A stretch of DNA of 64,000 nucleotides, taken from an uncultured Anaerolineaceae bacterium. Lineage in GTDB: Bacteria; Chloroflexota; Limnocylindria; Limnocylindrales; CSP1-4. Location: the NCBI GenBank assembly GCA_964425305.1, contig CAYRMQ010000001.1, forward strand, positions 1,786 through 65,785. The letters run 5' to 3'. Position 1 is the first letter of the stretch, and each line of letters begins with the position of its first letter. The translations under genes and the position numbers were made by a program. This document shows, one piece after another, positions 1 to 64,000 of this stretch. Under the pieces are notes generated by a model that made no database searches, was not told where the DNA came from, and saw nothing but the letters and a program-made list of their open reading frames with translations.

Positions 1-707
1 GTGCCGTCGGGCGCCTCCCAGGTCACGTCGAGCATGTTGCTGGCGTTGGCCAGCTGGCCGCGCTCGGCGTCGGCGACGACCCAGTCGAGCTTGCACCAGC
101 CCGGGTCGCGCGCGGCGTCGAGCCAGGCGATCGTCTGCGCTGTTCCCTCAGCCGACTCGACCTTCATCTCGCCGGCGGTCACCTCGGCCGGCGTCCAGCT
201 CATCGGCGAGCCGGCGTGGATGCGCTTGCCGTCCTTGGCGACGTCGTGCTCGAAGGTGCCGAACTTGACCTCCCACAGCCGATGCGTCGGGCCGGCCATC
301 GTCGCCAGCGCCTTCTCGCGGATGACGTCGGCCAGGATGCGGCAGGCCTCCTCGCGCGTCGGCGCCGTGATGTGGACGCGCTCGAAGAAGTCGGCGTCGG
401 CGGGGAACGAGTGGATGCGGCTCTGCGCCGCCGAGCCCGACAGCGCCAGCGCCGTCTTGACGTCGTCGCGGTTCTCGAAGCCGACGATCGCCGCCAGGCG
501 GCGGAAGCGGGCCAGCTCGTCGGGGCGCAGGTCGAGCATCGTCGCGCGATGACCGAAGACGCCGCTGTCGACGTCGACGACGACGTCGCCGCCGGCCGCC
601 TCGCGCGCCATCGCCGCGATCCACTCGCGCGCCTCCTGCTCGTCGAGCTCCACGCCGAGGCGCTCGGCCGATTCGATGACGCGCTGGATGGCTGCTTCTT
701 GAGGCAT
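1..707 (-). CDS. hypothetical protein, N-terminal 235 codons only (gene runs off the window start)
   Basis: ATG at 707 is preceded by GGAGGGGAGGGG. The frame stays open to position 1 and third codon positions are G/C-rich. It is absent from the ORF track because no stop lies in the window. It sits 21 nt downstream of the aldehyde dehydrogenase stop on the same strand. No family recognised. Confidence 0.55.
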   Translation of the reverse strand, partial: MPQEAAIQRVIESAERLGVELDEQEAREWIAAMAREAAGGDVVVDVDSGVFGHRATMLDLRPDELARFRRLAAIVGFENRDDVKTALALSGSAAQSRIHSFPADADFFERVHITAPTREEACRILADVIREKALATMAGPTHRLWEVKFGTFEHDVAKDGKRIHAGSPMSWTPAEVTAGEMKVESAEGTAQTIAWLDAARDPGWCKLDWVVADAERGQLANASNMLDVTWEAPDG

Positions 708-728
708 CGTTCCCCTCCCCTCCGCGGG

Positions 729-2258
729 CTACTGGTTGTCGATCTGCGCTCGCTGAAGCCGGCCCGAGTAGTCGACGTAGATCGACTTCCACTCGGAGAA
801 CGTGTCGAGCGCCGCGTGGCCCGCCTCGCGGTGGCCGTTGCCCGTACCCTTCATGCCGCCGAAGGGCAGGTGCGTCTCGGCGCCGATGGTGCCGGCGTTG
901 ACGTAGACGATGCCCGTCGTGAAGTCGCGCATCGCCCGGAACGCGCTGTTCGTGTCGCGCGTGTAGATGCTCGACGACAGCCCGTAGCGCGTCGTGTTGA
1001 CGACCATCGCCGCGTCCTCGTAGCTGGGCACGCGGATGACGCTCAGCACCGGCCCGAAGATCTCCTCCTGCGCCACGCGGTCCATCGGCTTGACCTCGTC
1101 GAGGATCGTCGGCCCGAAGAAGTGGCCGTGGGCCAGGTCGCGCTCGCCTGCCGGCTCGCCGCCGCAGACCAGTTGCGCGCCCTCCTCCTCGCCGATCTCG
1201 ACGTAGCGCGCCACCTTCTCCATGGCGCCCGCATTGATCAGTGGCCCGACGTCGGTCTCCGGCTCGAGGCCCGAGCCGAGGCGCAGCCCGGCCGCGCGCC
1301 GGGCCAGCCGATCGACGAGCTCGTCGGCGACGGCCTGGTGGACGACCAGCCGAGAGCAGGCGGTACACCGCTGGCCGGTGGTGCCGAAGGCCGACCAGAG
1401 GATGCCGTCGACGGCCAGGTCGAGGTCGGCGTCGTCCAACACGACGATGGCGTTCTTGCCGCCGAGCTCGAGCGAGAGGCGCTTCAGGCGGCGGGCCGCG
1501 CGCTCGGCGATGTGGCGGCCGGTGTCGCTGCTGCCGGTGAAGCTGATGACGTTGACGTCGGGGCTGTCGACGATGGGCATGCCCGCCGCCTCGCCCGAGC
1601 CGGTGACGAGGTTCACCGTGCCCGCCGGGAAGCCCGCCTCGTGCATCAGCTCGACGAGCAGCGCCGCGCAGTGCGGCGTGTCCGACGCCGGCTTAAAGAC
1701 GACGGTGTTGCCGCAGATCAGCGCGGCCATCATCTTCCAGCACGGGATCGCGATGGGGAAGTTCCAGGGCGTGATGATGCCGGCGACGCCGATCGGCTCG
1801 CGCACGCTCATCGCCCACTTGTCGGGCAGCTCCGACGGCGTCGTGTCGCCGAACAGCCGCCGCCCCTCGCCGGCCATCAGGAACGCGATGTCGATGCCCT
1901 CCTGCACGTCGCCGCGCGCCTCGGGCAGGACCTTGCCCATCTCGCGCGTCATCTGTCGGGCGAGGCGCTCCTTGTGCTCGGCGAGCAGCGCGCCGAAGCG
2001 GTACATGATCTCGCCGCGCTTGGGCGCCGGCAGCGAGCGCCAGGCGGGCAACGCCTCCTCGGCGGCGCGGATGGCGGCGGCGGCGTCGGCCGCGTCAGAC
2101 GCGGCGAAGGTGGCGATGACGTCGCGCGTGTCGGCCGGGTTGACAGATTCCAACGTCCGGCCGCTCTCCGCCGGCCGCCACTCTCCGCCGATGAAGTTGC
2201 CGTACGTCGTGGTCGTCGCCTCGCTGGCGCGCGCGCCCGGGCCGGCGGTCTGGGTCAT
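729..2258 (-). CDS. NAD(P)-dependent aldehyde dehydrogenase
   Basis: 509 aa from Met251 of ORF 729..3008. Motifs present: FTGSSDTG, catalytic-Glu motif ELGGKN, catalytic-Cys motif GQRCTA, and EEIFGPV. Confidence 0.9.
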   Translation of the reverse strand: MTQTAGPGARASEATTTTYGNFIGGEWRPAESGRTLESVNPADTRDVIATFAASDAADAAAAIRAAEEALPAWRSLPAPKRGEIMYRFGALLAEHKERLARQMTREMGKVLPEARGDVQEGIDIAFLMAGEGRRLFGDTTPSELPDKWAMSVREPIGVAGIITPWNFPIAIPCWKMMAALICGNTVVFKPASDTPHCAALLVELMHEAGFPAGTVNLVTGSGEAAGMPIVDSPDVNVISFTGSSDTGRHIAERAARRLKRLSLELGGKNAIVVLDDADLDLAVDGILWSAFGTTGQRCTACSRLVVHQAVADELVDRLARRAAGLRLGSGLEPETDVGPLINAGAMEKVARYVEIGEEEGAQLVCGGEPAGERDLAHGHFFGPTILDEVKPMDRVAQEEIFGPVLSVIRVPSYEDAAMVVNTTRYGLSSSIYTRDTNSAFRAMRDFTTGIVYVNAGTIGAETHLPFGGMKGTGNGHREAGHAALDTFSEWKSIYVDYSGRLQRAQIDNQ

Positions 2259-2299
2259 GCGCCGATTGTAAGACCGCCGGCTTGGGAATCGGGCGGACG

Positions 2300-3190
2300 T
2301 CAGCCCTTGACCGAGCCGCCCAGGATGCCGCGCACGAAGTAGCGCTGGAGCAGCAGGAAGACGGTCACCGGCAGCGCCATCGAGATGAAGGCGGCCGCCG
2401 TCAGGAAGTGCCACTCCCCGCCGAGCGAGTTGACCAGGTTGGCGATGGTCACCGTCAGCGGGTGATTGGGGATGTTCGGGCCGAGGTAGATCAGCGCCAC
2501 CAGCAGGTCGTTCCAGACCCACAGGAACTGGAAGATGGTCAGCGCCGCGATCGCCGGCACGCTCATCGGCACGGCCAGCCGGAAGAAGGCGACGGGCGCG
2601 CTGGCGCCGTCGATCGCCGCCGACTCGAAGACCTCGCGCGGCAAGGCGCCCATGAAGTTGCGCAGCAGGAAGAGGGCGAACGGCAGCCCGTAGCCGGTAT
2701 GCGCCAGCCAGACGGCGAGGAAGCTGCCCGCCAGGCCCAAGTCGCGGAACAGGATCTGCAGCGGCACGAACGTCATCTGCAGCGGCACAACCAGCAGCCC
2801 GACGACGATCACGAAGAGCAGGTTCTTGAACGGGAAGTTCATCCATGCGAAGCCGTAGGCGGCGAAGGCGGCGACGGTGATCGGGATGATCGTCGCCGGG
2901 ATGGTCAGGATCAGGCTGTTGACGAAGGCGTCGCCGACGCCCTGCGCGGTCAGGACATGTTCGTAGTTCGCGAGCGTGTAGTCCCACGGCGGAAAGATGG
3001 CCGTCCACCAGCCCTCGAAGCGGATGGCGGCGCCGGGTCTGAACGAGTTCACCAGCAGGCCCAGGCTGGGAATGATCCAGAGCAGCAGCAGGATGCCGAT
3101 GGTCAGGTGCAGCGGCCAGCGGCCGAGCGCCCTGCGCAGCTGGCCCGGCTGGGCCCGGACGCGGGGGGCGGCTTCCGTTCGGGCGGTCAT
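2300..3190 (-). CDS. carbohydrate ABC transporter permease (MalG/UgpE-like)
   Basis: 296 aa from Met93 of ORF 2300..3466. Six predicted TM helices and an EAA-loop-like ESAAIDGAS..FFRLAVP. ATGA overlap with the upstream permease stop. Confidence 0.9.
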   Translation of the reverse strand: MTARTEAAPRVRAQPGQLRRALGRWPLHLTIGILLLLWIIPSLGLLVNSFRPGAAIRFEGWWTAIFPPWDYTLANYEHVLTAQGVGDAFVNSLILTIPATIIPITVAAFAAYGFAWMNFPFKNLLFVIVVGLLVVPLQMTFVPLQILFRDLGLAGSFLAVWLAHTGYGLPFALFLLRNFMGALPREVFESAAIDGASAPVAFFRLAVPMSVPAIAALTIFQFLWVWNDLLVALIYLGPNIPNHPLTVTIANLVNSLGGEWHFLTAAAFISMALPVTVFLLLQRYFVRGILGGSVKG

Positions 3191-4629
3191 CGGATGGCCT
3201 CCTGCTCCTGGAAGCGCCTGATGTTGAACAGCATCATCGGGATGATGACGATGAGCAGCACGACCGCCACCGCGCTCGCCCGCCCGAACTGGGCGAAGCG
3301 GAACTGCTGCCACATCTCGTTGGCGATGACGTTCGTGTCGAATTGGCCGGCGGTCATGGTGTAGACGATGTCGAAGGTCTTGATGGCGAAGATGATCATC
3401 GTCGTCGAGACGACCGCGATCGTGGGCATCAGCAGCGGCAGGATGATCCGGCGGAAGACCTGCCACTCGTTGGCGCCGTCAACGCGCGCTGCCTCGAGCA
3501 GCTCGGTGCTGATCCCTTTCAGGCCGGCCGACAGGATGACCATGCAGAAGCCGGTCCACATCCACGCTCCGACGACGATCAGCCAGAAGTTGTTGAGGGC
3601 GAAGTCGCGCTGGGCAAGGAAGTTGACCGGCTGGGCATTGAACGGTGCGCCCAGGGTTACCCAGATCGCGTTGATCGTGCCCGTCTGCGGCGTGCCCGGG
3701 ATACTCCAGTCGTACATGAAGCGCCAGATGACGGCCGCCGCCACGAAGCTGATCGCCATCGGAACAAAGATCACCGTCTTGGCCGCCGACTCGTAGCGCA
3801 CACGGTCGACGAGGATGGCGATGATCAGGCCCATGCCGACAGTCAGCAAAGTGAAGAAGACGAGCCACAGGACGTTGTTGCGCAAGGCCAGCAGAGTCGC
3901 GTCGGTCGAGAAGAACCATTCGTAGTTGGCGAGACCCACCCATGCCTGGCCGGCCTGGTCGCGGAAGGACCGGATCAAGGTCTCGATCGTGGGGTAGACG
4001 AGGAAGACGGTCAGAAAGGCTAGCGCCGGGAAGAGCCACAGCCACGGGCGCAGGCGCGGTTGCCAGCGGCCGGGGAAGTGGCGCAGCGTGTGCTCCGTCA
4101 GCACGATGTAACCGACGAGCACGCCCGGCACGCCGATGAGCACGATGACGACCATTGCGCCCTGCTCGCCCAGCCGCGCCGAGTCGGTCACCTGCCGCAG
4201 CACGTTGCCCAGCTCGTCGAGAATCGGCGGCACAGCGACGACCATCGCGAACAGCGCGATCAGCGCCACGAGCAGCGCCGCCCATGGAACCTCCTCCTCG
4301 CCGTGCCTGGCGGCGTCCGCGTCGCGATTGGCGATGGCAACCCAGCGCGGCAGGGCCATTGCGTCGAGCAGCAGCTGGCCGGCGAAGAGCACGACGGCGA
4401 CGGCCCACAGCGCGCCGAGGCGTTCGTTGATGACGTCCTGGAACAGCAACCAGCTGCCCACCACGGACAGCAGTGCGATGACGTAGATCGCGCCATCGCG
4501 CACGTGGCCGAGATACCAGCGGTGGCCGCCCACAAGCCCGGCCAGCATGGCGATGTAGGCAGTCCGCGTTTCCCTGGTGCCGCCGGCGCCATCGGGTTGG
4601 GCGGTAGAAGTCCCTCGAGCCTCGCCCAT
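3187..4629 (-). CDS. carbohydrate ABC transporter permease (MalF/UgpA-like) with an N-terminal extension of about 200 aa carrying a TM2-like motif
   Basis: EAA loop is EAARVDGANEWQVFRRIILP. The N-terminus carries GGHRWYLG. An internal start near MVVIVLIG cannot be excluded. Confidence 0.85.
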   Translation of the reverse strand: MGEARGTSTAQPDGAGGTRETRTAYIAMLAGLVGGHRWYLGHVRDGAIYVIALLSVVGSWLLFQDVINERLGALWAVAVVLFAGQLLLDAMALPRWVAIANRDADAARHGEEEVPWAALLVALIALFAMVVAVPPILDELGNVLRQVTDSARLGEQGAMVVIVLIGVPGVLVGYIVLTEHTLRHFPGRWQPRLRPWLWLFPALAFLTVFLVYPTIETLIRSFRDQAGQAWVGLANYEWFFSTDATLLALRNNVLWLVFFTLLTVGMGLIIAILVDRVRYESAAKTVIFVPMAISFVAAAVIWRFMYDWSIPGTPQTGTINAIWVTLGAPFNAQPVNFLAQRDFALNNFWLIVVGAWMWTGFCMVILSAGLKGISTELLEAARVDGANEWQVFRRIILPLLMPTIAVVSTTMIIFAIKTFDIVYTMTAGQFDTNVIANEMWQQFRFAQFGRASAVAVVLLIVIIPMMLFNIRRFQEQEAIR

Positions 4630-4686
4630 GGCTCCCTCCTCGTACTGAGAGGGCGGTGGCTTGCGCCACCGCCCTCTATGAACCGG

Positions 4687-6075
4687 CTATTCGGCCTGAT
4701 AGGCCTCCGCCTGGACCTCATCCAGGCGCTGGAGGATCTGATCGAGCTGCCCAGGGTTCTGGGTGTAGTCGACCATCGCCGTCCAGAAGGCGGCGTTCAT
4801 CGCCTCGGGCATCAGGTCGGATGCGTCGAAGCGGAACACCTGCGACTCGGCCAGTGCCTCGGCCGACTTCTGCGCCACCGGGTCGGGATACTCCGTCACC
4901 TGCGTGTTGCCCGAAATCGCGCCACCGATGTCGACCCAGATCTGCTGGGCCTCGGGCGTCACCAGCCACTGGATCAGCGCGCGCGCCTGCGGCGTGTCGT
5001 TGAACATGCCGAACAGGTCGCCCGCGCCGGTCAGCGCTCCCTGAAACTCGGGATTGATGTCGGGCATGATGAAGAAGTCGTAGTCGGTGCCGGCCTGCGG
5101 CGCGGACGGATAGTCGTCGAAGAAGCCGCTCATGAAGCTGGCCTGATGGTGGAACAGGCAGCCCGGCGGATCGGTGAACAGCGGCTGGCCCGCATCACCG
5201 AAGTTGGTGCTGAGCACGAAGTCCGTGCCGCCGAAGGCGTTCTGCACCGCCTGGCCGTACGACTCGAAGGCCTGCCGGATCTCGGGCGAGGTCCAGGCGT
5301 GCTGGCCGTTGAGCCAGGCGTCGTAGACCTCCGGGCCCGACTGGCGGATGACGAGGTCCTCGATCCAGTCGGTCGCCGGCCAGCCAGTGGCGGCGCCCGA
5401 TTCGATGCCGATGCACCAGCCAGCCTGCGCAGGATCAGGGCTCGCTGCGCGCTGCTCGACGGTCGCCCAGTCGGCCGGTTCGCCGTCGGTGTAGTGGTTG
5501 GGGTTGTACCAGATCAGGCCCTTGACGGCGCTCTTGATGAAGACGCCGGCAAGCAAGCCGTCGACGGTCCCGAGCTCGACGAACGCGGGCGACGTCTGCT
5601 CGACGTAGGTGTCGTAGTCGAGAACGCCGGTCAGGTCGACCAGCGCGCCCTGGCGCGCCCACGCCTGCATCTGGCCCGGTCCCGGCAGACCAGCGAGGTC
5701 GGGCAGGATGCCGGACTGGACGCCCGTCGTCAGGACGGTGTTGATGTCGCGCGTGCCGGTGTACTGCACGTCGACGCCGGTGCGCTCCTCGAACGGGGCG
5801 ACCATCGCCAGGAACGCCTCCTGCTCGGCACCTCCCCACGTGCCGATGACGGTCACCGTGCCGCCCTCGACCGGCGGGGTCTCGCCGGGCGTCTCGGGCG
5901 GGGCGGGGGTGTCGCCGGGTGTCTCGCCCGGACCGGGCGTCGTGGGCGGCGGCGTGTCGCCCGGGGTGCCCGGTGGCGCCGGCGTCTCGCCGGGTGCGGC
6001 ACAGGCGGCCACGAGCAGGCTCAGCGCCGCAAGCGCGGCAAGCCACCTCGAGACGGGATGGATGGATCGAACCAC
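4687..6075 (-). CDS. ABC transporter solute-binding lipoprotein (family 1, sugar type)
   Basis: GTG start with GAGGAGGAGG upstream. Signal peptide plus lipobox LLVAAC, then a Pro/Thr/Gly linker and a typical SBP_bac_1-like body. Confidence 0.9.
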   Translation of the reverse strand: MVRSIHPVSRWLAALAALSLLVAACAAPGETPAPPGTPGDTPPPTTPGPGETPGDTPAPPETPGETPPVEGGTVTVIGTWGGAEQEAFLAMVAPFEERTGVDVQYTGTRDINTVLTTGVQSGILPDLAGLPGPGQMQAWARQGALVDLTGVLDYDTYVEQTSPAFVELGTVDGLLAGVFIKSAVKGLIWYNPNHYTDGEPADWATVEQRAASPDPAQAGWCIGIESGAATGWPATDWIEDLVIRQSGPEVYDAWLNGQHAWTSPEIRQAFESYGQAVQNAFGGTDFVLSTNFGDAGQPLFTDPPGCLFHHQASFMSGFFDDYPSAPQAGTDYDFFIMPDINPEFQGALTGAGDLFGMFNDTPQARALIQWLVTPEAQQIWVDIGGAISGNTQVTEYPDPVAQKSAEALAESQVFRFDASDLMPEAMNAAFWTAMVDYTQNPGQLDQILQRLDEVQAEAYQAE

Positions 6076-6250
6076 GTACTGCCTCCTCCTCTGTGTTGGT
6101 CCTCCGGCGAAAGATTGGCCGGATGGACCATCGAATCGCCGTGGAACCAGGACCGCCGGCGACCCGGATCTGTGGGCGTGTCTGGGACGCCCGGTTGATC
6201 CCCCTGGTAGGTGCAGATTGGCACAGGGTACTGGGGAAATACGCCGTAGG

Positions 6251-6271
6251 CAAACGCAGCGGATTGCTGCG
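6251..6271 (-). terminator. putative intrinsic terminator after the MFS gene
   Basis: On the minus strand it reads CGCAGC-AATCC-GCTGCG followed by TTTG, 59 nt after the stop at 6330. The U tract is short. Confidence 0.35.
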
Positions 6272-6329
6272 TCGGGCGCACTCGGATTGCTGCGCGGGTG
6301 CGGCGGACTGCGGCGCCGGGCGCGGCGGA

Positions 6330-7691
6330 TCAGTCCTCATACTCCTGCCCGAGCGCCTCGCGCGTGGGCTGCGGATGGCCCGGCTCGGGCTCGAAGCGAT
6401 GCTCGAAGAGGCGCAGCTGGAAGAGCGGCGGCAGCGCCACGCCGATCAGCACCAGCGTCGCGATGAGGATGCCGTCGAAGCCGAGCGCCTCCACCGCCAG
6501 GCCGCCGATCAGCGCACCCGCTATCTGGCCCAGCGCCAGGAAGACGCTGTACAGGCCCATGATCGCGCCGCGGTCGTCGGGGAAGGCCTCGCTGATGTCG
6601 GCCAGCAGGCCCAGCGCCGCCGGCGTGGCGCCGGCCAGCACGAACAGGCCGGCCGCCATCGGCACCAGCAGCGCCGCCTGCACGAAGAAGGGGTGGGGCA
6701 GGCTGTGGTTGAAGGCGAGCGCCGCCACGACGAGCATCGCGCCGCCGCCGATGCCATAGGCGATGATCGTCGTGCGGCGGTACTTCTTGAAGCGGTCGCC
6801 CCAGTAGATCAGGCCGGCGAAGAAGATCGCCCCCACGAGGATGAAGCCGGCGGTCACCTCCAGCGCGCTGAAGCCACGCCCGAAGAACAGGTGCACGAAG
6901 CGTGGGTCGGGCTCGCGCACCAGGTTGAACAGCGTCTGCGTCGTGTACAGCCCAAGGGCGGCGTTGATGGCGATCCACGTCGGCGCCAGGATCCAGACGT
7001 GTGACGACCTGATCAGCTTCCAGTAGCGGTGCCAGCCGTAGACCGGCCGATGGTGCGGGCCGGCCGGCGCGTCGGGGGCGGCCACTCCCCAGCGGTAGAT
7101 GGCCAGCGAGCCGAAGTAGAAGACGGCGTTGAGCAGAAACGCGGGCGGGCCGAGCAGGGTCCAGAAGATGCCCGCCGAGCCGATGCCGGCACCGATGCCG
7201 GCGATGGTGGCCAGCTCGAAGCGGGCGGCCACCCTTCCGCGCAGGCCGACGTCGGTCGCAGTCGCCATGGCGATGTAGCCGAGGATGCTCGGCACGCTGG
7301 CCGCCGTCGCCGCGCCCTCGAGCACGCGCGTGAAGCCGAGAATCGGGATGTTCGTGGTGAGGGCGGTCAGGATCACGGCAACCGCCCCGAAGACCGGCCC
7401 GTGCTGCATCACCCGGTGGTGGCCGAGCTTGTCTGACAGCAGCCCAAAGACGGGCGAGGCGACCAACTCGGTGGCGTAGAAGAGGGCCGTCAGGACGCCG
7501 AACATGAAGGGCGTCACGATCGTCGGCTCGCCCTCCACGCGGCCGAAGATCAGGTCGAGGACGACGTCGACCGGGAGGCCGTGGTACTGGCCGAGGTCGG
7601 CCAGGTAGAAGGCCAGCATCGCCCCCGTGAGGCCGGTGCTGAAGCGCAGCGTGAAGGTGCCGAACAGCACGGCCACGATGGAGCGGTCCAC
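6330..7691 (-). CDS. MFS transporter
   Basis: 453 aa with about 12 hydrophobic helices and G/C-rich third codon positions. Confidence 0.85.
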   Translation of the reverse strand: MDRSIVAVLFGTFTLRFSTGLTGAMLAFYLADLGQYHGLPVDVVLDLIFGRVEGEPTIVTPFMFGVLTALFYATELVASPVFGLLSDKLGHHRVMQHGPVFGAVAVILTALTTNIPILGFTRVLEGAATAASVPSILGYIAMATATDVGLRGRVAARFELATIAGIGAGIGSAGIFWTLLGPPAFLLNAVFYFGSLAIYRWGVAAPDAPAGPHHRPVYGWHRYWKLIRSSHVWILAPTWIAINAALGLYTTQTLFNLVREPDPRFVHLFFGRGFSALEVTAGFILVGAIFFAGLIYWGDRFKKYRRTTIIAYGIGGGAMLVVAALAFNHSLPHPFFVQAALLVPMAAGLFVLAGATPAALGLLADISEAFPDDRGAIMGLYSVFLALGQIAGALIGGLAVEALGFDGILIATLVLIGVALPPLFQLRLFEHRFEPEPGHPQPTREALGQEYED

Positions 7692-7749
7692 GAGCGCGTA
7701 GGGTATCCGTTCGCGCGGGCAGCGGCGGTCCCCTGAACGTTCCGGCGGC

Positions 7750-7772
7750 GGATAGCACTACACGTGCTATCC
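7750..7772. promoter_or_regulatory. perfect 9-N5-9 inverted repeat GGATAGCAC-TACAC-GTGCTATCC (candidate operator)
   Basis: Read directly from the sequence. It lies about 60 nt upstream of the MFS start, inside a 430-bp non-coding gap. Confidence 0.4.
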
Positions 7773-8121
7773 CATGCTCATCGCGATCGACAACGCGGCC
7801 GGCATGACGGCGACTCCGGCGAGCTGGCCGCTTCCAGCGGCAGCGGAGCCACTCCAGCCGAGCTGGAACTCTCGACCTGGCCCACCGATCGGCGCCGCGT
7901 CACTCCAGCGACACTGGCACGTCTGACCGGGTGCACGCGGCCGGCGCGTGATTCCTCCAGTGGCCTTGGAAGATCCCCCCGGATCGAGGCGCGACCACGC
8001 CGAATACGCGCCGAATCGGTCGGCCTCTCCCGCCGGTCTGGTGCACGCGACAGGCCCGTGTCGGTTTCACCAGTGACGCTGGAGCCAGACCGACAAGCCA
8101 CTACCGCTATCCTCCCCGGTC

Positions 8122-9069
8122 ATGACCGAACGAACCGGGGCGCCGGCCGAGATCGCCTCCCTTGCCGAGGAGCGCGCCGCCGCCCGCCGCGAGCGCGACT
8201 ACGCCACCGCCGATCGCCTCAAGAGCGAGATCGAGGAGGCCGGCTGGCGCGTGATCGACGCCGGCGACGGCTACAGGCTGGTGCCGGCCCATCCACCGAA
8301 CGTGGTCGAGGACGGCGTCGTCCGCTACGGATCGAGCGCAGGCGTGGTGTCGCTCCTCGACGAGCCACCCAGCGCGCCGGTCACGATCGTCCTGCCCGAC
8401 GGCGCGTCGGTCACCGATCCCCCGGCACGCGCGCACTTCGTTCGCGTCGGAGCCCAGCCGCTCGAGGGAGGCGCGAAGGACGGCAGCGAGGTCGTCCGCA
8501 CCGCCGGGTCCCTGGGGCTGGCCGCCGACTGGAACATCGGTATCCGTCGGTCGGTCGGGGAGGTCGTCGTCCTGCTGGCGCCCGGCGTGTCCGTCGGCGA
8601 GGAGGCAGTTGGCCGCCTGTCGGGTGCCCTCGCCGAAGCGTCGGTCGCCGTCGCCGGCGCCGACGGCCTGAGCTCGGCCGACCTGCGCCGCTGGCTGCCC
8701 GCCCCCGCCGGCGAGGTCGACGCGCTCGGCCCCTCTGTGCTCGCCTTCCGCCGCGCCGACGCACGCGACCGCGGCCCGCTCGACGAGCGCTTCATCGATC
8801 CCCTCCGTCTCGCCGTCTGGTGGAGCCTGGTCCTGCGCGACGAGGGCACCGACCGGCCGCCCCGCCGCGCCCTGGCGCTCGAACTGGCCATCTCCCGCCC
8901 GGAGGAGGCCGGGCCTCCGTCTGGCGTTGAGCAACGCGACCGGGCAGCGCGGCGCGACTTCTACCGGCTGATCGACCGTTTCGGCCGGCGCTTCAACCTG
9001 CTGCGCGAGCCGGTCAGGCCCACAGCGGCGTCAGCGAGAGCCCGACGCCAACGACGACCACCGGAATGA
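8122..9069 (+). CDS. hypothetical protein
   Basis: 315-aa ORF with a coding-like composition. The N-terminal helix ERAAARRERDYATADRLKSEIEEAGW resembles the C-terminal helix of cysteinyl-tRNA synthetases. No obvious SD. The 3' end overlaps the convergent rhomboid gene by 56 nt. Confidence 0.5.
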   Translation: MTERTGAPAEIASLAEERAAARRERDYATADRLKSEIEEAGWRVIDAGDGYRLVPAHPPNVVEDGVVRYGSSAGVVSLLDEPPSAPVTIVLPDGASVTDPPARAHFVRVGAQPLEGGAKDGSEVVRTAGSLGLAADWNIGIRRSVGEVVVLLAPGVSVGEEAVGRLSGALAEASVAVAGADGLSSADLRRWLPAPAGEVDALGPSVLAFRRADARDRGPLDERFIDPLRLAVWWSLVLRDEGTDRPPRRALALELAISRPEEAGPPSGVEQRDRAARRDFYRLIDRFGRRFNLLREPVRPTAASARARRQRRPPE

Positions 9070-10201
9070 GCAGCGCCGCCGCGCGCAGGAGGCCGACCGG
9101 GCCGCCCCCGTCGACGGCCGGACCACTTGTGCCCGCACCCCCCGCCGCCACAGATGGCTTCTGCCAGAAGGACGCCAGCGTGGCCACGCCGCGCGGCACG
9201 ATCGCGAATCCCAGCCACGCGCCGGCAAGCAGCCCGCCGACGTGGGCGGCGTTGTCGATGTTGACGCCGAACCCGGCACCGAGACCAAAGCCGAGCGCCA
9301 GGTTGAAGGCGATGATGATCCCGATCTGGCCGGTCAGCCCGCGCGCCTGGCGCCCGAGCGCCGGCTTGTGCAGCCACGTCGACACGAGCAGGATCCCGAA
9401 CAGGCCGAAGACCGCGCCGCTGGCGCCGACCGACGGTGCCGCCACGAAGAGATAGCTCGCCACCGACGCGACCGCCGCCGTCAGCAGGTAGAAGGCCAGG
9501 AACAGCACGCGGCCGTACATCGCCTCGACGATGGGCCCGACGATGAACAACGCGTACATGTTGAACGCGAGGTGCATCAGGCTGCCGTGGACGAGGGTGA
9601 CGGTGAACAGTCGCCAGTACTCGCCGCCCACGAGGGCAGCCTTGTCGAGCATCAACAGCGTACCCAGCTCGCCCATCCCCGGACTGAGCATGATGAGCAG
9701 GCTGATCGCCACGGTCACAGCGAGAATGGTGTAGGTCACCATCGGCGCGGCTATGCCACTCGCCCGCGCCCGGCCGAAGTAGCGCTGCGCCTGTCCCTCC
9801 TGGCCCATCTCCTTGCTGAGCCAGCCGAGGCGTGAGGCGATCAGCGTCCGCTCCGCTGGCGGCGCCCGCCGCTCGGCCTCGCGATAGGCACGCGTCGCGC
9901 CGGCCAGGTCGCCCTGGCGGACACGCACGCCGGCGAGCGCGACCCATGCCTGCCAGGCCAGCGCCGTCTCGGGCGCCTGCGTGGCGGCCAGCCACGCCTG
10001 CAGGGCACCCTCTTCGTCGTCGAGGCGGTAGCGCGCGTCGGCCAGTCCGAGCAGTGCCGCCACGTGGTACAGCGGCTCGCGGTTACCCACGACGCGGGCG
10101 AACAAACTCGCGGCCTGCTCGTACTCGCCCTGGTCGGCCAGCTCGCGTCCACGTTCGAGCATGGCCCGCGCGTCGGGCGCCCCCGCTGTTGTGTCGCTCA
10201 T
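9014..10201 (-). CDS. rhomboid family intramembrane serine protease with N-terminal TPR-like region
   Basis: Motifs HGSLMHLAFNM, GASGAVFG (catalytic Ser) and AAHVGG (catalytic His). Confidence 0.9.
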   Translation of the reverse strand: MSDTTAGAPDARAMLERGRELADQGEYEQAASLFARVVGNREPLYHVAALLGLADARYRLDDEEGALQAWLAATQAPETALAWQAWVALAGVRVRQGDLAGATRAYREAERRAPPAERTLIASRLGWLSKEMGQEGQAQRYFGRARASGIAAPMVTYTILAVTVAISLLIMLSPGMGELGTLLMLDKAALVGGEYWRLFTVTLVHGSLMHLAFNMYALFIVGPIVEAMYGRVLFLAFYLLTAAVASVASYLFVAAPSVGASGAVFGLFGILLVSTWLHKPALGRQARGLTGQIGIIIAFNLALGFGLGAGFGVNIDNAAHVGGLLAGAWLGFAIVPRGVATLASFWQKPSVAAGGAGTSGPAVDGGGPVGLLRAAALLIPVVVVGVGLSLTPLWA

Positions 10202-10288
10202 CTGGGCCGAGTCTACCCGCGTCCGCTGTGAGCGACCTTGGCTCGAGCCTGGCTAAGGGCTGGCGCAGGGGCAGCAGCGGGCGTCATC

Positions 10289-13200
10289 ATGGTTCTGATG
10301 GACTGTCGCTCCTGCGGTGCGCAGAACCCCCAGGCGGCACGGTTCTGCCTGTCCTGTGGAGCTGCGCTGGCCGCGGAGCCGCCCGCTCGGCGCGAAGAGC
10401 GCAAGGTCGTAACGGTCCTCTTCGCCGACCTGGTCGACTTCACCGCCCGTTCCGAGAAGCTCGATCCAGAAGATGTCGAGGCGCTGCTCGCTCCCTATCA
10501 TGCACAGCTCCGGCGCGAGCTGGAGCGCTTCGGAGGCACCGTCGAAAAGTTCATCGGCGATGCCGTGATGGCTGTCTTCGGAGCGCCGGTCGCCCACGAG
10601 GACGACGCAGAGCGAGCCATCCGCGCCGCGCTTGCCATCCGCGACTGGGCGCGCGAGCAGGAGGGGCTCGAGCTGCGCATCGGCGTCAACACCGGCGAGG
10701 CGCTCGTCAGCCTCGCCGCCCGACAGGGCCAGGGCGAAGGAATGGTCAAAGGGGACATCGTCAACACTGCTGCTCGACTTCAGGTCGCGGCCCCGGTCAA
10801 CGCCGTGCTTGTAGGCGAAACAACCTACCGGGCGACGCAACGCGCGATCGAGTACCGGCAGGGCGAGCCGGTGAGGGCCAAGGGCAAATCCGAGCCGCTG
10901 TTGACGTGGGAGGCCCTCCAAGCCCGGGCGCGCTTTGGAATCGATGTGCGGCAGGTCGGTGGGGCGCCTTTGATCGGCCGGGGCCGCGAGCTCGACGCGT
11001 TGATCGACGCCTTCAACCGGGCGCGCTCGGAGCGCGCCGCACAGCTCGTCACCCTGGTCGGTGTGCCGGGCATCGGCAAGACCCGCCTGGTCTGGGAGCT
11101 CTTCCAACATCTCGACAAACAGCCAGACCTTGTCACGTGGCGGCAGGGCCGCTCACTGCCCTACGGCGACGGCATCTCGTTCTGGGCGCTCGGGGAGATG
11201 GTCAAGGCACAGGCAGGCATTCTCGAAAGCGATTCCCCCAACGGCGCGGCCGAGAAGCTCGGACGTGCCGTGGAGTCGGCCATGTCCGACGACAGCCAAC
11301 GCGCCTGGGTAGCGGGCCACCTGCGGCCGCTGGTTGGACTCGGTTCGGAGCGCGAGCTGGGCGCTGAGCGCAGGGCCGAGGCCTTTGCTGCCTGGCGCCG
11401 CTTCCTCGAAGCCCTCGCCGAGCAGCGCCCGACCGTGCTTGTGTTCGAGGACCTGCACTGGGCGGACGAGGGGTTGCTCGACTTCGTCGACCATCTGGCC
11501 GATTGGGTGAGTGGCGTCCCACTGTTGCTCCTGGGCACGGCGCGCCCGGAACTGCTCAGCCGCCGACCCAGCTGGGGCGGCGGCAAGGCGAACTCGCTGA
11601 CGCTCTCGCTATCGGCGCTCTCGGACAAGCAGACGGCAGAGCTCGTGCATGCCCTGCTGGCCAGCCCGGTCCTACCAGCGGAGACCCAACAGGCCCTCCT
11701 CTCTCGGGCGGGTGGAAATCCTCTATACGCCGAGGAATTCGTGCGGCTGATAGAGGAAGGACGCGAGGAGATCTCACTCCCCGCGACCATCCAGGCGATC
11801 ATCGCGGCCAGGCTTGATGCTCTGCCGGAGATGGAGAAACAGCTCATCCAGCAGGCGGCGGTGTTGGGCAAAGTCTTCTGGCTGGGTGGCCTGGAGGAGG
11901 TAGCCGGGCGGGATCGCTGGTCGGTCGAGCAGGGCCTCCATGCGCTCGAGCGGAAGGAGTTCGTGCGGCGTGACCGCAGCAGCTCGGTTGCCGGTGAGAC
12001 CGAGTACACCTTCCGTCACGCACTCGTGCGCGAGGTCGCCTACGAGCAACTGCCGCGAGGCGAGCGAGCCGAACGGCACCGGCGAGCGGCGCAATGGATC
12101 GAGTCGCTCGGCCGTGCCGAGGACACGGCCGAGATGCTGGCGCACCACTACCTGGCGGCAATCGAATACGCACGCGCCGCTGGAAAGCCGACGGAGGATC
12201 TAGCCGAACCGGCGCGTACTGCGCTCCGAGCTGCCGGCGAGCGCGCACTCTCGCTCAACTCCTTCTATCCCGCACAACGCTTCTTCGCAGGCGCGCTCCG
12301 GCTGACTGCTGCCGACGATGGCACACGCCCACTCGTGCTCTTCAAGCACGCGACTTCCCTCCATGCCACGGGCGAGCCAGAAGCGGTGGCTGCGCTGGAG
12401 GCTGCCGCGGAGGCGCTGCTTGACATCGGCGATCGAGAACGCGCTGCCGAGGCTCACGTCATGCTGGCCGAGCTCTGGTGGATTGCAGCGAAGCGAGCAA
12501 GGACGGACGCCCATCTTGCACGCGCTCTGGATCTCATTGCCGAGGCTCCGCGCGGCGCGCCTCGTGCGCGTGTGCTCTCCGAGGTGTCGCGCTACCTGAT
12601 GCTTGCCTCCAAGGACAAGGAGGCGATCGAGGTTGGACGCGAGGCGCTCGAACTCGCGCGCGAGTTGGGCCTACAGGAGGTCGAGGCCCATGCCCTCGAC
12701 AACATCGGCGTAGCGCGAATGGCCCAGGGCGATCCCTCCGGTCAAGCAGACCTGGAGCGAAGCATCGAAATCGCACTGGCTGTGAATTCCCCCGAGGCGG
12801 CTCGCGGCTACAGCAACCTCGCCACGGTCCTCGGGCTCATGGGTCATCGTGAGCGTGAACGCGAGCTACGCTCCATGGCGCTCAATGTGGACAGGCGCTT
12901 CGGCCGCACTCGCATAGGTCGCTTCCAGGAAGCGCTCATCATCGCCGACGATTACTGGACGGGGCGTTGGGACACCTTCTTGTCACGCGCCGAGCGGTAC
13001 CTCGACGAAGGGGGCAGGCTGGGACACAGCTACTCGGAGCTCTACCTCTGGGGGCACAAGGCGATGGTCTTCCTCGCGCGGGCGGCCGATGACGACGCGC
13101 TGAGGCACGCGCGAGCCGGGGTTGAGATGGCCCGGGAGGCTGGCGATCCGCAGGTCCTCGGCCCCACGCTGGCACAACTGGTCTTTGTCGAAGCGGAGCT

Positions 13201-13642
13201 CGGAATGGACGACGACGCCCGTGCGCATGGCAGCGAGGCGCTCAAGCTATCTACGGGCTCGTTCCTCCATCGGCCATTGACCCTCTTCGACTTGAGCTTT
13301 GTTGCGCACGGTCTCGCTCTTGCCGACGAGCTGCTTGCAACTCTCGGGCCCAAGCAGCACTCCTCCCGCTGGCTGTCAGCAGCGCAATCAATCGGTCGCC
13401 GGGATTTCCTGCGCGCAGCGACTCAGATAGCCGAGATCGGAGTGCCCCATCACGAGGCGCTCGCCCGTCTGCGGGCCGGCGAAGCATTCATAGCCGATGG
13501 TCGGCAGATGGACGCGAAGAGCCAGCTCGGGAAGGCGCTGGAGTTCTGGCGAACGGTCGGTGCCAAGCGCTATGTCGAGAAGGCCGAGCGGCTGCTGGGC
13601 AACCTGGTAGATCTGGGCAAGAGCCGCACCCGCTCGGCTTGA
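10289..13642 (+). CDS. zinc-ribbon / class III adenylate-guanylate cyclase / AAA ATPase / TPR signalling protein
   Basis: Zinc ribbon CRSCGAQNPQAARFCLSCG, cyclase motifs VTVLFADLVDFT and GDAVMAVFG, P-loop GVPGIGKT, and a long helical-repeat C-terminus. The start could be ATG 10289, ATG 10298 or TTG 10238. Confidence 0.85.
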   Translation: MVLMDCRSCGAQNPQAARFCLSCGAALAAEPPARREERKVVTVLFADLVDFTARSEKLDPEDVEALLAPYHAQLRRELERFGGTVEKFIGDAVMAVFGAPVAHEDDAERAIRAALAIRDWAREQEGLELRIGVNTGEALVSLAARQGQGEGMVKGDIVNTAARLQVAAPVNAVLVGETTYRATQRAIEYRQGEPVRAKGKSEPLLTWEALQARARFGIDVRQVGGAPLIGRGRELDALIDAFNRARSERAAQLVTLVGVPGIGKTRLVWELFQHLDKQPDLVTWRQGRSLPYGDGISFWALGEMVKAQAGILESDSPNGAAEKLGRAVESAMSDDSQRAWVAGHLRPLVGLGSERELGAERRAEAFAAWRRFLEALAEQRPTVLVFEDLHWADEGLLDFVDHLADWVSGVPLLLLGTARPELLSRRPSWGGGKANSLTLSLSALSDKQTAELVHALLASPVLPAETQQALLSRAGGNPLYAEEFVRLIEEGREEISLPATIQAIIAARLDALPEMEKQLIQQAAVLGKVFWLGGLEEVAGRDRWSVEQGLHALERKEFVRRDRSSSVAGETEYTFRHALVREVAYEQLPRGERAERHRRAAQWIESLGRAEDTAEMLAHHYLAAIEYARAAGKPTEDLAEPARTALRAAGERALSLNSFYPAQRFFAGALRLTAADDGTRPLVLFKHATSLHATGEPEAVAALEAAAEALLDIGDRERAAEAHVMLAELWWIAAKRARTDAHLARALDLIAEAPRGAPRARVLSEVSRYLMLASKDKEAIEVGREALELARELGLQEVEAHALDNIGVARMAQGDPSGQADLERSIEIALAVNSPEAARGYSNLATVLGLMGHRERERELRSMALNVDRRFGRTRIGRFQEALIIADDYWTGRWDTFLSRAERYLDEGGRLGHSYSELYLWGHKAMVFLARAADDDALRHARAGVEMAREAGDPQVLGPTLAQLVFVEAELGMDDDARAHGSEALKLSTGSFLHRPLTLFDLSFVAHGLALADELLATLGPKQHSSRWLSAAQSIGRRDFLRAATQIAEIGVPHHEALARLRAGEAFIADGRQMDAKSQLGKALEFWRTVGAKRYVEKAERLLGNLVDLGKSRTRSA

Positions 13643-13704
13643 GGAACCTGTGTGTCCTCGGTCAGCGGGCTGAACCTCAAACTGTGCAGGGAGGCGCTCA
13701 AGGC

Positions 13705-14442
13705 ATGCTGACCATCCGCCGCGACAAGGACATCTACGACACCGAGGGCGGCTGGTTCCGCGCCCGCTGGCACTTCTCGTTCGACCGCTATCGCGATCCC
13801 GAGAACGACAACTTCGGCGCGCTGCGGGTGTTCAACGACGACCGCCTCGTGCCCGGTGCGGTTTGGCCGCTGCACCCGCACAAGGACGTCGAGGGCCTGA
13901 CCTACGTCGTCGAGGGGCTTTTCGGCCACGAGGACAGCGTCGGCGGCGCGTTCGGTCCGCTGCCCGCCGGCTCGGTCCAGCGCATGACGCTCGGCTCTGG
14001 GGCGCTCCACTCCGAGCTGAACGCATCGAAGGACGAGCCGATGCGCTTCATCCAGATGTGGATCCTGCCCAACCAGGCCGACCTGCCGCCCGGCGTCGAG
14101 CAGCGCCAGTTCACGAGGGAGGATCGCGCGAACAGGCTGCTCAAGGTCATCGGCCCCGAGGGCGGCGACGTGGTCAAGGTCCACCAGGACGCGTCGGTCC
14201 ACGTCGCCTCGCTCGAGCCGCGAGTGGACGTGACGCACGAGATCGGCGAGGGCCGCGGCGCCTACGTCTACCTGATCGAGGGCGCGGCCTCGTTCGACGG
14301 CCGCGACGTGGCGACCGGCGATGCGGCGAAGGTCACCGACCAGCCGCGCCTGACCATCCGTGCGCGCGAGCCGTCGGAGCTGATCCTGGTCGACGTGCCG
14401 CTGGAGTTCGAGCCGGTCGGCATCTGGCGCGGCCGAGTCTGA
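13705..14442 (+). CDS. pirin family protein
   Basis: Met23 of ORF 13639..14442 with GGGAGG about 11 nt upstream. HPHKDVEGLTYVVEG cupin motif and a bicupin-sized product of 245 aa. Confidence 0.9.
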   Translation: MLTIRRDKDIYDTEGGWFRARWHFSFDRYRDPENDNFGALRVFNDDRLVPGAVWPLHPHKDVEGLTYVVEGLFGHEDSVGGAFGPLPAGSVQRMTLGSGALHSELNASKDEPMRFIQMWILPNQADLPPGVEQRQFTREDRANRLLKVIGPEGGDVVKVHQDASVHVASLEPRVDVTHEIGEGRGAYVYLIEGAASFDGRDVATGDAAKVTDQPRLTIRAREPSELILVDVPLEFEPVGIWRGRV

Positions 14443-14444
14443 GC

Positions 14445-14999
14445 GTGGCGCCTGACGGCGACGCCGTCGAGCAACTTCCGCACGGCGAGCTGCTGAGCGA
14501 CCGCCTCTCCCTTCGGCGACCCACCACGAGCGACGTCGACGCGATATATGCGATCCACAGCGACCCGCTCGCCTGCCTCCACAATCCGTCTGATGCTCTC
14601 GCCTCCCGCGACGAGGCTGAGCGTCTGTTCGAGCGCTGGAACAGCCACTGGGAGCGCTTCGGCTACGGCTACTGGGTCGTCCGCATCCACGGCGCCACAG
14701 AACCGATCGGCTTCTGCGGATTCAAAACCGTCCACTTCCGGGGACAAGAGACGCTGAACCTCTTCTACCGCTTCAAGCCGGCGTCGTGGGGCAACGGCTA
14801 TGCCAGCGAGGCTGCCAAGCTCGTCGTCCATTGGGCCGCCAGCCAGCTTCCCGGCCGGCCGCTGATCGCCAGGGTCCGCCCCGAGAACGTTGCCTCCCAG
14901 CGCGTCGCCGCTCGCGCCGGGCTCATCCGGACCGAAGATCTCGATGAGGTAGGGCACGACGGCTTCGACTGGATCTACACGGCGAACTGGACCGAGTAG
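14445..14999 (+). CDS. GNAT family N-acetyltransferase (RimJ/RimL-like)
   Basis: GTG at 14445, 2 nt after the pirin stop. Only the last 184 codons of ORF 13863..14999 look protein-like (YWVV, GFCGF, WGNGYASEAA). Confidence 0.8.
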   Translation: MAPDGDAVEQLPHGELLSDRLSLRRPTTSDVDAIYAIHSDPLACLHNPSDALASRDEAERLFERWNSHWERFGYGYWVVRIHGATEPIGFCGFKTVHFRGQETLNLFYRFKPASWGNGYASEAAKLVVHWAASQLPGRPLIARVRPENVASQRVAARAGLIRTEDLDEVGHDGFDWIYTANWTE

Positions 15000-15009
15000 C
15001 CGGCGGTGC

Positions 15010-16299
15010 TCAGAACGGCGCCGGTTGCCAGCCGCCGAGGTCGGCTTCGATCTGCGCGGCGGCAGCCAGCGCGACGTGGTCGAGCCACGGCCCGGCGACG
15101 ACCTGGACACCGATGGGCAGGCCGTCCGACTGCCCCGCCCTGACGACGGCACACGGCCAGCCGGTCAGGCTGAAGAAGGTCGTGTAGCGGAAGTCGACGT
15201 CATCGCCGATCTTCGGCGCCGGCGTCGGGGCAACCGGCGTGAGAATGACGTCCACGCCGGCCAGCCACTCCAGCATCCGGCTGCGGTAGGCATCCCAGTC
15301 GCGCAGCACGTCGTAGAGCTCGAGGCTCGACAGATCGCCGTCATACGAGCGCCAGATCCTGTGGGTCAGCTCGTGACCGCCGTCCGGCAGGCTCCGCTCG
15401 ACGAGCTGCATGCCGGCGCCAGCAAGCGCGGCGCGAGCGTCACCGAGGACAGCGGCCGTCGGCGCGTCCGGCGGGAGGCCACCGGCGGCTGAATCGACGA
15501 CGAGGCGCAGGCCACGGAGGCTGGCCGCCGAGGCATCGGCCAGTGGCACCGGCGCCACGCCGGCGTCGTGACCGTCGGAACCGGCGAGCACCGGCAGCAG
15601 CAGCCCGAGGTCGTGCACCGTCCGCGCCAGCGGGCCCACCTGCGTGCGCGGATCGGCCAGCGCGCCGAGCTGACCGTCGTCGTCGTGGACTCCCGTCAGC
15701 GGCACGCGACCGGCGCTCGGCTTGAGCGTGGCCACGCCGCAGTAGTGCGCCGGCAGGCGCAGGCTGCCCCCGGAATCCGAGCCGATCCCGCAGGCCGACA
15801 TCCCCGCAGCGACGGCAGCGGCCTCGCCACCGCTGCTGCCGCCCGACAGGCGCTCGCGATCGTACGGGTTGAGCGTCCTGCCGAACAGCTCGTTTACCGT
15901 GTCGCCGCCGGAGCCGCCCGGCGGGCAGTTGCTCTTGCCCAGCAGGATCGCTCCGGCGGCGCGCATCCGGGCCACGACCGTCGCGTCACGTTCAGCGACG
16001 GCCGCCGCGCGTTCGGGCATGCCCAGCGTCGTGGGCAACCCTTCGACGTCGATGATGTCCTTGACCGTGAAGGGCACCCCGTGCAGCGCGCCCAGCCGCG
16101 TGCCGCCGGCCAGCTGCCGGTCGGCGTCGGCCGCGCGGTCGCGTACATCGGGGGCGAGCGTCACGACCGCGTTGATGTCTGGATTGAGCGCGTCGATGCG
16201 CGCCAGGTAGGCATCGACAAGCTCGCGCGCGCTGACCTCGCCGGCACGGATCATCGCGGCCAGCCGCGTCGCCGACAGCCCGGCGAGGATCTCAGCCAC
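15010..16299 (-). CDS. amidase (amidase-signature family)
   Basis: GGSSGGEAAAVAAG..GSDSGGSLRLPA signature. GTG at 16299 overlaps the upstream gene stop by 8 nt. The alternative ATG at 16377 would overlap it by 86 nt. Confidence 0.85.
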   Translation of the reverse strand: MAEILAGLSATRLAAMIRAGEVSARELVDAYLARIDALNPDINAVVTLAPDVRDRAADADRQLAGGTRLGALHGVPFTVKDIIDVEGLPTTLGMPERAAAVAERDATVVARMRAAGAILLGKSNCPPGGSGGDTVNELFGRTLNPYDRERLSGGSSGGEAAAVAAGMSACGIGSDSGGSLRLPAHYCGVATLKPSAGRVPLTGVHDDDGQLGALADPRTQVGPLARTVHDLGLLLPVLAGSDGHDAGVAPVPLADASAASLRGLRLVVDSAAGGLPPDAPTAAVLGDARAALAGAGMQLVERSLPDGGHELTHRIWRSYDGDLSSLELYDVLRDWDAYRSRMLEWLAGVDVILTPVAPTPAPKIGDDVDFRYTTFFSLTGWPCAVVRAGQSDGLPIGVQVVAGPWLDHVALAAAAQIEADLGGWQPAPF

Positions 16300-17155
16300 G
16301 GTCGGCCACGTAGCGGAAACCGGTGGCGTCGCGCTCGATGCGGCCGATGGGCCGGTCGGGCTCGTGCGACAGCGCAACGCGCCAGCGCTCGTCGGCCGCG
16401 CGCTCGAAGAGGCGCTGCTTGACGAGCACGCTGTCGAGCGGGAAGTCGTCGAAGCTGGGCAGCCAGGTGGGATTGGCGCTCCACGGGCGCATGCACAGGT
16501 CGCCGAAGAAGGCCACGGTTCCGTGGGCGCCGCGAACGACGATCGCCTGGCTCCCCGCCGTGTGCCCGCCGGCGGCGGTCACCCACACGCCGGGGAGCAG
16601 CTCCCGCTCGCCGTCGGCCGCGTCGCCGAGGGCGAAGTCGCGCACCTGCCGGATGTCGTCCTGGACGTAGCCGGCGACGACGCGCGGGTTGTCGGCCAGG
16701 GCAACCTCCCACTCGGCGCGCTGGGCACAGACGCGCGCCCGCGGAAAGGCCCGACCGCCGGCGCGGTCGAGCAGCCCGCCGGCATGGTCGAAGTGCAGGT
16801 GGCTGAGCGCGACCCAGTCGACCGACGCGGGGTCAAAGCCCGCCTCGCGCAGCGCGGGCAGGATCGGCGAACCTTCGACGCCGCGCTGAATGACGGTCTT
16901 CTCATCCTGCCGCTCGCCCAGGCCGGTCTCGACGAGGACGCGGCCGGCGGGCGTCTCGACGAGCAGGCAGTTGAGCGCCTGGCGCAGCCGGTTGTGCTCG
17001 TCGATCTCGTGCTCGACCAGCGGGTGCCAGTCGCGCCGGGGAACCATCCCGAGCAGCACGCCGGCGTCGGAGCGGAAGTGGCCGGCGACGACGAGCGCCA
17101 GCCGCACCCCGCCGCCCAGGTCGGCGAACCAGTCATGGACGTCGCGCAGCGCCAT
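16292..17155 (-). CDS. MBL-fold metallo-hydrolase
   Basis: Met257 of ORF 16292..17923. HLHFDHAGG zinc motif and a later GGHTAG. Confidence 0.8.
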   Translation of the reverse strand: MALRDVHDWFADLGGGVRLALVVAGHFRSDAGVLLGMVPRRDWHPLVEHEIDEHNRLRQALNCLLVETPAGRVLVETGLGERQDEKTVIQRGVEGSPILPALREAGFDPASVDWVALSHLHFDHAGGLLDRAGGRAFPRARVCAQRAEWEVALADNPRVVAGYVQDDIRQVRDFALGDAADGERELLPGVWVTAAGGHTAGSQAIVVRGAHGTVAFFGDLCMRPWSANPTWLPSFDDFPLDSVLVKQRLFERAADERWRVALSHEPDRPIGRIERDATGFRYVADRG

Positions 17156-17169
17156 GCGCCCGCCGCCGG

Positions 17170-17583
17170 CTAGCCCCGCCGGGGGGCGTGCTCCTCGATG
17201 AAGGCGACGACGTCCGCCGTCGGCGTTCCCGGGGTGAAGACACCCGCCACGCCATGCCGACGCAGCTCGTCGGCGTCGGCGCGCGGGATCGTCCCGCCGA
17301 CCAGCACCAGCACGTCGTCGGCGCCGGCGTCGCGCAGCTGGCGCACGACCTCGAGCGTGTACTCCATGTGCGCGCCCGACAGGCTCGAGATGCCAAGCAC
17401 GTGGGCGTCCTCCTGCAGCACCGCCTCGACCACCGACTCCGGCGTCTGGAAGATGCCGGTGTAGATCACCTCCATGCCGGCGTCGCGCAGGCTGCGCGCG
17501 ATGACCTTCGCGCCGCGATCGTGGCCGTCCAGCCCGAGCTTGGCGACGACCACCTTGATGGGAACAGTCCGTGCCTCGGTCAT
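17170..17583 (-). CDS. cobalamin-binding small subunit of an acyl-CoA mutase
   Basis: 137 aa with the DxHxxG B12 motif (LDGHDRG) and SSLSGAH. It lies 3 nt downstream of the large subunit. Confidence 0.9.
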   Translation of the reverse strand: MTEARTVPIKVVVAKLGLDGHDRGAKVIARSLRDAGMEVIYTGIFQTPESVVEAVLQEDAHVLGISSLSGAHMEYTLEVVRQLRDAGADDVLVLVGGTIPRADADELRRHGVAGVFTPGTPTADVVAFIEEHAPRRG

Positions 17584-17586
17584 CGG

Positions 17587-19252
<1,666 letters not shown>

Positions 19253-19263
<11 letters not shown>

Positions 19264-20746
19264 GGACGACCTCCAGCCGCCCGCTGAGGACGTCGTCGCG
19301 CAGCGTCGCCTTCGAAACCTTGCCGATGCCGGTCATTGGGAAGCCGTCGACGATGGCCGCCGCCCGCGGGCGCTTGTAGGGGGCGAGCCGGTCGCGGCAC
19401 CACGCCAGCAGGTCCGCTGCCGCCAGGCTCGAGCCGGGCCGGCGGACGGCCAGGACGACGGGCGTCTCGCCCCAGCGCTCGTCGGGGACGCCTACGACGG
19501 CGGCGCTCGTGACGTCCGGGTGGGCGACGGCGACGACCTCGATCTCGACCGGCGCGATGTTCATGCCGCCGCTGATGATGAGGTCCTTCAGGCGGCCGGT
19601 AAGGAGCAGGTTGCCGGCCTCGTCGAAGCGACCCAAATCGCCGGTGCGCATCGACCCGTCGGGCAGGCTCCACGTGCGCGGGTCGATGCCCTCGGGCAGG
19701 TAGCCACGCATGCGCGCCGGGCTGGCGCAGACGACCTCGCCCGACTCTCCGGCAGGCAGCGGCCGACCATCACCGTCGACGACGGCGACGCGCGAGCCCG
19801 GGAACGGGCGGCCGACGCTCTCCGGCGCGCCGCGCAGAACCTGTGGCGTGGCAAAGGTGATCGTCAGCATCTCGGTCATACCGTAGAACTCGTACGTCCG
19901 CACGTGGGGCAGCGCCTCCCACCAGCGGCGCAGCAGGGCCGGCGGCATCGGCTCCGACGCAAAGTACAGCCAGCGCAGGTGGGCCAGCCGCGCGTGGTCG
20001 ACGCCGTCGAGCAGCCGCGCCAGCAACGTCGGCACGGCGTCGAGCGTCGTCGCCCGCGAGCACGCCTCCTCGACGCGCTCGAGATCGAAGCGCGGCAGCA
20101 CCTCGAGGGTCACGCCGGCGAAGAGGCTGGGCAGGATCTGCTCCGGGATCGAGGCGAAGAAGGGCAGGAAGCAGAGCATCACGTCGTCGTGCTCGAAGGG
20201 CAGCGCGCGCTCGAGCTCGCCTGCCGCGAAGCGCATCGTGGCGTGCGTCTGGACGGCGCCCTTGGGCGTGCCCGTCGTGCCGCTGGTCAGCAACACCGTC
20301 GCGGCGGCCGCCGGATCGAAGGCCGTCAGCCGGCGCTCGTCGTCGGTCGCCAGCAGCTCGGCGATTGACGCCGTGGGCAGGGCCCGACTGACGGCGTCGG
20401 TCGCCGGCCCCTCCATGTCGCCGACCAGGCAGGCGCTCGCCTCGACCAGCCCGAGCTGGGCGACGAGCTCTGCGGGCAGCAGGAACTGGTTGAGCGGCAC
20501 CGCCACGCAGCCCGCGCGGAGGATGCCGAAGTAGGCCGCCAGGTAGGCGGCGTCGTTTTTGCCGAGGATCCCGATGCGGCTGCCCGCGGCCAGGCCGAGC
20601 CGGCCGACGAGCGAGCCGGCGATGGCGCCGCTGTGCCGCCACAGGTCGGCGTACGTCCACGTGTCCTCGCCGTCGCGCAGGCAGAGCCGCCGGGGATCGG
20701 CGAGGACTGATCTTTCGAGCGCGGCGACGAGCGTCTCCGACGTCAT
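19253..20746 (-). CDS. AMP-dependent acyl-CoA synthetase/ligase
   Basis: Met at 20746 in an ATGA overlap with the hotdog gene stop. AMP-binding motif LLTSGTTGTPKG, plus YGMTE, GDLG, and the C-terminal GKVSK Lys. Confidence 0.9.
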
Positions 20747-21138
20747 TGCTCCCGATTGTCGCGCCGGCCCGAAACGATCGTCGCCTCCGCACGCGCCGCC
20801 TCGAGCGGCGGGTCGAGGACGTTGCCGTTGCCGTCGGCGTCGGCCTCGATGACCTTCCACAGCTCGAGCCCGACGCGCCGGCTCGAGTGGCCGGTCGCGA
20901 CGATGCGCGCGCGGCCCTCGACGTAGTCGCCGACGTGCAGCGGCGCCAGGAACTCGACGGAGTGATATGCGACGCACAGGCCCTCGTCGCCGAAGACCCT
21001 GATCGCCAGCTCGGTCTCGAGGTCGCCGAAGATCTCGATGACGGTCGCGCCGGCGACGAGCCCGCCGGCGTAGCGACCTTCCGTCGGCCCGAGCCGCAGC
21101 CGGATGAGCGCCGTCAGTGCGTCCGCTTGGTCGATCAC
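20743..21138 (-). CDS. hotdog-fold protein (thioesterase/dehydratase-like)
   Basis: 131 aa, GTG start with GAGGAGG upstream. Size and pattern (HSVEFLAPLHVGDYV) are typical of the hotdog fold. First gene of the operon. Confidence 0.65.
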   Translation of the reverse strand: MIDQADALTALIRLRLGPTEGRYAGGLVAGATVIEIFGDLETELAIRVFGDEGLCVAYHSVEFLAPLHVGDYVEGRARIVATGHSSRRVGLELWKVIEADADGNGNVLDPPLEAARAEATIVSGRRDNREQ

Positions 21139-21158
21139 CGCGCCTCCTCGGTTCGTCT

Positions 21159-21236
21159 ATCGATCGGTCGGTAGAACCCACGAAAGGCTATGGCTGAGCC
21201 CGGCAAGCGGTCAACGTTCGTGGCTTACCGATCGAT
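21159..21236. promoter_or_regulatory. long imperfect inverted repeat in the divergent hotdog/TetR intergenic region (candidate TetR operator)
   Basis: ATCGATCGGT (21159-21168) pairs with ACCGATCGAT (21227-21236). CCACGAA (21178-21184) pairs with TTCGTGG (21217-21223). Confidence 0.45.
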
Positions 21237-21315
21237 TGGCTCTTGCAGGTCGCGGCAGCCGTCGATACGCTTCCGCACGGGCACAGGCTATGACCAGGGC
21301 GGGGACGTAGATGTG

Positions 21316-21957
21316 ATGACGAGTGGTCCGCGGGCAGGACCGGCGGCGGCCCGTATTCGCGACGTCTCCACGCGGCTGTTTGCCCAGAAGGGCTTCCAGG
21401 CCACGGGGATCCGTGAGATCGCGGCCGAGGCGGGCATGACGACGGCCGCGCTGTACCACTACGTCGGCGCCAAGGAAGACCTGCTCGTCGAGATCATGTT
21501 CGGCGTGATGGACCCGCTCATCGACGACGCGGAGCGCATCGCCGGCAGCATGGAGCGAGCGGAGGTGCGGCTGGCGCAGCTGGTCGAGCACCACGTCCGG
21601 TTCCACGCAACCAATCAACTGGCGACGCTGGTCGCCGACACCGAGATCCGCTCGCTCGGCCCGAAGGCACGGGCGAACGTGATCGCCCGCCGTGACGTCT
21701 ACGAGATGATCTGGCGGCGGGTCATCGGTGAGGGCATCGCCGACGGCACGTTCCGTGTCGAAGACGCCTGGATCGCCACGATCGCGCTGCTGCAGATGTG
21801 CACGGGTGTCGCCCACTGGTACCGACCGACCGGGCCGCTGACGCTCGACGAGCTGGCGCGCAGGTACGTCGACCTGGCCCTCTTCCTGGTACGCGCCACG
21901 CGCGACCGCACGGCGCTGCGCGCCGACGCGCTGAAGCTCACGACGGCGCCGCGCTGA
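21316..21957 (+). CDS. TetR/AcrR family transcriptional regulator
   Basis: The N-terminal HTH reads [36 protein letters not shown]. Divergent from the mutase operon. A GTG start at 21313 is also possible. Confidence 0.85.
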
Positions 21958-22003
21958 GCCGCGCGCGGCAGGCAATCGCGATCCGCGGCACGATGGTCGA
22001 GAC

Positions 22004-23047
22004 ATGACCGTCCGCGAGCTACCTCTGGCCACGGCGGCGAGCGCGCCACGCGACACGCTCGGCCGGCCGCTGCGCGACCTGCGCATCAGCGTCACCGATC
22101 GCTGCAACTTCCGCTGCATCTACTGCATGCCGCGCGAGGTCTTCGGGCGCGACCACCAGTTCCTGCCGCGCGCCGAGCTGCTGACGTTCGAGGAGATAGC
22201 GCGGGTGGCGCGCATCTTCGCGCGGCTGGGCGCCGAGAAGGTTCGCCTGACCGGCGGCGAGCCGCTGGTGCGGCGCGAGCTGGACAAGCTCGTGGCGATG
22301 CTCGCCGGCATCGACGGCATCACCGACCTGACGATGACGACGAACGGCGCGCTGCTCGCCGAGCGGGCGGCCAACCTGCGCGCGGCCGGCCTCGACCGCG
22401 TCACGGTCAGCCTCGACGCGCTCGACGACGCGACGTTCCGGCGGATGTCCGACGTTCGCCTGCCCGTGGCCCGCGTGCTGGCGGCGATCGACGCCGCGGC
22501 GGAGGCGGGCCTCGGGCCGGTCAAGATCAACGCCGTCATCCGGCGCGGGGTCAACGAGCACGCCCTGCTCGACCTCGCCGGCCACTTCCGCGGCAGCAGC
22601 AACGTGGTGCGCTTCATCGAGTACATGGACGTCGGGCACTCCAACGGTTGGCGCCTCGACGAGGTGGTGACGGCGGCCGAGATCCTGGGCACGATCGACG
22701 CCCGCTGGCCGCTCGAGCCGGTCACGCCGGCCTACCGCGGCGAGGTGGCCCGCCGCTACCGCTACCGCGACGGCGCCGGAGAGATCGGCATCATCGCCAG
22801 CGTCAGCCAGCCCTTCTGTGGCGACTGCACGCGCGCGCGCCTGACCGCCGACGGCCAGCTCGTGACGTGCCTCTTCGCCACGCGCGGGCACGACCTGCGC
22901 GCGCTGCTGCGCGGCGGCGCGTCGGACGACGAGATCGAGGCCGCCGTGGCCGGCATCTGGGGCGCGCGCGACGACCGCTACTCGGAGCTCAGGTCGGGCG
23001 AGACGGAGGACCTGCCGCGGCTGGAGATGAGCTACATCGGCGGCTGA
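22004..23047 (+). CDS. moaA: GTP 3',8-cyclase (molybdenum cofactor biosynthesis protein A)
   Basis: Radical-SAM CNFRCIYC cluster motif, C-terminal [13 protein letters not shown] second cluster, GG tail, 347 aa. Confidence 0.95.
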
Positions 23048-23069
23048 CCGACGGCGAGGCGGCCCGCGT

Positions 23070-24212
23070 TCAGCGGCGGTCGCCGGCCGGCGCGGGCTCG
23101 GCGCGCGCGTGGATCGGGCCGCGCCTGTCGCGCAACGGCCCGCCGGCCCTCTCGCGCTGGACGGCGAGCACCTCGGCGACGATCGAGGCGGCGATCTCGT
23201 CGGGCGTCTCGGCACCCAGGTCGAGCCCGGCCGGCGCGCGGATCCGCGCGCGCTGCTCGTCGGTCGGCTCGACGCCCTGCTCGGCCAGCTCGCGCAGCAG
23301 CTGCTCGGTCCTCCGCCGCGGACCCAGGATGCCGAGGTAAGGTGCCGGGCTGGCGATCAGAGCGCGGACGTACTCCATGTCGCGCAGGTAGTTGTGCGTC
23401 ATGACGATGGCGTAGGTCCGCTCGTCGACAGGCGCCACCTCGGCCAGGTCTCGCGGGTCGGGGTCGAGCAGCGCCGCCGCCTCGGGAAAGCGCTCACGGG
23501 TCAGGAAGCGCTCGCGCGGGTCGACCACCACCACACGCCAGCCGAGCTGGCCAGCGAGGCGGACGAGCGGTATCGCGTCGTGGCCGGCGCCGCAGACGAG
23601 CAAGCGCGGCGGCGGCAGGACGACCTCGAGGAAGACGCGCAGCGAGCCACCCTCCGTGGCCAGCTCCTCGACCCGGCTGCCTGTGGCCATCAGCGCACGG
23701 CGCGCAGCATCCGTGACCAGCGTGTCGCTTCCACCGCCGGTCGCCCCCGCCGGCATGCCGTCCGCCGGCACGAGGAATCCTGCGCCGGCCGTGACGGCGG
23801 GGTCGGTCGACTCGATCACGGTCGCCAGGCAGCACGGCTGCTGGCGTTCGATGGCCGAGCGCAGGAGGTCGGCCGTGGAGACCGCCTGATCGGTGGGCTG
23901 GACGAACAGCTCGATGGCGCCGTTGCAGCCGAGACCGTAGCCCCAGACGGCGTCGTCGTCGGCGGTCAAATCGAAGCGGACAACGCGCGGCTCGCCCGAT
24001 GCGAGGACCTCGCGGCCGATACGCTCGACGTCACCCTCGAGACAGCCGCCGGAGATGTTGCCGACCGGCTCAGCGTGCTCGCGAACGAGCAGCCGCGCCC
24101 CCGGCCGACGGTAGGTCGAGCCGCGCACGGCGACGATCGTCGCCAGGGCGCCCCGCTCGCCGCGTGCGTGGACTTCAGATAGCGCGTCAAGGACGTCGGT
24201 CAGCTCGCTCAC
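23070..24212 (-). CDS. XdhC/CoxI family accessory protein
   Basis: N-terminal ALATIVAVRGSTYRRPGARLLV and a Rossmann-like LLVCGAGHDAIPLV. GTG at 24212 was chosen because longer starts would overlap the divergent fdh start region. Confidence 0.8.
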   Translation of the reverse strand: MSELTDVLDALSEVHARGERGALATIVAVRGSTYRRPGARLLVREHAEPVGNISGGCLEGDVERIGREVLASGEPRVVRFDLTADDDAVWGYGLGCNGAIELFVQPTDQAVSTADLLRSAIERQQPCCLATVIESTDPAVTAGAGFLVPADGMPAGATGGGSDTLVTDAARRALMATGSRVEELATEGGSLRVFLEVVLPPPRLLVCGAGHDAIPLVRLAGQLGWRVVVVDPRERFLTRERFPEAAALLDPDPRDLAEVAPVDERTYAIVMTHNYLRDMEYVRALIASPAPYLGILGPRRRTEQLLRELAEQGVEPTDEQRARIRAPAGLDLGAETPDEIAASIVAEVLAVQRERAGGPLRDRRGPIHARAEPAPAGDRR

Positions 24213-24318
24213 GCCGCCAAATGTAGCGCGGCTGGGGATTGTCCCGCCCGGAGGCGGCGTGGAGTAACGTCGCTGACAGTCAGCCCGGATGAGGCATCCT
24301 TCCGAAGGAGGCACCGCC

Positions 24319-25518
24319 ATGGCAACCGTCCTATGCGTTCTGTACGACGACCCGGTGAACGGATATCCCCCGCAGTACGCGCGCGACGACATCCCCCGCA
24401 TCGAGCGCTATCCCGACGGCATGTCCACGCCCACACCGAAACAGATCGACTTCAAGCCGGGCGAGCTGCTCGGCAGCGTGTCAGGTGAGCTCGGCCTGCG
24501 CACGTTCCTGGAAGCTGCCGGCCACACCCTCATCGTGACGTCCGACAAGGACGGGCCGGACTCAGTCTTCGAGCGCGAGCTGCCCAATGCCGACGTGGTC
24601 ATCAGCCAGCCCTTCTGGCCGGCGTACCTGACGGCCGAGCGCATCGCCAGGGCGGACAGGCTGAAGCTGGCCATCACCGCCGGCATCGGCTCCGACCACG
24701 TCAACCTGCAGGCGGCGATGGAGCGCGGCGTCACCGTCGCCGAGGTGACCTACTGCAACAGCATCAGCGTGTCCGAGCACGTGGTGATGCTGATCCTGTC
24801 GCTGGTGCGCAACTACATCCCCTCGTACAAAACCGTCGTCGACGGTGGCTGGAACATCGCCGACTGCGCCGCGCGAGAGTACGACCTGGAGGGCATGCAG
24901 GTCGGCACGGTTGGCGCCGGGCGGATCGGCTCAGCCGTGCTGCGCCGGTTGAAGCCGTTCGACGTCGCCCTCCACTACACCGACCGCCAGCGCCTGCCGG
25001 CCGTCGAGGAGGAAACCGGCGCGACGTGGCACCCGGACGCGGCGTCGATGGTGCCAGAGTGCGACGTGGTCACGATCAACACGCCGCTCCATCCCGAGAC
25101 GGAGCACCTCTTCGACGACGCCATGTTCGCGCGCATGAAGCGCGGCACCTACCTGGTCAATACGGCGCGCGGCAAGATCTGCGATCGCGACGCGGTCGTG
25201 CGTGGGCTCGAGAGCGGTCAACTGGCAGGTTACGCCGGCGACGTCTGGTTCCCGCAGCCGGCGCCACGCGACCATCCGTGGCGACAGATGCCCTGGCACG
25301 GCATGACGCCGCACACCTCGGGAACCTCGCTTTCGGCGCAGGCACGCTACGCCGCCGGCACGCGCGAGATCCTCGAGTGCTGGTTCGAGAACCGGCCCAT
25401 CCGCGAGGAGTACCTGATCGTCGAGGGTGGCCGGCTGGCCGGGACCGGGGCGAAGTCCTACTCGGCAGGCGACGCTACCCGCGGCTCGGAGGAGGCGGCG
25501 CGCTACAAGGCGGGCTGA
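24319..25518 (+). CDS. fdh: NAD-dependent (metal-independent) formate dehydrogenase
   Basis: GAAGGAGG SD. MATVLCVLYDDPVNGYP..., GSVSGELGLR, VTSDKDGPDSVFERE and GDVWFPQPAP closely match, as recalled, the Pseudomonas sp. 101 / Mycobacterium vaccae FDH family. 399 aa. Confidence 0.95.
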   Translation: MATVLCVLYDDPVNGYPPQYARDDIPRIERYPDGMSTPTPKQIDFKPGELLGSVSGELGLRTFLEAAGHTLIVTSDKDGPDSVFERELPNADVVISQPFWPAYLTAERIARADRLKLAITAGIGSDHVNLQAAMERGVTVAEVTYCNSISVSEHVVMLILSLVRNYIPSYKTVVDGGWNIADCAAREYDLEGMQVGTVGAGRIGSAVLRRLKPFDVALHYTDRQRLPAVEEETGATWHPDAASMVPECDVVTINTPLHPETEHLFDDAMFARMKRGTYLVNTARGKICDRDAVVRGLESGQLAGYAGDVWFPQPAPRDHPWRQMPWHGMTPHTSGTSLSAQARYAAGTREILECWFENRPIREEYLIVEGGRLAGTGAKSYSAGDATRGSEEAARYKAG

Positions 25519-25538
25519 GCGGGGTAACGGAAAAGAGT

Positions 25539-25567
25539 CGAAGCCCGGCAGATTCTGCCGAGCTTCG
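25539..25567 (+). terminator. putative terminator hairpin after fdh
   Basis: CGAAGC..CGGCAG-ATT-CTGCCG..GCTTCG nested hairpin, 21 nt after the stop, followed by GTTGGTG. The U tract is weak. Confidence 0.4.
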
Positions 25568-25605
25568 GTTGGTGCGTGGCGTCCGGAAGTGACCTTCCGC
25601 CGCTG

Positions 25606-25941
25606 CTAGTAGCTGCGCCGCTGCGAGGTGAAGCAGTCGCTGCAGTAAACGGGCTTGGATCCGCTCGGGCGGAACGGAACCCGCGCCTCGCGCCCGCAGC
25701 TGGCGCACGTGGCCGTGAACATCTCCCGCGGCCCGCGATCGTAGCCGCGGCTCGAATAGCCACCGCCGGCACTGTAGGTGTCGCTGCTACGCGAACTCTT
25801 CCGGATCGCGCGACACGACGGGCAGCGGCGGGGCTCGCTGAACTGACGATCGGCGTAGAACTGCTGCTCGCTCGCCGTGAAGGCGAACTCCTGACGGCAG
25901 TCGACGCAGACCAGTGTTCTGTCGACGGTTGTGGTGAACAT
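25606..25941 (-). CDS. zinc-ribbon domain protein (two CxxC...CxxC modules)
   Basis: AAGGAG lies 7 nt upstream of Met7. Modules are CVDC..CPSC and CASCGREARVPFRPSGSKPVYCSDC (CxxC-x17-CxxC type). Confidence 0.8.
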   Translation of the reverse strand: MFTTTVDRTLVCVDCRQEFAFTASEQQFYADRQFSEPRRCPSCRAIRKSSRSSDTYSAGGGYSSRGYDRGPREMFTATCASCGREARVPFRPSGSKPVYCSDCFTSQRRSY

Positions 25942-26096
25942 GAAAACACTCCTTCTCATGCGGCCTCAGCGAACCTGTCTCGCCGAAACCGAAGAGAGGG
26001 AGTGATCGTGTGCCGCGCCTTGGTGGCGCCCTTCCGGCGCCGGTCGACAGTGTAACAGGTTTCGGCCATCAGGCCGAACGCATGTTCGAACCCCGA

Positions 26097-26297
26097 CTAG
26101 CGCGAGGAGGCCGATCGCGGGACGCTTTCGCCGTCGTCGATCGCGCCGCGCTGGTGGGGGGCCACGTTGCCCTTGAGGCGGCGTTCACGTTCCACATCGC
26201 CGGGCAGCGCGTCGCTGTCGCGCCAGCGTGGCAGCTGCCAGTCAAACTGGGGCTCGTCCTGCTCGGGCGGGTCATTGAAGCGATGCTCAGAGTTCAC
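26097..26297 (-). CDS. small hypothetical protein (66 aa, acidic/Arg-rich)
   Basis: The GTG start shares a GTGA overlap with the stop of the preceding mini-ORF. Third positions are G/C-rich. No family recognised. Confidence 0.4.
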   Translation of the reverse strand: MNSEHRFNDPPEQDEPQFDWQLPRWRDSDALPGDVERERRLKGNVAPHQRGAIDDGESVPRSASSR

Positions 26298-26488
26298 CGG
26301 CCCGCATCCTTGTGCTGGCGGACATGCAGCGTCCACTGCGACGGAGCGCCCATCCTGCTGGCGCTGCTGCCCTGCCAACCACAGGCGCACCTCACCTGCT
26401 CCGCGCGATGGCGGTACTCATCGATGACGTGCTTGATGGGTTGAACGAGGCCGATGTCAACCAATGGCCGAGGGCGGCTGAAGGTCAT
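26294..26488 (-). CDS. small hypothetical protein (64 aa)
   Basis: The ATG shares an ATGA overlap with the stop of the 30-codon ORF. About 80 percent GC3. No family recognised. Confidence 0.45.
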   Translation of the reverse strand: MTFSRPRPLVDIGLVQPIKHVIDEYRHRAEQVRCACGWQGSSASRMGAPSQWTLHVRQHKDAGR

Positions 26489-26577
26489 GACACGCTCGCC
26501 CGCACGTTGACGGCGCGCGGGCCGCGCGCGCCCGATTCCAGGTCGGAGATAACCTTCGTGATCCTACCGGTCGTCAT
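26485..26577 (-). CDS. 30-codon leader-like ORF (MTTGRITKVISDLESGARGPRAVNVRASVS)
   Basis: GGAGGG lies 5 nt upstream of the ATG, and a 7-bp-stem hairpin abuts the SD. This is the C-terminal tail of the otherwise implausible ORF 26485..27174. Confidence 0.3.
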   Translation of the reverse strand: MTTGRITKVISDLESGARGPRAVNVRASVS

Positions 26578-26848
26578 GACGACCCTCCGTTCTCCCGAGA
26601 GGTGAGAACGACGCAGGGCCGGAGCTCGAGAAGTCGGCGACCTCACGCTGCATCGTGCGGCGATGCCCGTGCAGTGTACGCCGACGGCAGCGAGAGTGAT
26701 GTTTCCTCGACTCTGAAGCCTGGCGAGGCGTCTTGCCAAGCGGTTGCCGCAGCCAGGAGGTGCCGACGGGGCGGTGACCGCCGGGCCCGCGTTGGCCTCG
26801 GTCGCCGTCGTAACGCCGGCTCCTCCTTGGGACTTGCTTTGGCCCGCC

Positions 26849-27283
26849 CTACCGGCTTCGTGCAGCCATCGCCTCGGGCCACAGGCTGCCGTGCTCGGTC
26901 GTCGCCTGCTTGCCGAGCAGCTTGCGGGCCTCTTCGATCCGATCGACGCCGAGGGCGGCGACGACCTGCCCACCTGATTCACCCGTGGGCATGAAGAACT
27001 CGATGTTGATGCCCGCGTCGGCCATGGTCCGGGCGAGCTTGGCGGCAGCACCGGGGACATGCTCAAGGGTGACCGGAAGGATCTCCACCTCGCGGTAATT
27101 GCAGCGGACGTCGTCGAGCGCCTCGCGCGTCTGCGCGTCGTCACTCGCGACCAGTCCGACATAGCCCTGGCCATCCCCGGTCAGCCCGAAGCCGAGGATG
27201 TTGACTCCCCTGTCGGCGATCTTGTCGGCCACCTCAGCCCATGACCCGGGGCGGTTCTCGAGTTCGAGGATGAACGCCTGCAT
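26849..27283 (-). CDS. ACT domain-containing protein
   Basis: 144 aa with GGAGGG 6 nt upstream. Two beta-alpha-beta-beta-alpha-beta-like halves, reading ILELENRPGSWAEVADKIADRGVNILGF and LEHVPGAAAKLARTMADAGINIEFF. Confidence 0.8.
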   Translation of the reverse strand: MQAFILELENRPGSWAEVADKIADRGVNILGFGLTGDGQGYVGLVASDDAQTREALDDVRCNYREVEILPVTLEHVPGAAAKLARTMADAGINIEFFMPTGESGGQVVAALGVDRIEEARKLLGKQATTEHGSLWPEAMAARSR

Positions 27284-27580
27284 GGCCTGCCCTCCTGCAC
27301 GAGCCGGCCCGAACCCCCTGGGCTCCTGACCCGGCGTCAGTCCGGGTCGGCAGCCGGATTCTCCGCCTGGCCGGCCGGGCGACCAAGGCGCTTATCCACA
27401 ATCACGCGCGCCTGTAACGGGCATGCAATGTCTGGTGCCAGATGGCACCACTTCATGGCGCGAGACACGAGGGCGCAACGACGATGCGGCGCTACACAAT
27501 GGATCGTCTTTGCCTCGAAGCCCAGAGTCCTCTTGTGCCTGGTGCCCAAACCGGGCGTTGGCTAAAAGGTTCGGGTGGTC

Positions 27581-27682
27581 ATGCGCTGGTTCGTTCTCTC
27601 GATCATCAACCGGCCCACAGTCGCCATTGCGGCAGCAAGCACTGTCTGGCTACTGATATTCGCGGCATACCTGCTCGCGTAA
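27581..27682 (+). CDS. possible 33-aa hydrophobic membrane peptide (MRWFVLSIINRPTVAIAAASTVWLLIFAAYLLA)
   Basis: Below the track's size cutoff. GC3 is about 73 percent in a region of about 60 percent GC. The SD is weak. Confidence 0.3.
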   Translation: MRWFVLSIINRPTVAIAAASTVWLLIFAAYLLA

Positions 27683-27833
27683 GTCGCCTCCTCAACCTGG
27701 AAGGGCCGCGCAACCCGAAGGCGGCGGAAGCTCGGGTTCCCGGCGCAAGTCGCGAGAAAGTTTCCGTCTGCGTTCTGTTTTGCCGGTGGCTGACCCACAC
27801 GAGCACACTTCGTGCCGATAAGGAGCCGTGCCC

Positions 27834-28004
27834 ATGAACGTCAGCGTCGTTACCAACCCGGCGAGCGACACCGAGCTGCGTAACAGCATCGAGCGATTGC
27901 TGGCCGACGATGCCGACAGTCCAGGCCAACTCGAGTCAAAGCTCAGACAAAGCTTTCCCCGCGCTCGGGTCTTCTACCGCGAAGGGCGCTGGGTCAATTC
28001 CTGA
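27834..28004 (+). CDS. small hypothetical protein (56 aa)
   Basis: AAGGAG lies 8 nt upstream of the ATG. GC3 is about 75 percent. Below the track's size cutoff. A 10-bp-stem hairpin (28048-28071) follows. Confidence 0.45.
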   Translation: MNVSVVTNPASDTELRNSIERLLADDADSPGQLESKLRQSFPRARVFYREGRWVNS

Positions 28005-28165
28005 CTCCTGACCGGTCCGGCTGGGGACGGACCACTTTCCTCCTAGGGCCGCCGGGCATCCCGCCCGGCGGCTCTAGCACGTCGCTGTCGAGTTCGTGCC
28101 TTGCGTAAATCCGAGCATGCGCGCACCATGCCCCTCCCAGGCGCAACTTGAGAGGGACTGCCGAC

Positions 28166-28699
28166 ATGGGGGACGACGATCAGTCAACGCACGACGGAAC
28201 CAGGGCGCTCGTCATTCTCGGCGCCAACGGCCACATTGAGGATGCCTCGCAGGCCGCCCTCGAGCTTCTCGGGCGGTCGTACGAGGAGGTTCGAGGGCAA
28301 TCGCCGCGCTCGCTGATGGCCCTGTCGGATGCGGAGTCCGAAGCGCTCTCCCAAGCCTGGAAAACTCCGGGCTCCAAGGCGGCGGCCGGAGAGACGACGA
28401 TCTTTCGAGCCGACGGAACCAGACGCCGGGTCAACTTCATTCTGGCGAGCCTCAGCGACGGACGCCACGCGGTCCTCCTCGAGCCGGTGGCCCAGCCCGC
28501 GGAGCCTGGCCTCGTCTTCTACACGATGCGCGAGGTGCTGGCCGGTTGGCGCTCGGCCGTGCGCCGTCTGGAGACCGAGTCTCCGGACAGCGCGGAGTGG
28601 ATGACGACGATGGCCGAGATCGACGCCTTTCGAGAGCAGTACATGCGACTCTTCGAGAGCACCAGGCATAAGGGCAGTCGGGAGCTGACACCGACCTAG
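28166..28699 (+). CDS. stand-alone PAS-like domain protein
   Basis: ATG (Met7 of ORF 28148..28699) with GAGAGGGA upstream. PAS-like LVILGANGHIEDASQAALELLGRSYEEVRGQSPRSL...TIFRADGTRRRVNF. No output domain. Confidence 0.6.
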   Translation: MGDDDQSTHDGTRALVILGANGHIEDASQAALELLGRSYEEVRGQSPRSLMALSDAESEALSQAWKTPGSKAAAGETTIFRADGTRRRVNFILASLSDGRHAVLLEPVAQPAEPGLVFYTMREVLAGWRSAVRRLETESPDSAEWMTTMAEIDAFREQYMRLFESTRHKGSRELTPT

Positions 28700-28826
28700 C
28701 CGGAGCCTGGGCGACCAGCGACACGGAACCAGGGCCAACCCGCGTCGGTCCAACGAGGTGAACTCTTTCCAGCCAGACAACAGGGGGGCGCCAAGCTGGT
28801 CCGATGCGCTTGGCCGAGCGGCGGGC

Positions 28827-28875
28827 GGCAGGCTGTGGCCCGGCAGGCTGTCGCCCGGCAGGGCAGCTGTGGCCC
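28827..28875. repeat. three tandem units GGCAGGCTGTGGCCC / GGCAGGCTGTCGCCC / GGCAGGGCAGCTGTGGCCC
   Basis: Read directly from the sequence; non-coding context. Confidence 0.8.
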
Positions 28876-28919
28876 TTATTCCGCCGGACCTCGAGCTCGA
28901 CGACCCGTACTACCGCTCT

Positions 28920-29037
28920 GCGCTGGCCGGGTGTGGAAAGTACCCACCAGCCGGCCGCAGATGACCCGCGCTACCCATCGCGTGGCGGCGCTGGTGGCCG
29001 GTCGTGGAAACTACCCACCAGCCGGCCGCAAATCACC
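28920..29037. repeat. two copies of a hairpin-containing repeat of about 47 nt (period about 70 nt)
   Basis: Copy 1 (28920-28966) is GCGCTGGCCGGGTGTGGAAAGTACCCACCAGCCGGCCGCAGATGACC. Copy 2 (28988-29037) is GCGCTGGTGGCCGGTCGTGGAAACTACCCACCAGCCGGCCGCAAATCACC. Confidence 0.8.
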
Positions 29038-29161
29038 GGCGACGACGGCGAGTGACTGCCAAGCGCGGCTCGTCGGGACCCAAATGAGGTTTGGTTGTGG
29101 GCTTTGGCCACATCTCGCGCTGGAACGCTGACTCGGTCAAGTCGATCGGTCACTTCACAGC

Positions 29162-29196
29162 GCGCTGGTGGGAATAGCCCACAGCAAGCCGGCAGC
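29162..29196. repeat. third, degenerate copy of the same repeat
   Basis: GCGCTGGTGGGAATAGCCCACAGCAAGCCGGCAGC. It keeps the GCGCTGGTGG head, the GTGGG-N5-CCCAC hairpin and the GCCGGC tail. Confidence 0.5.
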
Positions 29197-29264
29197 GAGG
29201 CCGGCTGACGGCGCTCGCGACGTCGCGGATGGAGGGGCCTATCCCCACCGAGATGAGACGGGGG

Positions 29265-29340
29265 TGGCGCGCCCGGCAGGATTCGAACCCGCGACCTGGT
29301 GGTCCGAAGCCACCCGCTCTATCCACTGAGCTACAGGCGC
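29265..29340 (-). tRNA. tRNA-Arg (anticodon TCG)
   Basis: The reverse complement is GCGCCTGTAGCTCAGTGGATAGAGCGGGTGGCTTCGGACCACCAGGTCGCGGGTTCGAATCCTGCCGGGCGCGCCA. It has a 7-bp acceptor stem, GCTC/GAGC D stem, GGTGG/CCACC anticodon stem with loop CTTCGGA, a GGTTCGAATCC T arm and an encoded CCA. Confidence 0.95.
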
Positions 29341-29394
29341 AGCCTTACGCCCTGATTGTAGAGGCTGCCGTCGCGGCGACCGGCCAGAGGGCTG

Positions 29395-30321
29395 CTACGG
29401 GCCGCGCGGGGCGGGCGGGCGGTAGGGCCGCGAGTTGGGGACTTCGGCGTTCGACGGTCCCTGCGAGCCGCCCGGCGGAACCGCGTCCGGGACCGGCGGC
29501 ACGGCGGGGCCGTCGCCCGGTACCGGCGGGAAGACGTCGCCCGGCAGCGGCGGTCCGACGTCGCCTGGGACAGGTGGTCCGACGTCCCCCGGTACCGGCG
29601 GAACCACGTCGCCTGGAACGGGCGGCGCCACGTCGCCTGGAACGGGCGGCGCCACGTCGCCGGGCGGACCGATGGGCGGCACGCGATCGACAGCCTGGCT
29701 GCCTCGTTGCAGCACCTGCTGGAGCGCGTTACGCGCAGGCTCGGGCACCTCGTTGAGCAGTCCCTCGAGCACCGTCAGGTGGTGCGTCAGCACCGACTCG
29801 AGGTCCGGCGGCGCGTGGTCGGCGGTCGCGGCCATGACCGCCTCCAGGCTGGTGCCGTACGCGTCGAGTGCAGCCTCGACGCCAAGCCCGTTGCCTGCCG
29901 CCGCCGCCGCGCTGGCCTCGGCCAGGCGCGTCTCGAGGCGCGCCAGCTCGGCTGCCGCGCGCGCCGCCGGATCGGCCGGCAGCGTAGCCGTCTCGACCCA
30001 CAGCTTGACCGGATAGAGGGCACCGCCGGGCGGTGCAGCCGCTACCGCACCGGCCATCAGCGCCAGCATCAGCGAGGCGGCGAGGAGGGAGATCGCGAGC
30101 CGCCGCGGACGCCACGGCCGGGCGCGATATTGGTCGATCGGGATGACGGGCGCGGTCGCCGGCACTGCCGGGGCGGCCTGCTCGGCGGCGCGTGCCAGGA
30201 GCTCCGAACGGACATGAGCCATGGCCGCCGGATCGGGCGACAGGCGCGCGTCGGCATACGCCTCCAGGCGCCGCGCCAGTTCCCTGTTCTCCGGTCGTCG
30301 ATTGTTCATCGGCTCGTTCAT
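29395..30321 (-). CDS. anti-sigma-factor-like single-pass membrane protein with C-terminal PPVPGDV heptad repeats
   Basis: Starts 2 nt after the sigma gene stop. One TM helix (LAISLLAASLMLALMAGAVAAA), a helical extracytoplasmic domain, and about seven 21-nt tandem repeats. Confidence 0.75.
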   Translation of the reverse strand: MNEPMNNRRPENRELARRLEAYADARLSPDPAAMAHVRSELLARAAEQAAPAVPATAPVIPIDQYRARPWRPRRLAISLLAASLMLALMAGAVAAAPPGGALYPVKLWVETATLPADPAARAAAELARLETRLAEASAAAAAGNGLGVEAALDAYGTSLEAVMAATADHAPPDLESVLTHHLTVLEGLLNEVPEPARNALQQVLQRGSQAVDRVPPIGPPGDVAPPVPGDVAPPVPGDVVPPVPGDVGPPVPGDVGPPLPGDVFPPVPGDGPAVPPVPDAVPPGGSQGPSNAEVPNSRPYRPPAPRGP

Positions 30322-30322
30322 C

Positions 30323-30946
30323 TCAGCTCGTCGTCCGCCTCGCCTGCCGCACCTGCCTCATCGGCCGTACCGGCCGGCCCGGGGGGACCGTTGCACTGTC
30401 GGTCTCGAGGCCGAGCTGCCGGCGCAGCGCGCCGATGGCCCGGAACTGGAGACCGCGGATCGTCCCTTCCTGCTTGCCCATCGCCGCCGCCGCCTCGCGC
30501 GCCGAGAGGCCGACGAAGAAGCGCAGCGCGATGACCTCTCGCTGCTCCTCGGTCAGCCTCGTGAGTGCCTGCCCGACGGCCTCGACGGCCTGCCGCGACG
30601 CGGCGAGCTGCTCGGGCCCTGGGTCGGCGCCGGCGTGTCCGATCGCTGCATCGAGCTCAGCGTGTGCGTGATTCGTCCTTACGTGGTCGATGACCGCATT
30701 CCTGGCCAGCCGGAAGAGCCAGCCCCCGAATGGGATGCCCCGCGATTCGTATCGCGGCAATGCCTCCAGGGCCTTGACGAAGACGGTCTGCGTCAGGTCC
30801 TCCGCGTCGCTCGGGCGCCTGACGCGGCTGGCTATATAGCGGTGGACGGCTACGTGGTAGTGGTCGAAGAGGCGTCCGAACGCCTCGGCGTCGCCCGACC
30901 GGGCGTCGCCCACCAACCGCTCGATCGCGTCGTCGTCGCTCTTCAC
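30323..30946 (-). CDS. ECF-type RNA polymerase sigma-70 family factor
   Basis: Region 2 reads DAEDLTQTVFVKALEAL..GWLFRLARNAVIDH. Region 4 reads LSAREAAAAMGKQEGTIRGLQFRAIGALR. Confidence 0.9.
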   Translation of the reverse strand: MKSDDDAIERLVGDARSGDAEAFGRLFDHYHVAVHRYIASRVRRPSDAEDLTQTVFVKALEALPRYESRGIPFGGWLFRLARNAVIDHVRTNHAHAELDAAIGHAGADPGPEQLAASRQAVEAVGQALTRLTEEQREVIALRFFVGLSAREAAAAMGKQEGTIRGLQFRAIGALRRQLGLETDSATVPPGRPVRPMRQVRQARRTTS

Positions 30947-31028
30947 AACGAATGGACCAGCAGTACGTTAGGAGCGCCGAAGGCCGCTGCGCCCGGCGCC
31001 CACGCCGGCGTGCCCGTCATCCGGCCGG

Positions 31029-31691
31029 TCACTCCCCGTCGACACCGGGCGCGTCGAGGTAGGTCTGGTTGGCCACCTCGACGTAGATCCTGGGAGCCTC
31101 GCCCTCCAGATCGGTGTAGGTGGCGACGCGCAGCGCCCCATCCGGCGTCTCCGCGTACTCGTCGCCGAGGTGGGTGGCGAACCAGGTCAGGATCGCCGCG
31201 CCGCGCTCCTCGCCGAGCATCGCGCCGAGGAAGCCGGCCAGCGGTTCGAGCGCGTCGATCGGCGCGAGGCTCGTCTGCCCCGCCGCCGCCTCGACGCTGG
31301 CGAAGCCGTTGGCCAGCTCGCCGTCAGGGTCGACGACGACACCGATGACGAGCGTTCGCCCGTCGCCGTCGACGCTTGCGCAGCTCCGGTACGAGAAGTC
31401 CGCTGCCGTCGTGCTCGGCCGCCAGTCGGTGCATTCGTAGCCGAGGCCCTCGTAGTAACCGAGGACGTCGTCGGCCACGAACGCGAAGCCGGCACCGCGA
31501 GTTGGGCTCGCCGGCGCCGTCGGCGTCGGTGGCGGTGGTGTTTCCGACGGCTGGTCATCGGCTGGCGTGCTCGGCGGCGTGGCGGTCGGACCGATCGTCG
31601 GGTTCGCCGGGCTGGGCGTCGGCGTCTCTGTCGTGGCGCAGGCCAGCAGCACACACGCCGTCATCAGAGACGCAACAAACTGCTTGAGCAA
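31029..31691 (-). CDS. lipoprotein of unknown function
   Basis: The TTG start has GGAGGGAG 8 nt upstream. The signal peptide is LKQFVASLMTACVLLAC with a lipobox Cys, followed by a Pro/Thr-rich linker. The track's GTG at 31715 is an alternative start. Confidence 0.7.
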   Translation of the reverse strand: MLKQFVASLMTACVLLACATTETPTPSPANPTIGPTATPPSTPADDQPSETPPPPTPTAPASPTRGAGFAFVADDVLGYYEGLGYECTDWRPSTTAADFSYRSCASVDGDGRTLVIGVVVDPDGELANGFASVEAAAGQTSLAPIDALEPLAGFLGAMLGEERGAAILTWFATHLGDEYAETPDGALRVATYTDLEGEAPRIYVEVANQTYLDAPGVDGE

Positions 31692-31865
31692 TTGGGCGGC
31701 TCCCTCCAAGACCACGACGCATTGATCTTCGGATGATCGTAGCCCGAGTAACGGGCCCTCGAACGTCCTGCTCGCACTCCGAGATGGTCCGCTCGAGAAG
31801 GGCCGAGACTCGCATTTTTGCCGAGATGGCCAAACGAAAGCCCCGATGGTTCGTTATCCGTGGGC

Positions 31866-32315
31866 ATGAAGCGGATCATTCCAACAGCCGTCGGTGCGAC
31901 CGCGATGGTCGCCCTATCAGCATCTGTTGCACTTGCCGAGCTGCCCGACGACGCCACCGGTCACGGTGAGCAGGTGTCGGCGGTCGCGCGGGCGGTGGAG
32001 CATGTCAGCGGGCAAGCGCGCGGCGAGGCAGTTTCGGCTCTCGCCCGAAGCCATGGCCCACTCGTCTCTGCTGCGGCCCGCGAGCACGCCGCAGCCGTCT
32101 CGGCAGCAGGCAAGGCGAAGGCGGCCGCCAACGCCGCCGCCGCTCAGGAGAAGGCTGCTGCTGCCCAGCAGAATGCGGAGGCTAATGCCGAGGCGGGCAA
32201 GGCTAAAGGCGCCGCGGCTTCCGAGCCGGGTCGGCTCAAGGCTGCCGCCGCGGCGGCCAATGCCGGCGGGCCCGGCACCGACGACGAAGAGGAACAGGAA
32301 ACCGAAGACGACTAA
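31866..32315 (+). CDS. secreted Ala-rich low-complexity protein
   Basis: Met17 of ORF 31818..32315 gives the signal peptide MKRIIPTAVGATAMVALSASVALA. The body is Ala/Lys/Glu-rich with an acidic tail. Confidence 0.6.
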   Translation: MKRIIPTAVGATAMVALSASVALAELPDDATGHGEQVSAVARAVEHVSGQARGEAVSALARSHGPLVSAAAREHAAAVSAAGKAKAAANAAAAQEKAAAAQQNAEANAEAGKAKGAAASEPGRLKAAAAAANAGGPGTDDEEEQETEDD

Positions 32316-32532
32316 CCATAGCCCCCCACTAGCGGGATCAGGCCGGGGATCACACTCTGCAGCATCCGTGTGGTCTCCGGCCAACCATTTCGACCCGCTC
32401 ACCGGCTGTGCGTCCGACCAAGACCGAGGCGGTCGTCGTGCCCCCGGCGCCGGGCTGACCCTTGGGTCCCTTCCCCCCGGGTCACGGTCGAGGTCAAGCG
32501 CAGCCGGTGAGTCGGGCGCGTAGCCGAGTCAT

Positions 32533-32574
32533 CGCAGAAAGAGAGACGGCCGGGTCGAGCGACCCGGCCGTCTC
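32533..32574 (-). terminator. intrinsic terminator after the S8 protease gene (possibly bidirectional)
   Basis: Perfect 14-bp stem GAGACGGCCGGGTC-GAGC-GACCCGGCCGTCTC (32543-32574), 17 nt after the stop. It is followed on the minus strand by CTCTTTCT. Confidence 0.7.
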
Positions 32575-32590
32575 CTGAGCTTTAGTAGCG

Positions 32591-34561
32591 CTAGGCCGTC
32601 GGTTTGACAACGGTGATGGTGGTGCCATTACTGTCGCCGTCGGGGTCGTGATTAGAACCGGCGTCGTACGTCAGCGACGAGTGCGTCACGTTGTCGATGG
32701 TGAGCGTGACGCTCCCGCTTTGACCCATGATCGAGCCGGTCGAGAAGCTCACTGTCCCGTTGGAGGCTGTCGTCCCAGTCACGCTCCCGTTGCGATCGCC
32801 GCTCCAGGTGGCCGTCACCGAGGCATTGGCGACCGGATTGTGGCCGGCGTCGTGGATCGTCACAGTCACGATCGCCTCCCAGCGCCCGCTCTTCCCCTTC
32901 AACGACGCTGTTGCGTCGAGGTCACCGACGTGCATGGTCGTGCCTGAGGCCGCGGGGCTGATCGTGATCGAGACGGTAGCCGTATTCGAGTCGGCCGTTC
33001 CGTCGTTCGCCTTGTAGGTGAAGCTATCGCTCGTGGCGCCGGGCCCTGAGGTGTAACTGAAGGAGCCGTCTGAATTGAGTGTCAACGAGCCGTTCGAGAC
33101 GCCGGATACGAGAACGGCCGTGAGCGGATCGTTGTCGGCGTCGGAGTCGTTGCCCAGCACTCCCGGAGCGTCCACGTTCAGGGTCACGCCTTCGGTGGCC
33201 GTGTAGGCATCGTCGCTGGCGACTGGCGCCGTGTTCGTGTCTCCGCCGCCACCGCCACCCGAACCGGCCAGGTCGCAACTGCCGTTGCCCTTGAAGGCGG
33301 CGCCATTAACGAAAAGCAGGCGCTCTGTCGTCCCGCGCTCGTTGTCGTAGCTGCAGGCGTGGTTGCTGGTCCCTTCGGGCAGGGCCGCGCCGACGATGGC
33401 GTCCTCGATGTTCTTGACACCTGTCGCAGTCGTCGCCGGCAGCTTGCCATTGGCGTGGAGGTACAGCGCCACCGCTCCGGCTACGTGCGGAGTGGCCATG
33501 CTCGTGCCGCTGATCGTGTTGTAGCCGCCGTCGTTCCAGGTCGACAGGATGCACACGCCCGGTGCGGCGATGTCGACGTTCCAGTTGCTGAAGTTGGCAA
33601 GCGTGTCGTCCTCATCACTGCGGCACGTCGGGGAGCCGGCCTTACCGCCCTTGCCATCGAAGTCGGCCGCCGCTGCGACCGTGAACGCCTCTGGATAGGC
33701 GTCCTTCTTGCGCGCGTCGTTGCCGCCGGCCATGGCGAAGACCACGCCCTGCGCTACGACCCCGCAGATGGCCGTATGGGTGGCGTTGACACCCTGATTG
33801 TTCGAGTTGCACTTCTGAGTGGTGTCGGCGCTGCTGATGCTGAAGTTGGCCGCCGCGAAGTTGATCCCGGGATCGCCATCCGCGCTGCCATCGTTCGCTT
33901 CGGCCTTGCGCTGGGCAACGTGATTGATGCCGGCGATGATGTCGCCGCCCATGCAGATGCCGCCCGGCTTGCAGACCTGGACGCCATAGACCGGCGTTCC
34001 CGGCGCGACACCGACGACGCCCGCGGTGTTGCCCACCGCGCCAATCGTGCCCGCGACATGAGTCCCGTGGCCGTTTTTGTCGAAGCCATCGCCGCCGGAG
34101 AAGCTGACCCGGCCGAGCACGTTCAGATCAGAGTGCGCGGCGATACCGGTATCGATGACTGCCACGGGCAGACTGACCTGCCCGCCCGGGCCGTCGATGT
34201 CGACGGCGGTGTTCTTGTCGACCTCGATCCGATCGACGCCAGTGGGAACTGTCTGATCGACGATGCGCTCAATCGTCTCGACCTCGACGTGCACGACCTG
34301 CGGGTTCGCCGCCATGGCAGAGACCGCGCGGGATGGAACCGATGCGACGAAGCCCTTCAGGGCCGTGTCGTACACATGGCGCGCGGTGAAGCCGTGGGCG
34401 CCCCCGAGCTGCCGGGCCAGTGCGGCCGGATTGGACACCGCGTTGTCAAAGACGACGATGACCGAGGTTTGCGTCGCCGCCGATGTCGCGGCGACGGACC
34501 AAACAAGAGTGAGCGTGACGAGGACGCTGACGGCGGATCCTCGGTGGAATCGGCGGAACAT
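32591..34561 (-). CDS. secreted S8 family (subtilisin-like) serine peptidase with I9 propeptide, cadherin-like domain and C-terminal beta-sandwich
   Basis: Catalytic motifs AVIDTGI (Asp), HGTHVAGT (His) and GTSMATPHVAG (Ser). Also a signal peptide, a GSGGGGGGD linker and LGNDSDADNDPLT. Confidence 0.9.
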   Translation of the reverse strand: MFRRFHRGSAVSVLVTLTLVWSVAATSAATQTSVIVVFDNAVSNPAALARQLGGAHGFTARHVYDTALKGFVASVPSRAVSAMAANPQVVHVEVETIERIVDQTVPTGVDRIEVDKNTAVDIDGPGGQVSLPVAVIDTGIAAHSDLNVLGRVSFSGGDGFDKNGHGTHVAGTIGAVGNTAGVVGVAPGTPVYGVQVCKPGGICMGGDIIAGINHVAQRKAEANDGSADGDPGINFAAANFSISSADTTQKCNSNNQGVNATHTAICGVVAQGVVFAMAGGNDARKKDAYPEAFTVAAAADFDGKGGKAGSPTCRSDEDDTLANFSNWNVDIAAPGVCILSTWNDGGYNTISGTSMATPHVAGAVALYLHANGKLPATTATGVKNIEDAIVGAALPEGTSNHACSYDNERGTTERLLFVNGAAFKGNGSCDLAGSGGGGGGDTNTAPVASDDAYTATEGVTLNVDAPGVLGNDSDADNDPLTAVLVSGVSNGSLTLNSDGSFSYTSGPGATSDSFTYKANDGTADSNTATVSITISPAASGTTMHVGDLDATASLKGKSGRWEAIVTVTIHDAGHNPVANASVTATWSGDRNGSVTGTTASNGTVSFSTGSIMGQSGSVTLTIDNVTHSSLTYDAGSNHDPDGDSNGTTITVVKPTA

Positions 34562-34695
34562 ATCTCCTCCCCTTCGTATGAAGAAGTGTAGTTATGGGCG
34601 CGTTGTGGGAGCCTTGTCAAGGACAGACTTGTGACTCCGTCGCGCGCGCGCACCGGCGCACGAGCAAGCGAGCCGGACGCCGCCGTCAAGCGGCG

Positions 34696-35499
34696 TCAGG
34701 CGGGAGCCGCGATGTCACGCCGCAGGAAGACGACCAGCGCATATGCCGTCGCGGCGAGCGCGACCGCAGCGAGTACCACAACATCGACGATCGGTAGCCC
34801 CGACTCGAGCACGGCGTCGGGCCGCAGGTAGTGGAAGAGTGAGTAAGAGCGCAGCCAGTCGGCGTCGGGCCAGATCGTGCCGATGAACTGGAGCGAGTAC
34901 GAGGTCAGCACAATGGCCAGCGCCAGTGCCGCCGCCGGCGCCGTCCGGTCGTGGCTGACAGAGGCAGCCAGCGAGATGGCCGCGATCGCCAGGTACAGCG
35001 CAAGCATGTTGAGCCACAGCGCCGGCAGGTGCTCGACGATCAGCTCGTCTAGAACGTTCATCATCGCCGCCGACGCCGCCGTGCCAACCAGCGCGGCCGC
35101 CACCGCCGCGGCCACGAAGAGCGTCGCTGCACCGAGCACGGTCAGGCACAGGGAGCGCCGCGACACCGGCCGTCCCAGCACGACCTCGAGCGTGCCACGC
35201 TGGCGCTCGCCGGCCACGGCCGACACGCAGTAGCCGATGGCGAAGACAGACAGCAGCGCGATGGCGATCGGATGCGCCAGCCCGAGACCGATCCAGCCGG
35301 CGAGCGAAAAGAGGTTGCCGCCGCCAACGGTCCCCAGTTGGCCGAGCGCCGGGACGCGGTCGGCGAGCGCGCGCAGCTCGATGCCGAAGGTGGCGTAGAT
35401 CACCGGCATGAGCAGGCCCCAGACGGCGAGCGCGCCGCAGATGGCCAGCAGCCGGGTGCGATGGTGGCGGAAGGCGTGGCGGAGGACCGCGGCGTTCAT
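34696..35499 (-). CDS. ABC-2 type exporter permease
   Basis: 267 aa with six hydrophobic segments. It lies 16 nt downstream of the ATPase gene. Confidence 0.8.
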   Translation of the reverse strand: MNAAVLRHAFRHHRTRLLAICGALAVWGLLMPVIYATFGIELRALADRVPALGQLGTVGGGNLFSLAGWIGLGLAHPIAIALLSVFAIGYCVSAVAGERQRGTLEVVLGRPVSRRSLCLTVLGAATLFVAAAVAAALVGTAASAAMMNVLDELIVEHLPALWLNMLALYLAIAAISLAASVSHDRTAPAAALALAIVLTSYSLQFIGTIWPDADWLRSYSLFHYLRPDAVLESGLPIVDVVVLAAVALAATAYALVVFLRRDIAAPA

Positions 35500-35515
35500 C
35501 GGTCGACAGCGCCCT

Positions 35516-36433
35516 TCACGGCTCGTCGTAGTACTCGAGGAACGCCTCCTCGAGGCGTGCCGGCTCGATCGTCAGGTCGCGCACGCGGGCGCCGGCGATG
35601 AGTGCCAGGAAGGGCCCTACGTCGCCCTCCAGCTCGCACGTGACCAGGCCGTCGCGGACGATGACGTCTGAGACGCCCGGGACAACCGTCAAATCCGGCG
35701 CAGGCCCCTCGAGACGCATCTCGACGTGGCGCCGCCGCCGGGCGAGCAGCGCGGCCACGTCCTCCAGCGCGACGAGCACGCCCTCACGGACGATCGCCAC
35801 GCGGCTGCACACCCGCTCAGCCTCGGACAGGATGTGCGACGAGAAGAAGATCGTGCGGCCGGCGCGCCGGCGCTCGTCGAGGATGTCGTAGAAGACGCGC
35901 TGCATCAGCGGGTCGAGGCCCTCGCTCGGCTCGTCGAGGATGGCCAGCTCGGGATCGTGCTGCAGCGCCTGCACGATGCCCAGCTTCTGGCGCATGCCGC
36001 GCGAGTAGTCGCGAACCTGCCGGCGCAGGATCTCGCGCGGCAGCTGCAGCCGCTCGGCGAGCTCGTCGCGCAGCGGCGCCGGCCGCCCGTACAGCCGCGC
36101 CAGGTAGTCGAGCACCTGCTCGCCGGTCAGCGTGTCGTAGAACGCGATGCCGCCGGGCAGGTAGCCGGTGGCGCGCCGGACGGCGAGACTGTCGCGGCGG
36201 ATGTCGTGGCCGAGCACGCGCGCGCCGCCGGCCGTCGGGTGCATGTAGCCGAGCAGCAGCCGGATCAGCGTCGTCTTGCCCGCGCCGTTGGGCCCGAGGA
36301 AGCCGAACACCTCCCCTTCCCTGACCTCGACCGACAGATCGGTCAGGGCGGCCACGCGCTGCTCCCCCCAGAAGCTCGCCAGCCGGCCGGCACCGTAGTG
36401 CTTGGTCAGGCCGAAGGTTTCGATGACGGCCAC
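35516..36433 (-). CDS. ABC transporter ATP-binding protein
   Basis: Walker A GPNGAGKTT, signature YSRGMRQK, Walker B LAILDEP. GTG at 36433 gives a typical N-terminus (VAVIETFGLTKHYG). TTG at 36481 is an alternative. Confidence 0.9.
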   Translation of the reverse strand: MAVIETFGLTKHYGAGRLASFWGEQRVAALTDLSVEVREGEVFGFLGPNGAGKTTLIRLLLGYMHPTAGGARVLGHDIRRDSLAVRRATGYLPGGIAFYDTLTGEQVLDYLARLYGRPAPLRDELAERLQLPREILRRQVRDYSRGMRQKLGIVQALQHDPELAILDEPSEGLDPLMQRVFYDILDERRRAGRTIFFSSHILSEAERVCSRVAIVREGVLVALEDVAALLARRRRHVEMRLEGPAPDLTVVPGVSDVIVRDGLVTCELEGDVGPFLALIAGARVRDLTIEPARLEEAFLEYYDEP

Positions 36434-36537
36434 GGGCAGCAGGCTACGCCACGCGCCACGCTGCTGCACGACCAAGTGCAACAGCAGTGCAACGGCGAGC
36501 CGAGTCCGACCGCCGCATCGACCATCCGCCGGCGGTC

Positions 36538-37128
36538 ATGCTGCCGACCGTGACCACCACCGAGTCGTCGGCTCCCAGCCGTGCGTCGGGCATCGACGAC
36601 TCCACCACCGCCGTGTTCCTGGACCTCGACACGGCCCTGCTCGCGATGCACCAGGGCAAGCGCGGCCTGGAGCTCGGGCTGCAGGCCGACCTGCCCGAGG
36701 CGATCGAACGGCTGGAGCAGGTGTCGGATCGGCTGTTCGTGCTCGTCGATCCGCCGCCGCTGGAGGGGTCGGCCGGCCGCGAGACCGCGCGCCGGCTGGA
36801 GGTGCTGCGCGAGGGGCTCGGTCCGCTCGTCGATCGGCTGACCATCGTCACCTGCCCGCACGGCGAGGACGGATCGTGTGACTGCGCCAAGCCGAGGTCG
36901 GGGCTGATCGAGGTCGCCACCGAGGAGCACGGCGCGCCACGGCGGGCCGGATGGCACATCGGCGCTGACCAGGAGGGCGTCCAGGCCGGGCGCGCGGCCG
37001 GGCTGCGCACGATCCGGATCGGGCCCGTCGGCGAGGACCACCTGAGCAACGTCCACCGCGCCGACTACGAGGCGCGCGACCTCCTCGACGCGGCCAATCG
37101 CATCATGCTCGAGTCGCTGGCGATCTAG
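36538..37128 (+). CDS. HAD-IIIA family hydrolase (GmhB-like phosphatase)
   Basis: FLDLDTAL (DxDx motif), CDCAKPRSG resembling GmhB CxCRKP, and a later GADQEGVQAG. The start is uncertain (36487 or 36538). Confidence 0.65.
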   Translation: MLPTVTTTESSAPSRASGIDDSTTAVFLDLDTALLAMHQGKRGLELGLQADLPEAIERLEQVSDRLFVLVDPPPLEGSAGRETARRLEVLREGLGPLVDRLTIVTCPHGEDGSCDCAKPRSGLIEVATEEHGAPRRAGWHIGADQEGVQAGRAAGLRTIRIGPVGEDHLSNVHRADYEARDLLDAANRIMLESLAI

Positions 37129-37817
37129 GTCCCTTCGTCGCTGGAGCGGCGGTGTACCAGCCACCAGCCGAGGGGCAGCAGCCCGGCGGCGACGGCCAGC
37201 TTCAGCGCATCGCCGATGACGAACGGCAGCAGCCCCAGCTCCAGCGCGCGGCCCAGCGGGAGCCCGACGGCGGCCATCAGCCACGGCACGCCGACCAGGT
37301 AGATGGCGATATTGCCGATGACCATCGCCGCCAGCGAGCCACCGATTTTGCGATCCCAACCGAGCTCCGCCAGGCGGCCGACGATGCCGCCGGCAAGCAG
37401 GAAGCCGACGAGATAGCCGCCCGTCGCACCGAGGACCACCCCGCCGCCCTGGAAGCTCAGGATGGTCGACAGGCCAGAGCGGTAGGTGTCGGTCGCCTGG
37501 TCGTAGGCGAAGACGGGCAGGCCGAGGGCACCGATGAGCAGGTACAGCCCGACGGCACCGAGTGCCCGCCGGTACCCGAGCAAGGCGCCGATGAACAGGA
37601 CGCCGAAGGTCTGCAGGCTGACCGGCACGAACGGGTTGCCCGGCAGGTAGAAGCTGACTCGCGCGCAGAGCGCGATGAGCAGCGCACCGGCGACGATCAT
37701 CAGCAGGTGGCGCTGCCAGGCGGCGGCTCGCTCGCCGATGCGGATCGGCACGAGGAAGTCGCCGAGAGTTATGCCGCGCTCGAATGGGGGCACACGCGCC
37801 CAGCGGGTTGCGATCAT
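37125..37817 (-). CDS. bioY: biotin transporter BioY
   Basis: 230 aa. Reads VPVSLQTFGVLFIGALLG, GGYLVGF and IYLVGVPWL, typical of the BioY family. Confidence 0.85.
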   Translation of the reverse strand: MIATRWARVPPFERGITLGDFLVPIRIGERAAAWQRHLLMIVAGALLIALCARVSFYLPGNPFVPVSLQTFGVLFIGALLGYRRALGAVGLYLLIGALGLPVFAYDQATDTYRSGLSTILSFQGGGVVLGATGGYLVGFLLAGGIVGRLAELGWDRKIGGSLAAMVIGNIAIYLVGVPWLMAAVGLPLGRALELGLLPFVIGDALKLAVAAGLLPLGWWLVHRRSSDEGT

Positions 37818-37880
37818 TGGCCGGATCGTAGCAGCGCCGCTCGGCGCGCCGCAACGCGAATCGAGGGCGTCCGGCCTGGT

Positions 37881-37962
37881 CCTCGGCCAGGCGGTCGGGT
37901 CTACTCGGCCAGGCGGTCGACCTACTCGGCAGGCGGTCGACCTACTCGGCCAGGCGGTCGGT
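37881..37962. repeat. four tandem 20-21-nt units (CTACTCGGCCAGGCGGTCGAC type)
   Basis: Units at 37881-37900, 37901-37921, 37922-37941 and 37942-37962. The last unit is the final 6 codons plus TAG stop of CDS 37942..38313. Confidence 0.85.
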
Positions 37963-38313
37963 CAGCGTGAAGCTCAGCCGGCCCAGGTTGATCTCGGTCA
38001 GCTCGACCTCGAGGATGTGGTCTCCCGGCGCGAGCTGGTCGCCCTCGACGCGGAGCGTGATGCGGTCGCCCTTCTCGACGCGGATCGGGTTGCGCGTGCT
38101 GACGTCGGCCGCGCGCAGCTCGACGTCCTCGCCGTGGCGTCGGGCGGTGACCGCCTCCCTCGGGATCTCTCGACCGCCGACGTTGATGCGCCCGATGCCG
38201 ACCAGCACGCCGCTGCCGAGCGGATTGTGCGCCTCCAACTGGAAGCCGGTCGGCGTGTTGCGCAGGCTGCCCTGCACGTAGAACTGGCGCGCCATGAAGC
38301 TGGGGACCTTCAC
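37942..38313 (-). CDS. hypothetical protein
   Basis: The ORF has coding-like composition. Candidate starts are GTG 38313 (GGAGGA 4 nt upstream), ATG 38295 and ATG 38355. No family recognised. Confidence 0.5.
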   Translation of the reverse strand: MKVPSFMARQFYVQGSLRNTPTGFQLEAHNPLGSGVLVGIGRINVGGREIPREAVTARRHGEDVELRAADVSTRNPIRVEKGDRITLRVEGDQLAPGDHILEVELTEINLGRLSFTLTDRLAE

Positions 38314-38373
38314 GTCTCCTCCGGGCGTGGGCGAGTGCAACACTATGCCAGCCATGGCTCGGGGCTGCCGCAA

Positions 38374-39189
38374 ATGACGTGGGATGAGTTCGCGGCGCTA
38401 CGTGAGCGAAACGCGGCCTGGATCAGCCGAGCGGCCGCACCGGTCACCGGCTGGCTGATCGACGCCCTCGCCCTCCGGCCCGGCGAGGCCGTGCTCGACC
38501 TGGCCGCCGGTGCCGGCGACGCCGGCTTCGAGATCATTCGGCGAACTGGGCCCGGCGTGCGGTTGATCTCAAGCGACGTCTCGCCGGCCGTCGTCGAGGT
38601 CGCGCGAAGGGCGGCGATGCGGGAGGGTCTGGACGGCATCGAGTTCCGCGTGCTGGACGGGCAGACGCTCGACCTGCCGACAGGCAGCGTCGATGCCATC
38701 GTCTGCCGCTGGGGGTACATGCTCATGGACGACCCGCTGGCCGCCTTCCGCGAGACCGCGCGCGTATTGCGCGAGGACGGGCGCGTGACTCTGTCCGTGT
38801 GGGCCACGCCGGCGCGCAACCCGTGGTCGACGATCGATGCCGAGGTGTGCTCACGGCTGGGCTACCGGCCAATCGCACGCCCCACCGATCCCGGCCAGAT
38901 CTTCTCGCTGGCCGAGCGGGCGCGGCTGCGCCAACTGGCCGAGCAGGGCGGCCTGGCCGTGCAGCGCATGGAGGCTGTCCCCGTCGAGTGGCCGTACACC
39001 AGCGCCGAGCACTACCTGGGCAACGAGGTCGATCGGCCGGGGGTGCGGGGCGACTTCTTCCGCGCGCTGCCGGCCGAAAGTCGGGAGCTGGCGGTCAGGA
39101 TGGCTGAGGAGCTGCTGGAGCCGTACCGGGCAGCGTCAGGCTACGTCGTGCCGGGCGAGACGCTCAACGTGCTGGCAGTCCGCACGTGA
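38374..39189 (+). CDS. class I SAM-dependent methyltransferase
   Basis: This is the in-frame Met at 38374 of ORF 37675..39189. Motif I is VLDLAAGAGD, with a post-I acidic ISSDVS. Confidence 0.85.
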   Translation: MTWDEFAALRERNAAWISRAAAPVTGWLIDALALRPGEAVLDLAAGAGDAGFEIIRRTGPGVRLISSDVSPAVVEVARRAAMREGLDGIEFRVLDGQTLDLPTGSVDAIVCRWGYMLMDDPLAAFRETARVLREDGRVTLSVWATPARNPWSTIDAEVCSRLGYRPIARPTDPGQIFSLAERARLRQLAEQGGLAVQRMEAVPVEWPYTSAEHYLGNEVDRPGVRGDFFRALPAESRELAVRMAEELLEPYRAASGYVVPGETLNVLAVRT

Positions 39190-39193
39190 CCGG

Positions 39194-39215
39194 CCGCGAC
39201 AGCGGTCGCGGTTTG
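39194..39215 (+). terminator. putative intrinsic terminator after the methyltransferase gene
   Basis: CCGCGAC-AGCG-GTCGCGG followed by TTTG, 5 nt after the stop. Confidence 0.5.
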
Positions 39216-39289
39216 CGCGCTACTCAGCGGGATTGCCGGTACACTCGTTCAGTCAGCCGCGCGGCACTCCCTGCCCGACGCCGGCTCGT

Positions 39290-39411
39290 GGTGGCCTTAG
39301 CTCAATCGGCAGAGCATCGGATTGTGGCTTCTTCCGGGCTGAGCGCTGTGCTTACGAGCGTGGGTCACGGGTCGAAATCGACCGACTCCGATGCTCTCGT
39401 TGTGGGCCGCG
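39290..39411 (+). other. tRNA-His(GTG)-like element with a canonical 5' half and a non-canonical 3' half (pseudo-tRNA or tRNA-like RNA)
   Basis: Layout: G-1, acceptor GTGGCCT, TA, D arm GCTC-AATCGGCA-GAGC, A, anticodon stem TCGGA, loop TTGTGGC with GTG at 39324-39326. The matching TCCGA appears only at 39387-39391. An acceptor-complementary GGGCCGC sits at 39404-39410. No GGTTCGAATCC-type T arm is present. Confidence 0.5.
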
Positions 39412-39498
39412 CGGCTCGTTGCGCATCCGCTTGAGTGCGCGAGGACTGATCGCAGCCGGTTTCGTGCGTCCATCGGTAAGGCACGTAAGACACCGACC

Positions 39499-40266
39499 TC
39501 ACGCTACGGCCGGCTCCTCGATCTTTCGCTCCGGGCGGAAGTCGGCGGCTGGGCGCGTCGTGTCGAGAAGGAAACGCCAACGATCGCCCCGGTAGAGCGC
39601 CTCTGTATAGCGCAGTGGGTCCAGCGCCGCCGAGTAAGCCACACCCTGGATTAAGATCAGTGGCGAGCCGACAGGCACGCCTAGCACACGCGCCTCATCA
39701 CCGCGCCCTATGACGGCCTCGATCGTGTCGCGCGTTGACTCGATCCGGGCACCGACGCCAGCCATCAGCTCGCTCAGCGAGCCAGTGAGGTCGGCTTCGA
39801 GCAGTAGCGAGTAGCGCGCAGGCAGATACGAGACGTGCAGTGCCGCCGGCTCGCCCTCGACGAGCCTCAGCCGGCGCATGAAGACGACGCCAGCTTCGAC
39901 CGGTAACGAAAGCGCAGCAGCGATGTTTGACGGAGCGCGGACGAGACCGGCCTCTAGCACACGCGTCTCGAAGCCGATGCCCTGTGCGCGCATGGCGGCA
40001 GAGAAACTGAGCGACTGTGACGGCCCATGCGAGATCTTGGGCGGAGCGACGAATGTGCCCTTGCCCGGCTGCCGAAAGATCAGTCCATCGCCCACGAGTC
40101 GGTCTAATGCCTTGCGGGCTGTCATCCGACTGACTCCGAAACGTTCGGAGAGCTCGGCTTCCGAGGGGACCTGTGCGAGGGCGGCTAGGTCGCCGGACCG
40201 GATGCTCCCGCGCAACTCTTCTTCAATCTGGATGTAGAGGGGTATAGGTGACTCCCGGACAACCAT
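39499..40266 (-). CDS. GntR family transcriptional regulator, HutC subfamily (UTRA effector domain)
   Basis: wHTH VPSEAELSERFGVSRMTARKALDRLVGDGLIFRQPGKGTFV plus a UTRA-sized C-terminal domain. It lies 5 nt downstream of the kinase gene. Confidence 0.9.
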   Translation of the reverse strand: MVVRESPIPLYIQIEEELRGSIRSGDLAALAQVPSEAELSERFGVSRMTARKALDRLVGDGLIFRQPGKGTFVAPPKISHGPSQSLSFSAAMRAQGIGFETRVLEAGLVRAPSNIAAALSLPVEAGVVFMRRLRLVEGEPAALHVSYLPARYSLLLEADLTGSLSELMAGVGARIESTRDTIEAVIGRGDEARVLGVPVGSPLILIQGVAYSAALDPLRYTEALYRGDRWRFLLDTTRPAADFRPERKIEEPAVA

Positions 40267-40271
40267 TCAAC

Positions 40272-41783
40272 CTACCTCGTTTCCGCGGCTAGCCGGTTAC
40301 TCAGCGGGGCCAATCTCTCAACCGCATCCAGATATGAAGCGTACACCTGTTCATACCGGTTCACCCATGGCTGATGCGGTCGCAGTCGTCGCTTCTTCTG
40401 CTGGATGTGCCCCGCCAGCCCGACTGACAGAGCGGCCAAGACGGCAGCGCCAACGGCTGGGCCTTGAGGATGAGCCAGCCTCGTCGGCTGGCCCAGAACG
40501 GCCGTCACTATGGAGCGCCACAGATGACTCTCGCTGCCGCCACCGCCTAGGCTGGGTGTACCCATGGAAATGCCCTTCTCGATGAAGATGTCGCGGCAGC
40601 TGCGTAGCGAGAACGCGACGCCTTCCAAGACAGCGCGGCAGAGATGACCCCTTCCGTGGGCCGACGAGAGCCCGATGAAGGCTCCCCGCAGGAGCGGGTC
40701 CCAGTGGGGCGTTCGCTCGCCTTCGAGGAAGGGCAGGAACAGCAAACCTCCGGCGCCCGGCGGCAGGCCCGAGGCCTCCAAATCCATTTCCGCATATACC
40801 TCACTAGGGGTGCCCGGCTCACGAGCGAAGACCGTTTCGCGGAGCCACGTATACGAGGTGGCAGCGGTGTTTGTTGCTCCCAGGTGATACCAGAGACCGG
40901 CGACCGCATGCGGATAGGTCAGGATTCGACGATCGGGTTGCGGTTGATCAACAACGACTACGACCGTGCCCGTGCTGGCGATCTTGACCAAGGAGGACCC
41001 TGCGCGCGTCGCACCGACTGACACAAGCTCCGCAGCCGTGTCAGTCGCACCGACACAGACCGGTACGCCGGCGGTCAGGCCGGTCCGATGCGCCCACTTG
41101 CGGGTCAGGGCGCCGGCGATCGAGCCGGCCGGGGCAATCGCGGGTAGCTGAGCGGCTTCGAGCCCGGCCTCGCGAGCGAGATCCCACGCCCAGGTCTGTG
41201 TCCGCGGGTCATACATCGCCGTACCCTGGGCGTCGCTCGGATCGATGGCCGCCTGACCGGTTAGCTCGAAGCGGACGTAGTCCTTCTGGGTCAGCATCAG
41301 GTGCACTCGTGACCAGGAATCGCCCAGCTGTTGACGGAGCCAGACGAGCTGCGGGAACGTCCAGCCCGTGGTTAGCTCGACGAGAGTCCGTTCGAAGAAA
41401 CTCGCTCCGAACTCGCTGCGCAGACGTGGCACGACGCTCGCCGGTCGAGCATCCCAGCCGAGCAGCGATCGGGTCAAAGGCACACCCTGGGCGTCGAGCA
41501 GCACACCGACATGGGCGGGTGCGGTGATGCCAATGGCCTCGATACGCCGATTACCTGCGGCCGCGGAGCACTCGCGCAGCACTGTTGTGGCCGCGCGCAA
41601 CCAGTCTCGTGGCTGCTGGCTGACCTCGCCATCGAGGCCGCGCCTTGTTGCATAGCCGACCGAACGCGTCTGCAAGACACCGCCCGCCTCGTCGAGAAGA
41701 ACGGCCTTACATGCGCTGGTGCCGAGGTCGATGCCGATCGTGGCACGCGGAGCGCGTCGTCGCTTGCTCACGTTCTCACCCAT
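40272..41783 (-). CDS. FGGY family carbohydrate kinase (xylulokinase-like)
   Basis: N-terminal IGIDLGTSACKAVL, VGATDTAAE and the C-terminal GGGGSES..W motif. 503 aa. Confidence 0.9.
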   Translation of the reverse strand: MGENVSKRRRAPRATIGIDLGTSACKAVLLDEAGGVLQTRSVGYATRRGLDGEVSQQPRDWLRAATTVLRECSAAAGNRRIEAIGITAPAHVGVLLDAQGVPLTRSLLGWDARPASVVPRLRSEFGASFFERTLVELTTGWTFPQLVWLRQQLGDSWSRVHLMLTQKDYVRFELTGQAAIDPSDAQGTAMYDPRTQTWAWDLAREAGLEAAQLPAIAPAGSIAGALTRKWAHRTGLTAGVPVCVGATDTAAELVSVGATRAGSSLVKIASTGTVVVVVDQPQPDRRILTYPHAVAGLWYHLGATNTAATSYTWLRETVFAREPGTPSEVYAEMDLEASGLPPGAGGLLFLPFLEGERTPHWDPLLRGAFIGLSSAHGRGHLCRAVLEGVAFSLRSCRDIFIEKGISMGTPSLGGGGSESHLWRSIVTAVLGQPTRLAHPQGPAVGAAVLAALSVGLAGHIQQKKRRLRPHQPWVNRYEQVYASYLDAVERLAPLSNRLAAETR

Positions 41784-41802
41784 TTGGAATGGTGACGATA
41801 CG

Positions 41803-41823
41803 ACACTAGACAGGTATAGTGTG
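41803..41823. promoter_or_regulatory. operator site 1, ACACTAGACAGGTATAGTGTG (kinase/E1-alpha divergent region)
   Basis: Shares ACTAGACAGGTATA with sites 3, 5 and 6 and contains the -10-like TATAGT. Lies 20 nt from the kinase ATG. Confidence 0.6.
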
Positions 41824-41875
41824 CCAGAAGGGCGCGGTTGGGAGCCGGTGCCCTGAACAGCATGGAGAGCATCCT

Positions 41876-42898
41876 TTGTCAGACCCGACCACGCTGCCCG
41901 CAGTCGAGGCCGACTTGTCCACCGTCCCGGCGCCGCCGGACCTCGACGGCCCGCTTCTCTTCGACGGTGTCGAGCGGGAATTGGCCGTTGAACTTTACCG
42001 CCGCATGGCGCTGATCCGCGAGTTCGAGCAGCGCGTGAACAAGCTCTTCCTGCAGGGTCGCATCCCTGGAACGATCCATCTTTCGCATGGCCAGGAGGCC
42101 TGTGCCGTTGGAGGCGCCGCTGCGCTCCGCGAGAGTGACTGGGTCACCCTGACGCACCGTGGCCATGGCCAGGCGCTAGCCAAGGGTGTCTCAGCGCGTT
42201 CGCTGATGGCCGAGCTATTCGCGCGGGAGACGGGCTGTTGTCGAGGCATGGGCGGCTCGCTGCACGTTGGCGACTGGTCGATGGGCGCTCTGCCGGCGAT
42301 TGCGATAGTCGGTGCCTCTATTCCGATCTCGGCGGGCATGGCCTATGCGGCCAAGGCCCGCGGGGAAGATCGAGTGGTGCTTTGCTTCACCGGCGACGGG
42401 GCGACGACAGAAGGCGACGCCCACGAGGGGTACAACTTGGCCACGCTATGGAACCTGCCGGTCGTCTTCCTGTGCGAGAACAACCTGTACTCGATCTCGA
42501 CGCCGGTCGAGCGTCAGGCACTGGTGACTTCGGTCGCCGAGCGCGTCAAGGCCTACGGCCTGCGCTCGATGGTCGTAGATGGTAACGACGTGCTGTCGGT
42601 CTACAGGGCCGCATCTGAGGCAATTGGGCTGGCCCGCAAGGGCGCCGGGCCGACGCTCGTCGAGTGCCTGACGTATCGCCAGGGCGGGCACAAGCGCGAC
42701 GATCCGGCGACCTACCGTCCGCGCGACGAGGTGAAGCTCTGGCTCTCGCGCGACCCGCTGGACCGCATGCGCAGGGCATTGGTCGACGCCGGCCTGGCAG
42801 CCGAGGCGGAACAGGCCGAAGCCGCAGCGGGCGCGACCATCGACGACGCGGTCGCCTTCGCCGAGGACAGCCCGCCCGCCAGCGGCCTGCTGCCATGA
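41876..42898 (+). CDS. thiamine-diphosphate-dependent dehydrogenase E1 component alpha subunit (acetoin/pyruvate dehydrogenase type)
   Basis: Reads GTIHLSHGQEA, and TPP motif GDGATTEGDAHEGYNLA..NN. TTG at 41876 has GGAGAG 6 nt upstream. The track's GTG at 41819 lies inside the operator. Confidence 0.85.
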   Translation: MSDPTTLPAVEADLSTVPAPPDLDGPLLFDGVERELAVELYRRMALIREFEQRVNKLFLQGRIPGTIHLSHGQEACAVGGAAALRESDWVTLTHRGHGQALAKGVSARSLMAELFARETGCCRGMGGSLHVGDWSMGALPAIAIVGASIPISAGMAYAAKARGEDRVVLCFTGDGATTEGDAHEGYNLATLWNLPVVFLCENNLYSISTPVERQALVTSVAERVKAYGLRSMVVDGNDVLSVYRAASEAIGLARKGAGPTLVECLTYRQGGHKRDDPATYRPRDEVKLWLSRDPLDRMRRALVDAGLAAEAEQAEAAAGATIDDAVAFAEDSPPASGLLP

Positions 42899-43896
42899 AG
42901 ACCGTCATCGAGGCCCTACGCGAGGGGCTGGCCGGCGAGATGGAGCAGGACCCGGACGTCTTCGTGATGGGCGAGGACATCGGCATCGGTGGTTCATTCC
43001 ACCTGACGCTGGGACTGCTCGAGCGCTTCGGCCCGGAACGGATTCGTGACACACCCGTCTCCGAAGCCGGCTTCGTCGGTCTTGGCGTCGGTGCCGCCGT
43101 TGCTGGCATGCGACCGGTGATCGACTTCCAGTACGGCGACTTCCTGCTCTGCGCCGCCGACCAGCTTATCCAGCAGGCCTGCAAGCTGCGCCTGATGTCG
43201 GGCGGTCAGGTGCATGTGCCGCTGACACTGCACGCGCCGACTGGCGCGTCCGGGCGTGGGGCCCAGCACGCCAACTCGATCGAGAACATCTTCTACGGCG
43301 TGCCCGGCTTGATCGTCGGCCTGCCGTCGACGCCGTATGACGCCAAGGGCATGATAACCACCGGTATACGCACCGACGACCCGGTGCTGATCTGCAGCCA
43401 CAAGCACCTGTACGGCTCCAAGGGACGAAAGATCGAAGCATCGACCGCGGTCGAGGCCGTTCCCGACGAACCGTACGAGATCCCCATTGGCCAGGCCGTG
43501 GTGCGCCAGCCAGGCACGGACGTGACCATTGTCGGCGCACTACTGATGGTCCACCGAGCGCTCCAGGCGGCCGAAGCACTGGCCGGCGAAGGCATCTCGG
43601 CGGAGGTGATCGACATCCGGTGGGTCGCGCCGCTCGACACCCAGACGGTGATCGAATCCGTCCGGCGCACCGGACGGCTGCTCGTCGTCGAGGAGGGTCC
43701 CGGACTGGGTGGATGGGGTGCCTCGGTCGCCGCAGCGGTCGCCGACGAAGCGCTCGACGCGCTTGACGCACCAATCCGGCGGCTCACTGGACCTGACCAC
43801 CCGATGCCGTTTGCGCCGCATCTCGAAGCCGCACTGGTGCCCACCGCCGAACGGATCTGCCAGGTCGCCCGTGAGCTGACCGGCGCCTCGTCATGA
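42895..43896 (+). CDS. E1 component beta subunit
   Basis: Met78 of ORF 42664..43896 in an ATGA overlap with the alpha stop. Reads FVMGEDIG, RIRDTPVSEAGFVG and a transketolase-C-like end. Confidence 0.9.
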   Translation: MKTVIEALREGLAGEMEQDPDVFVMGEDIGIGGSFHLTLGLLERFGPERIRDTPVSEAGFVGLGVGAAVAGMRPVIDFQYGDFLLCAADQLIQQACKLRLMSGGQVHVPLTLHAPTGASGRGAQHANSIENIFYGVPGLIVGLPSTPYDAKGMITTGIRTDDPVLICSHKHLYGSKGRKIEASTAVEAVPDEPYEIPIGQAVVRQPGTDVTIVGALLMVHRALQAAEALAGEGISAEVIDIRWVAPLDTQTVIESVRRTGRLLVVEEGPGLGGWGASVAAAVADEALDALDAPIRRLTGPDHPMPFAPHLEAALVPTAERICQVARELTGASS

Positions 43897-45017
43897 AACT
43901 AGACGTGGTCATCCCCGAAGTCGGCGAGGCAGGCATGGAGGTGACCTTTGCCGGCTGGCTGCGCGCTGAGGGCGACGAGGTCCGCGAGGGCGATCCCCTC
44001 TTTGAGCTGGACACGGCCAAGTCGATCATGGAGGTACAGGCTTTTGCCAGCGGCACACTCACCGGCTTGCGTGTCTCCCAAGGAGATCCGGTTTCTCCTC
44101 AGCAGGTCGTGGCGCAAATCGAGACGCAGCAGACGGCTGAGCCCAGAGGGCAGATCGCGGCCACTGACGCGGCCGAGCCGCCGCCTGCCGCGAGCTATCA
44201 GGCAGCACAGCCAAGCTCCTCCTCCACTGCCGAGCCGGCCGCCACTTCGGTTGATCGCGCGGGTCAAGCCAGCCCTCGTGCTCGCCGACTGGCGGCCGAG
44301 CGCGGCATAGACCTTGGCACGCTCGAGGGCAGCGGGCCGGGCGGCATTATCACCGAGCGTGATGTACTCGGTGTCCGCGACCAGCCTTCCGAATCCGAGC
44401 GCGTACGCCAGGCCGTCGCGCGCCGTACGGTGGAGTCCTGGCAAACGATCCCCCACTTCTCGCTTCGGCTCGAGGCCGACGTCACCGACGCGCTGCAGGG
44501 GCTCCGGCCAATGGCGCTCGTCAGTAGCGTGGCTGTGCGCGCTCTGATTGAGCATCCGGAGTACAACCTGGGCTGGGATGCCGACCGACCGGCTACGCGC
44601 GAGCGGGTCGATTTGGGCATCCTGGTCGACACGCCCAACGGCCTGCTGCTGCCGGCCGTGCGTCGCGCCGAGAAGCTGGAACCTACCCAACTCGAGGCGG
44701 CCATCCGAGCCGCGGCTGAGAGAGCCCGTGCGGGCGCGCTCGACGTGCAGGACGCCGGATCTCACAGCATCACCATCTCGAACCTGGGCATGTTCGCCGT
44801 GGACGAGTTCACTGGCGTCATCCCGACCGGTGACGTCCTGCTGCTCTCGCTCGGGCGCGTGCGAGAGGTGCCGCGCCACCGTGGCGGCGAAGTCGTCAAT
44901 CGTCGCGTGCTCACGATCACGCTCAGCGCCGACCATCGGGCGCTGTCCGGAGCCGACGCTGCGCGCCTGCTGACCACGTTCGAGCGCATCCTCGCCGCGA
45001 TCGCGAGCGCCGACTGA
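43893..45017 (+). CDS. dihydrolipoamide acyltransferase (E2) with a single lipoyl domain
   Basis: ATGA overlap with the E1-beta stop. Lipoyl-Lys context LDTAKSIMEV, peripheral subunit-binding SPRARRLAAERGIDL, and catalytic DHRALSGADAARLL. Confidence 0.9.
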   Translation: MKLDVVIPEVGEAGMEVTFAGWLRAEGDEVREGDPLFELDTAKSIMEVQAFASGTLTGLRVSQGDPVSPQQVVAQIETQQTAEPRGQIAATDAAEPPPAASYQAAQPSSSSTAEPAATSVDRAGQASPRARRLAAERGIDLGTLEGSGPGGIITERDVLGVRDQPSESERVRQAVARRTVESWQTIPHFSLRLEADVTDALQGLRPMALVSSVAVRALIEHPEYNLGWDADRPATRERVDLGILVDTPNGLLLPAVRRAEKLEPTQLEAAIRAAAERARAGALDVQDAGSHSITISNLGMFAVDEFTGVIPTGDVLLLSLGRVREVPRHRGGEVVNRRVLTITLSADHRALSGADAARLLTTFERILAAIASAD

Positions 45018-45442
45018 TGATCGAGCTCGAGCTGCGCACCGAGCGCAAGATCCAGGCACTGGACGTTACCGACCTCGTATCCGCGCGCGCCTGGCCAGAC
45101 GGCTTCGTCTGGGTCTCCTGCCCGCACACGACTGCCGCCCTCGTCCTCGGCGAGTCGGACCAGGAAATGCTCGAGGATTACGAGCGCGTGGCGGCCGAGC
45201 TGTTCGCGCCCTACGAGCCGTTCAAGCACCACAAGAACGACAATCCGAATGCTGCCGCACACCTGGTCTCATCGCTCGCCGGCAGCCAGTTGCTGTTGCC
45301 CGTGTTCGGCGGTGGGCTGGCCCTGGGGGAGTACCAGCGACTGGTGTTCCTCGAGCTCGATGGTCCGCGCCGCCGGCGCCTACAGGTTGCCGGCCTGCCT
45401 GTTGCCCACCAAGCCATAGCCACGCGAGAGGTGGTCCGGTGA
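45017..45442 (+). CDS. YjbQ/UPF0047 family protein (secondary thiamine-phosphate synthase-like)
   Basis: CPHTTAALVLGESD and GEYQRLVFLELDGPRRR, typical of YjbQ. The start overlaps the E2 stop (TGATG). Confidence 0.8.
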   Translation: MIELELRTERKIQALDVTDLVSARAWPDGFVWVSCPHTTAALVLGESDQEMLEDYERVAAELFAPYEPFKHHKNDNPNAAAHLVSSLAGSQLLLPVFGGGLALGEYQRLVFLELDGPRRRRLQVAGLPVAHQAIATREVVR

Positions 45443-45903
45443 AGGTCGCGGTCGGCGCTGACGAGCTCGGCTACCTGCTCAAGGAGGCCGTCAAGGACCA
45501 TCTCGAGGGGTTGGGCCACGAGGTGCTCGACTTCGGCGTGGAGCGCGACGAGGTCGCAGACTATCCGGACGTCGCCGAGGCCGTGGCACGAGCGATCGCC
45601 GCCGGGCGAGCGGAGCGGGCGGTGCTCTGCTGCGGTACGGGCCTGGGCATGGCCATCACAGCCAACAAGGTCCCCGGCATCCGGGCCGGCACCGTGATGG
45701 ATCCGTACTCGGCGGAACGGCTGGTCAGGTCGAACAACGCGCAGATCATCTGCATGGGTGGTCGCACCATCGGGCCCGAGGTGGCCAAGCTGCTGGTCGA
45801 GCACTTCCTGGCCTCTGAATTCCAGGGCGGCAACTCAGCGCGTAAGGTGGCCAAGATCGAGGCACTGGACGCGCGGCACGCAGGCGCGAGCTCGGAGAGC
45901 TGA
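45439..45903 (+). CDS. rpiB: ribose-5-phosphate isomerase B / LacAB family sugar-phosphate isomerase
   Basis: GTG start in a GTGA overlap with the upstream stop. CCGTGLGMAITANKVPGIRA and ERLVRSNNAQIICMGGR. Confidence 0.85.
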   Translation: MKVAVGADELGYLLKEAVKDHLEGLGHEVLDFGVERDEVADYPDVAEAVARAIAAGRAERAVLCCGTGLGMAITANKVPGIRAGTVMDPYSAERLVRSNNAQIICMGGRTIGPEVAKLLVEHFLASEFQGGNSARKVAKIEALDARHAGASSES

Positions 45904-45918
45904 GCGGCCGGCCTAACT

Positions 45919-46620
45919 TCAGCCAGCGCTTCGGATGGCAACGGGGAAGCTGGACGGGCGCCTGCTGACACGCTCTTCCACGCCAAGGTACGCGGTGCGC
46001 TGCGCTTCGCCGATGCTCGTCGTGTGGGCTCGCACAATGGTCCAGTCGGGGCGGCGGACGGCGAGGAGCGCCGCACTCACGACAGCTGCCCCCCGCTCCG
46101 TCGCGTCGACGGCGTCGTCTGCCTCTATCCAGAAGCGCAGCTCGACCAGGCCGTCGCGCGCGAAGCCAGAGGCATCTCCTTCCGGTAGCGCCGCCAGCAG
46201 TTGATTCAGCATCGCCCGCGTGAACTGCCTCTCGGAGCCGGCCCCGGCAGCCGCCCTGAGCATCACGCACCACGCGGCGCCACGAGCCGGATCGCCGACG
46301 CGCCGTTCGAGGCCAACGGCAGTCTCGGTCAATCGCTCTTCTGCGGAGGTGACGTGGATCAGCACGATCTGAACACCGAGGCCAATCTCGCTCACTGCCG
46401 CTTCGTAGCGCTCGGTCGCCTCGCGCGCGACGCTTGCCGCGTCCTCACCCTCCTGCCACCAGCGCGTCTCGAAGCCATGGCCGCGGCCGCTCGCGGGCGG
46501 GTACTGCAGCCAGCTGTCCGGGCCGCCCACGGCAGCCAGCAGCCGCTCCTGTTGCTGCGCGTCGATGGGCGGCTGGGACTCGGCCTGATCGACGGTGATC
46601 AGCACGCTCCACTCCTTCAT
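45919..46620 (-). CDS. unknown protein, 233 aa, internally duplicated (paralogue B)
   Basis: ATGA overlap with paralogue A. The two halves each carry W-x-[VL]..., F-x-[TL]-R-[WF]-W-x-E-x-x-D and V/W-x-I-V-x-x-H-x-T-S. No family recognised. Confidence 0.7.
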   Translation of the reverse strand: MKEWSVLITVDQAESQPPIDAQQQERLLAAVGGPDSWLQYPPASGRGHGFETRWWQEGEDAASVAREATERYEAAVSEIGLGVQIVLIHVTSAEERLTETAVGLERRVGDPARGAAWCVMLRAAAGAGSERQFTRAMLNQLLAALPEGDASGFARDGLVELRFWIEADDAVDATERGAAVVSAALLAVRRPDWTIVRAHTTSIGEAQRTAYLGVEERVSRRPSSFPVAIRSAG

Positions 46621-47318
46621 CGCGTCTCCTCGGTGATCCGCGGCGTGCGCTTGGCCGCCCCAGGGAATGTGTCGCCATGGTTGTGCTGCGGCGTCCGCGC
46701 CTTGAAGCGGACGATCGTCCAGTCTTCGAGGCCAGTCGCAGCGAGCGCTGTGAGGACGCTGTCGCGTGCCGCCCGGTATGCGGCCGCTGGGCTATCGCCG
46801 GCGATCCAGAAGCGGAGTGTGAAACCCGAGCCGTCATCGAGCAGAAACTTCTCGGGATCGCCGCGCAGCGTGGCTGACGAGTCGGGCAGGCCCAGGCCGG
46901 CGTGAACCTGCTGCAGCAGCTCCTGCCCGGCGGGTGGATGTGGATCCCCGACCGGCGCAGAAACCTTGACGTCGACTGCCCAGGTACGAAGAGTACCGAG
47001 GTATGCCTCCCCGCGCTGCCAAGCGGGAAAGCGCCCTTCGACCGAGGCGGCGTGCGAACGAATCACCTCGACTTCGGGCAAGCCCTGGCGCCGGCAAAGC
47101 TCCCGTAGTGTTTCCCCTCCCTTGCTCACTGCCCTGGCCGCGTCCGGCGCTTCGATCCACCACGAGACGGTGAAGTCGGCGGTGCCGGTCGTCAGCTTCC
47201 GGTCCGGGCCGGGAAGGGCCGCCAAGACAGCCTCGAGCCGCTCACGTTCGGGCGCGCTCCCATCTCTAAAACGTGCCTTCAGCAGTAGACCCCATTCACG
47301 CAGCTGTTGTGAGTTCAT
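46617..47318 (-). CDS. unknown protein, 233 aa, internally duplicated (paralogue A)
   Basis: Met31 of ORF 46617..47408 in an ATGA overlap with the cupin stop. Same length and same repeated module as paralogue B (FTVSWWIEAPDA and FTLRFWIAGDS..DWTIVRFKA). Confidence 0.7.
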   Translation of the reverse strand: MNSQQLREWGLLLKARFRDGSAPERERLEAVLAALPGPDRKLTTGTADFTVSWWIEAPDAARAVSKGGETLRELCRRQGLPEVEVIRSHAASVEGRFPAWQRGEAYLGTLRTWAVDVKVSAPVGDPHPPAGQELLQQVHAGLGLPDSSATLRGDPEKFLLDDGSGFTLRFWIAGDSPAAAYRAARDSVLTALAATGLEDWTIVRFKARTPQHNHGDTFPGAAKRTPRITEETR

Positions 47319-47704
47319 CGGGCGCCCCGCGCGGGCAGACCCGGCTGGGCGGGGCGCGGCTCGATCGCGACGTAGACGGTCACGAGGGGATCCCCGGAGG
47401 TGGCCCACAGGCTATGGCGGATCCCGGGCATGGTCACCACCGCATCGCCTGGGCGCAGCAGGATCTCGTCTTCCTCCTCCAGGAGGATGCCCTGCCCACT
47501 GATGACGTAGTGAACCTCGGGTACGTCGTGCGCTTCCCATTCGCTGCGCGGGTCCCAGCCGTGCCGAGGAGGTTTGAAAGCGGCCACGCCAACGCCCACG
47601 CCTTCCGGCCCGTCTCGGCGGACGCAGCGCCATACCGTCACGTGGTGATGCTCCTCGGCCGCGACATCGGCCGTGTTAACCCTGAGTGCCACATTTCCCT
47701 CCAT
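47315..47704 (-). CDS. cupin domain protein
   Basis: 129 aa. Cupin motifs EAHDVPEVHYVISGQG and PGDAVVTMPGIRH. First gene of a three-gene overlapping operon. Confidence 0.8.
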   Translation of the reverse strand: MEGNVALRVNTADVAAEEHHHVTVWRCVRRDGPEGVGVGVAAFKPPRHGWDPRSEWEAHDVPEVHYVISGQGILLEEEDEILLRPGDAVVTMPGIRHSLWATSGDPLVTVYVAIEPRPAQPGLPARGAR

Positions 47705-47731
47705 CAGTCACCCACAAGCGTGGGTCGCACA

Positions 47732-47754
47732 ACTAGTCTATACGTGTATACTAC
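47732..47754. promoter_or_regulatory. operator site 2, ACTAGTCTATACGTGTATACTAC (cupin/Ldh2 divergent region)
   Basis: Contains tandem GTCTATAC and GTGTATAC boxes and the -10-like TATACT. It is 16/18 identical to the reverse complement of site 4. Confidence 0.6.
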
Positions 47755-47825
47755 GGCCTGCGGCGTGCCAGGGTGACATCTGATCGCGGACCGTTGCGCC
47801 GCCGGGAGACCAAGGAGGGACGCTG

Positions 47826-48896
47826 ATGACCGTGGCCGCCGCGCTGACGGACGCTCGCGTCAATCCGGACCGCCTGGAGAGCTTCGTGGCCCAACTGTTC
47901 GTTGGTGCCGGCGCTTCGGAGGCCGACGGCGAGCTGATTGCGAGAATCGCCGTCTCCACTGATCTCCGCGGCGCGTACTCGCACGGGTGCGCTCTGGTGC
48001 CCGGCTATCTCGAGCGCATGCTGAACGGCCAGATCGATCCACGTGGGCGACCGCGCGTCGGCAAGGATGCCGGCGCCGCGCTGGTGGTCGACGGTGGCAA
48101 CAGCCTGGGCCATGTCGGCGTGACGTTCGCCATGGGGCAGGTGATCGAGCGAGCCGAATCGACCGGCATCGCAGCGGCAGCCGTGGGCAACAGCAACCAC
48201 TGTGGCGCGATGGCCTCGTATGCCATGCAGGCGCTGCCTCACGACATGATCGGGATGGCCACCACCAACGGATTACCCACAATGGCCTGGTGGGGAGGGC
48301 TTGACCGGATCCTGTCGATCAACCCGGTGGGCATCGCGATCCCGACCCAGAACGAGCAGGCGATCGTCATCGACACGTCCTTTGGCGCCGCCGCACGGGG
48401 CAAGATCCTTATCCACCAACAGCTGGGACTGCCGCTGCCCGATGGCTGGGCAACCGATGCCGACGGCCAGCCGACGACCGATCCGGCAGCCGCGCTGGGC
48501 GGGTTGATCCAGCCGGCCGGCGAATACAAGGGAACCAGCATGGCGCTGGTGATGGGCATCCTCTCGGCGCTGCTTTCGGGAGCCGCATATGGCACTGAGC
48601 TCGGCAACTTCGTAGACGGTCCTAAGGCAGGCCGAGACGGGCAGTTCGCGCTGGCTATTCACGTCGCCGCTTTCGAGGATCCGGACACCTTCAAGTCGCG
48701 GGTGGATGGGATCGTCCGCGAGATCCATCGCAGCCGCCGCGCGCCGGGCGTGGAGCGCCTCTGGCTCCCCGGCGAGCGGGCGGCCGAAACGGAACGACGC
48801 TACCGCAGGGAGGGCGTGCCCATCACCGAGGCGACTCGCCAAGGGCTGCTGGCAGTGGCGGAGCGAACAGGCGTCGATGCCACCAGCCTCGACTGA
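47826..48896 (+). CDS. Ldh family oxidoreductase (malate/L-lactate dehydrogenase family 2)
   Basis: AAGGAGGGA SD. Reads RGAYSHG, GNSNHCGAMASYA and TSFGAAARGK, typical of Ldh_2. Confidence 0.85.
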   Translation: MTVAAALTDARVNPDRLESFVAQLFVGAGASEADGELIARIAVSTDLRGAYSHGCALVPGYLERMLNGQIDPRGRPRVGKDAGAALVVDGGNSLGHVGVTFAMGQVIERAESTGIAAAAVGNSNHCGAMASYAMQALPHDMIGMATTNGLPTMAWWGGLDRILSINPVGIAIPTQNEQAIVIDTSFGAAARGKILIHQQLGLPLPDGWATDADGQPTTDPAAALGGLIQPAGEYKGTSMALVMGILSALLSGAAYGTELGNFVDGPKAGRDGQFALAIHVAAFEDPDTFKSRVDGIVREIHRSRRAPGVERLWLPGERAAETERRYRREGVPITEATRQGLLAVAERTGVDATSLD

Positions 48897-48927
48897 ACGT
48901 GCCTAACCGGAGACCGCGAGGATAACG

Positions 48928-50346
48928 ATGAGCCATCGGGGCCCGACAATCGATGCCGCTTACCGCGAACGCTTTGCCGGCTCGGCCGTGCTCTACGAGC
49001 AAGCACGCGGCTTGATGCCTTCCGGCGTCAACCACGACATCCGCTGGATCCCGCCGTTTCCGGTTTACATCTCGCATGCCGATCGGGCGCGCAAGTGGGA
49101 CGTCGATGGCAACGAGCTGCTCGACTACTGTGTCGGGCACGGCGCGTTGATACTGGGCCACGGCCACCCCAAGGTCGTGGCCGCCATCGCGGACCAGGTC
49201 GCCCGGGTGACACACGCCTCGGCACCCACCGAGCACGAGGTGCGCTGGGCGCAGCTCGTGACCCGGATCGTGCCCAGCGCCGAACGGGTTCGCTTCGTGC
49301 TCAGCGGCACCGAGGCGACCATGCTCGCCCTGCGGCTGGTACGCGCATACACGGGTCGCAGCGTGGTTGTCCGCGTCGACGGACACTTTCATGGCTGGCA
49401 CGACTACGCCATGGTGCACTGGCTGCCGCCCTTCGAGCTTGCCTCGTCTGCGGGCGTGCCCGATGAGATTGCCGCGACCCTGCGCTCGGTCCCGCTGCAT
49501 GACCTTGACGCGATGGAACGAGCATTGGCGCCGGGCGATGTCGCGGGCGTGATCATTGAGCCGGACGGCCCGGTAGTTGGTACCGTGCCCAGCCCGCCCG
49601 GCTATCTGCAGGGCGTGCGCGAGCTGACCAGCCGCTACGGAGTTCCGCTCATCTTCGACGAGGTAGTTACCGGATTTCGCCTGGCGCCAGGGGGCGGGCA
49701 GGAGTACTTCGACGTCACGCCCGACGTCTCGACTTTCGCCAAAGCGATCGCCGGGGGAACGCCTTCAGGCGCAGTGGTCGGGCGCGCCGACATCATGGAG
49801 CTGATCTCGTACCGCAGTGATCGGCAATGGAATCGGGTGAACCGCGTGGCGCACATGGGCACCTACAGCGCGCATCCCGTCGCCGCCGCCGCCGGAAGCG
49901 CGGCGCTCGAGCTGCTGGCTGACGGCTCCGTACAGAACCTCACGGCCGAGCTCGCAGACCGCCTGCGCGCGGGCCTCAACGGCGTCCTGCGCGAAGCCGG
50001 CGTGGCCGGCTGCGCCTACGGCATCCGGTCATGCTTCCGCTTCGTAGTAGGCGACGACGACGAGCTGCCAGATACGGTGGACGTCGCCGAGTTCCTGGCC
50101 GGCGCATCCGTCTCCCGGCTCCTCGAGGGAACGCGCCAGCCGCTCCGGAGCACGCTCCAGAAGGGATTCCTGCTCGAAGGCCTTGACTTCATGGGCGGCA
50201 ACCACGGCTGGCTTTCCAGCGCCCACGCCGAGGCCGATGTGGACTCCAGCGTGGAAGGCTTTGCCCGGGCCCTGGGTCGGGCAATCAATGAAGGCGTGAT
50301 CTCCGCGCGGCGAGGCACGCTCGCTCGCGCCGCCGCGCGGGCATGA
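48928..50346 (+). CDS. class III pyridoxal-phosphate aminotransferase (glutamate-1-semialdehyde aminomutase-like)
   Basis: Reads GHGALILGHGHP, SGTEATMLALRLVRAYTG, FDEVVTGFR and FAKAIAGG (the PLP Lys). Confidence 0.85.
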   Translation: MSHRGPTIDAAYRERFAGSAVLYEQARGLMPSGVNHDIRWIPPFPVYISHADRARKWDVDGNELLDYCVGHGALILGHGHPKVVAAIADQVARVTHASAPTEHEVRWAQLVTRIVPSAERVRFVLSGTEATMLALRLVRAYTGRSVVVRVDGHFHGWHDYAMVHWLPPFELASSAGVPDEIAATLRSVPLHDLDAMERALAPGDVAGVIIEPDGPVVGTVPSPPGYLQGVRELTSRYGVPLIFDEVVTGFRLAPGGGQEYFDVTPDVSTFAKAIAGGTPSGAVVGRADIMELISYRSDRQWNRVNRVAHMGTYSAHPVAAAAGSAALELLADGSVQNLTAELADRLRAGLNGVLREAGVAGCAYGIRSCFRFVVGDDDELPDTVDVAEFLAGASVSRLLEGTRQPLRSTLQKGFLLEGLDFMGGNHGWLSSAHAEADVDSSVEGFARALGRAINEGVISARRGTLARAAARA

Positions 50347-51353
50347 GCGAAGCGGCGACTATCCGTCAGCGTACTGTTCACTTCGGCCTGGGCCCCATCG
50401 GCCTGGCCACGCTGCGCTCGGTCGCTGCCCGGCCGCAGGTCCTCGTCTCGGGAGGCGTCGACGTCAGGGAGGACCTCCAGGGACGCGACGTCGGCGAGCT
50501 TGCCGGTATCGGCCGATGTGGCGCCCGAGTGGTGCGTTCGCTCTCGGAGGTCGGACCACGGGGATTTGCCGAGGTAGTCGTCCACTGCGCCGGCTCGCAC
50601 GTGGATCGCGTGGCCGGTCAGATCATCGATGCGCTTGCCTGGGGTGCGTCGGTGGTGACCACCTGCGAGGAACTGGCCTATCCCTGGTTCCACCACCCCG
50701 GCGAGGCGCGGCGCATCCACGAAGCGGCGCTGGCCGCCGGACGCACGGTGCTTGCCACGGGCATCAATCCCGGCTTTGCCATGGATGCGCTGGCCATCCA
50801 CTTGACATCCGTCAGCGATTCGGTCGAACGAGTCGAGGTACGACGTGTCGTCGACGCAGGCACGCGCCGGGGCCCTCTCCAGCTTAAAGTGGGCGCGGGT
50901 ATCTCGCCAGAGCAGTTCGAGCAACGCCGCGCAGCCGGCACGATCGGCCACGTCGGCCTCGTCGAGTCCGTCGCGCTGATCGCTGCCGCCCTTGGCTGGC
51001 GGCTGAGCACCATCGAGGAGACACTCGACCCGGTACTCTCCGACGCGCCCGTGATGTCAGATGTGCTTACCGTCGAGCCGGGCCAGGTGGCCGGTATTCG
51101 CCAGGTCGCCGTCGGGCGCGCCGGCTCCACCGAGCTAATCCGCCTGCACCTCGAGATGTATGTCGGTGCGCCGGATCCGCGCGACGAGACGACGATCGAG
51201 GGACGACCCGTCATCAGCAGCACCACGCAGGGCCTACACGGCGACGTTTGCACGGCGGCCATCACTGCGAATGCAGTCGCGGCGCTTCCGCGACTGCGGC
51301 CTGGCTTGATCACCACGATTGACCTTCTTCCCCTGCGTGGCCTGGCCACCTAG
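50343..51353 (+). CDS. dihydrodipicolinate-reductase-like NAD(P) amine dehydrogenase family protein
   Basis: ATGA overlap with the upstream stop. N-terminal GLGPIG Rossmann, GINPGFAMD and GHVGLVES, resembling the 2,4-diaminopentanoate dehydrogenase type as recalled. Confidence 0.7.
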   Translation: MSEAATIRQRTVHFGLGPIGLATLRSVAARPQVLVSGGVDVREDLQGRDVGELAGIGRCGARVVRSLSEVGPRGFAEVVVHCAGSHVDRVAGQIIDALAWGASVVTTCEELAYPWFHHPGEARRIHEAALAAGRTVLATGINPGFAMDALAIHLTSVSDSVERVEVRRVVDAGTRRGPLQLKVGAGISPEQFEQRRAAGTIGHVGLVESVALIAAALGWRLSTIEETLDPVLSDAPVMSDVLTVEPGQVAGIRQVAVGRAGSTELIRLHLEMYVGAPDPRDETTIEGRPVISSTTQGLHGDVCTAAITANAVAALPRLRPGLITTIDLLPLRGLAT

Positions 51354-51420
51354 CTTCGCGGAGCGTCCACCCAGGCCCGATCTTCATCGTGTCGATGGTG
51401 CCAGTATCGACATAAGGAGC

Positions 51421-51449
51421 ATAGACGGGACTAGACAGGTATACTATCG
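51421..51449. promoter_or_regulatory. operator site 3, ATAGACGGGACTAGACAGGTATACTATCG (upstream of ABC module 1)
   Basis: Direct half-sites TAGACGGG and TAGACAGG followed by TATACT. Lies 104 nt upstream of the SBP start. Confidence 0.6.
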
Positions 51450-51552
51450 TATGCTTGGCAGGCCGCCCGCGAGAGGTCCAACGGATGTTCGCCGTAGCCC
51501 CACGGGTATCCCGCGCAGTTGTTCGCCGACAACGGACTTGAGGAGGAAGCAG

Positions 51553-52923
51553 ATGAGTCATCTGCGCTGGGTCGCCGTAACATCGATCGTCGCGCTGATC
51601 AGCGTGAGCTGTACCGGCGCTCCTCCCGCCACGCAGCCGCCCGCGACGCAGCCACCCGCGGCGCCCACCACTGCGCCTGGTGAGACGCCTGCCCCAACCG
51701 CTGAACCGACACCAGACAACCGCCAGGTAGATCTCGTGTTCGCCAGGTGGACGAGCGGTAATGCCGTCGACGAGACCTACGAGCAGTTCATCGCGGCCTA
51801 CATCGCCAGCGACCCGCGGGTCACCAGCATCACCCAGGACCTTCAGCCTTTCAACCGTTACACCGACGTGCTGAACGTCAAGCTAGCCGGTGGACAGCCG
51901 CCCGACATTGCCTGGATTCCGTTCAACCTGGCGCCGGCCTATATCGATGCAGGCGCGCTGCTCGACCTCAAGCCGTACCTCGAGGCCATCCCCGACTACC
52001 AGTTCGAAGACCTCCGGCCGAGCGCGCTCGAGCCATGGTCGAGAGGAGATGCTCTCTACGGCATCCCCTTCACCAACTCGACCAACGTCGTCTACTACAA
52101 CATCGACATGTTCGAGGCGGCGGGGGTCAAGACACCGGCCGAGATGCTCGCCGACGGCGAGTGGACGTGGGAGAACGTCCGCGAGATCTCGCAGGCGATC
52201 ACCGACAGTGGTGCGGCGCGCTTCGGCTTCATGTTCGGCAACAACATCTTCGTCAACGGCTGGCGGATCCTGGAGGATATCTGGGCACCGTATGGCGGTG
52301 GTCCTTGGACCGAGGACGGTAAGACCTGCCGCTTCAACGCGCCCGAGACCGTAGCGGCGACCGAGCTCGTGTGGCACATGATCTACACCGACGGCAGCCA
52401 TCCCGAGCCTGGCGTGGAGGTTTCCTTCTTCCCCGGCGACTCGGTGGCGATGACGCTGATGCGGCCGAGCCAGGTGGTCAACCTCGCCGACGCCTCCTTC
52501 CGCTGGGATGTGGCGCCCCAACCTTCAGGCCCTCTGGGCTACGTGCCGGCTGCCGCGACCAACGGCATCACCGTGCTTGCCGCCGGGGCCAACCCCGACA
52601 TCGCCGCCGAGGTCGTAGCCTTCTTCTCGACGGTCGAGAACTCCAGGATCATGGGCGTCAACTTCCCTTCGGCGAGGATTTCCCTGCAGACAGCGGCAAT
52701 CCTCAAGGAGGTCAACCCGCTGTTCACCGAGGAGCAGCTACAGCAAACCGTCATCGCGGCGATCAGCGCACCCAACGCTTCGTGGGGTTACTCGCATCCC
52801 AACTTCGGCCCGCTCAACTCGAACGCCCAGCGTGTCATTGACGGTCAGCTCTGGCGGCCCGACGCCGACATCCAGGGCGCTCTCGATGCAACGTGTGAGG
52901 AGATCGTCGATCTCCTTGGCTGA
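51553..52923 (+). CDS. ABC transporter solute-binding lipoprotein, module 1
   Basis: GAGGAGGAAG SD. Signal peptide with Cys (ALISVSC) and a Pro/Thr/Ala linker. About 55-60 percent identical by eye to the module 2 SBP. Confidence 0.9.
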   Translation: MSHLRWVAVTSIVALISVSCTGAPPATQPPATQPPAAPTTAPGETPAPTAEPTPDNRQVDLVFARWTSGNAVDETYEQFIAAYIASDPRVTSITQDLQPFNRYTDVLNVKLAGGQPPDIAWIPFNLAPAYIDAGALLDLKPYLEAIPDYQFEDLRPSALEPWSRGDALYGIPFTNSTNVVYYNIDMFEAAGVKTPAEMLADGEWTWENVREISQAITDSGAARFGFMFGNNIFVNGWRILEDIWAPYGGGPWTEDGKTCRFNAPETVAATELVWHMIYTDGSHPEPGVEVSFFPGDSVAMTLMRPSQVVNLADASFRWDVAPQPSGPLGYVPAAATNGITVLAAGANPDIAAEVVAFFSTVENSRIMGVNFPSARISLQTAAILKEVNPLFTEEQLQQTVIAAISAPNASWGYSHPNFGPLNSNAQRVIDGQLWRPDADIQGALDATCEEIVDLLG

Positions 52924-53002
52924 ACAGCGACCGTTCGTCATGTCCACGACCCTACCCGGCGCGCCCAACTAGGCCGGGTAGGGTCCGTGGTCTGAGCCCA
53001 GC

Positions 53003-53938
53003 ATGACGCGGGACGCCCTCGTCGAAGCTCGCCCACGGCGCACTTGGTGGCCGCGCGCAATAACCTACTGGCAGCGCGATTCGCTGGCCGGCTACGTCTT
53101 CATCACACCCCAGCTGCTGGGCTTCCTGGTATTCGTCCTGGGGCCCATCGTGGCCGTGTTCTGGTTCAGCGCACACGACTGGAACATCGTGTCGGGCCGA
53201 ATGCAGTTCAGTGGACTGGCCAACTACGGGGCGATCGGCTCCGACAAACTGATGGGCACGGTTGCCCGTAATTCGATCATCTTCTCGCTTGGCTACGTAC
53301 CGCTCAACGTGGGCATAGGCTTGGCGCTGGCCCTCGCGTTGAACCGTGCTATCCGCGGTATCTCACTGTTCAGGACCTTCTACTTTCTACCGGTCGTGGT
53401 CAGCCTCGTCGCCTGGACCATCGTCTGGCGGTTCATGCTGAACAACGACGGTGCGCTTAACGCGGGCCTGCGTGTGTTAGGGCTCGACGGAGCGAACTGG
53501 CTGCGCCATGAGACCCTGGCGATGGCCGCCGTCATCTTGGTCCAGATCCTGAAGAACGCCGGCCTCAGCATGGTGCTCTTCCTGGCGGCGCTTCAGGGCA
53601 TACCGCGGGACCTCGAGGAGGCCGCCCGGGTCGACGGAGCTGGCGACTGGCGGGTCTTTCGGCACATCACCGTGCCAATGATCACACCGTTCATCTTCCT
53701 AGTGACGATCCTGGCCGTGATCACCTCCATGAAGTCCTTCGCGCTGATCTTCCTGATGACCAGAGGTGGCCCTGGTGAGGCGACCACCGTGCTGGCCTAC
53801 TACATCTACGAGGTCGCCTTCCACTTCTTCGAGATGGGCTACGCGAGTGCGCTGGCGATCATCCTGTTTGTCGCCGTGCTGCTGTTCACCATCATCCAGT
53901 TCGCGATCAGGAAGCGCTGGGTCTTCTATGAGAGCTAG
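53003..53938 (+). CDS. ABC transporter permease 1, module 1
   Basis: EAA loop EEAARVDGAGDWRVFRHITVP and six TM helices. Confidence 0.9.
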   Translation: MTRDALVEARPRRTWWPRAITYWQRDSLAGYVFITPQLLGFLVFVLGPIVAVFWFSAHDWNIVSGRMQFSGLANYGAIGSDKLMGTVARNSIIFSLGYVPLNVGIGLALALALNRAIRGISLFRTFYFLPVVVSLVAWTIVWRFMLNNDGALNAGLRVLGLDGANWLRHETLAMAAVILVQILKNAGLSMVLFLAALQGIPRDLEEAARVDGAGDWRVFRHITVPMITPFIFLVTILAVITSMKSFALIFLMTRGGPGEATTVLAYYIYEVAFHFFEMGYASALAIILFVAVLLFTIIQFAIRKRWVFYES

Positions 53939-54785
53939 GCTGACCTTGCGGCGGGCTGCGCGCACGGCCCTCGCCTACGTGCTGCTGATCGTCCTGGCCG
54001 TGCCTCTTGTGTTCCCCATGTGGTGGATGTTCGTCTCCTCACTCAAGAGCCCAGCAGACGTGTTCGCCTATCCACCAGCCCTGTGGCCTCATAGCATCCG
54101 CCTCGAGAACTATCTCTTGATCTTTACCGAGGCACCGTTCGCCCTCCAATACTTCAACAGTCTGTATATCGGTGCAGCCAACACGATCGGCACGATCGCC
54201 GTGGCAGCAATCGCCGGCTACGCCTTCGCGCGGATCCGGTTCGCCGGCAGCACGGCAATTTTCGTTCTACTGCTCACCGCGTTATTGATGCCGGCCGAGG
54301 TCACCATCATTCCCCTGTTTGTGCTCTTCCGTGAGCTCGACTGGCTGGGTACCCACCTGCCCCTGCTGACTGAGCCGATGTTCGGGTCGTCGGCAGTGGT
54401 CGGCACCTTCCTCATGCGACAGTACTTCCTCGCTCTGCCGGTCGAACTCGAGGACGCTGGTCGACTCGATGGCCTGGGCCGGTTCGGCCTCTTCCGACAT
54501 ATCGCACTGCCGCTCGCCAAGCCAGCCCTGGCGACACTCGCCATCCTGACCTTCCTAAGCAGCTGGAACTCCTTCCTCGAGCCGCTGGTCTTCCTCGGCG
54601 GGCAGCCTGAGTTGTTCACACTCCCGCTGGCGCTTACCCAATACGTCCAGGGCCTTCAGGGTGACCCTGCCTGGCACCTGCAGCTCGCCGCCTCCACGCT
54701 GAGTGCCATACCAATGATCGTCGTGTTCATGCTCGCCCAGCGGCACTTCATCCAGGGCATAGCCCGCATCGGCATCCAGGGCTGA
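53928..54785 (+). CDS. ABC transporter permease 2, module 1
   Basis: Met55 of ORF 53766..54785. EAA loop EDAGRLDGLGRFGLFRHIALP. Confidence 0.9.
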   Translation: MRARLTLRRAARTALAYVLLIVLAVPLVFPMWWMFVSSLKSPADVFAYPPALWPHSIRLENYLLIFTEAPFALQYFNSLYIGAANTIGTIAVAAIAGYAFARIRFAGSTAIFVLLLTALLMPAEVTIIPLFVLFRELDWLGTHLPLLTEPMFGSSAVVGTFLMRQYFLALPVELEDAGRLDGLGRFGLFRHIALPLAKPALATLAILTFLSSWNSFLEPLVFLGGQPELFTLPLALTQYVQGLQGDPAWHLQLAASTLSAIPMIVVFMLAQRHFIQGIARIGIQG

Positions 54786-54820
54786 TCCGCGCGTCAGCCA
54801 GCCGGCCGCCCGCGCCGGCC

Positions 54821-56107
54821 CTATCCCGCTCGGCCCTGTTGAGGCGATGCGACCACCTGCCTCGCCGCCAACGCTGCAGGCGTGTGGCCTCGCTCTTCGA
54901 GCTCAGCTTGGAAACGACGCACAGCGGGTCGCAGGCCTCCCGCCGGATTCGGGTCAAAACCCTCACTCGATAGCGCTATGTCGATCCAATCGGCGAGCGG
55001 CTCGAGCACGCCTGGCGCCAGCCGCCTGCCGGCCACGTACGTCGCGGTGCAGGTGAGCAGCTGCTTGACGACGCGGACGTCACCACCGGTGTCGTAGAGC
55101 GGAAACGAGCCTTCGTGGACCTTCAGCAGCGAGACATCGGCGGGCCGGCCGGGTCGCAGAAGGCCGAAGTCGTGCTGACCACCGACAGTCATCGCCGGAG
55201 CCCACGTGCAAGCCCGGATGACTTCGACGAGCGGCATGCCCAGATGCAGAAACTTGCTCATGCACGTCGGCAGGTCGAACATCGGCCCACGTACGCTGAC
55301 CTGCCATGAGTCGGTGGAGATCGTGTCTGGAAAGAGGTCATCGGCGACGAGCTTCTCGGCCGCGGCCCAGGAGAACGACCCCGCCCCATGGCCGACATCG
55401 AAGCGCACCCCGCGCTCCTTCGCCGCACGGGCCGCTTCGCGAAGGTGGCCATCGGTCCCTGCCAAGCACATCGTCTGGCCCGTAAAGGCATGCGTCACGA
55501 CGTCCCCATCGCGCACCATGGCGAGCACGTCGTCCACGGGCGGAGGTTGTTGGGCGATGTGGACCATGAGCGGTAGTCCGGCCAGGTCGGCGGCGCGTCG
55601 TGCCACGCGAAGAGGCTGCAGATCGCACTGGCCCATGCTCACCTTCACGCCCACCACGACGTCGTCGTGACGCCGGGCCACGGCGGCCAACATGTCCGCG
55701 TCCCGCTCGTGTATCCCGCCGGGAGGCACCAACGGAGCCCCGCCGAGCCCGATACGCAGAAGGCTTCTGACGCGTACCTGCGACTTCTCGATGACGTGCT
55801 CCCGCATCGCTTCGATCGTTGTCGGGTAGGCGGAGCCGGCGTCGATCCAGGTGGTCACGCCACTCATGGCCGCCAAGCTGTCGGCGTTGACGGCGTGAGG
55901 CGTCGTCCTCCAGTTCACGTGTGAGTGAAGGTCGACGAGCCCCGGGACAACTAGCTGGCCCGTCGCGTCGACGACGGTCGCCTCTGGATCCGGCCGGATG
56001 CGCTCGGCGATGGCAGAGATGCGGCCGCCGCCAATAGCGACGTCCGCCCGGAACGCCGTACGCTTCTCCGGATCTACCACCGTTCCGCCGGCGATGAGTG
56101 TGTCCAA
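54821..56107 (-). CDS. amidohydrolase family metallo-hydrolase (deacetylase/dihydroorotase-like)
   Basis: The TTG start has AGGAG 7 nt upstream. N-terminal DTLIAGGTVVDP, the metal motif VDLHSHV, and later VHIA, HAFTG and DVGHG. Confidence 0.85.
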   Translation of the reverse strand: MDTLIAGGTVVDPEKRTAFRADVAIGGGRISAIAERIRPDPEATVVDATGQLVVPGLVDLHSHVNWRTTPHAVNADSLAAMSGVTTWIDAGSAYPTTIEAMREHVIEKSQVRVRSLLRIGLGGAPLVPPGGIHERDADMLAAVARRHDDVVVGVKVSMGQCDLQPLRVARRAADLAGLPLMVHIAQQPPPVDDVLAMVRDGDVVTHAFTGQTMCLAGTDGHLREAARAAKERGVRFDVGHGAGSFSWAAAEKLVADDLFPDTISTDSWQVSVRGPMFDLPTCMSKFLHLGMPLVEVIRACTWAPAMTVGGQHDFGLLRPGRPADVSLLKVHEGSFPLYDTGGDVRVVKQLLTCTATYVAGRRLAPGVLEPLADWIDIALSSEGFDPNPAGGLRPAVRRFQAELEERGHTPAALAARQVVASPQQGRAG

Positions 56108-56163
56108 GCCATGACTCCTGGCTATGACTGCTGCGGCCGCTCAGCAGGGGCTCAAGGCCGCGC

Positions 56164-56181
56164 TGTACACGTATATACTAG
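56164..56181. promoter_or_regulatory. operator site 4, TGTACACGTATATACTAG (amidohydrolase/MBL divergent region)
   Basis: The reverse complement CTAGTATATACGTGTACA matches site 2. Contains GTATATAC and TATACT. Confidence 0.6.
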
Positions 56182-56185
56182 CGCC

Positions 56186-57082
56186 GTGACGAAGGCTGTG
56201 CCGGCTGGCTCGAGTAAACCGATGGTTGATGCCCAACCCGCGCAGGCGGGCGACGTGACCGACGTCGCGCCGGGAATCCTGGCCGTCCAGGCGCAAACTG
56301 CCGATGGCAAGCTCGGCGCAGTCATCGGAAGTCGCCGGGCGCTGGCCATCGACGCGGGGCTCAATGTCGGCGAGGGGGCCGCGCTAACCGCGGCCATCAG
56401 CGCGGCTGAAGGCCACCCAGGCCTACTTCTCTATACTCACGGCCATCTCGATCACGTGCTGGGCGGCAGCGCATTCAGGGATGGCGAGGTGTTCGCGCAT
56501 CGAGCGGCCGCGGTACACATCGAGCGGCAGCTGCCGGCGTGGGCACAACGTGCCGGTGAGCCACTCGCGCAGTTTGCGCCTAAGGTCCGCCGGCCCACGA
56601 TTACCTTCACGGCCAGCGTCGAGGTAGACCTGGGCGGGCGCGTTGTGCAGATCATCGATGCGCCGGGCCACGCGCCCGGAGCCACCGTTGCCTACGTGCC
56701 AGCTCAGCGCGTGCTGTTTGGCAGCGACACGCTTGTCACCGGCATTCCGCCCTACTTCCGTGACGGTGACAGCGCCGAGATGGAAGCCACTCTGCGGCAG
56801 CTGGCGGAGCTTGGCGCGGAGGTGCTTGTCCCGGGTCACGGCCCGATCGTGCACGGCGCGGCCCAAGTGCGCGAGGCGGTCCTCTGGAGCGCCGACTACA
56901 TAGCCCGACTACGTGACCATATCCTGCGTCGCCTTGGTCGCGACGACCCCGAGGTAATCGTGGCTGCCGCAGCCTATGCCGACTACATCGGGGAGCGCTT
57001 CGTCCGTGACCAGTTCCGGATGGAGTGGCGTCACGAGCAGGCGGTGCGCAACCTGATCGCTGAGCTCTCCTCTGGCGTTTGA
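56186..57082 (+). CDS. MBL-fold metallo-hydrolase
   Basis: THGHLDH zinc motif, plus GHAPG and GHGP. The GTG at 56186 lies 6 nt after TATACT and may be a leaderless start. The alternative ATG at 56222 has no SD. Confidence 0.75.
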   Translation: MTKAVPAGSSKPMVDAQPAQAGDVTDVAPGILAVQAQTADGKLGAVIGSRRALAIDAGLNVGEGAALTAAISAAEGHPGLLLYTHGHLDHVLGGSAFRDGEVFAHRAAAVHIERQLPAWAQRAGEPLAQFAPKVRRPTITFTASVEVDLGGRVVQIIDAPGHAPGATVAYVPAQRVLFGSDTLVTGIPPYFRDGDSAEMEATLRQLAELGAEVLVPGHGPIVHGAAQVREAVLWSADYIARLRDHILRRLGRDDPEVIVAAAAYADYIGERFVRDQFRMEWRHEQAVRNLIAELSSGV

Positions 57083-57129
57083 AGCGCCAAGCCTGCGTGA
57101 TCGTAGCCTAGGAAGGCGGCGCGTCCGAG

Positions 57130-57155
57130 TAGACAGGTCTAGACAGGAATAGTAG
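57130..57155. promoter_or_regulatory. operator site 5, TAGACAGGTCTAGACAGGAATAGTAG (upstream of ABC module 2)
   Basis: TAGACAGG occurs twice as a direct repeat. Contains the palindromes TAGAC-AG-GTCTA and GTCTAGAC. Lies 91 nt upstream of the SBP start. Confidence 0.6.
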
Positions 57156-57245
57156 CATTCCCGGCAGACTGCGCCGCTGGAGCTCGCGCGAGCGACCGCC
57201 CGGCCACTAGACGTGAAGGGGCATCCCGTCACGAGGAGGAGTCGC

Positions 57246-58619
57246 ATGAAGGGTTTCACCCGCCTCGTTGCCGTACTCATCGGCGGCATCGTGCTGGCAG
57301 CGGGATGCACGCAGGCCGTACCAACCACCCCAGCTCCGCCCGGGACGCCGCCCAGCACGCCGGAGGCTACTGATCAGGCGCCATCCACTCCAACTCCAGC
57401 GGAAGAAACTCCTGACGCACGCCAGGTCGAGCTGACCTTCATGAACTGGTTTTACGGCGGCGACATGGGTGCTGTCTACGACGAGTTCATCGCCGAGTTC
57501 CTGGCGCAGGAGCCGCGCGTGACGGCCATCAACGTGGAGACGCAGCCGTTCGTGCGCTACCACGATGTGCTGAACGTCAAGCTCGCCGGCGGTAACGCGC
57601 CGGACATCTCCTGGATCCACGCTTCTCTTCAGGACTCCTATATCGAGGCCGGTCGACTCTACGATCTGCGACCGATCCTCGAGTCACTCGACGGGTTCGA
57701 CCTGGACGACTTCACTGCCCAGTCGCTCGAGCCCTGGTCGAGGGGCAATGCGCTGTACGCCCTGCCCTTCACCAACGCGACCAACGTAGTCTTCTACAAC
57801 ATCGACATTTTCGAGCAGGCTGGCATACCGACGCCGGAGGAGCTCGAGGCGCAGGGCAACTGGACCTGGGAGACGCTGAAGGAGACGGCCAGGCAACTGG
57901 TCGGCAGCGGCGCCGCCCGCTTCGGGTTCCACTTTGGGAACAACATCTACACCAATGGCTGGCGCAACCTGGTGGAAATCTGGGGCCCCTATGGTGGCGG
58001 GCCGTGGTCGGATGACGGGCTGACCTGCCGCTTCAACGCGCCGGAGACGGTCGAGGCGACGCAGCTCGTGCACGACATGGTCTATGTGGACAGGAGCCAC
58101 CCGGAGCCAGGGCTCGACGTCGACTTCGCCACCGGCGATGTGGGCATGTCGCTAACTCGACCGAACTTTGCCTTCCGCTGGCAGGACGGCGGCTTCCGCT
58201 GGGGCGTCGTGCGTCAGCCCGACGGTCCACGAGGGTTCGTGCCCTCGCTGGCCCAGAACGGCATCGCCGTCCACGTCGGCTCGCCCAACCCCGACCTGGC
58301 GGCACTCTTCATCGCCCACACCCTGACACGTGAGAGTGCGATTCGCTTCCAGGTCAACACGCCGTCCAACCGCGCCTCGACGTTCACGCCTGAGATACTC
58401 ATCCAGGCCGTGCCCGACTTCACACCCGAGCAAATGGAGCGAACAGTCATCCGTGCGCTCGGCAACGACCAAGTGGTATTCGAATACGCCCATCGCAACT
58501 TCGGACCACTCTTCTCGAACTCGCACCAGATCTTCGACGGACAGATGTGGAGGCCGGACGCTGATGTCCAGCAGGTCCTCGACAGCATCTGCGACGCCGT
58601 CACGCCGCTGCTCGGCTAG
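57246..58619 (+). CDS. ABC transporter solute-binding lipoprotein, module 2
   Basis: AGGAGGAG SD before Met12 of ORF 57213..58619. Lipobox VLAAGC. Paralogue of 51553..52923. Confidence 0.9.
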   Translation: MKGFTRLVAVLIGGIVLAAGCTQAVPTTPAPPGTPPSTPEATDQAPSTPTPAEETPDARQVELTFMNWFYGGDMGAVYDEFIAEFLAQEPRVTAINVETQPFVRYHDVLNVKLAGGNAPDISWIHASLQDSYIEAGRLYDLRPILESLDGFDLDDFTAQSLEPWSRGNALYALPFTNATNVVFYNIDIFEQAGIPTPEELEAQGNWTWETLKETARQLVGSGAARFGFHFGNNIYTNGWRNLVEIWGPYGGGPWSDDGLTCRFNAPETVEATQLVHDMVYVDRSHPEPGLDVDFATGDVGMSLTRPNFAFRWQDGGFRWGVVRQPDGPRGFVPSLAQNGIAVHVGSPNPDLAALFIAHTLTRESAIRFQVNTPSNRASTFTPEILIQAVPDFTPEQMERTVIRALGNDQVVFEYAHRNFGPLFSNSHQIFDGQMWRPDADVQQVLDSICDAVTPLLG

Positions 58620-58664
58620 TGGCGTGACCGTCGGCTGCCTGCGGACGCCGGCGACAGCCCCGAA

Positions 58665-59606
58665 GTGGCAGACGTAGTCGAACAGCGGGAAGGCGGGCTT
58701 CGGGCCCGCCTCTCGCTGCCCTCGCTCAACTATTGGCAGCGCGATAGAGCGAGCGGGTACGGCTTCATCGGACCCCAGCTCGCAGGCTTCCTGGTCTTCG
58801 TGCTGGGCCCGATCCTTGCCGTCTTTTGGTTCAGCCTGCACGAATGGAACCTGGTCTTCGGGACGTTCGAGTTCACCGGCCTGGGCAACTACGCACGGCT
58901 CACCAGCGATCCCGAGTTCGGGCCGGTGGCGCTCAACTCGGTTCTGTTCGCGTTCGGCTATGTGCCTCTGAACGTGGTGCTCGGTCTCGCTGCCGCCGTA
59001 GCGGTCAACCGGGCGGTACTGGGCCTCGCTCTCTTCCGGACGATGTATTTCGCGCCTGTCGTCGTGTCGATCGTGGCCTGGACGATCGTTTGGCGTTTCA
59101 TGCTCCAGGGCGACGGAGCAATCAACGGCATCGTCCAGGTCCTCACCGGGGAACCCGGCGCAAACTGGCTGCGCGAGCCCGGTTACGCGCTGGTCTGGGT
59201 GGTGATCGTCCAGGTGCTCAAGACAGCCGGTCTCAGCATGATTCTCTTCTTGGCGGCGCTTCAGGGCATCCCACGCGAGTACGAGGAGGCAGCACGCGTT
59301 GACGGAGCGGGCAGCCTTGGGGTCTTCCTGCGGATCACGCTGCCGCTGATCACGCCTTTCGTCTTCCTGGTAACCGCGCTATCGGTGATCAACTCGCTCA
59401 AGACGTTCGCACTCATATACCTCCTTACGCGGGGAGGGCCGGGGAACGCTACGACCGTACTCGCTTACTACATCTACGAACAGGGCTTCCAGCGCTTCGA
59501 GATGGGCTACGCGAGCACGCTCGCGGTGATCCTGTTCATCGTCGTGATGGGTCTCACTGCTCTGCAGTTTGCTATGCGCAAGCGCTGGGTCTACGCCGAG
59601 GAGTGA
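58665..59606 (+). CDS. ABC transporter permease 1, module 2
   Basis: EAA loop EEAARVDGAGSLGVFLRITLP. About 65 percent identical by eye to 53003..53938. Confidence 0.9.
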   Translation: MADVVEQREGGLRARLSLPSLNYWQRDRASGYGFIGPQLAGFLVFVLGPILAVFWFSLHEWNLVFGTFEFTGLGNYARLTSDPEFGPVALNSVLFAFGYVPLNVVLGLAAAVAVNRAVLGLALFRTMYFAPVVVSIVAWTIVWRFMLQGDGAINGIVQVLTGEPGANWLREPGYALVWVVIVQVLKTAGLSMILFLAALQGIPREYEEAARVDGAGSLGVFLRITLPLITPFVFLVTALSVINSLKTFALIYLLTRGGPGNATTVLAYYIYEQGFQRFEMGYASTLAVILFIVVMGLTALQFAMRKRWVYAEE

Positions 59607-59607
59607 T

Positions 59608-60474
59608 GTGACAACTGTCGTCTCGACCGTGACCGGCCTGCGCAAGCGATGGATGGCACTACTGCTGGCGGCGATCATGAGCGTACTGGCCGTTCCGCTG
59701 CTGTTCCCACTGTGGTGGATGCTGAGCTCAACGTTCAAAGGCACACACGAGGTCTTCGCCTACCCACCGGTGATCATTCCCGAAGCTTTACGGCTGGACA
59801 ACCTGCGGCAGGTCTTCACCGAGCAGCCATTTGCCCTCCAGTACTGGAACAGCCTGTACATAGCCGCGCTCAATGTCGTCGGCACGCTGCTCGTCGCTTC
59901 ACTTGCCGGCTACGCCTTTGCGCGCATCAGGTTCCCCGGCCGCAGCCTGCTCTTCGTGCTGCTTCTCAGCTCGCTGCTGATGCCCATCGAGGTGATGATC
60001 ATCCCGCTCTATGTACTGATGCGCGAGCTGGGCTGGCTGGGCACGCATTTGCCCCTGATAGTCGAGCCGATCTTCGGCGCGCCGGCCGTCATCGGCACGT
60101 TCCTGATGCGCCAGTACTTCTTGAGCCTTCCGGTCGAGCTCGAGGACGCAGGTCGAATGGATGGCCTGGGACGCTGGGGCATCTTTCGCCATATCGCCCT
60201 GCCGCTCGCCAGACCGGCACTGGCGACGCTGGCGATCCTGACCTTCCTGCACAGCTGGAACTCGTTCTTGGAGCCACTTATCTTCGTCTCCGGGGCCCCC
60301 AACCTGATGACCATCCCCGTGGCCATCGACCAGTACCGAAGCTTCTACGGTGAGCCGCTCTGGCAGGTGCAGATGGCCGCGTCGTCGCTGGCTGTCTTTC
60401 CGGTGCTGATAGTGTTCCTGCTGGCCCAGCGCCACTTCGTCCAGGGCATCGCCCGCGTCGGCATCCATGGTTGA
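59608..60474 (+). CDS. ABC transporter permease 2, module 2
   Basis: The GTG sits 1 nt after the upstream stop, with GAGGAG upstream. EAA loop EDAGRMDGLGRWGIFRHIALP. Confidence 0.85.
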   Translation: MTTVVSTVTGLRKRWMALLLAAIMSVLAVPLLFPLWWMLSSTFKGTHEVFAYPPVIIPEALRLDNLRQVFTEQPFALQYWNSLYIAALNVVGTLLVASLAGYAFARIRFPGRSLLFVLLLSSLLMPIEVMIIPLYVLMRELGWLGTHLPLIVEPIFGAPAVIGTFLMRQYFLSLPVELEDAGRMDGLGRWGIFRHIALPLARPALATLAILTFLHSWNSFLEPLIFVSGAPNLMTIPVAIDQYRSFYGEPLWQVQMAASSLAVFPVLIVFLLAQRHFVQGIARVGIHG

Positions 60475-61522
60475 GAGCGGCCCTCCCCTGCGGATGGCCA
60501 TCGTCGGCGTGGGCTGGGCCGGTACCCGCCAGGCGACGGCAGCCCGCGAGCTCGACGGCGTGGTCGAGGTGGTCATGCTGGGCGACAGCGATCCCGGGCA
60601 TCTGCGCCGGATCGGCGACGAACTGGGCATTGCACGCACGACCACCGAGCTCGAGGACATCCTCGGCGATCCCGAGATCGACGCCGTGTCGATCTGCACG
60701 CCTCACGCGCTGCATGCTCTACAGGCCATCGCGGCGGCGCGGGCAGGCAAGCATGTCCTCGTCGAGAAGCCGATGGCGCTGACCGTCGAAGACGCGACCC
60801 AGATGCTTGAGGCCGCCGACGCCGCTGGTGTCCAGCTATATGTGGCTGAGAACCAGGTGTACGAGAGCTGGGCAACTCGCCTGCGCGAGATTGTCCGCAG
60901 TGGTGAATACCTGGGCGAGCTGGTCTTCGCGACGGTTCTGTCGGGCTATCGCGCGCCCGATCCACGCTATCCCGGACGACGCGAGTGGTTGACGCTGCCC
61001 GAGATGGGAGGAACGGGCACCTGGATGCTCCAGGGCATCCATGCCGTTGCTCAGTTGCGCTACGTGCTGGGCGAGGTAGAGACGGTCTTCATTGGCGAAC
61101 ACCGGACGAGCTCCTTTGGCCGCTCCGACCTGGAGGCGACCATGGCCGGCACGCTCGTACTCGATAGCGGCGTGGCCGTCTCGTTCGTGCAGACGACCGA
61201 GGTGCACCTGGGGCAGCGACTGGCCGGCTATCGCCTCTACGGCGACGAAGGCACGGTCGTCGGTCACAGGGAGGCATACGAGATCTACCGCCAGGACCTG
61301 CGAGACGACGGCCGCCCGGTAGTCTTCAGCTACCCACCCCAAGAGCTGTCGTCGTACGCCCTGGAGCTGGCTGCGTTCGCCGATCAAGTGGCCGGACGGG
61401 CGGCCGGTCCGACCAGCGGCGAGAGCGAACGACGCAGCCTGGCGGTGCTCGTGGCCGGTCTCGAATCGGCGCGCAGCGGGAAGCCGGTCGCTCTGCACGA
61501 GCGATTCCCCATGCTCGCCTGA
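60467..61522 (+). CDS. Gfo/Idh/MocA family oxidoreductase
   Basis: Rossmann MAIVGVGWAG and the EKP motif KHVLVEKPMAL. 351 aa. Overlaps the permease stop by 8 nt. Confidence 0.85.
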   Translation: MVESGPPLRMAIVGVGWAGTRQATAARELDGVVEVVMLGDSDPGHLRRIGDELGIARTTTELEDILGDPEIDAVSICTPHALHALQAIAAARAGKHVLVEKPMALTVEDATQMLEAADAAGVQLYVAENQVYESWATRLREIVRSGEYLGELVFATVLSGYRAPDPRYPGRREWLTLPEMGGTGTWMLQGIHAVAQLRYVLGEVETVFIGEHRTSSFGRSDLEATMAGTLVLDSGVAVSFVQTTEVHLGQRLAGYRLYGDEGTVVGHREAYEIYRQDLRDDGRPVVFSYPPQELSSYALELAAFADQVAGRAAGPTSGESERRSLAVLVAGLESARSGKPVALHERFPMLA

Positions 61523-61533
61523 AGGCGGTCTGC

Positions 61534-62763
61534 TCAGGCGGACTGGTACGCGATCAGCAGGCGCTCGAGCCCGCGCATGCGGGCATTGTCGCGCCAGGCC
61601 GGCACGGCCTCGATCAGCTCCATCCGGCGCAGGCGCGTTAGCAGGACGCTGAAGGCCGTCTCCAACTCGACTCTGGCCAGCTGGGCACCCAGGCAGAAGT
61701 GGGCTCCGTGGCTGAAAGTGACGTGGCGGTTTGGATGTCGGGAGACGTCGAACCGATTGGGGTCGGCGAACTGCTCGGGATCGCGGTTGGCCGCGCCCAG
61801 CAGGAAGTGCACAAGCTCGCCGGCACGGATAGTGTGCCCGCCGAATTCGGCGTCCTGACGCGCGATGCGCAGTGACCGCTGGCTAACCGGCTCATAGCGC
61901 AGGATCTCCTCGACGGCCCTCGGCAACAGGCTCGGATTGCCGCGCAGGCGATCGAGCTCGGTGGCATTGGAAAGCAGCACCAGCGTCCCGGTGCCGATCG
62001 TGTTGGTCGTCGTTTCGTGGCCCGCTACGGCCAGCAGAACCAGGTTGGATATGACTTCCTCCTCGCTGGCCCGGCCCTCCTCCATGCGAGCCAGCAGCAG
62101 GCTGATGACGTCATCGCCTCTCGTCCTTCCGGCGTCGCGGGCGAGCCGGCGCAGGTACTCGGCGAGGTCGGCCCAAGCCTGTACATAGGCATCCACTTCA
62201 CCGACCTCGAGCTGGCCCGAAGCGAGGAAGGAGGCGACCACATCGGCCCAGCCCTTGACCCGGTCGACATCCTCCCGTGGGATGCCCAGCAGATCGGCGA
62301 TGACCGTCATGGGCAGCGGATAGGCGAAGTCCCTTACAAGGTCGATCTCGCCCGAGTGGTCGGCGTCGGCCAGCAGTTGCTCCGCGAGGGTCCGGATGCG
62401 CGGTCGCAGAGCCTCGACCTGGCGTGGCGCAAAGGCCAACGCGGCGAGTCCACGGCGCCGCGCGTGTTCGGGTGCGTCGGAGCTGATCATCTGCGTTTCG
62501 CCGCGCTCGATGATCTGCCGGGCTCGCGCATCGTTGCCACCGAGTGGCGCCAGCAGCCTGGCCAGCCGGCGCGACGAGAAACGTGCCGAGTCGCGCAGTC
62601 CCGCGACGACGTCCGAGTAGCGGCTGACGAACCAGGCCCCATAGGCCTCGCTCCGGTAGACGGGTTGCTCGGATCTCAGCCGGTCATAGTAGGGATAGGG
62701 ATCGATGACGAAATCGCGGCTCCAGGGCAGATATGGGTCGCTGGCCGTCTCCGGACCAACCAT
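61534..62763 (-). CDS. cytochrome P450
   Basis: Met77 of ORF 61534..62991. I-helix AGHETT, EILRYEP (ExxR) and heme loop FSHGAHFCLG. 409 aa. Confidence 0.9.
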   Translation of the reverse strand: MVGPETASDPYLPWSRDFVIDPYPYYDRLRSEQPVYRSEAYGAWFVSRYSDVVAGLRDSARFSSRRLARLLAPLGGNDARARQIIERGETQMISSDAPEHARRRGLAALAFAPRQVEALRPRIRTLAEQLLADADHSGEIDLVRDFAYPLPMTVIADLLGIPREDVDRVKGWADVVASFLASGQLEVGEVDAYVQAWADLAEYLRRLARDAGRTRGDDVISLLLARMEEGRASEEEVISNLVLLAVAGHETTTNTIGTGTLVLLSNATELDRLRGNPSLLPRAVEEILRYEPVSQRSLRIARQDAEFGGHTIRAGELVHFLLGAANRDPEQFADPNRFDVSRHPNRHVTFSHGAHFCLGAQLARVELETAFSVLLTRLRRMELIEAVPAWRDNARMRGLERLLIAYQSA

Positions 62764-62820
62764 CAGTCTATCGACCAGCCGTCCTTCACGGTCATGAGTC
62801 CGCCTCGTGCCAGTTTCATG

Positions 62821-62840
62821 ACTAGACAGGTCTATACTAC
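62821..62840. promoter_or_regulatory. operator site 6, ACTAGACAGGTCTATACTAC (P450/MFS divergent region)
   Basis: Contains the palindrome TAGAC-AG-GTCTA, a GTCTATAC box and TATACT. Confidence 0.6.
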
Positions 62841-62844
62841 CTCC

Positions 62845-64000
62845 GTGAGTGCGGCGCGTCCACCGGGTCAGACGTTTATCGAAGGCGCGGATCCGCACAG
62901 CAGGCCGTGGCTGCCGGCACTGGCCAACACGTCGCTGCGCATCTACCTGCTGGCCCAGGCGGTGAGCTACAACGGCACCTGGATGTACCACGTTGCCGTG
63001 GGCTGGCTGGCCATGGAGCTCACCGGCTCACCGCTGATCGTGGGCGCAGTCACGGCCGCCCGAGCCCTGCCGATCATCCTGCTGGTCGTACCAGCCGGAG
63101 TGCTCGCTGACCGGCTGGACCGGCGCCTGCTCATCATCGCGGCCAGCCTCGTGGCCATGTCGTCGTCGCTCGTGCTGGCGTGGCTGGCCCTCAGCGACGG
63201 CTTGACCGTTGGCTGGCTGATCGGCCTGTCGGCGTTGACCGGCCTGGCCAATGCCATCGAAGTACCCACTTTCAACTCGTTCGTCGGGCAGCTGGCCGGG
63301 CGGCGGATGATATCCAACGCGATCGCGCTCAACGCGATCGTATTCAACCTGGCCCGCCTGTCCGGGCCGGCCGCGGCAGGCCTCATCATCGCCGGCTTCG
63401 GCGCCGCCATCGTCTTCGTGGTAAACGCACTGACGTACGCGCCGCTGGTGGTTGGCCTGCTGCTGATACCCGCGGATAACGTGCGCGAGCGAGGTGCGCT
63501 CGGGCTTGCCGCCCTGCGCCAGGCCGGCGCCTTCGTGCGCTCCTCGACCGAGATCCGCGGGACCCTGCTGCTGCTGGCCGCCAACTCGCTGCTCGTCACG
63601 GGCTACCTCGTCCTTGCCCCCGCTGTTGCCGACCTGCTCGCCGCCGGTCCCGAAGGGGTGGGTTTCCTCTTCTCGGGAGCGGGCGCAGGCGCCCTGATCG
63701 CCGGCCTCCTGCTAGCGCTACTTCGCGAGCGGCCCGCGGGGCGCGACGCGCTGATGCTGGCCGCCGTGTGCACGGGCGTGGGGCAGCTGCTGGTGGCCGT
63801 CTCGGGAGTGCTGCCACTATCCATCGCGGCGATGGCTCTGGCCGGGGGTGGCATGGTCGCTTTCAGCGCGATCTCCAATGCGCAGGTCCAGGTGATCGTG
63901 CCTGACGCGCTGCGCGGCCGCGTCATGGGCTTCTACGCCCTGTCCGTGGCAGGCCTGGTACCCCTGGCCGCCGTCATCGTCGGGATGCTGGCAGAAGCCG
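62845..64000 (+). CDS. MFS transporter (MFS_3/EntS-like), 3' end beyond the window
   Basis: Open frame from GTG 62845 to the window end (385 codons) with repeated hydrophobic helices (LRIYLLAQAVSYNGTWMYHVAVGWL...). Absent from the track because no stop lies in the window. No SD; the GTG sits 6 nt after TATACT. Confidence 0.75.
   Translation, partial: MSAARPPGQTFIEGADPHSRPWLPALANTSLRIYLLAQAVSYNGTWMYHVAVGWLAMELTGSPLIVGAVTAARALPIILLVVPAGVLADRLDRRLLIIAASLVAMSSSLVLAWLALSDGLTVGWLIGLSALTGLANAIEVPTFNSFVGQLAGRRMISNAIALNAIVFNLARLSGPAAAGLIIAGFGAAIVFVVNALTYAPLVVGLLLIPADNVRERGALGLAALRQAGAFVRSSTEIRGTLLLLAANSLLVTGYLVLAPAVADLLAAGPEGVGFLFSGAGAGALIAGLLLALLRERPAGRDALMLAAVCTGVGQLLVAVSGVLPLSIAAMALAGGGMVAFSAISNAQVQVIVPDALRGRVMGFYALSVAGLVPLAAVIVGMLAEA

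What the first reader, a model, noticed from the sequence alone, without database searches (positions are those of the whole stretch)
26097..26577. Chain of three translationally coupled small ORFs (30, 64 and 66 codons)
All three lie on the minus strand.
- ORF-a (26577 to 26485, MTTGRITKVISDLESGARGPRAVNVRASVS) has GGAGGG 5 nt upstream.
- ORF-b (26488 to 26294, MTFSRPRPLVDIGLVQPIKHVIDEYRHRAEQVRCACGWQGSSASRMGAPSQWTLHVRQHKDAGR) starts in an ATGA overlap with the ORF-a stop.
- ORF-c (26297 to 26097, VNSEHRFNDPPEQDEPQFDWQLPRWRDSDALPGDVERERRLKGNVAPHQRGAIDDGESVPRSASSR) starts in a GTGA overlap with the ORF-b stop.
Two consecutive 4-nt start/stop overlaps and mostly G/C third positions are hard to get by chance. 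I recognise none of the products. The layout (leader-like peptide, basic Cys-containing protein, acidic protein) is reminiscent of toxin-antitoxin or small regulatory cassettes. It sits between an ACT-domain gene and a zinc-ribbon gene on the same strand.
Basis: seen in the sequence. Interest (0 to 1): 0.6.

Follow-up and report, generated by a model that had tools for sequence, protein, structure and literature searches.

The report
Cold-shock operon with hollowed-out csp gene
The three tiny overlapping genes are a real operon of soil Chloroflexota: a cold-shock protein gene that has lost its RNA-binding middle but keeps its leader and start site, followed by two conserved small proteins of unknown family, and related bacteria have hollowed out the same gene several times independently.

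Summary
The ORFs, ribosome site and both 4-nt overlaps are real. ORF-a is not a leader peptide. It is a cold-shock protein (Csp) gene with an in-frame 117-nt deletion that removes RNP1 and RNP2. ORF-b belongs to an undescribed ~62-aa family with invariant His, CxC and His (probable Zn module), found in 165 of 201 genomes of this Ca. Limnocylindrales family. ORF-c belongs to a rarer, probably unfolded family (46 homologues; about 8 of 401 genomes). Intact csp-b-c operons with the same overlaps exist elsewhere, and dN/dS is 0.11-0.55 for b and 0.2-0.55 for c. A conserved csp promoter-like site and ~90-nt leader (no Rfam family) lies upstream. In this accessory clade csp has shrunk to 22-30 codons four times with different breakpoints (single origin rejected, AU p=0.002) or vanished, while b and c stay coupled to the leader. 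Only 5 of 140 other csp-leader loci are damaged. Best reading: a redundant csp decays while its leader still drives b and c through the remnant. Whether the remnant is selected as a coupling peptide is unproven. A toxin-antitoxin reading is not supported. The scan had not noted this on other DNA.

The parts
26673..26678 (-). TACACT, a -10-like promoter hexamer at the start of the conserved csp leader
   Evidence: TA(C/G)A(C/A)T occurs at the same place in most aligned csp leaders. Promoter function is inferred; the sigma-70 scan found no complete promoter.
26578..26670 (-). Conserved ~90-nt csp 5' leader: a 5' hairpin, then two interlocking potential helices (26648-26638 with 26621-26612; 26632-26625 with 26599-26592), then the ribosome site
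   Evidence: Model R1 finds the leader in 132 of 151 family genomes, and 135 of 140 examined hits precede an intact Csp. No Rfam family. 85% of cells pair, but covariation does not exceed column shuffles, so the structure is a hypothesis.
26583..26588 (-). Ribosome-binding site GGAGGG of csp/ORF-a
   Evidence: same site and similar spacing before intact csp genes in L095, L096 and L157.
26485..26577 (-). ORF-a: cold-shock protein gene with an in-frame 117-nt (39-codon) internal deletion; junction between about 26546 and 26541, at a short CGAC(C) repeat
   Evidence: DNA alignment to intact 69-aa csp genes shows one 117-nt gap. In L095 the repeat TCGACC lies exactly 117 nt apart. BLASTP to L157 Csp E 2e-9; weak NCBIfam CspA hit E 0.037.
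26294..26488 (-). ORF-b: member of an undescribed ~62-aa family with invariant His20, Cys34, Cys36, His55 and CGWxG; predicted three-strand plus helix fold, probable Zn-binding module; accessory paralogue of a core gene on contig C59
   Evidence: 165/201 family genomes, 368 database proteins, invariant columns, model pLDDT 69, tree, dN/dS 0.11-0.55.
26097..26297 (-). ORF-c: member of an undescribed, probably unfolded family with motifs FDWxSPRWR and QRGAID
   Evidence: 46 homologues by exhaustive phmmer, best E 1.8e-10; alignment A3; about 8 of 401 family genomes; model pTM 0.17; dN/dS 0.2-0.55.
26075..26088 (.). SOS-box-like palindrome CGAAC-N4-GTTCG between ORF-c and a -10-like hexamer (26054-26049) of the zinc-ribbon gene; probably not part of the cassette
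   Evidence: One of 7 perfect copies in the genome; others lie just upstream of lexA, a RuvB-like gene and the intact csp.

Best explanation
This is an accessory copy of a csp-b-c operon. Shown: the order promoter-like site, csp leader, csp, b, c with two 4-nt overlaps is the ancestral arrangement. In this genome csp has lost 39 codons in frame, including both RNA-binding motifs, so it cannot make a Csp fold. The genome keeps an intact csp on C79 and a core b gene on C59. Inferred mechanism: the deletion arose by slippage or end-joining between short repeats, and was tolerated because the extra csp is redundant. Ribosomes still load at the csp site under control of the leader, read the 30-codon remnant, stop at the ATGA and reinitiate on b, then on c. 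The remnant therefore works as a coupling spacer that keeps b and c under csp-type control, probably by cold or growth phase. b most likely binds one Zn ion and acts as a small nucleic-acid- or protein-binding partner of the Csp response. c is most likely an unfolded protein with short binding motifs, linked to Csp function. The activities of b and c are inferred from anatomy and gene neighbourhood only.
For: 117-nt gap against intact csp genes that share leader, ribosome site and overlap. Complete intact csp-b-c operons in L157, L158 and L104. csp directly upstream of b in 30 of 158 distinct b loci. A Csp-c fusion and c directly under the csp leader (L143). Four shortened csp genes with different breakpoints: 30, 29, 22 and 26 aa; a single origin is rejected, AU p=0.002. 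Two more clade members have no csp ORF in front of b (L094, L153), and L158 has an ATA start. Only 5 of 140 csp-leader loci in an unselected sample are damaged, none by an in-frame internal deletion. Purifying selection on b and c. The RNP1/RNP2 aromatic residues mediate binding and stability in CspB (PMC1636342).
Against: No expression or translation data. Cold control is inferred only from the csp association; many csp genes are not cold-induced (own knowledge). Direct repeats of 5-6 nt in these csp genes are in frame 54-58% of the time, so in-frame deletions are weak evidence of selection. A stand-alone csp with an in-frame internal deletion and no coupled gene exists (L140 minus strand). 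The cassette sample is small (11 loci) and was found through b and c. dN/dS values average over both lineages, so recent relaxation in this genome is not excluded; the window's b has a long branch. Zn binding and the b fold are untested (best Z 3.1).
Confidence: 0.66

Rival explanations
1. The whole accessory cassette is decaying. csp simply goes first because it has a deletion-prone repeat structure, and b and c will follow; the coupling has no current function here.
For: The cassette is patchy (about 8/401 genomes) and lies about 3 kb from a tRNA-Arg gene, next to a GC dip. The genome has core copies of csp and b. Cassette b branches are long. c has a GTG start here, and L104 c lacks the FDW-SPRWR motif. 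In-frame repeats are common.
Against: All four shortened-csp loci keep intact b and c, with their conserved residues and both overlaps, and the window-versus-relative dN/dS stays well under 1. The L140 remnant has drifted far from Csp while its b and c are intact, which implies long persistence.
Confidence: 0.17
2. The short Csp remnant is itself selected: loss of the RNA-binding core is favoured, for example to avoid extra Csp dosage, or the peptide or short ORF has a regulatory role.
For: At least four parallel reductions in one small clade, plus one in front of a core-type b (L133). The retained codons of ORF-a show dN/dS of about 0.35-0.65 against intact csp in the four alignable comparisons.
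Against: The remnants differ in length and sequence (22-30 aa) and share no motif beyond Csp ends. Complete loss of the ORF is also tolerated (L094, L153, L143). dN/dS against intact genes mostly reflects time before the deletion.
Confidence: 0.1
3. b and c are a toxin-antitoxin pair.
For: Two small coupled genes of opposite charge on a patchy element; b-c overlap conserved in 9 other loci.
Against: b stands without c in 148 of 158 loci and c without b in 7 of 16 other loci. No family hit. b was not found in viral contigs.
Confidence: 0.04
4. The deletion in ORF-a is an assembly artefact and the organism has a normal csp-b-c operon.
For: The two runs that span it fully may be the source sample. 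The third run crosses the junction by only about 13-18 nt. The run from another study stops before the junction.
Against: Separately assembled contigs of two runs at depth about 10 match with no differences or gaps, and no joint or insertion is listed at this place. A 5-nt repeat is far below usual assembly word sizes (own knowledge). Comparable deletions occur in unrelated assemblies.
Confidence: 0.03

Closest known systems
Cold-shock protein family (CspA/CspB/CspE; Pfam PF00313 CSD)
   Same: ORF-a is homologous to the first 12 and last 18 residues of 69-aa Csp proteins of related bacteria and sits behind their leader and ribosome site.
   Different: It lacks 39 central residues, including RNP1 and RNP2, has no PF00313 hit, and cannot be an RNA chaperone. 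It is followed by two coupled genes of undescribed families.
E. coli cspA/cspG/cspI 5' UTR thermometers (PMC13271884, which cites Giuliodori 2010)
   Same: A long conserved leader in front of a csp gene, with potential alternative pairings reaching up to the ribosome site.
   Different: No Rfam family matches. The leader is shorter (about 90 nt; the E. coli cspA leader is longer, own knowledge), its structure lacks significant covariation, and no temperature response is shown.
Small beta-beta-alpha zinc fingers (C2H2, UBZ, BED)
   Same: b has a predicted hairpin plus C-terminal helix, with two invariant Cys and two invariant His. Weak structural rows include the UBZ of polymerase eta (Z 2.1, rmsd 1.6, 29 residues) and BED fingers.
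   Different: Ligand order would be His, Cys-x-Cys, His. No significant sequence or structure match; a lead only.
Leader peptides and translational coupling through ATGA/GTGA overlaps (own knowledge)
   Same: A short upstream ORF whose stop overlaps the next start can pass ribosomes to the downstream gene.
   Different: Here the short ORF derives from a structural gene by internal deletion, repeatedly, and shows no sensing codons or attenuator.

Membership tests
Cold-shock protein (PF00313), ORF-a | Homology to CSD proteins | tested here: met
   BLASTP E 2e-9 to L157 Csp; DNA alignment with one 117-nt gap.
Cold-shock protein (PF00313), ORF-a | RNP1 and RNP2 nucleic-acid-binding motifs | tested here: not met
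   Both lie in the deleted 39 codons (motif positions from PMC1636342).
Cold-shock protein (PF00313), ORF-a | Complete ~66-residue domain above the Pfam cut-off | tested here: not met
   30 aa, no Pfam hit; only C79 passes in this genome.
csp 5' UTR thermometer | Match to an Rfam csp leader model | tested here: not met
   No relevant family at E up to 10.
csp 5' UTR thermometer | Conserved structure supported by covariation | tested here: inconclusive
   85% paired against 34-48% when slid, but not above column shuffles; one helix is partly misaligned.
csp 5' UTR thermometer | Temperature-dependent translation | not testable with these tools
   Needs reporter or probing experiments.
C2H2/UBZ/BED-type zinc finger, ORF-b | Four conserved Cys/His ligands | tested here: met
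   His20, Cys34, Cys36 and His55 invariant in 81 sequences, though in a different order and spacing.
C2H2/UBZ/BED-type zinc finger, ORF-b | Significant profile or fold match to a known finger family | tested here: inconclusive
   No Pfam or PDB sequence hit; Foldseek E above 2; VIA Z at most 3.1.
C2H2/UBZ/BED-type zinc finger, ORF-b | Zn bound | not testable with these tools
   Needs a metal assay.
Type II toxin-antitoxin pair (b + c) | Two small adjacent coupled genes | tested here: met
   Overlap conserved in 10 loci including the window.
Type II toxin-antitoxin pair (b + c) | Toxin gene not found without its antitoxin | tested here: not met
   b without c in 148/158 loci; c without b in 7/16 other loci.
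Type II toxin-antitoxin pair (b + c) | Known toxin or antitoxin domain | tested here: not met
Type II toxin-antitoxin pair (b + c) | Toxicity and rescue | not testable with these tools
   Needs expression tests.

The most novel reading that the evidence does not exclude
A cold-shock gene has been converted several times independently into a short coupling peptide that is kept by selection, so that an undescribed pseudoknot-like csp leader controls two new Csp-partner proteins (a His-CxC-His zinc module and an unfolded motif protein) without adding RNA-chaperone dosage.
Probability: 0.25. Interest if true: 0.65.

Novelty: new variant of a known kind. Interest (0 to 1): 0.45.

Why it matters
It turns three orphan ORFs into a defined operon. 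It adds two small-protein families without Pfam entries, one near-universal in an abundant uncultured soil family, and a csp leader motif without an Rfam entry. If the coupling reading holds, it is a natural, repeated example of a leader ORF arising by hollowing out a structural gene, with intact, shortened, fused and csp-free versions all available for comparison in a reporter. The Csp-c fusion and csp-b linkage point to unknown partners of cold-shock proteins. If the remnant is neutral, the result is more ordinary: a csp pseudogene inside an accessory operon.

Tried and rejected
Word-indexed protein searches with single b or c found only themselves. These searches are insensitive, since an alignment search and phmmer then found 368 and 46 relatives. 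The metagenome scan with b returned one false hit, an antisense frame of another gene. The G029 match to c (E 1e-4) is in a frame with no family support and was rejected. The b+c complex prediction gave no verdict and is no evidence either way. No RNA holder was listed for the stretch. The Atlas search for c gave no usable hit; fold searches for b gave no clear match. The long overlapping frames (229 aa ending at the ORF-a stop, 97 aa extension of c, 144 aa antisense) were treated as shadows: conservation follows the short frames. Leader covariation was not significant. Paper searches found nothing on cold shock in Limnocylindria or on such csp remnants.

Full report
Observation. The three ORFs, the GGAGGG site 5 nt before ORF-a, and the ATGA and GTGA overlaps are as reported. 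Third-position GC is 0.81-0.87, like the neighbours. The neighbours are an ACT protein and a zf_Tbcl/TIGR04272 zinc-ribbon protein. Homologues come from Ca. Limnocylindrales and related Chloroflexota bins, and the DNA is held by soil metagenomes.

ORF-a is a hollowed-out csp. In G032 and G033 an intact cold-shock gene lies directly upstream of the ORF-b homologue. L095 and L096 have a 69-aa Csp with the same leader, ribosome site and ATGA overlap into b; aligning them to the window gives one gap of exactly 117 nt. The breakpoints lie at a short repeat, TCGACC 117 nt apart in L095, which suggests slippage or end-joining (inference). The missing 39 codons contain RNP1 and RNP2, whose aromatic residues mediate binding and stability in CspB (PMC1636342). 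The genome has an intact csp on C79. Contigs of runs X1 and X2 carry the deleted form with no differences at depth about 10, but may be the source sample. X3 crosses the junction by only 13-18 nt, and X4, from another study, covers b at 98% and stops short of the junction. An artefact is unlikely but not excluded by independent reads.

ORF-b is a real, family-wide gene. A profile finds it in 165 of 201 genomes of the family and in 368 database proteins. It was not found in 239 genomes of other families of the phylum or in viral contigs. His20, Cys34, Cys36, Trp38, Trp52 and His55 are invariant in 81 sequences. AlphaFold gives three short strands and a C-terminal helix at pLDDT 69. There is no Pfam or PDB match; weak rows include UBZ and BED fingers, and Atlas matches are unnamed clusters. 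Zn binding is my inference. Among 158 distinct b loci, 30 have an intact csp directly upstream. The genome's core b on C59 groups with the copies of G010 and G024 (same genus), while the window copy falls in a separate 11-member cassette clade (support 92/87) scattered over distant genera.

ORF-c is also real. Exhaustive phmmer finds 46 relatives with FDWxSPRWR and QRGAID motifs. It is rare: about 8 of 401 family genomes, none in 31 genomes of the same genus. It has no confident fold (pTM 0.17). Of 16 other c loci, 9 have b directly upstream, all with an ATGA overlap. Four others are tied to csp or its leader without b, including an in-frame Csp-c fusion. Three are in neither context. L157 and L158 show the whole ancestral operon csp-b-c with both overlaps. 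Against cassette relatives dN/dS is 0.11-0.55 for b and 0.2-0.55 for the c core, with changes concentrated at third positions.

The leader. Upstream of ORF-a lie a -10-like TACACT and a ~90-nt leader conserved in front of csp genes. A model finds it in 132 of 151 family genomes. No Rfam family matches. Two potential helices interlock, as a pseudoknot or a switch next to the ribosome site. 85% of cells pair, against 34-48% when slid, but covariation does not exceed shuffles. Analogy with E. coli csp thermometers (PMC13271884) is a lead only.

Repeated loss of csp. Within the cassette clade, csp is intact in L095, L096, L104 and L157, has an ATA start in L158, and is shortened to 30 (window), 29 (G110), 22 (G167) and 26 aa (L140) with different breakpoints, each keeping start, frame, stop and overlap. 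It is absent in front of b in L094 and L153, where b begins at the leader's start site. A tree from leader, b and c columns rejects one origin for the four short forms (AU p=0.002; window plus G110 p=0.027). The sample is only 11 rows and recombination could confound it. By contrast, 135 of 140 leader loci sampled without regard to b or c have an intact Csp, and none of the 5 others is an in-frame internal deletion. Two cautions apply. Repeats of 5-6 nt in these genes are in frame 54-58% of the time, so four in-frame events are not strong evidence of selection. And one stand-alone csp also has an in-frame internal deletion.

Mechanism. Shown: operon anatomy, deletion, conservation and selection on b and c, and recurrent csp loss. 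Inferred: the extra csp is redundant and decays, while the leader and ribosome site are kept; the remnant passes ribosomes to b and then c; so two Csp-associated small proteins remain under csp-type control. I put this at 0.66, against whole-cassette decay (0.17), a selected remnant (0.10), toxin-antitoxin (0.04) and artefact (0.03). The cassette is probably mobile or often lost: it is patchy, and here it lies near a tRNA-Arg gene and a GC dip. I did not test a donor.

Comparison and verdict. ORF-a derives from the Csp family but fails its defining motifs. b works, at most, like a small zinc finger and is not a member of a described family. The b-c pair fails toxin-antitoxin tests of co-occurrence and domain content. 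The result is a new variant of a csp operon, with two undescribed protein families and an undescribed leader. Interest is 0.45. Unpublished genomes G004, G151 and G205 are included in the tallies and probably of the other genome searches; G205 (L092) is one of the 30 csp-b loci. No other claim rests on them.

Noticed in passing
window 26075-26088: Perfect CGAAC-N4-GTTCG palindrome just upstream of a -10-like hexamer of the zinc-ribbon gene. The same motif precedes lexA (C57), a RuvB-like gene (C5) and the intact csp (C79), so it is probably this organism's SOS box. It was not seen in 19 relatives' zinc-ribbon loci.
   Followed up: partly
window 25960-26020 (minus strand): The region upstream of the zinc-ribbon gene is conserved at DNA level in several relatives, which suggests another 5' leader element.
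   Followed up: no
L090:1100-1420 (G110): A zinc-ribbon gene closely similar to the window's also flanks the shortened-csp cassette in G110, but upstream rather than downstream.
   Followed up: no
L140:2346-2735: Two divergent csp leaders back to back, each followed by an internally deleted csp (39 aa stand-alone; 26 aa coupled to b and c).
   Followed up: partly
L133 (G112): A 27-aa internally deleted csp a few bases before a core-type b without c: a further independent reduction.
   Followed up: partly
L144:3001-3369: In-frame fusion of a complete Csp with the c domain (P0170), seen in three runs.
   Followed up: partly
L264, L288, L290, L294, L302-L304, L386 (G256): Genome G256 has 10 matches to the csp leader model, far more than the usual 1-3.
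   Followed up: no
L380, L291: A glycosyltransferase-like gene placed directly under the csp leader (L380) or fused behind Csp (L291): the leader can capture other downstream genes.
   Followed up: no
window 29265-29340 and 27500-28000: tRNA-Arg(TCG) gene and a GC dip to 0.61 near the locus, consistent with a small islet.
   Followed up: partly
window 25539-25567 (minus strand): Terminator-like hairpin after the zinc-ribbon gene; none was found between ORF-c and that gene, so read-through is possible.
   Followed up: no

Follow-up and report, generated by a model that had tools for sequence, protein, structure and literature searches.

The right-hand part of the window (the whole 64,000-nucleotide stretch of DNA analysed here) carries transporter and enzyme genes on both strands, with one regulator gene at its left end. 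This raises the question of whether the genes are controlled together, and by what. As judged from sequence comparison, it is quite probable that six sites in the intergenic gaps serve as operators for the HutC-subfamily GntR regulator whose gene lies in the locus itself, at least eight being counted with two sites beyond the window. The regulon predicted in this way by comparative genomics is a single-repressor regulon, real but ordinary as a type of regulation. The genes of the 24-kb cluster are taken to serve nutrient breakdown, and the motif recurs beside the regulator in uncultured Chloroflexota-like genomes.

Genes of the locus

The genes and operons between 39.5 and 64 kb are as follows.

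39499..40266, − strand, regulator gene, GntR winged-helix and UTRA domains (HutC subfamily), 255 aa
40272..41783, − strand, FGGY sugar kinase, xylulokinase-like (Pfam FGGY_N, FGGY_C)
41876..45903, + strand, operon of E1 alpha, E1 beta, E2 (lipoyl acyltransferase), YjbQ/UPF0047 and RpiB (Pfam)
45919..47704, − strand, operon of a cupin (Pfam Cupin_2) and two paralogous proteins
47826..51353, + strand, operon of an Ldh_2-family dehydrogenase, a class-III aminotransferase and a 2,4-diaminopentanoate dehydrogenase-like protein (Pfam)
51553..54785, + strand, ABC transporter 1, solute-binding protein and two permeases (Pfam SBP_bac_1, BPD_transp_1)
54821..56107, − strand, amidohydrolase/deacetylase-family metallohydrolase (Pfam Amidohydro_1)
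56222..57082, + strand, metallo-beta-lactamase-fold hydrolase (Pfam Lactamase_B; ATG 56222 is the best start candidate)
57246..61522, + strand, ABC transporter 2 (binding protein, two permeases) and a GFO/IDH/MocA oxidoreductase (Pfam; gene calls on the identical contigs L041 and L042)
61534..62763, − strand, cytochrome P450, 409 aa (Pfam p450; start from the gene call on L041)
62818..64000, + strand, MFS_3 transporter gene, continuing beyond the window end (Pfam MFS_3; 431 aa on L041)

The HutC-subfamily gene is the sole gene of this region with a DNA-binding domain in the Pfam search, as an earlier note on this DNA had held. Only 5 nt separate the end of the kinase gene from the start codon of the regulator, and judging by this spacing both genes are probably transcribed together, starting in the region of site 1. 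The kinase scores 340 bits against NCBIfam XylB, below the cut-off of 380. Likewise, the amidohydrolase scores 365 bits against PRK09237 (cut-off 371), and the NCBIfam matches of the Ldh_2-operon proteins are all under equivalog cut-offs.

The E1 operon probably starts at TTG 41876, behind GGAGAG in the sequence. The same set of genes adjoins regulator orthologues in other loci; no E3 accompanies the E1/E2 pair in this locus. The Pfam search of the cupin operon gave only Cupin_2, and the two paralogues, which are 28% identical to each other and have homologues in the loci L004, L039 and L040, were without a family match. The two ABC modules are also paralogous. The start codon of the first, ATG 51553, is preceded by GAGGAGG.

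A palindromic motif in six intergenic gaps

The six candidate sites of the earlier note were found letter for letter where it had placed them, and all come down to the same imperfect palindrome of 16 bp, nCTA(G/T)AC-AG-GT(A/C)TA(G/C)n, with the conserved core CTAGAC-AG-GTATAG. The half-sites are complementary at five of the six position pairs, and many of the sites give good scores whichever strand is read. The best-conserved bases are the central ACAGGT. The predicted operators are listed below, with scores from an external matrix built on 20 sites from other genomes, which were themselves selected with a window-derived matrix.

41805..41820, + strand, operator 1, ACTAGACAGGTATAGT, 29.2 bits; divergent gap between the kinase-regulator genes and the E1 operon
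47737..47752, + strand, operator 2, TCTATACGTGTATACT, 23.9 bits; divergent gap between the cupin and Ldh_2 operons
51430..51445, + strand, operator 3, ACTAGACAGGTATACT, 28.8 bits; about 108 nt upstream of where the first binding-protein gene starts
56162..56179, + strand, operator 4, two registers, GCTGTACACGTATATA or TGTACACGTATATACT (16-mer from 56162 or 56164), 17.1 bits; divergent gap between the amidohydrolase and metallo-beta-lactamase-fold genes
57128..57153, + strand, operator 5, AGTAGACAGGTCTAGA and TCTAGACAGGAATAGT, overlapping copies offset by 10 bp (57128-57143 and 57138-57153), 19.7 and 22.1 bits; about 93 nt upstream of where the second binding-protein gene starts
62821..62836, + strand, operator 6, ACTAGACAGGTCTATA, 26.4 bits; divergent P450/MFS region

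These six sites and the second copy at site 5 are the top seven matches in all 64 kb. Operator 4 is the weakest (21.8 bits with the window matrix). The runner-up, at 34140, reaches 10.0 bits, which leaves a gap of 7 bits below the weakest site. The first 39 kb, in which the earlier note had seen no copy by eye, gave none in the matrix scan either. In 200 dinucleotide shuffles of the window, matches of at least 16 bits occurred with a mean of 0.025. When the gaps were shuffled one by one, the observed score was reached in none of 2000 shuffles for five sites and in 2 of 2000 for site 4. By word count, TAGACAGG occurs five times and TATACTA four times in 64 kb, every copy being on the + strand and inside the sites.

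Each gap between 39.5 and 64 kb that is obliged to hold a promoter has a site, namely the four divergent gaps and the two upstream of the ABC modules, the same gaps that the earlier note had named. The flanks of the sites are without mutual similarity; therefore, the sites are not duplicated segments. An extra conserved ATACGA box lies 10 bp upstream in about one third of the sites, and near operator 1 it is at 41798-41803.

The description of the motif in the earlier note needs some correction. The GT-N-TA-N-AC boxes that it had assigned to all six sites are present in sites 2, 4, 5 and 6 and missing from sites 1 and 3 in a word search; in the external sites, positions 10-17 read GTATAnWC and the final AC is complete in at most 6 of 20. 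The identity of 16 of 18 positions between the reverse complement of site 4 and site 2 is correct by direct reading. The resemblance to a DasR-type site did not hold: the sites are not dre, and at most 10 of 16 positions match in register.

Occurrence of the motif in related genomes

A search with the window-derived matrix gave 21 matches of at least 18 bits, against 0.02 expected, in 164 kb of non-redundant related sequence, comprising seven loci with a regulator orthologue or Ldh_2 and 5.4 kb by which the window's own contig is extended. Matches were also present in each of two more distant orthologue loci, to which the scan was applied later. In total, nine of nine regulator loci, whose regulators are 61-73% identical, contain at least one match of at least 17.5 bits. 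All but one of the matches in related genomes sit in gaps upstream of called genes, and in six of the nine loci a site precedes the regulator or its operon. In control loci chosen by Ldh_2, one match was found in 470 kb and none in the 202 kb with a GC fraction of at least 0.6. The motif was absent from Ldh_2 loci of other phyla, in which the stretch fetched holds no regulator orthologue. In other words, the motif lies upstream of orthologous genes where the regulator is present and is essentially absent where the regulator is absent, the pattern by which comparative genomics recognizes a regulon.

The motif is kept at orthologous gaps, though the encoded proteins are just 45-75% identical. 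The 16-mer of operator 1 is identical in the orthologous E1 alpha gap of L036, and the gap orthologous to that of operator 2 contains TCTAGACGTGTGTACT in L001 and TCTATACAGGTACACT in L004. It should be mentioned that L001 and L004 were fetched via Ldh_2 and the other regulator loci via the regulator; therefore, only these two are independent for the link between motif and regulator, a link that co-localisation suggests. This comparative evidence supports the claim that the whole locus answers, by way of a common operator, to a single HutC-type regulator, which would be autoregulated because it shares a transcript with the kinase.

The contig L041, which is 100% identical, extends beyond the window end. 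The motif was expected to mark further promoters there, and two more sites were indeed found, in the DAO/dehydrogenase and MBL/ApbA divergent gaps. As a result, the regulon would have at least eight operator regions.

The regulator protein

The regulator consists of a GntR domain (PF00392, residues 10-73, E 1.5e-21, over the gathering score) and a UTRA domain (PF07702, residues 95-230, E 5.5e-31). This architecture is common to PhnF, PhnR, HutC, TreR and the LSA1692 family, whose NCBIfam equivalogs match it with E-values of 1e-22 to 1e-37. None of the NCBIfam curated cut-offs was reached (e.g. 126.8 against 275 and 117.5 against 156.8 bits); therefore, the protein has no orthologue among the named members. 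Protein clusters with 59% or more identity to it number at least 120.

The closest solved homologues, with full-length alignment, are NagR (YvoA) from Bacillus subtilis (7.5e-36) and DasR from Streptomyces coelicolor, which belong to the same subfamily and have the same two domains. The identity with NagR is 32% overall and 51% in the DNA-binding domain, a domain that is nearly invariant among the regulator orthologues. NagR and DasR likewise have a 14-16 bp palindromic operator with 4-bp half-sites and six bases between, several such operators before transporter or catabolic genes, and autoregulation. The operator sequence is different: dre is TGGTCT-AGACCA, whereas the sites here are CTAGAC-AG-GTCTAG-like. 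In register with the dre operator A(C/G)TGGTCTAGACCA(C/G)T, the window sites match at 4-9 of 16 positions and their palindromised consensus at 10 of 16. The targets also differ, since those of NagR and DasR are nagA/nagB, GlcNAc transporters and chitin genes, whereas other genes, with no NagB and no PTS, are found here. A further difference is the host, which is probably a member of the Chloroflexota.

In NagR, two arginines, Arg38 and Arg48, read guanine bases, and contacts at the centre of the operator go through the backbone only (PMC4333415). NagR Arg48 and Gly69 are kept as Arg47 and Gly68. In contrast, NagR Arg38 is replaced with Ala37, and this position is Ala, Ser or Thr in seven of seven orthologues. 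These kept and lost residues fit an operator of NagR-like geometry but different sequence. A single dimer would then bind each 16-bp imperfect palindrome through 4-bp half-sites at −7..−4 and +4..+7, with six bases between. The Arg48 equivalent would read G at −4, and the second arginine-guanine contact of NagR and DasR would be absent from both protein and DNA. A parallel from the literature is the GntR-type domain of B. subtilis AraR, in which only the Arg48-equivalent arginine reads guanine, at −4 (PMC4333415); the regulator is predicted to read DNA alike. AraR differs from it in its effector domain, which is of the LacI type, and in the sequence of its operator. The loss of one arginine-guanine contact might offer a natural test of operator specificity in GntR-type domains. 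However, the binding register is uncertain, because the central ACAGGT is best conserved and yet the centre is contacted only on the backbone in NagR.

With respect to the effector, most of NagR's phosphate-binding residues are retained, namely Arg132, Arg134 and Ser163, whereas the residues of NagR in contact with GlcNAc-6-P are replaced (Glu145 with His, Arg211 with Gly and Glu222 with Arg).

Sites, promoters and the direction of control

The GTATA half points at the downstream gene in eight of nine co-directional contexts, every copy in the window is on the + strand, and the right half TATA(G/C)T resembles a −10 hexamer. The motif might accordingly be a promoter element with a direction, or it might bind a different transcription factor encoded elsewhere, with the HutC regulator as a mere passenger; in addition, the surroundings of the orthologous regulators were inspected within about 10 kb on each side. 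We regard this reading as unlikely. The symmetric 16-mer suits a dimeric regulator and not a sigma factor, and no conserved element was found 17 bp upstream. The first 39 kb has other promoters and zero copies. As for another factor, no other DNA-binding protein recurs among the loci (LacI, FCD-type GntR and HTH_31 proteins occur in one locus each), and both the motif and the DNA-binding domain of the regulator are conserved over nine loci.

If the regulator does bind these sites, it might still act as an activator, or as a dual regulator, at some promoters. Activation is known from certain members of the GntR family, the distance from site to start varies from overlap with the start to about 110 nt upstream, and one site serves two promoters in the divergent gaps. 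This seems slightly less probable again, since NagR and DasR, characterised proteins close to the regulator, repress their targets until a sugar phosphate releases them (PMC4333415, PMC4918961), and the sites coincide with −10-like hexamers instead of lying upstream of a −35 element. Chance likeness in AT-rich gaps of a GC-rich genome (54-66% GC against about 68% for the window), or a remnant of segmental duplication or a small mobile repeat, in line with the paralogous ABC modules and with a single 8-mer enrichment (p ~1e-5) that is lost on correction for 65,536 words, is very improbable, because 0-2 of 2000 composition-preserving gap shuffles score as high as the site itself, the flanks have nothing in common outside the motif, and neutral DNA would have been scrambled at the protein divergence seen.

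Repression by the HutC-subfamily regulator is the preferred reading. The + strand start codons follow the sites at distances of 40-110 nt, and the GTATA(G/C)T half is similar to a −10 hexamer (TAnnnT) directed at the downstream gene; the bound regulator would thus block RNA polymerase at each promoter. Some results speak against such a −10 overlap. A conserved −35 element was looked for and not found, and a sigma-70 scan gave 2 promoter-like sites against 1.6 expected. Site 6 and the site at 7448 of L041 overlap called start codons, a poor fit to a −10 role for those genes; operator 6 covers the first MFS codons if the start is ATG 62818 as called, GTG 62845 being an alternative. About 22 genes would be repressed, including that of the regulator itself. 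Among them are two sugar-type ABC transporters and an MFS transporter, and the enzymes comprise oxidoreductases, an aminotransferase, hydrolases, a P450 and the kinase with E1/E2, YjbQ and RpiB. Release would be caused by a phosphorylated intermediate at the UTRA domain, and the product of the FGGY kinase is a plausible candidate.

The regulon and its possible pathway

The analysis provides a well-supported operator motif and target list for the HutC-family regulator, which occurs widely in metagenomes and whose hosts are apparently uncultured. The motif unites about 22 window genes and at least five beyond the window as one functional unit, including the conserved core of kinase, E1/E2, YjbQ and RpiB and the two proteins without a Pfam family. 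This grouping is the best available handle on the compound degraded by the cluster.

A more tentative proposal, to which we give a minor chance, is that the regulon represents a so far undescribed catabolic route of uncultured soil Chloroflexota. The two ABC systems would import a sugar-like, probably amine-bearing compound. Oxidoreductases, the aminotransferase, the amine dehydrogenase and hydrolases would trim it, and the xylulokinase-like FGGY kinase would phosphorylate it. The pyruvate-dehydrogenase-like E1/E2 pair would then cleave the product, with YjbQ and RpiB, and the phosphorylated intermediate would be the inducer of the HutC regulator. This proposal also allows that the regulator may bind otherwise than NagR, as the conservation of the central ACAGGT and the additional boxes offset by 10 bp might indicate; with these boxes, a promoter could take up more than one dimer. 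NanR from Escherichia coli is described as a GntR-family repressor with a (GGTATA)3 operator that binds several dimers (PMC8012715). The sites here contain GGTATA, often with the extra offset boxes, and the likeness can be taken as a lead only; unlike the regulator, NanR is a member of the FadR/FCD subfamily, and its operator has direct repeats of a different period. A weaker copy of the motif lies 10 bp upstream of operator 3, at 51420-51435, with a score of 8.3 bits by the external matrix.

Predicted operator motif and gene layout

All six site strings quoted in an earlier note were found exactly where it had placed them, and they align as one 16-mer, nCTA(G/T)AC-AG-GT(A/C)TA(G/C)n. The notion of a shared motif therefore holds, but the consensus proposed for it, GT-N-TA-N-AC, is present only in sites 2, 4, 5, and 6, which means that it is not the conserved core. 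The best-conserved part is the central ACAGGT, unlike the operator of NagR (YvoA), the characterised HutC-subfamily relative from Bacillus subtilis. The motif is asymmetric, with an AG centre and a right half, GTATA(G/C)T, that resembles a -10 hexamer. In 64 kb there are five copies of the word TAGACAGG and four of TATACTA, all of them on the + strand and within the sites.

Genes and sites between 39.5 and 64 kb. The gene layout is from Pfam annotation; GC content is 63-74% across the window.
39499-40266, - strand, GntR + UTRA regulator
40272-41783, - strand, FGGY kinase
41803-41823, site 1; 16-mer from 41805, ACTAGACAGGTATAGT
from about 41876, + strand, E1 alpha, E1 beta, E2, YjbQ/UPF0047, RpiB
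45919-47704, - strand, two unknown proteins and a cupin
47732-47754, site 2; 16-mer from 47737, TCTATACGTGTATACT
47826-51353, + strand, Ldh_2 dehydrogenase, class-III aminotransferase, 2,4-diaminopentanoate-dehydrogenase-like protein
51421-51449, site 3; 16-mer from 51430, ACTAGACAGGTATACT
51553-54785, + strand, solute-binding protein and two permeases
54821-56107, - strand, amidohydrolase
56164-56181, site 4; 16-mer from 56164, TGTACACGTATATACT
about 56222-57082, + strand, metallo-beta-lactamase-fold protein
57130-57155, site 5; 16-mer from 57138, TCTAGACAGGAATAGT; overlapping copy from 57128, AGTAGACAGGTCTAGA
57246-61522, + strand, second binding protein, two permeases, GFO/IDH/MocA oxidoreductase
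61534-62763, - strand, P450
62821-62840, site 6; 16-mer from 62821, ACTAGACAGGTCTATA
62818 or 62845 onwards, + strand, MFS transporter

This layout means that every gap requiring a promoter between 39.5 and 64 kb has a site; the gaps without one are convergent or lie within operons. The start of the P450 gene is 62763, not the longest-ORF start at 62991. It should be mentioned that the called MFS start, ATG 62818, places operator 6 within the first codons of that gene. An alternative in-frame GTG at 62845 is 7 nt after the TATACT of site 6 and would fit a leaderless transcript.

Significance of the motif

A matrix built from 20 sites, all from other genomes (the external matrix), gave its top scores in 64 kb to the seven window copies (29.2 to 17.1 bits). 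The next match was 10.0 bits, at 34140, and 200 dinucleotide shuffles gave a mean of 0.025 matches of at least 16 bits. This matrix and that built from the window sites (the window matrix) are not fully independent, because the latter first found the external sites. Under a stricter null, in which each gap was shuffled separately with its AT content preserved, none of 2000 trials attained the observed score for five sites, and 2 of 2000 did so for site 4. In an unbiased strand-specific 8-mer scan, CTAGACAG and TAGACAGG ranked first (p about 1e-5); this enrichment is not significant once corrected for 65,536 words, so that the weight rests on the matrix-level test.

The flanks showed no similarity among the sites when the motif was masked, which excludes duplication or a mobile repeat. 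No RNA family was matched by Rfam at the sites; in the whole window Rfam matched only a tRNA gene, at 29268-29340 (- strand), which has nothing to do with the motif. A literature search with motif words returned no relevant paper, and the 12-mers had zero occurrences.

Conservation in related genomes

Homologues of the regulator form at least 120 clusters at 59% identity or more in metagenomes, and one is named as from Candidatus Limnocylindria. Among genomes, the Ldh_2 gene is best matched in metagenome-assembled genomes labelled Anaerolineaceae (L001, 71%) and Chloroflexia (L004, 67%). These relatives make Chloroflexota the probable phylum of the source; an actinobacterial origin, which the GC content might have suggested, was rejected on the same grounds. 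Nine loci with regulator orthologues (61-73% identical) were compared. In seven of them all or most of a core set (FGGY kinase, E1 alpha/beta, E2, YjbQ, RpiB) is beside the regulator, together with variable accessory genes for dehydrogenases, hydrolases, transporters, DAO, ApbA, and P450. The two most distant loci have the kinase and some accessory genes only.

In 164 kb of non-redundant related sequence, consisting of seven of the nine loci and the extension of L041 (the contig identical to the window end), the window matrix found 21 matches of at least 18 bits, against 0.02 expected. Thirty control Ldh_2 loci of other phyla gave one match in 470 kb and none in the 202 kb with GC of at least 0.6. 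The motif is thus essentially absent from these control loci. The two most distant loci also have matches, and in one of them the perfect palindrome TCTAGACGTGTCTAGT precedes a binding-protein gene. L001 and L004, which were retrieved via Ldh_2 and not via the regulator, have both the motif and the regulator on the same contigs.

All matches but one are in gaps upstream of called genes. Among the gaps occupied are the E1a/kinase gap of L033, L036, and L038, the corresponding E1/regulator gap of L034, the YjbQ/DAO gap of L039 and L040, and gaps upstream of E2, Ldh_2, and binding proteins. In L036 the 16-mer at the position orthologous to site 1 is identical to it. A metagenome scan with the 14-mer ACTAGACAGGTATA, which approached co-occurrence from the side of the motif, gave at least 120 matches. 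Those listed were mostly low-GC chance matches (median GC 40%, n = 120), none of which encoded the regulator or core genes, and they are not informative about co-occurrence.

Two loci show additional features. In L033, a cluster of motif-like boxes, TGTATAGACGCC TCTATAGAGATCTATT (10770-10815, 18.9 bits), is located where the regulator orthologue ends, at its stop codon; this gap is convergent and has no obvious promoter. The metagenomic contig L163 has two paralogous regulators of the same clade, 6.5 kb apart (2755-3522 and 10001-10753), with strong motif copies near both; many of its genes look fragmented, perhaps by frameshifts of long-read assembly.

Extension beyond the window

L041 is 100% identical to window positions 57916-64000 and continues for 5.4 kb. 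The MFS gene is followed by DAO (- strand), an NAD-binding dehydrogenase and a cupin (+ strand), a metallo-beta-lactamase-fold gene (- strand), and ApbA (+ strand). A motif copy was found in each of the two new divergent gaps, ACTAGACATGTATGAT (19.2 bits) and ACTGTACAGGTATAGA (21.5 bits); the copies span L041 7448-7463 and 9615-9630, or about 65.4 and 67.5 kb if the numbering of the window is continued. This bears out the prediction of the motif at additional promoters of the cluster. The single HutC-type regulon proposed in the earlier note is supported as an interpretation, with the consensus corrected and the extent enlarged: it runs across the locus as proposed, but continues past the window, which brings the number of predicted operator regions to eight or more, spread over about 28 kb.

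Regulator and proposed operator recognition

The regulator is a HutC-subfamily protein (PF00392 + PF07702), 32% identical to NagR overall and 51% in the DNA-binding domain; it reached no named NCBIfam equivalog cut-off. NagR binds the palindrome GTGGTCTAGACCAC, whose half-sites (-7..-4 and +4..+7) are six bases apart; G-5 is read by Arg38 and G-4 by Arg48, and Gly69 contacts G-7 (PMC4333415). In the regulator, Arg48 and Gly69 are kept as Arg47 and Gly68, and Ala replaces Arg38. All seven aligned orthologues have Ala, Ser, or Thr here, and their recognition helix and wing are nearly invariant.

When aligned in register with dre, the NagR/DasR operator, the palindromised motif ACTAGACAGGTCTAGT agrees with it in length and half-site spacing and matches it at 10 of 16 positions. 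G is kept at -4, and A is at -5. The joint loss of one arginine and its guanine seems to fit the assignment of the motif to the regulator. AraR provides a precedent for the missing arginine-guanine contact (PMC4333415).

A single dimer on the 16-mer would have the half-site spacing of NagR on dre. An arrangement of two NagR-like dimers on adjacent GT-N-TA-N-AC boxes 10 bp apart was set aside, because both would require the same major groove. Directly upstream of the 16-mer, ATACGA is found at -6..-1 in about 9 of 28 sites. Copies are at window 41798-41803 and in the regions of L001 9905, L033 8307, L034 9706, L039 14732, L040 14145, and L041 7441. Sites 3 and 5 have weaker copies at a 10-bp offset, and a TAGAC box at the same 10-bp offset as ATACGA. 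One possibility is that ATACGA represents a third half-site, another that it belongs to the divergent promoter; together with the offset copies it could reflect binding by more than one dimer.

The phosphate-binding residues Arg133, Arg135, and Ser165 of NagR are conserved and Thr90 is changed to Ser, whereas the sugar-contacting Glu145, Arg211, and Glu222 are replaced. Judged from these residues, the effector is likely to be a phosphorylated compound other than GlcNAc-6-P; one plausible candidate would be what the FGGY kinase, probably transcribed together with the regulator, produces.

Putative mode of action

The distance from the sites to the + strand start codons downstream of them is 40-110 nt (E1a TTG 41876, Ldh_2 ATG 47826, SBP1 ATG 51553, MBL about 56222, SBP2 ATG 57246), and the right half faces the downstream gene in eight of nine co-directional contexts across loci. 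In the simplest reading, the operator would overlap the -10 region, and bound repressor would exclude RNA polymerase. No conserved -35 element was found at the sites, and a sigma-70 scan gave two promoter-like sites where 1.6 were expected, a result that leaves the -10 idea neither strengthened nor weakened. Two predicted operators overlap called start codons.

Site 1 is 21 nt away from the start of the kinase-regulator pair. Between the kinase stop codon and the regulator start there are 5 nt, and a motif copy lies ahead of the regulator or its operon in six of the nine orthologue loci. Co-transcription with the kinase and autoregulation, as proposed earlier, are therefore probable. Within the first codons of the regulator gene there is a weak motif-like sequence, TGTAGAGGGGTATAGG (40233-40248); the window matrix gives it 14.7 bits but the external matrix only 9.5, so that it is probably without significance. 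The stretch from operator 5 to the second binding-protein start codon contains a half-site-like ACTAGACGTGAAGGGG (8.3 bits, 57206-57221).

Relation to known systems and possible substrate

By analogy, the present system would resemble the NagR/DasR type of regulon in its mode of working. It is not a dre regulon, however: tests for the dre operator sequence, the second guanine-reading arginine, the residues that contact GlcNAc, and GlcNAc target genes were all negative. What emerges from comparative genomics is a predicted regulon of the HutC kind, belonging to an uncharacterised clade with a distinct operator.

The pyruvate-dehydrogenase-like E1 alpha/beta and lipoyl E2 (41876-45903; loci L033-L040) have no E3 in the locus, and are linked to the xylulokinase-like kinase, YjbQ, and RpiB in most regulator-carrying genomes. 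To our knowledge, no described pathway has this combination, nor did the literature reveal one when YjbQ, RpiB, and FGGY were searched jointly. The genes present suggest that the substrate is sugar-like and possibly amine-bearing, because sugar-type ABC importers, an aminotransferase, and an amine-dehydrogenase-like protein are combined with a deacetylase-family hydrolase, DAO, and a kinase with thiamine-dependent E1/E2.

The adjacent genes at 45919-46620 and 46617-47408 (- strand) encode paralogues that are 28% identical (E 5e-13) and without a match in Pfam or NCBIfam. Both proteins seem to be internally repetitive, with (R/S)(F/W)W(I/Q)E as the motif that recurs (RWWQE, RFWIE, SWWIE), and homologues are found in the regulated loci L004, L039, and L040.

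Follow-up and report, generated by a model that had tools for sequence, protein, structure and literature searches.

A rare pair of tandem ferredoxin-like paralogues encoded in a sugar-type catabolic gene cluster of uncultured soil Chloroflexia

ACT and RAM domains (GcvR, aspartokinase beta, the SerB2 N-terminus and the AHAS small subunit, and the RAM domain of Lrp/AsnC) have the same beta-alpha-beta-beta-alpha-beta fold as the modules of the two proteins described here, paralogues A and B. Like the family of A and B, they occur in tandem and in free-standing form, and as single modules fused to HTH or signalling output domains; the AHAS small subunit, which is ACT-like, regulates a TPP enzyme. 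YkoF is an internally duplicated ferredoxin-like binder of thiamine and HMP that is encoded in a transporter operon. The cytoplasmic YkoF/MTH1187-like proteins carry two modules per chain of about 200 aa and four per assembly, an arrangement to which A and B may be analogous, and their genes, like those of A and B, lie beside ABC-type importer genes. Many cofactor-free catabolic enzymes, among them rhamnose mutarotase (RhaM), muconolactone isomerase and bacterial chalcone isomerase, also have a ferredoxin-like fold. In these alpha+beta-barrel enzymes the modules pair sheet-to-sheet, and the genes belong to catabolic operons, in many cases beside transporter genes; as in A and B, the modules of RhaM, muconolactone isomerase, ABM monooxygenases and bacterial chalcone isomerase are ferredoxin-like and measure about 100 aa. 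Two ferredoxin-like domains in a single chain are likewise found in chlorite dismutase, coproheme decarboxylase and DyP.

In the window, the whole 64,000-nucleotide stretch that was analysed, A and B belong to a three-gene operon on the minus strand, whose layout in the sequence-only reading is borne out by the open reading frames and their junctions. The first gene encodes a cupin of 129 aa (47315-47704) and is followed by A (46617-47318) and B (45919-46620), each of 233 aa with two ferredoxin-like modules. ATGA overlaps join cupin to A (47318-47315) and A to B (46620-46617), so that both junctions show the same-strand, overlapping stop and start codons of translational coupling, and the start of B is preceded 7 nt upstream by a good GAGGAG Shine-Dalgarno sequence. 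The longest open reading frame for A has 263 aa and begins at a GTG (47408); because homologues start shortly ahead of the REWGVLLK strand, the ATG at 47318, giving 233 aa, is the likely start. Scans for consensus promoters and terminators returned no match. GC3 is 0.74-0.82, like that of neighbouring genes.

A and B are paralogues, aligning over their full length at 28% identity (BLASTP, E 4e-11), and each arose by internal duplication. Their four half-proteins match one another in all pairwise comparisons (E 7e-5 to 2e-10), and the family profiles of modules 1 and 2 align over 105 columns with an hhalign probability of 99.6% (E 1e-23). These results agree with the earlier description of two equal-length proteins holding four copies of one module, and the peptides quoted in support of it are present (12 of 12).

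The AF2 models are confident for both proteins (pLDDT 93.7 and pTM 0.84 for B; pLDDT 90.4 for A), and DSSP reads E-H-E-E-H-E twice in each of them. As modelled, every module is a beta-alpha-beta-beta-alpha-beta ferredoxin-like domain, a very common alpha+beta sandwich; the beta-alpha-beta-alpha-beta unit first proposed had missed a short beta2 strand, which precedes the F-x-x-R-W-W strand. Module A1 (residues 1-111; 46986-47318, minus strand) has strands at residues 7-17, 41-44, 49-57 and 83-92 and helices at 25-34 and 60-77. Module A2 (residues 112-233; 46620-46985, minus strand) has strands at 112-120, 148-151, 165-173 and 201-208 and helices at 132-142 and 177-194, and in the alignment it carries an acidic stretch, GDPEKFLLDDGSG, inserted between beta2 and beta3. 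In B, module B1 (residues 1-112; 46285-46620, minus strand) has strands at 2-12, 37-39, 50-58 and 83-92 and helices at 21-31 and 61-78, and module B2 (residues 113-233; 45922-46284, minus strand) has strands at 116-125, 150-155, 158-166 and 193-202 and helices at 135-144 and 170-187. A pseudo-tetrameric assembly is plausible.

Homologues at 45-75% identity comprise 31 of B type and 19 of A type, all unnamed. B is the more conserved protein, with 68 positions conserved at 90% or more against 48 in A, and A is a partly degenerate partner. The conserved positions of B include E51, R53, W55 and H89 in module 1 and E160, R162, W164, R197 and H199 in module 2, so that in both modules an invariant cluster of E, R, H and W alternates along beta3 and beta4; this cluster is lost from module 1 of A. 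The beta2-loop-beta3 segment of B, W37-x-Q-Y-P-P-A-S-G-R-G-H-G-F-E-T-R-W-W55 (46456-46512, minus strand), is invariant or nearly so across the 31 B-type sequences (18 of its 19 positions are at least 90% conserved) and is a candidate functional loop. The lowest pLDDT of the B model falls within it (70 for block 41-50), which is consistent with a mobile loop. The RGHGF part of this segment resembles RNP1, and an RRM-like reading was rejected on finding no RRM among the Foldseek matches and no Pfam RRM match. The signatures of A are TGGGxDFT, RSHAASVEGR, GDxEKFLLDDGSGF, DTFPG and a C-terminal TEETR. A role as Fe-S ferredoxin or P450 redox partner was rejected because conserved cysteines are absent.

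The family is a genuine, very rare and unnamed sequence family of known fold, with about 50 proteins among 5.8 billion; all four genome matches are to uncultured Chloroflexia MAGs. Pfam gave no significant or consistent match across 49 members, its best E of 0.0075 belonging to DUF6456 in 2 of the 49; this and the Flg_hook matches (E at least 0.03, 8 of 49) were judged compositional. A and B matched nothing in NCBIfam, PADLOC or PHROGs, and phmmer and hmmsearch against PDB sequences gave nothing better than a match at E 0.064, which was judged spurious. A literature search gave no relevant description of a tandem ferredoxin-like heterodimer in catabolic clusters. The initial impression that the module belongs to no recognised family thus holds for its sequence and fails for its fold, and "undescribed protein system" was too strong a term for what is an undescribed family within an otherwise ordinary catabolic cluster.

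That cluster is a sugar-type catabolic gene cluster of uncultured soil Chloroflexia, roughly 25 kb long. Gene content allows only guesses that its substrate is rhizopine-, inositol-, ureide- or flavonoid-glycoside-like. Its operons share an upstream palindrome with the consensus CTA[G/T]AC-NN-GT[A/C]TAG, which occurs 11 times in the window where 0.4 matches would be expected. One operator-like copy, CTATACGTGTATAC (47738-47751), lies in the 121 bp that separate the cupin-A-B operon from the divergently oriented Ldh_2 operon; related sites at 41806, 51431, 57129, 57139, 62822 and 56165 stand nearly all in promoter regions. In other loci (L001/L006, L003 and L004) the palindrome is found directly upstream of A-B, beside a GntR/UTRA gene, and the placement of the operon in the cluster's regulon is accordingly upheld. 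The GntR/UTRA (HutC-type) regulator of the window (39499-40266, minus strand; Pfam GntR and UTRA), whose orthologues (69% identity) adjoin A-B in divergent orientation in L001, L003 and L004, is probably the repressor that binds these palindromes.

Wherever upstream DNA is present, A is followed by B, overlapping or closely spaced, and this includes the most divergent pairs (L007, L015 and L016); two short contigs with a B match only (L010 and L013) lie outside this count. The genes that recur around A-B encode an orthologous cupin, a metallo-beta-lactamase (MBL)-fold protein, sugar-type ABC importers, GFO/IDH/MocA, P450, E1 alpha/beta and GntR/UTRA. A-B comes directly after ABC permease genes in L002, L005, L008 and L011, lies between E1 alpha/beta and MBL in L012, and is the only operon facing the GntR/UTRA gene in L003 and L004. 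In four loci (L002, L005, L008 and L012) the order is A-B-MBL, and it is the MBL gene, not the cupin, that stands immediately 3' of B. By sequence comparison its counterpart in the window is the MBL-fold gene at 56111-57082 (plus strand), which has an HGHLDH motif and 47% identity to the MBL of L002 (tblastn, E 3e-73).

The window cupin passes the gathering threshold of Pfam Cupin_2 (PF07883; 40.8 bits, cut-off 27.2) and also matches AraC_binding (E 2e-9); among PDB sequences it has no relative at E<=0.01. Orthologues at 53-57% identity occur in the same operon as A-B or near it in the L002/L005/L008 group, in L007 and in the very divergent L015. The window and L015 cupins both conserve E-A-H-D-V-P-E-V-H-Y-V-x-S-G and G-I-R-H. 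The window cupin reads E57-A-H59-D-V-P-E63 ... H96, with Glu in place of the first His of the canonical metal-binding motif H-x-H-x3-4-E ... H, a replacement kept in L015. No orthologue was found in the locus DNA searched of L001/L006, L003 and L004, and the downstream DNA of L011 and L012 is too short to judge. The place of the cupin also varies: it may lie upstream of A-B, two genes downstream, 6 kb away or in divergent orientation. The tight coupling to a cupin that was first proposed is upheld in part: the link is real and old, and the invariable core is the A-B pair rather than the cupin-A-B trio.

The reading we prefer, held tentatively and at somewhat less than an even chance, is that A and B form an obligate heteromer that either binds a pathway metabolite or, as we prefer, converts it. 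Co-translated in equal amounts, the two proteins most likely assemble into an obligate hetero-oligomer with four ferredoxin-like modules per A-B pair. It would be a cytoplasmic part of a pathway, under GntR/UTRA control, that handles an imported compound resembling a sugar and possibly derived from a cyclitol or glycoside. The complex would act, without an organic cofactor, on a small and probably anionic intermediate by acid-base chemistry (isomerisation, tautomerisation, ring opening or closing), as other alpha+beta-barrel enzymes do. It would cooperate with the putatively metal-dependent cupin and the MBL-fold hydrolase, either as a successive step or as a partner in one complex. The functional sites would lie in both modules of B, namely an E-x-R-x-W strand, an x-H strand and the invariant loop SGRGHG, with A, partly degenerate, contributing structure or specificity. 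This interpretation is favoured by the ATGA coupling, the constant A-then-B order and the confident ferredoxin-like models, by the stronger conservation of B with its invariant E, R, H and W in both modules, and by the position of A-B inside catabolic operons that share the cluster's operator. Against it, Foldseek searches of the PDB with models A and B returned only generic tandem ferredoxin-like proteins, none of them a specific enzyme relative and all with TM no higher than 0.38, and a search of BFVD using model B likewise gave only generic ferredoxin-like matches; the weak PDB matches include the polyketide ABM/SchA-like 9lmn and the polyketide decarboxylase 9ltx. Unlike the known alpha+beta-barrel enzymes, A and B have no aligned catalytic residues, and rhaM, ABM, Dabb, MIase and EthD matches, like those to YkoF/Thiamine_BP, are absent both from the Pfam results for the 49 members and from the NCBIfam scan.

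Part of what weakens an enzymatic role argues for a somewhat less probable alternative, in which A-B is a non-catalytic sensor of the ACT, RAM or YkoF type that recognises the imported compound or an intermediate, and either regulates the cupin, the MBL or the TPP-dependent E1 or holds the ligand after transport. The only remote sequence relatives, single-module proteins that match module B2, carry the module (hhalign probability 99.6%) as an N-terminal domain fused to an excisionase-type HTH (27 of 40) or a GGDEF cyclase (3 of 40), a position typical of sensor or oligomerisation domains and not of enzymes, although a domain so placed could serve oligomerisation purely and be uninformative on ligand binding. 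One such relative, in L009, is surrounded by small hypothetical genes, a transposase fragment and a methylase, an uninformative context. Several of the higher-probability Foldseek matches are tandem ACT regulatory proteins (2nyi, 1u8s, SerB2 and aspartokinase beta), and the position of A-B directly 3' of ABC permease genes in several loci is also consistent with sensing. However, ACT, AsnC_trans_reg (RAM), PII and Thiamine_BP have no Pfam match among the 49 members even at E<=1, and the dense invariant charged residues and strict pairing of diverged paralogues are unusual for simple sensors. The modules of A and B are longer than ACT and RAM domains (about 110 aa against 70-80) and differ from them in having a long conserved loop between beta2 and beta3 as well as a conserved extension at the C terminus (GLERR / GVERR); A and B also always come as a pair of diverged paralogues. 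In contrast to YkoF, which is absent from the best 50 Foldseek matches, A and B would form a heteromer of two paralogues and are linked to catabolic enzymes.

It is rather improbable that A and B are accessory subunits of a three-component enzyme, shaping or gating the substrate pocket while a putative metal site in the cupin provides the catalytic centre. The ATGA overlaps that join the three genes in the window, the recurrence of the orthologous cupin as far as the deeply divergent L015 and its plausible E/H/E/H metal motif speak for such a complex, whereas its apparent absence from the L001/L006, L003 and L004 locus DNA and its variable gene order speak against it; nor did any known cupin enzyme turn up with partners of this kind, which is an argument from absence. 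Far less probable is a binder of a haem-type cofactor, like chlorite dismutase, coproheme decarboxylase or DyP, perhaps tied to the P450 whose gene recurs near A-B. The best Foldseek E-values (1e-4) do belong to the Cld-like 3dtz and to coproheme decarboxylases, but TM-scores are only 0.25-0.38 with an rmsd of 8-10 A, and the best superpositions on Cld, ChdC or DyP (TM 0.36-0.38 at 8-9 A) fall short of a whole-chain match. Chlor_dismutase and DyP have no Pfam match in any of the 49 members, and the likeness is limited to the possession of two ferredoxin-like domains, which are arranged differently. That A and B are chance or shadow frames can be dismissed: long open reading frames are common in many frames of high-GC DNA, and the opposite strand carries one of 234 aa (46201-46905), but the 50 homologues (45-75% identity) and the motifs they share, together with conserved synteny, neighbour-like GC3 and pLDDT values that exceed 90, already refute it.

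The A-B pair is among the few parts of this cluster without a name in current libraries, and its two-gene unit is strictly conserved across every lineage that has it. A bolder and unlikely proposal is that the cupin joins A and B, and perhaps the MBL-fold hydrolase too, in an undescribed multi-subunit enzyme for a new step in an uncharacterised catabolic pathway, by which uncultured soil Chloroflexia would use an imported compound of sugar-, aminocyclitol- or glycoside-like nature, and that the module of roughly 100 aa represents a new superfamily of ligand-handling domains that also provides the sensor of HTH regulators and diguanylate cyclases. Because the fold is common and the family tiny, the wider impact would be modest unless the chemistry is new. 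Soil Chloroflexia are abundant but uncultured, and the function of A-B, once solved, would probably fill in an unassigned step or point of control in the pathway by which they use a carbohydrate-like substrate. A small domain superfamily, whose single-module members front DNA-binding and c-di-GMP-synthesising domains, would also acquire a name and a function.

In the window, the ORFs of a 129-aa cupin (47315-47704) and of two 233-aa paralogues, A (46617-47318) and B (45919-46620), follow one another in the same orientation on the minus strand, and at both junctions (cupin/A and A/B) an ATGA makes the stop overlap the next start. The longest ORF for A starts at GTG 47408; ATG 47318 is the likely start, because homologues start just a few residues ahead of the REWGVLLK strand. 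Codon-position GC (GC3 0.74-0.82) matches that of neighbouring genes, and all peptides quoted in the sequence-only reading were found in the window translations. The operon converges with that of E1, E2, YjbQ and RpiB, leaving 15 bp between stop codons (45904-45918); the GGCCGGCC palindrome is located in this gap, where no terminator-like hairpin was detected.

A and B can be aligned from end to end (28% identity, E 4e-11), their four halves match each other (E 7e-5 to 2e-10), and the first-half and second-half family profiles align with an hhalign probability of 99.6% (E 1e-23). The proposed paralogy and internal duplication are therefore confirmed, far beyond chance. AlphaFold2 models built with a 49-sequence alignment (B: pLDDT 93.7, pTM 0.84; A: pLDDT 90.4) give each half as strand-helix-strand-strand-helix-strand, with a short second strand that the module topology first described had missed. 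Each half is thereby modelled as a ferredoxin-like alpha+beta sandwich, and a short conserved extension (GLERR or GVERR in B) follows the fold. Because this fold is among the commonest known, the claim that the module matches no family holds for its sequence alone. Neither protein matched NCBIfam, PADLOC or PHROGs; A had no Pfam match, and the sole Pfam match of B was DUF6456, below threshold (E 0.0075). Scanning the 49 family members against Pfam at E<=1 gave no consistent match, and PDB searches with A/B sequences and profiles were negative. Foldseek found the known fold but no specific relative: the PDB yielded only generic two-domain ferredoxin-like proteins (query-normalised TM-scores <=0.38), and BFVD added nothing.

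Conservation at the 90% level or above covers 68 positions in B versus 48 in A. Both B modules carry E-x-R-x-W on beta3 and x-H on beta4, a pattern of which A keeps only part, in module 2 (its second half). Judged from residue alternation along the strands, the invariant charged residues of B lie on one sheet face. Hardly any position varies in the beta2-beta3 loop of B, W-x-QYPPASGRGHGFETRWW, and model confidence is lowest there, as would be expected of a mobile functional loop. An Fe-S ferredoxin role is excluded, since the A/B family has no conserved cysteines.

About 45 further representative proteins form a second tier; they match module 2 only, via their N-terminal 100 residues (E 1e-7 to 1e-3, whole library). 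These N-domains align with module 2 at an hhalign probability of 99.6% (E 1e-23) and with module 1 at E 1e-19. A C-terminal excisionase-type HTH is present in 27 of 40 relatives (weak HTH_17, PHROG 597/66, PADLOC PDC-M06B) and GGDEF in three, two of which also have GAF or PAS domains. Given these fusions to an N-terminal module, the module also acts on the input side of DNA-binding and signalling proteins. The single-module relatives, likewise unannotated and in one case from an Acidimicrobiales MAG, make up a family of their own, with either the HTH (about 170 aa) or GGDEF/GAF/PAS. One stand-alone copy (locus L009) has small hypothetical genes, a DNA methylase and a transposase fragment as its neighbours. 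The HTH and GGDEF fusions, together with the tandem ACT proteins among the Foldseek PDB matches (2nyi, 1u8s, SerB2, aspartokinase beta), speak for the main rival explanation, that A-B is an ACT/RAM/YkoF-like protein that binds a ligand or regulates without catalysis; this is plausible, though less likely than not.

Across related loci, an A-type gene is immediately followed by a B-type gene wherever upstream DNA is present, including the divergent pairs L007, L015 and L016; L010 and L013 are short contigs with a B match only. Orthologues of the window cupin (53-57% identity) occur in L002, L005, L008, L007 and L015. A metallo-beta-lactamase-fold (MBL) gene directly follows B in L002, L005, L008 and L012. 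A comes directly after the genes of a sugar-type ABC importer (a solute-binding protein and two permeases) in L002, L005, L008 and L011, and directly after E1 alpha/beta in L012. GFO/IDH/MocA and P450 genes are recurrent neighbours, and a GntR/UTRA regulator adjoins A-B divergently in L001, L003 and L004, where FGGY kinase, YjbQ and RpiB genes also lie close by. The window holds all these neighbour types within about 25 kb. From this comparison, the A-B pair is the invariable core, and the cupin is a frequent, ancient companion, not an obligatory neighbour. The tight coupling to the cupin proposed earlier stands as regards the ATGA overlap and the five orthologues, but not as a fixed association; a role of A and B as accessory subunits for the cupin is improbable.

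The window contains 11 copies of the palindrome CTA[G/T]AC-NN-GT[A/C]TAG versus 0.4 expected; it is present in nearly every promoter region of the roughly 25-kb cluster, and also in other Chloroflexia MAGs. Sites lie in the divergent regions of cupin/Ldh_2 (47738-47751), FGGY/E1 alpha (41806) and amidohydrolase/MBL (56165), upstream of the first (51431) and second (57129, 57139) solute-binding proteins, and near the P450 start (62822). The palindrome also separates the GntR/UTRA gene from A in L001/L006 (L001 9244), L003 (9951) and L004 (2407), and L007 has further sites (7874, 8011) 1.3-1.5 kb upstream of the pair. These sites support shared control of cupin-A-B with the catabolic cluster, as had been suggested. 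The palindrome is probably the operator of the HutC-type GntR/UTRA regulator encoded at 39499-40266 (minus strand), whose binding is inferred. Scans for consensus sigma-70 promoters and terminators gave no matches.

The cluster comprises two sugar-type importers, GFO/IDH/MocA, P450, amidohydrolase, MBL, TPP-dependent E1/E2, FGGY kinase and RpiB, besides the plus-strand operon divergent from cupin-A-B (47826-51353), which carries genes for a dehydrogenase of the Ldh_2 family, an aminotransferase of class III and a 2,4-diaminopentanoate-dehydrogenase-like protein. The latter two genes recur near A-B in L007, which hints at a substrate with an amino group. Gene content would point to an imported compound that resembles a carbohydrate, cyclitol or glycoside and bears such a group. 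The importer sets are paralogous (51319-54785 and 57213-60474), each with a solute-binding protein and two permeases; neither operon has an ATPase gene, and their genes are 50-60% identical to those of related loci. The plus-strand operon at 41819-45903 encodes E1 alpha, E1 beta and E2 of a 2-oxoacid/acetoin-type dehydrogenase, with E3 absent, followed with overlapping stops and starts by YjbQ (UPF0047) and the RpiB/LacAB isomerase, a pair also seen in L001. The MBL gene (56111-57082, plus strand, HGHLDH motif) is 47% identical to that following B in L002; a 147-aa minus-strand ORF within it (56423-56866), without a family match, is a shadow ORF.

These facts fit an obligate A-B heteromer handling a small molecule in the pathway. 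A cofactor-free catalytic role, in which A-B would work alongside the cupin and the MBL hydrolase, is tentatively favoured because A-B lies inside enzyme operons, because the pathway operator directly controls it, and because B has dense invariant polar residues beside a degenerate partner A. A haem-binding role like that of chlorite dismutase (Cld) is very improbable. The Foldseek PDB matches include the Cld-like 3dtz and coproheme decarboxylases, alongside pseudouridine synthases and designed ferredoxin folds.

A set of 5.8 billion clustered proteins contains 31 B-type and 19 A-type relatives, every one unnamed or "hypothetical", and searching 1.84 billion representatives exhaustively with an HMM gave only 28 clusters at E<1e-10. 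Only four loci, all in uncultured Chloroflexia MAGs, were found among 185,579 GTDB species representatives, and a JGI metagenome scan added four. The idea of an undescribed protein system goes too far: nothing to date demonstrates a new kind of system, and the setting is an otherwise ordinary catabolic regulon. The strictly paired tandem architecture is unusual and the distribution very narrow. A and B represent a real and conserved sequence family that had no name before and whose fold is known, and it merits a DUF-type entry.
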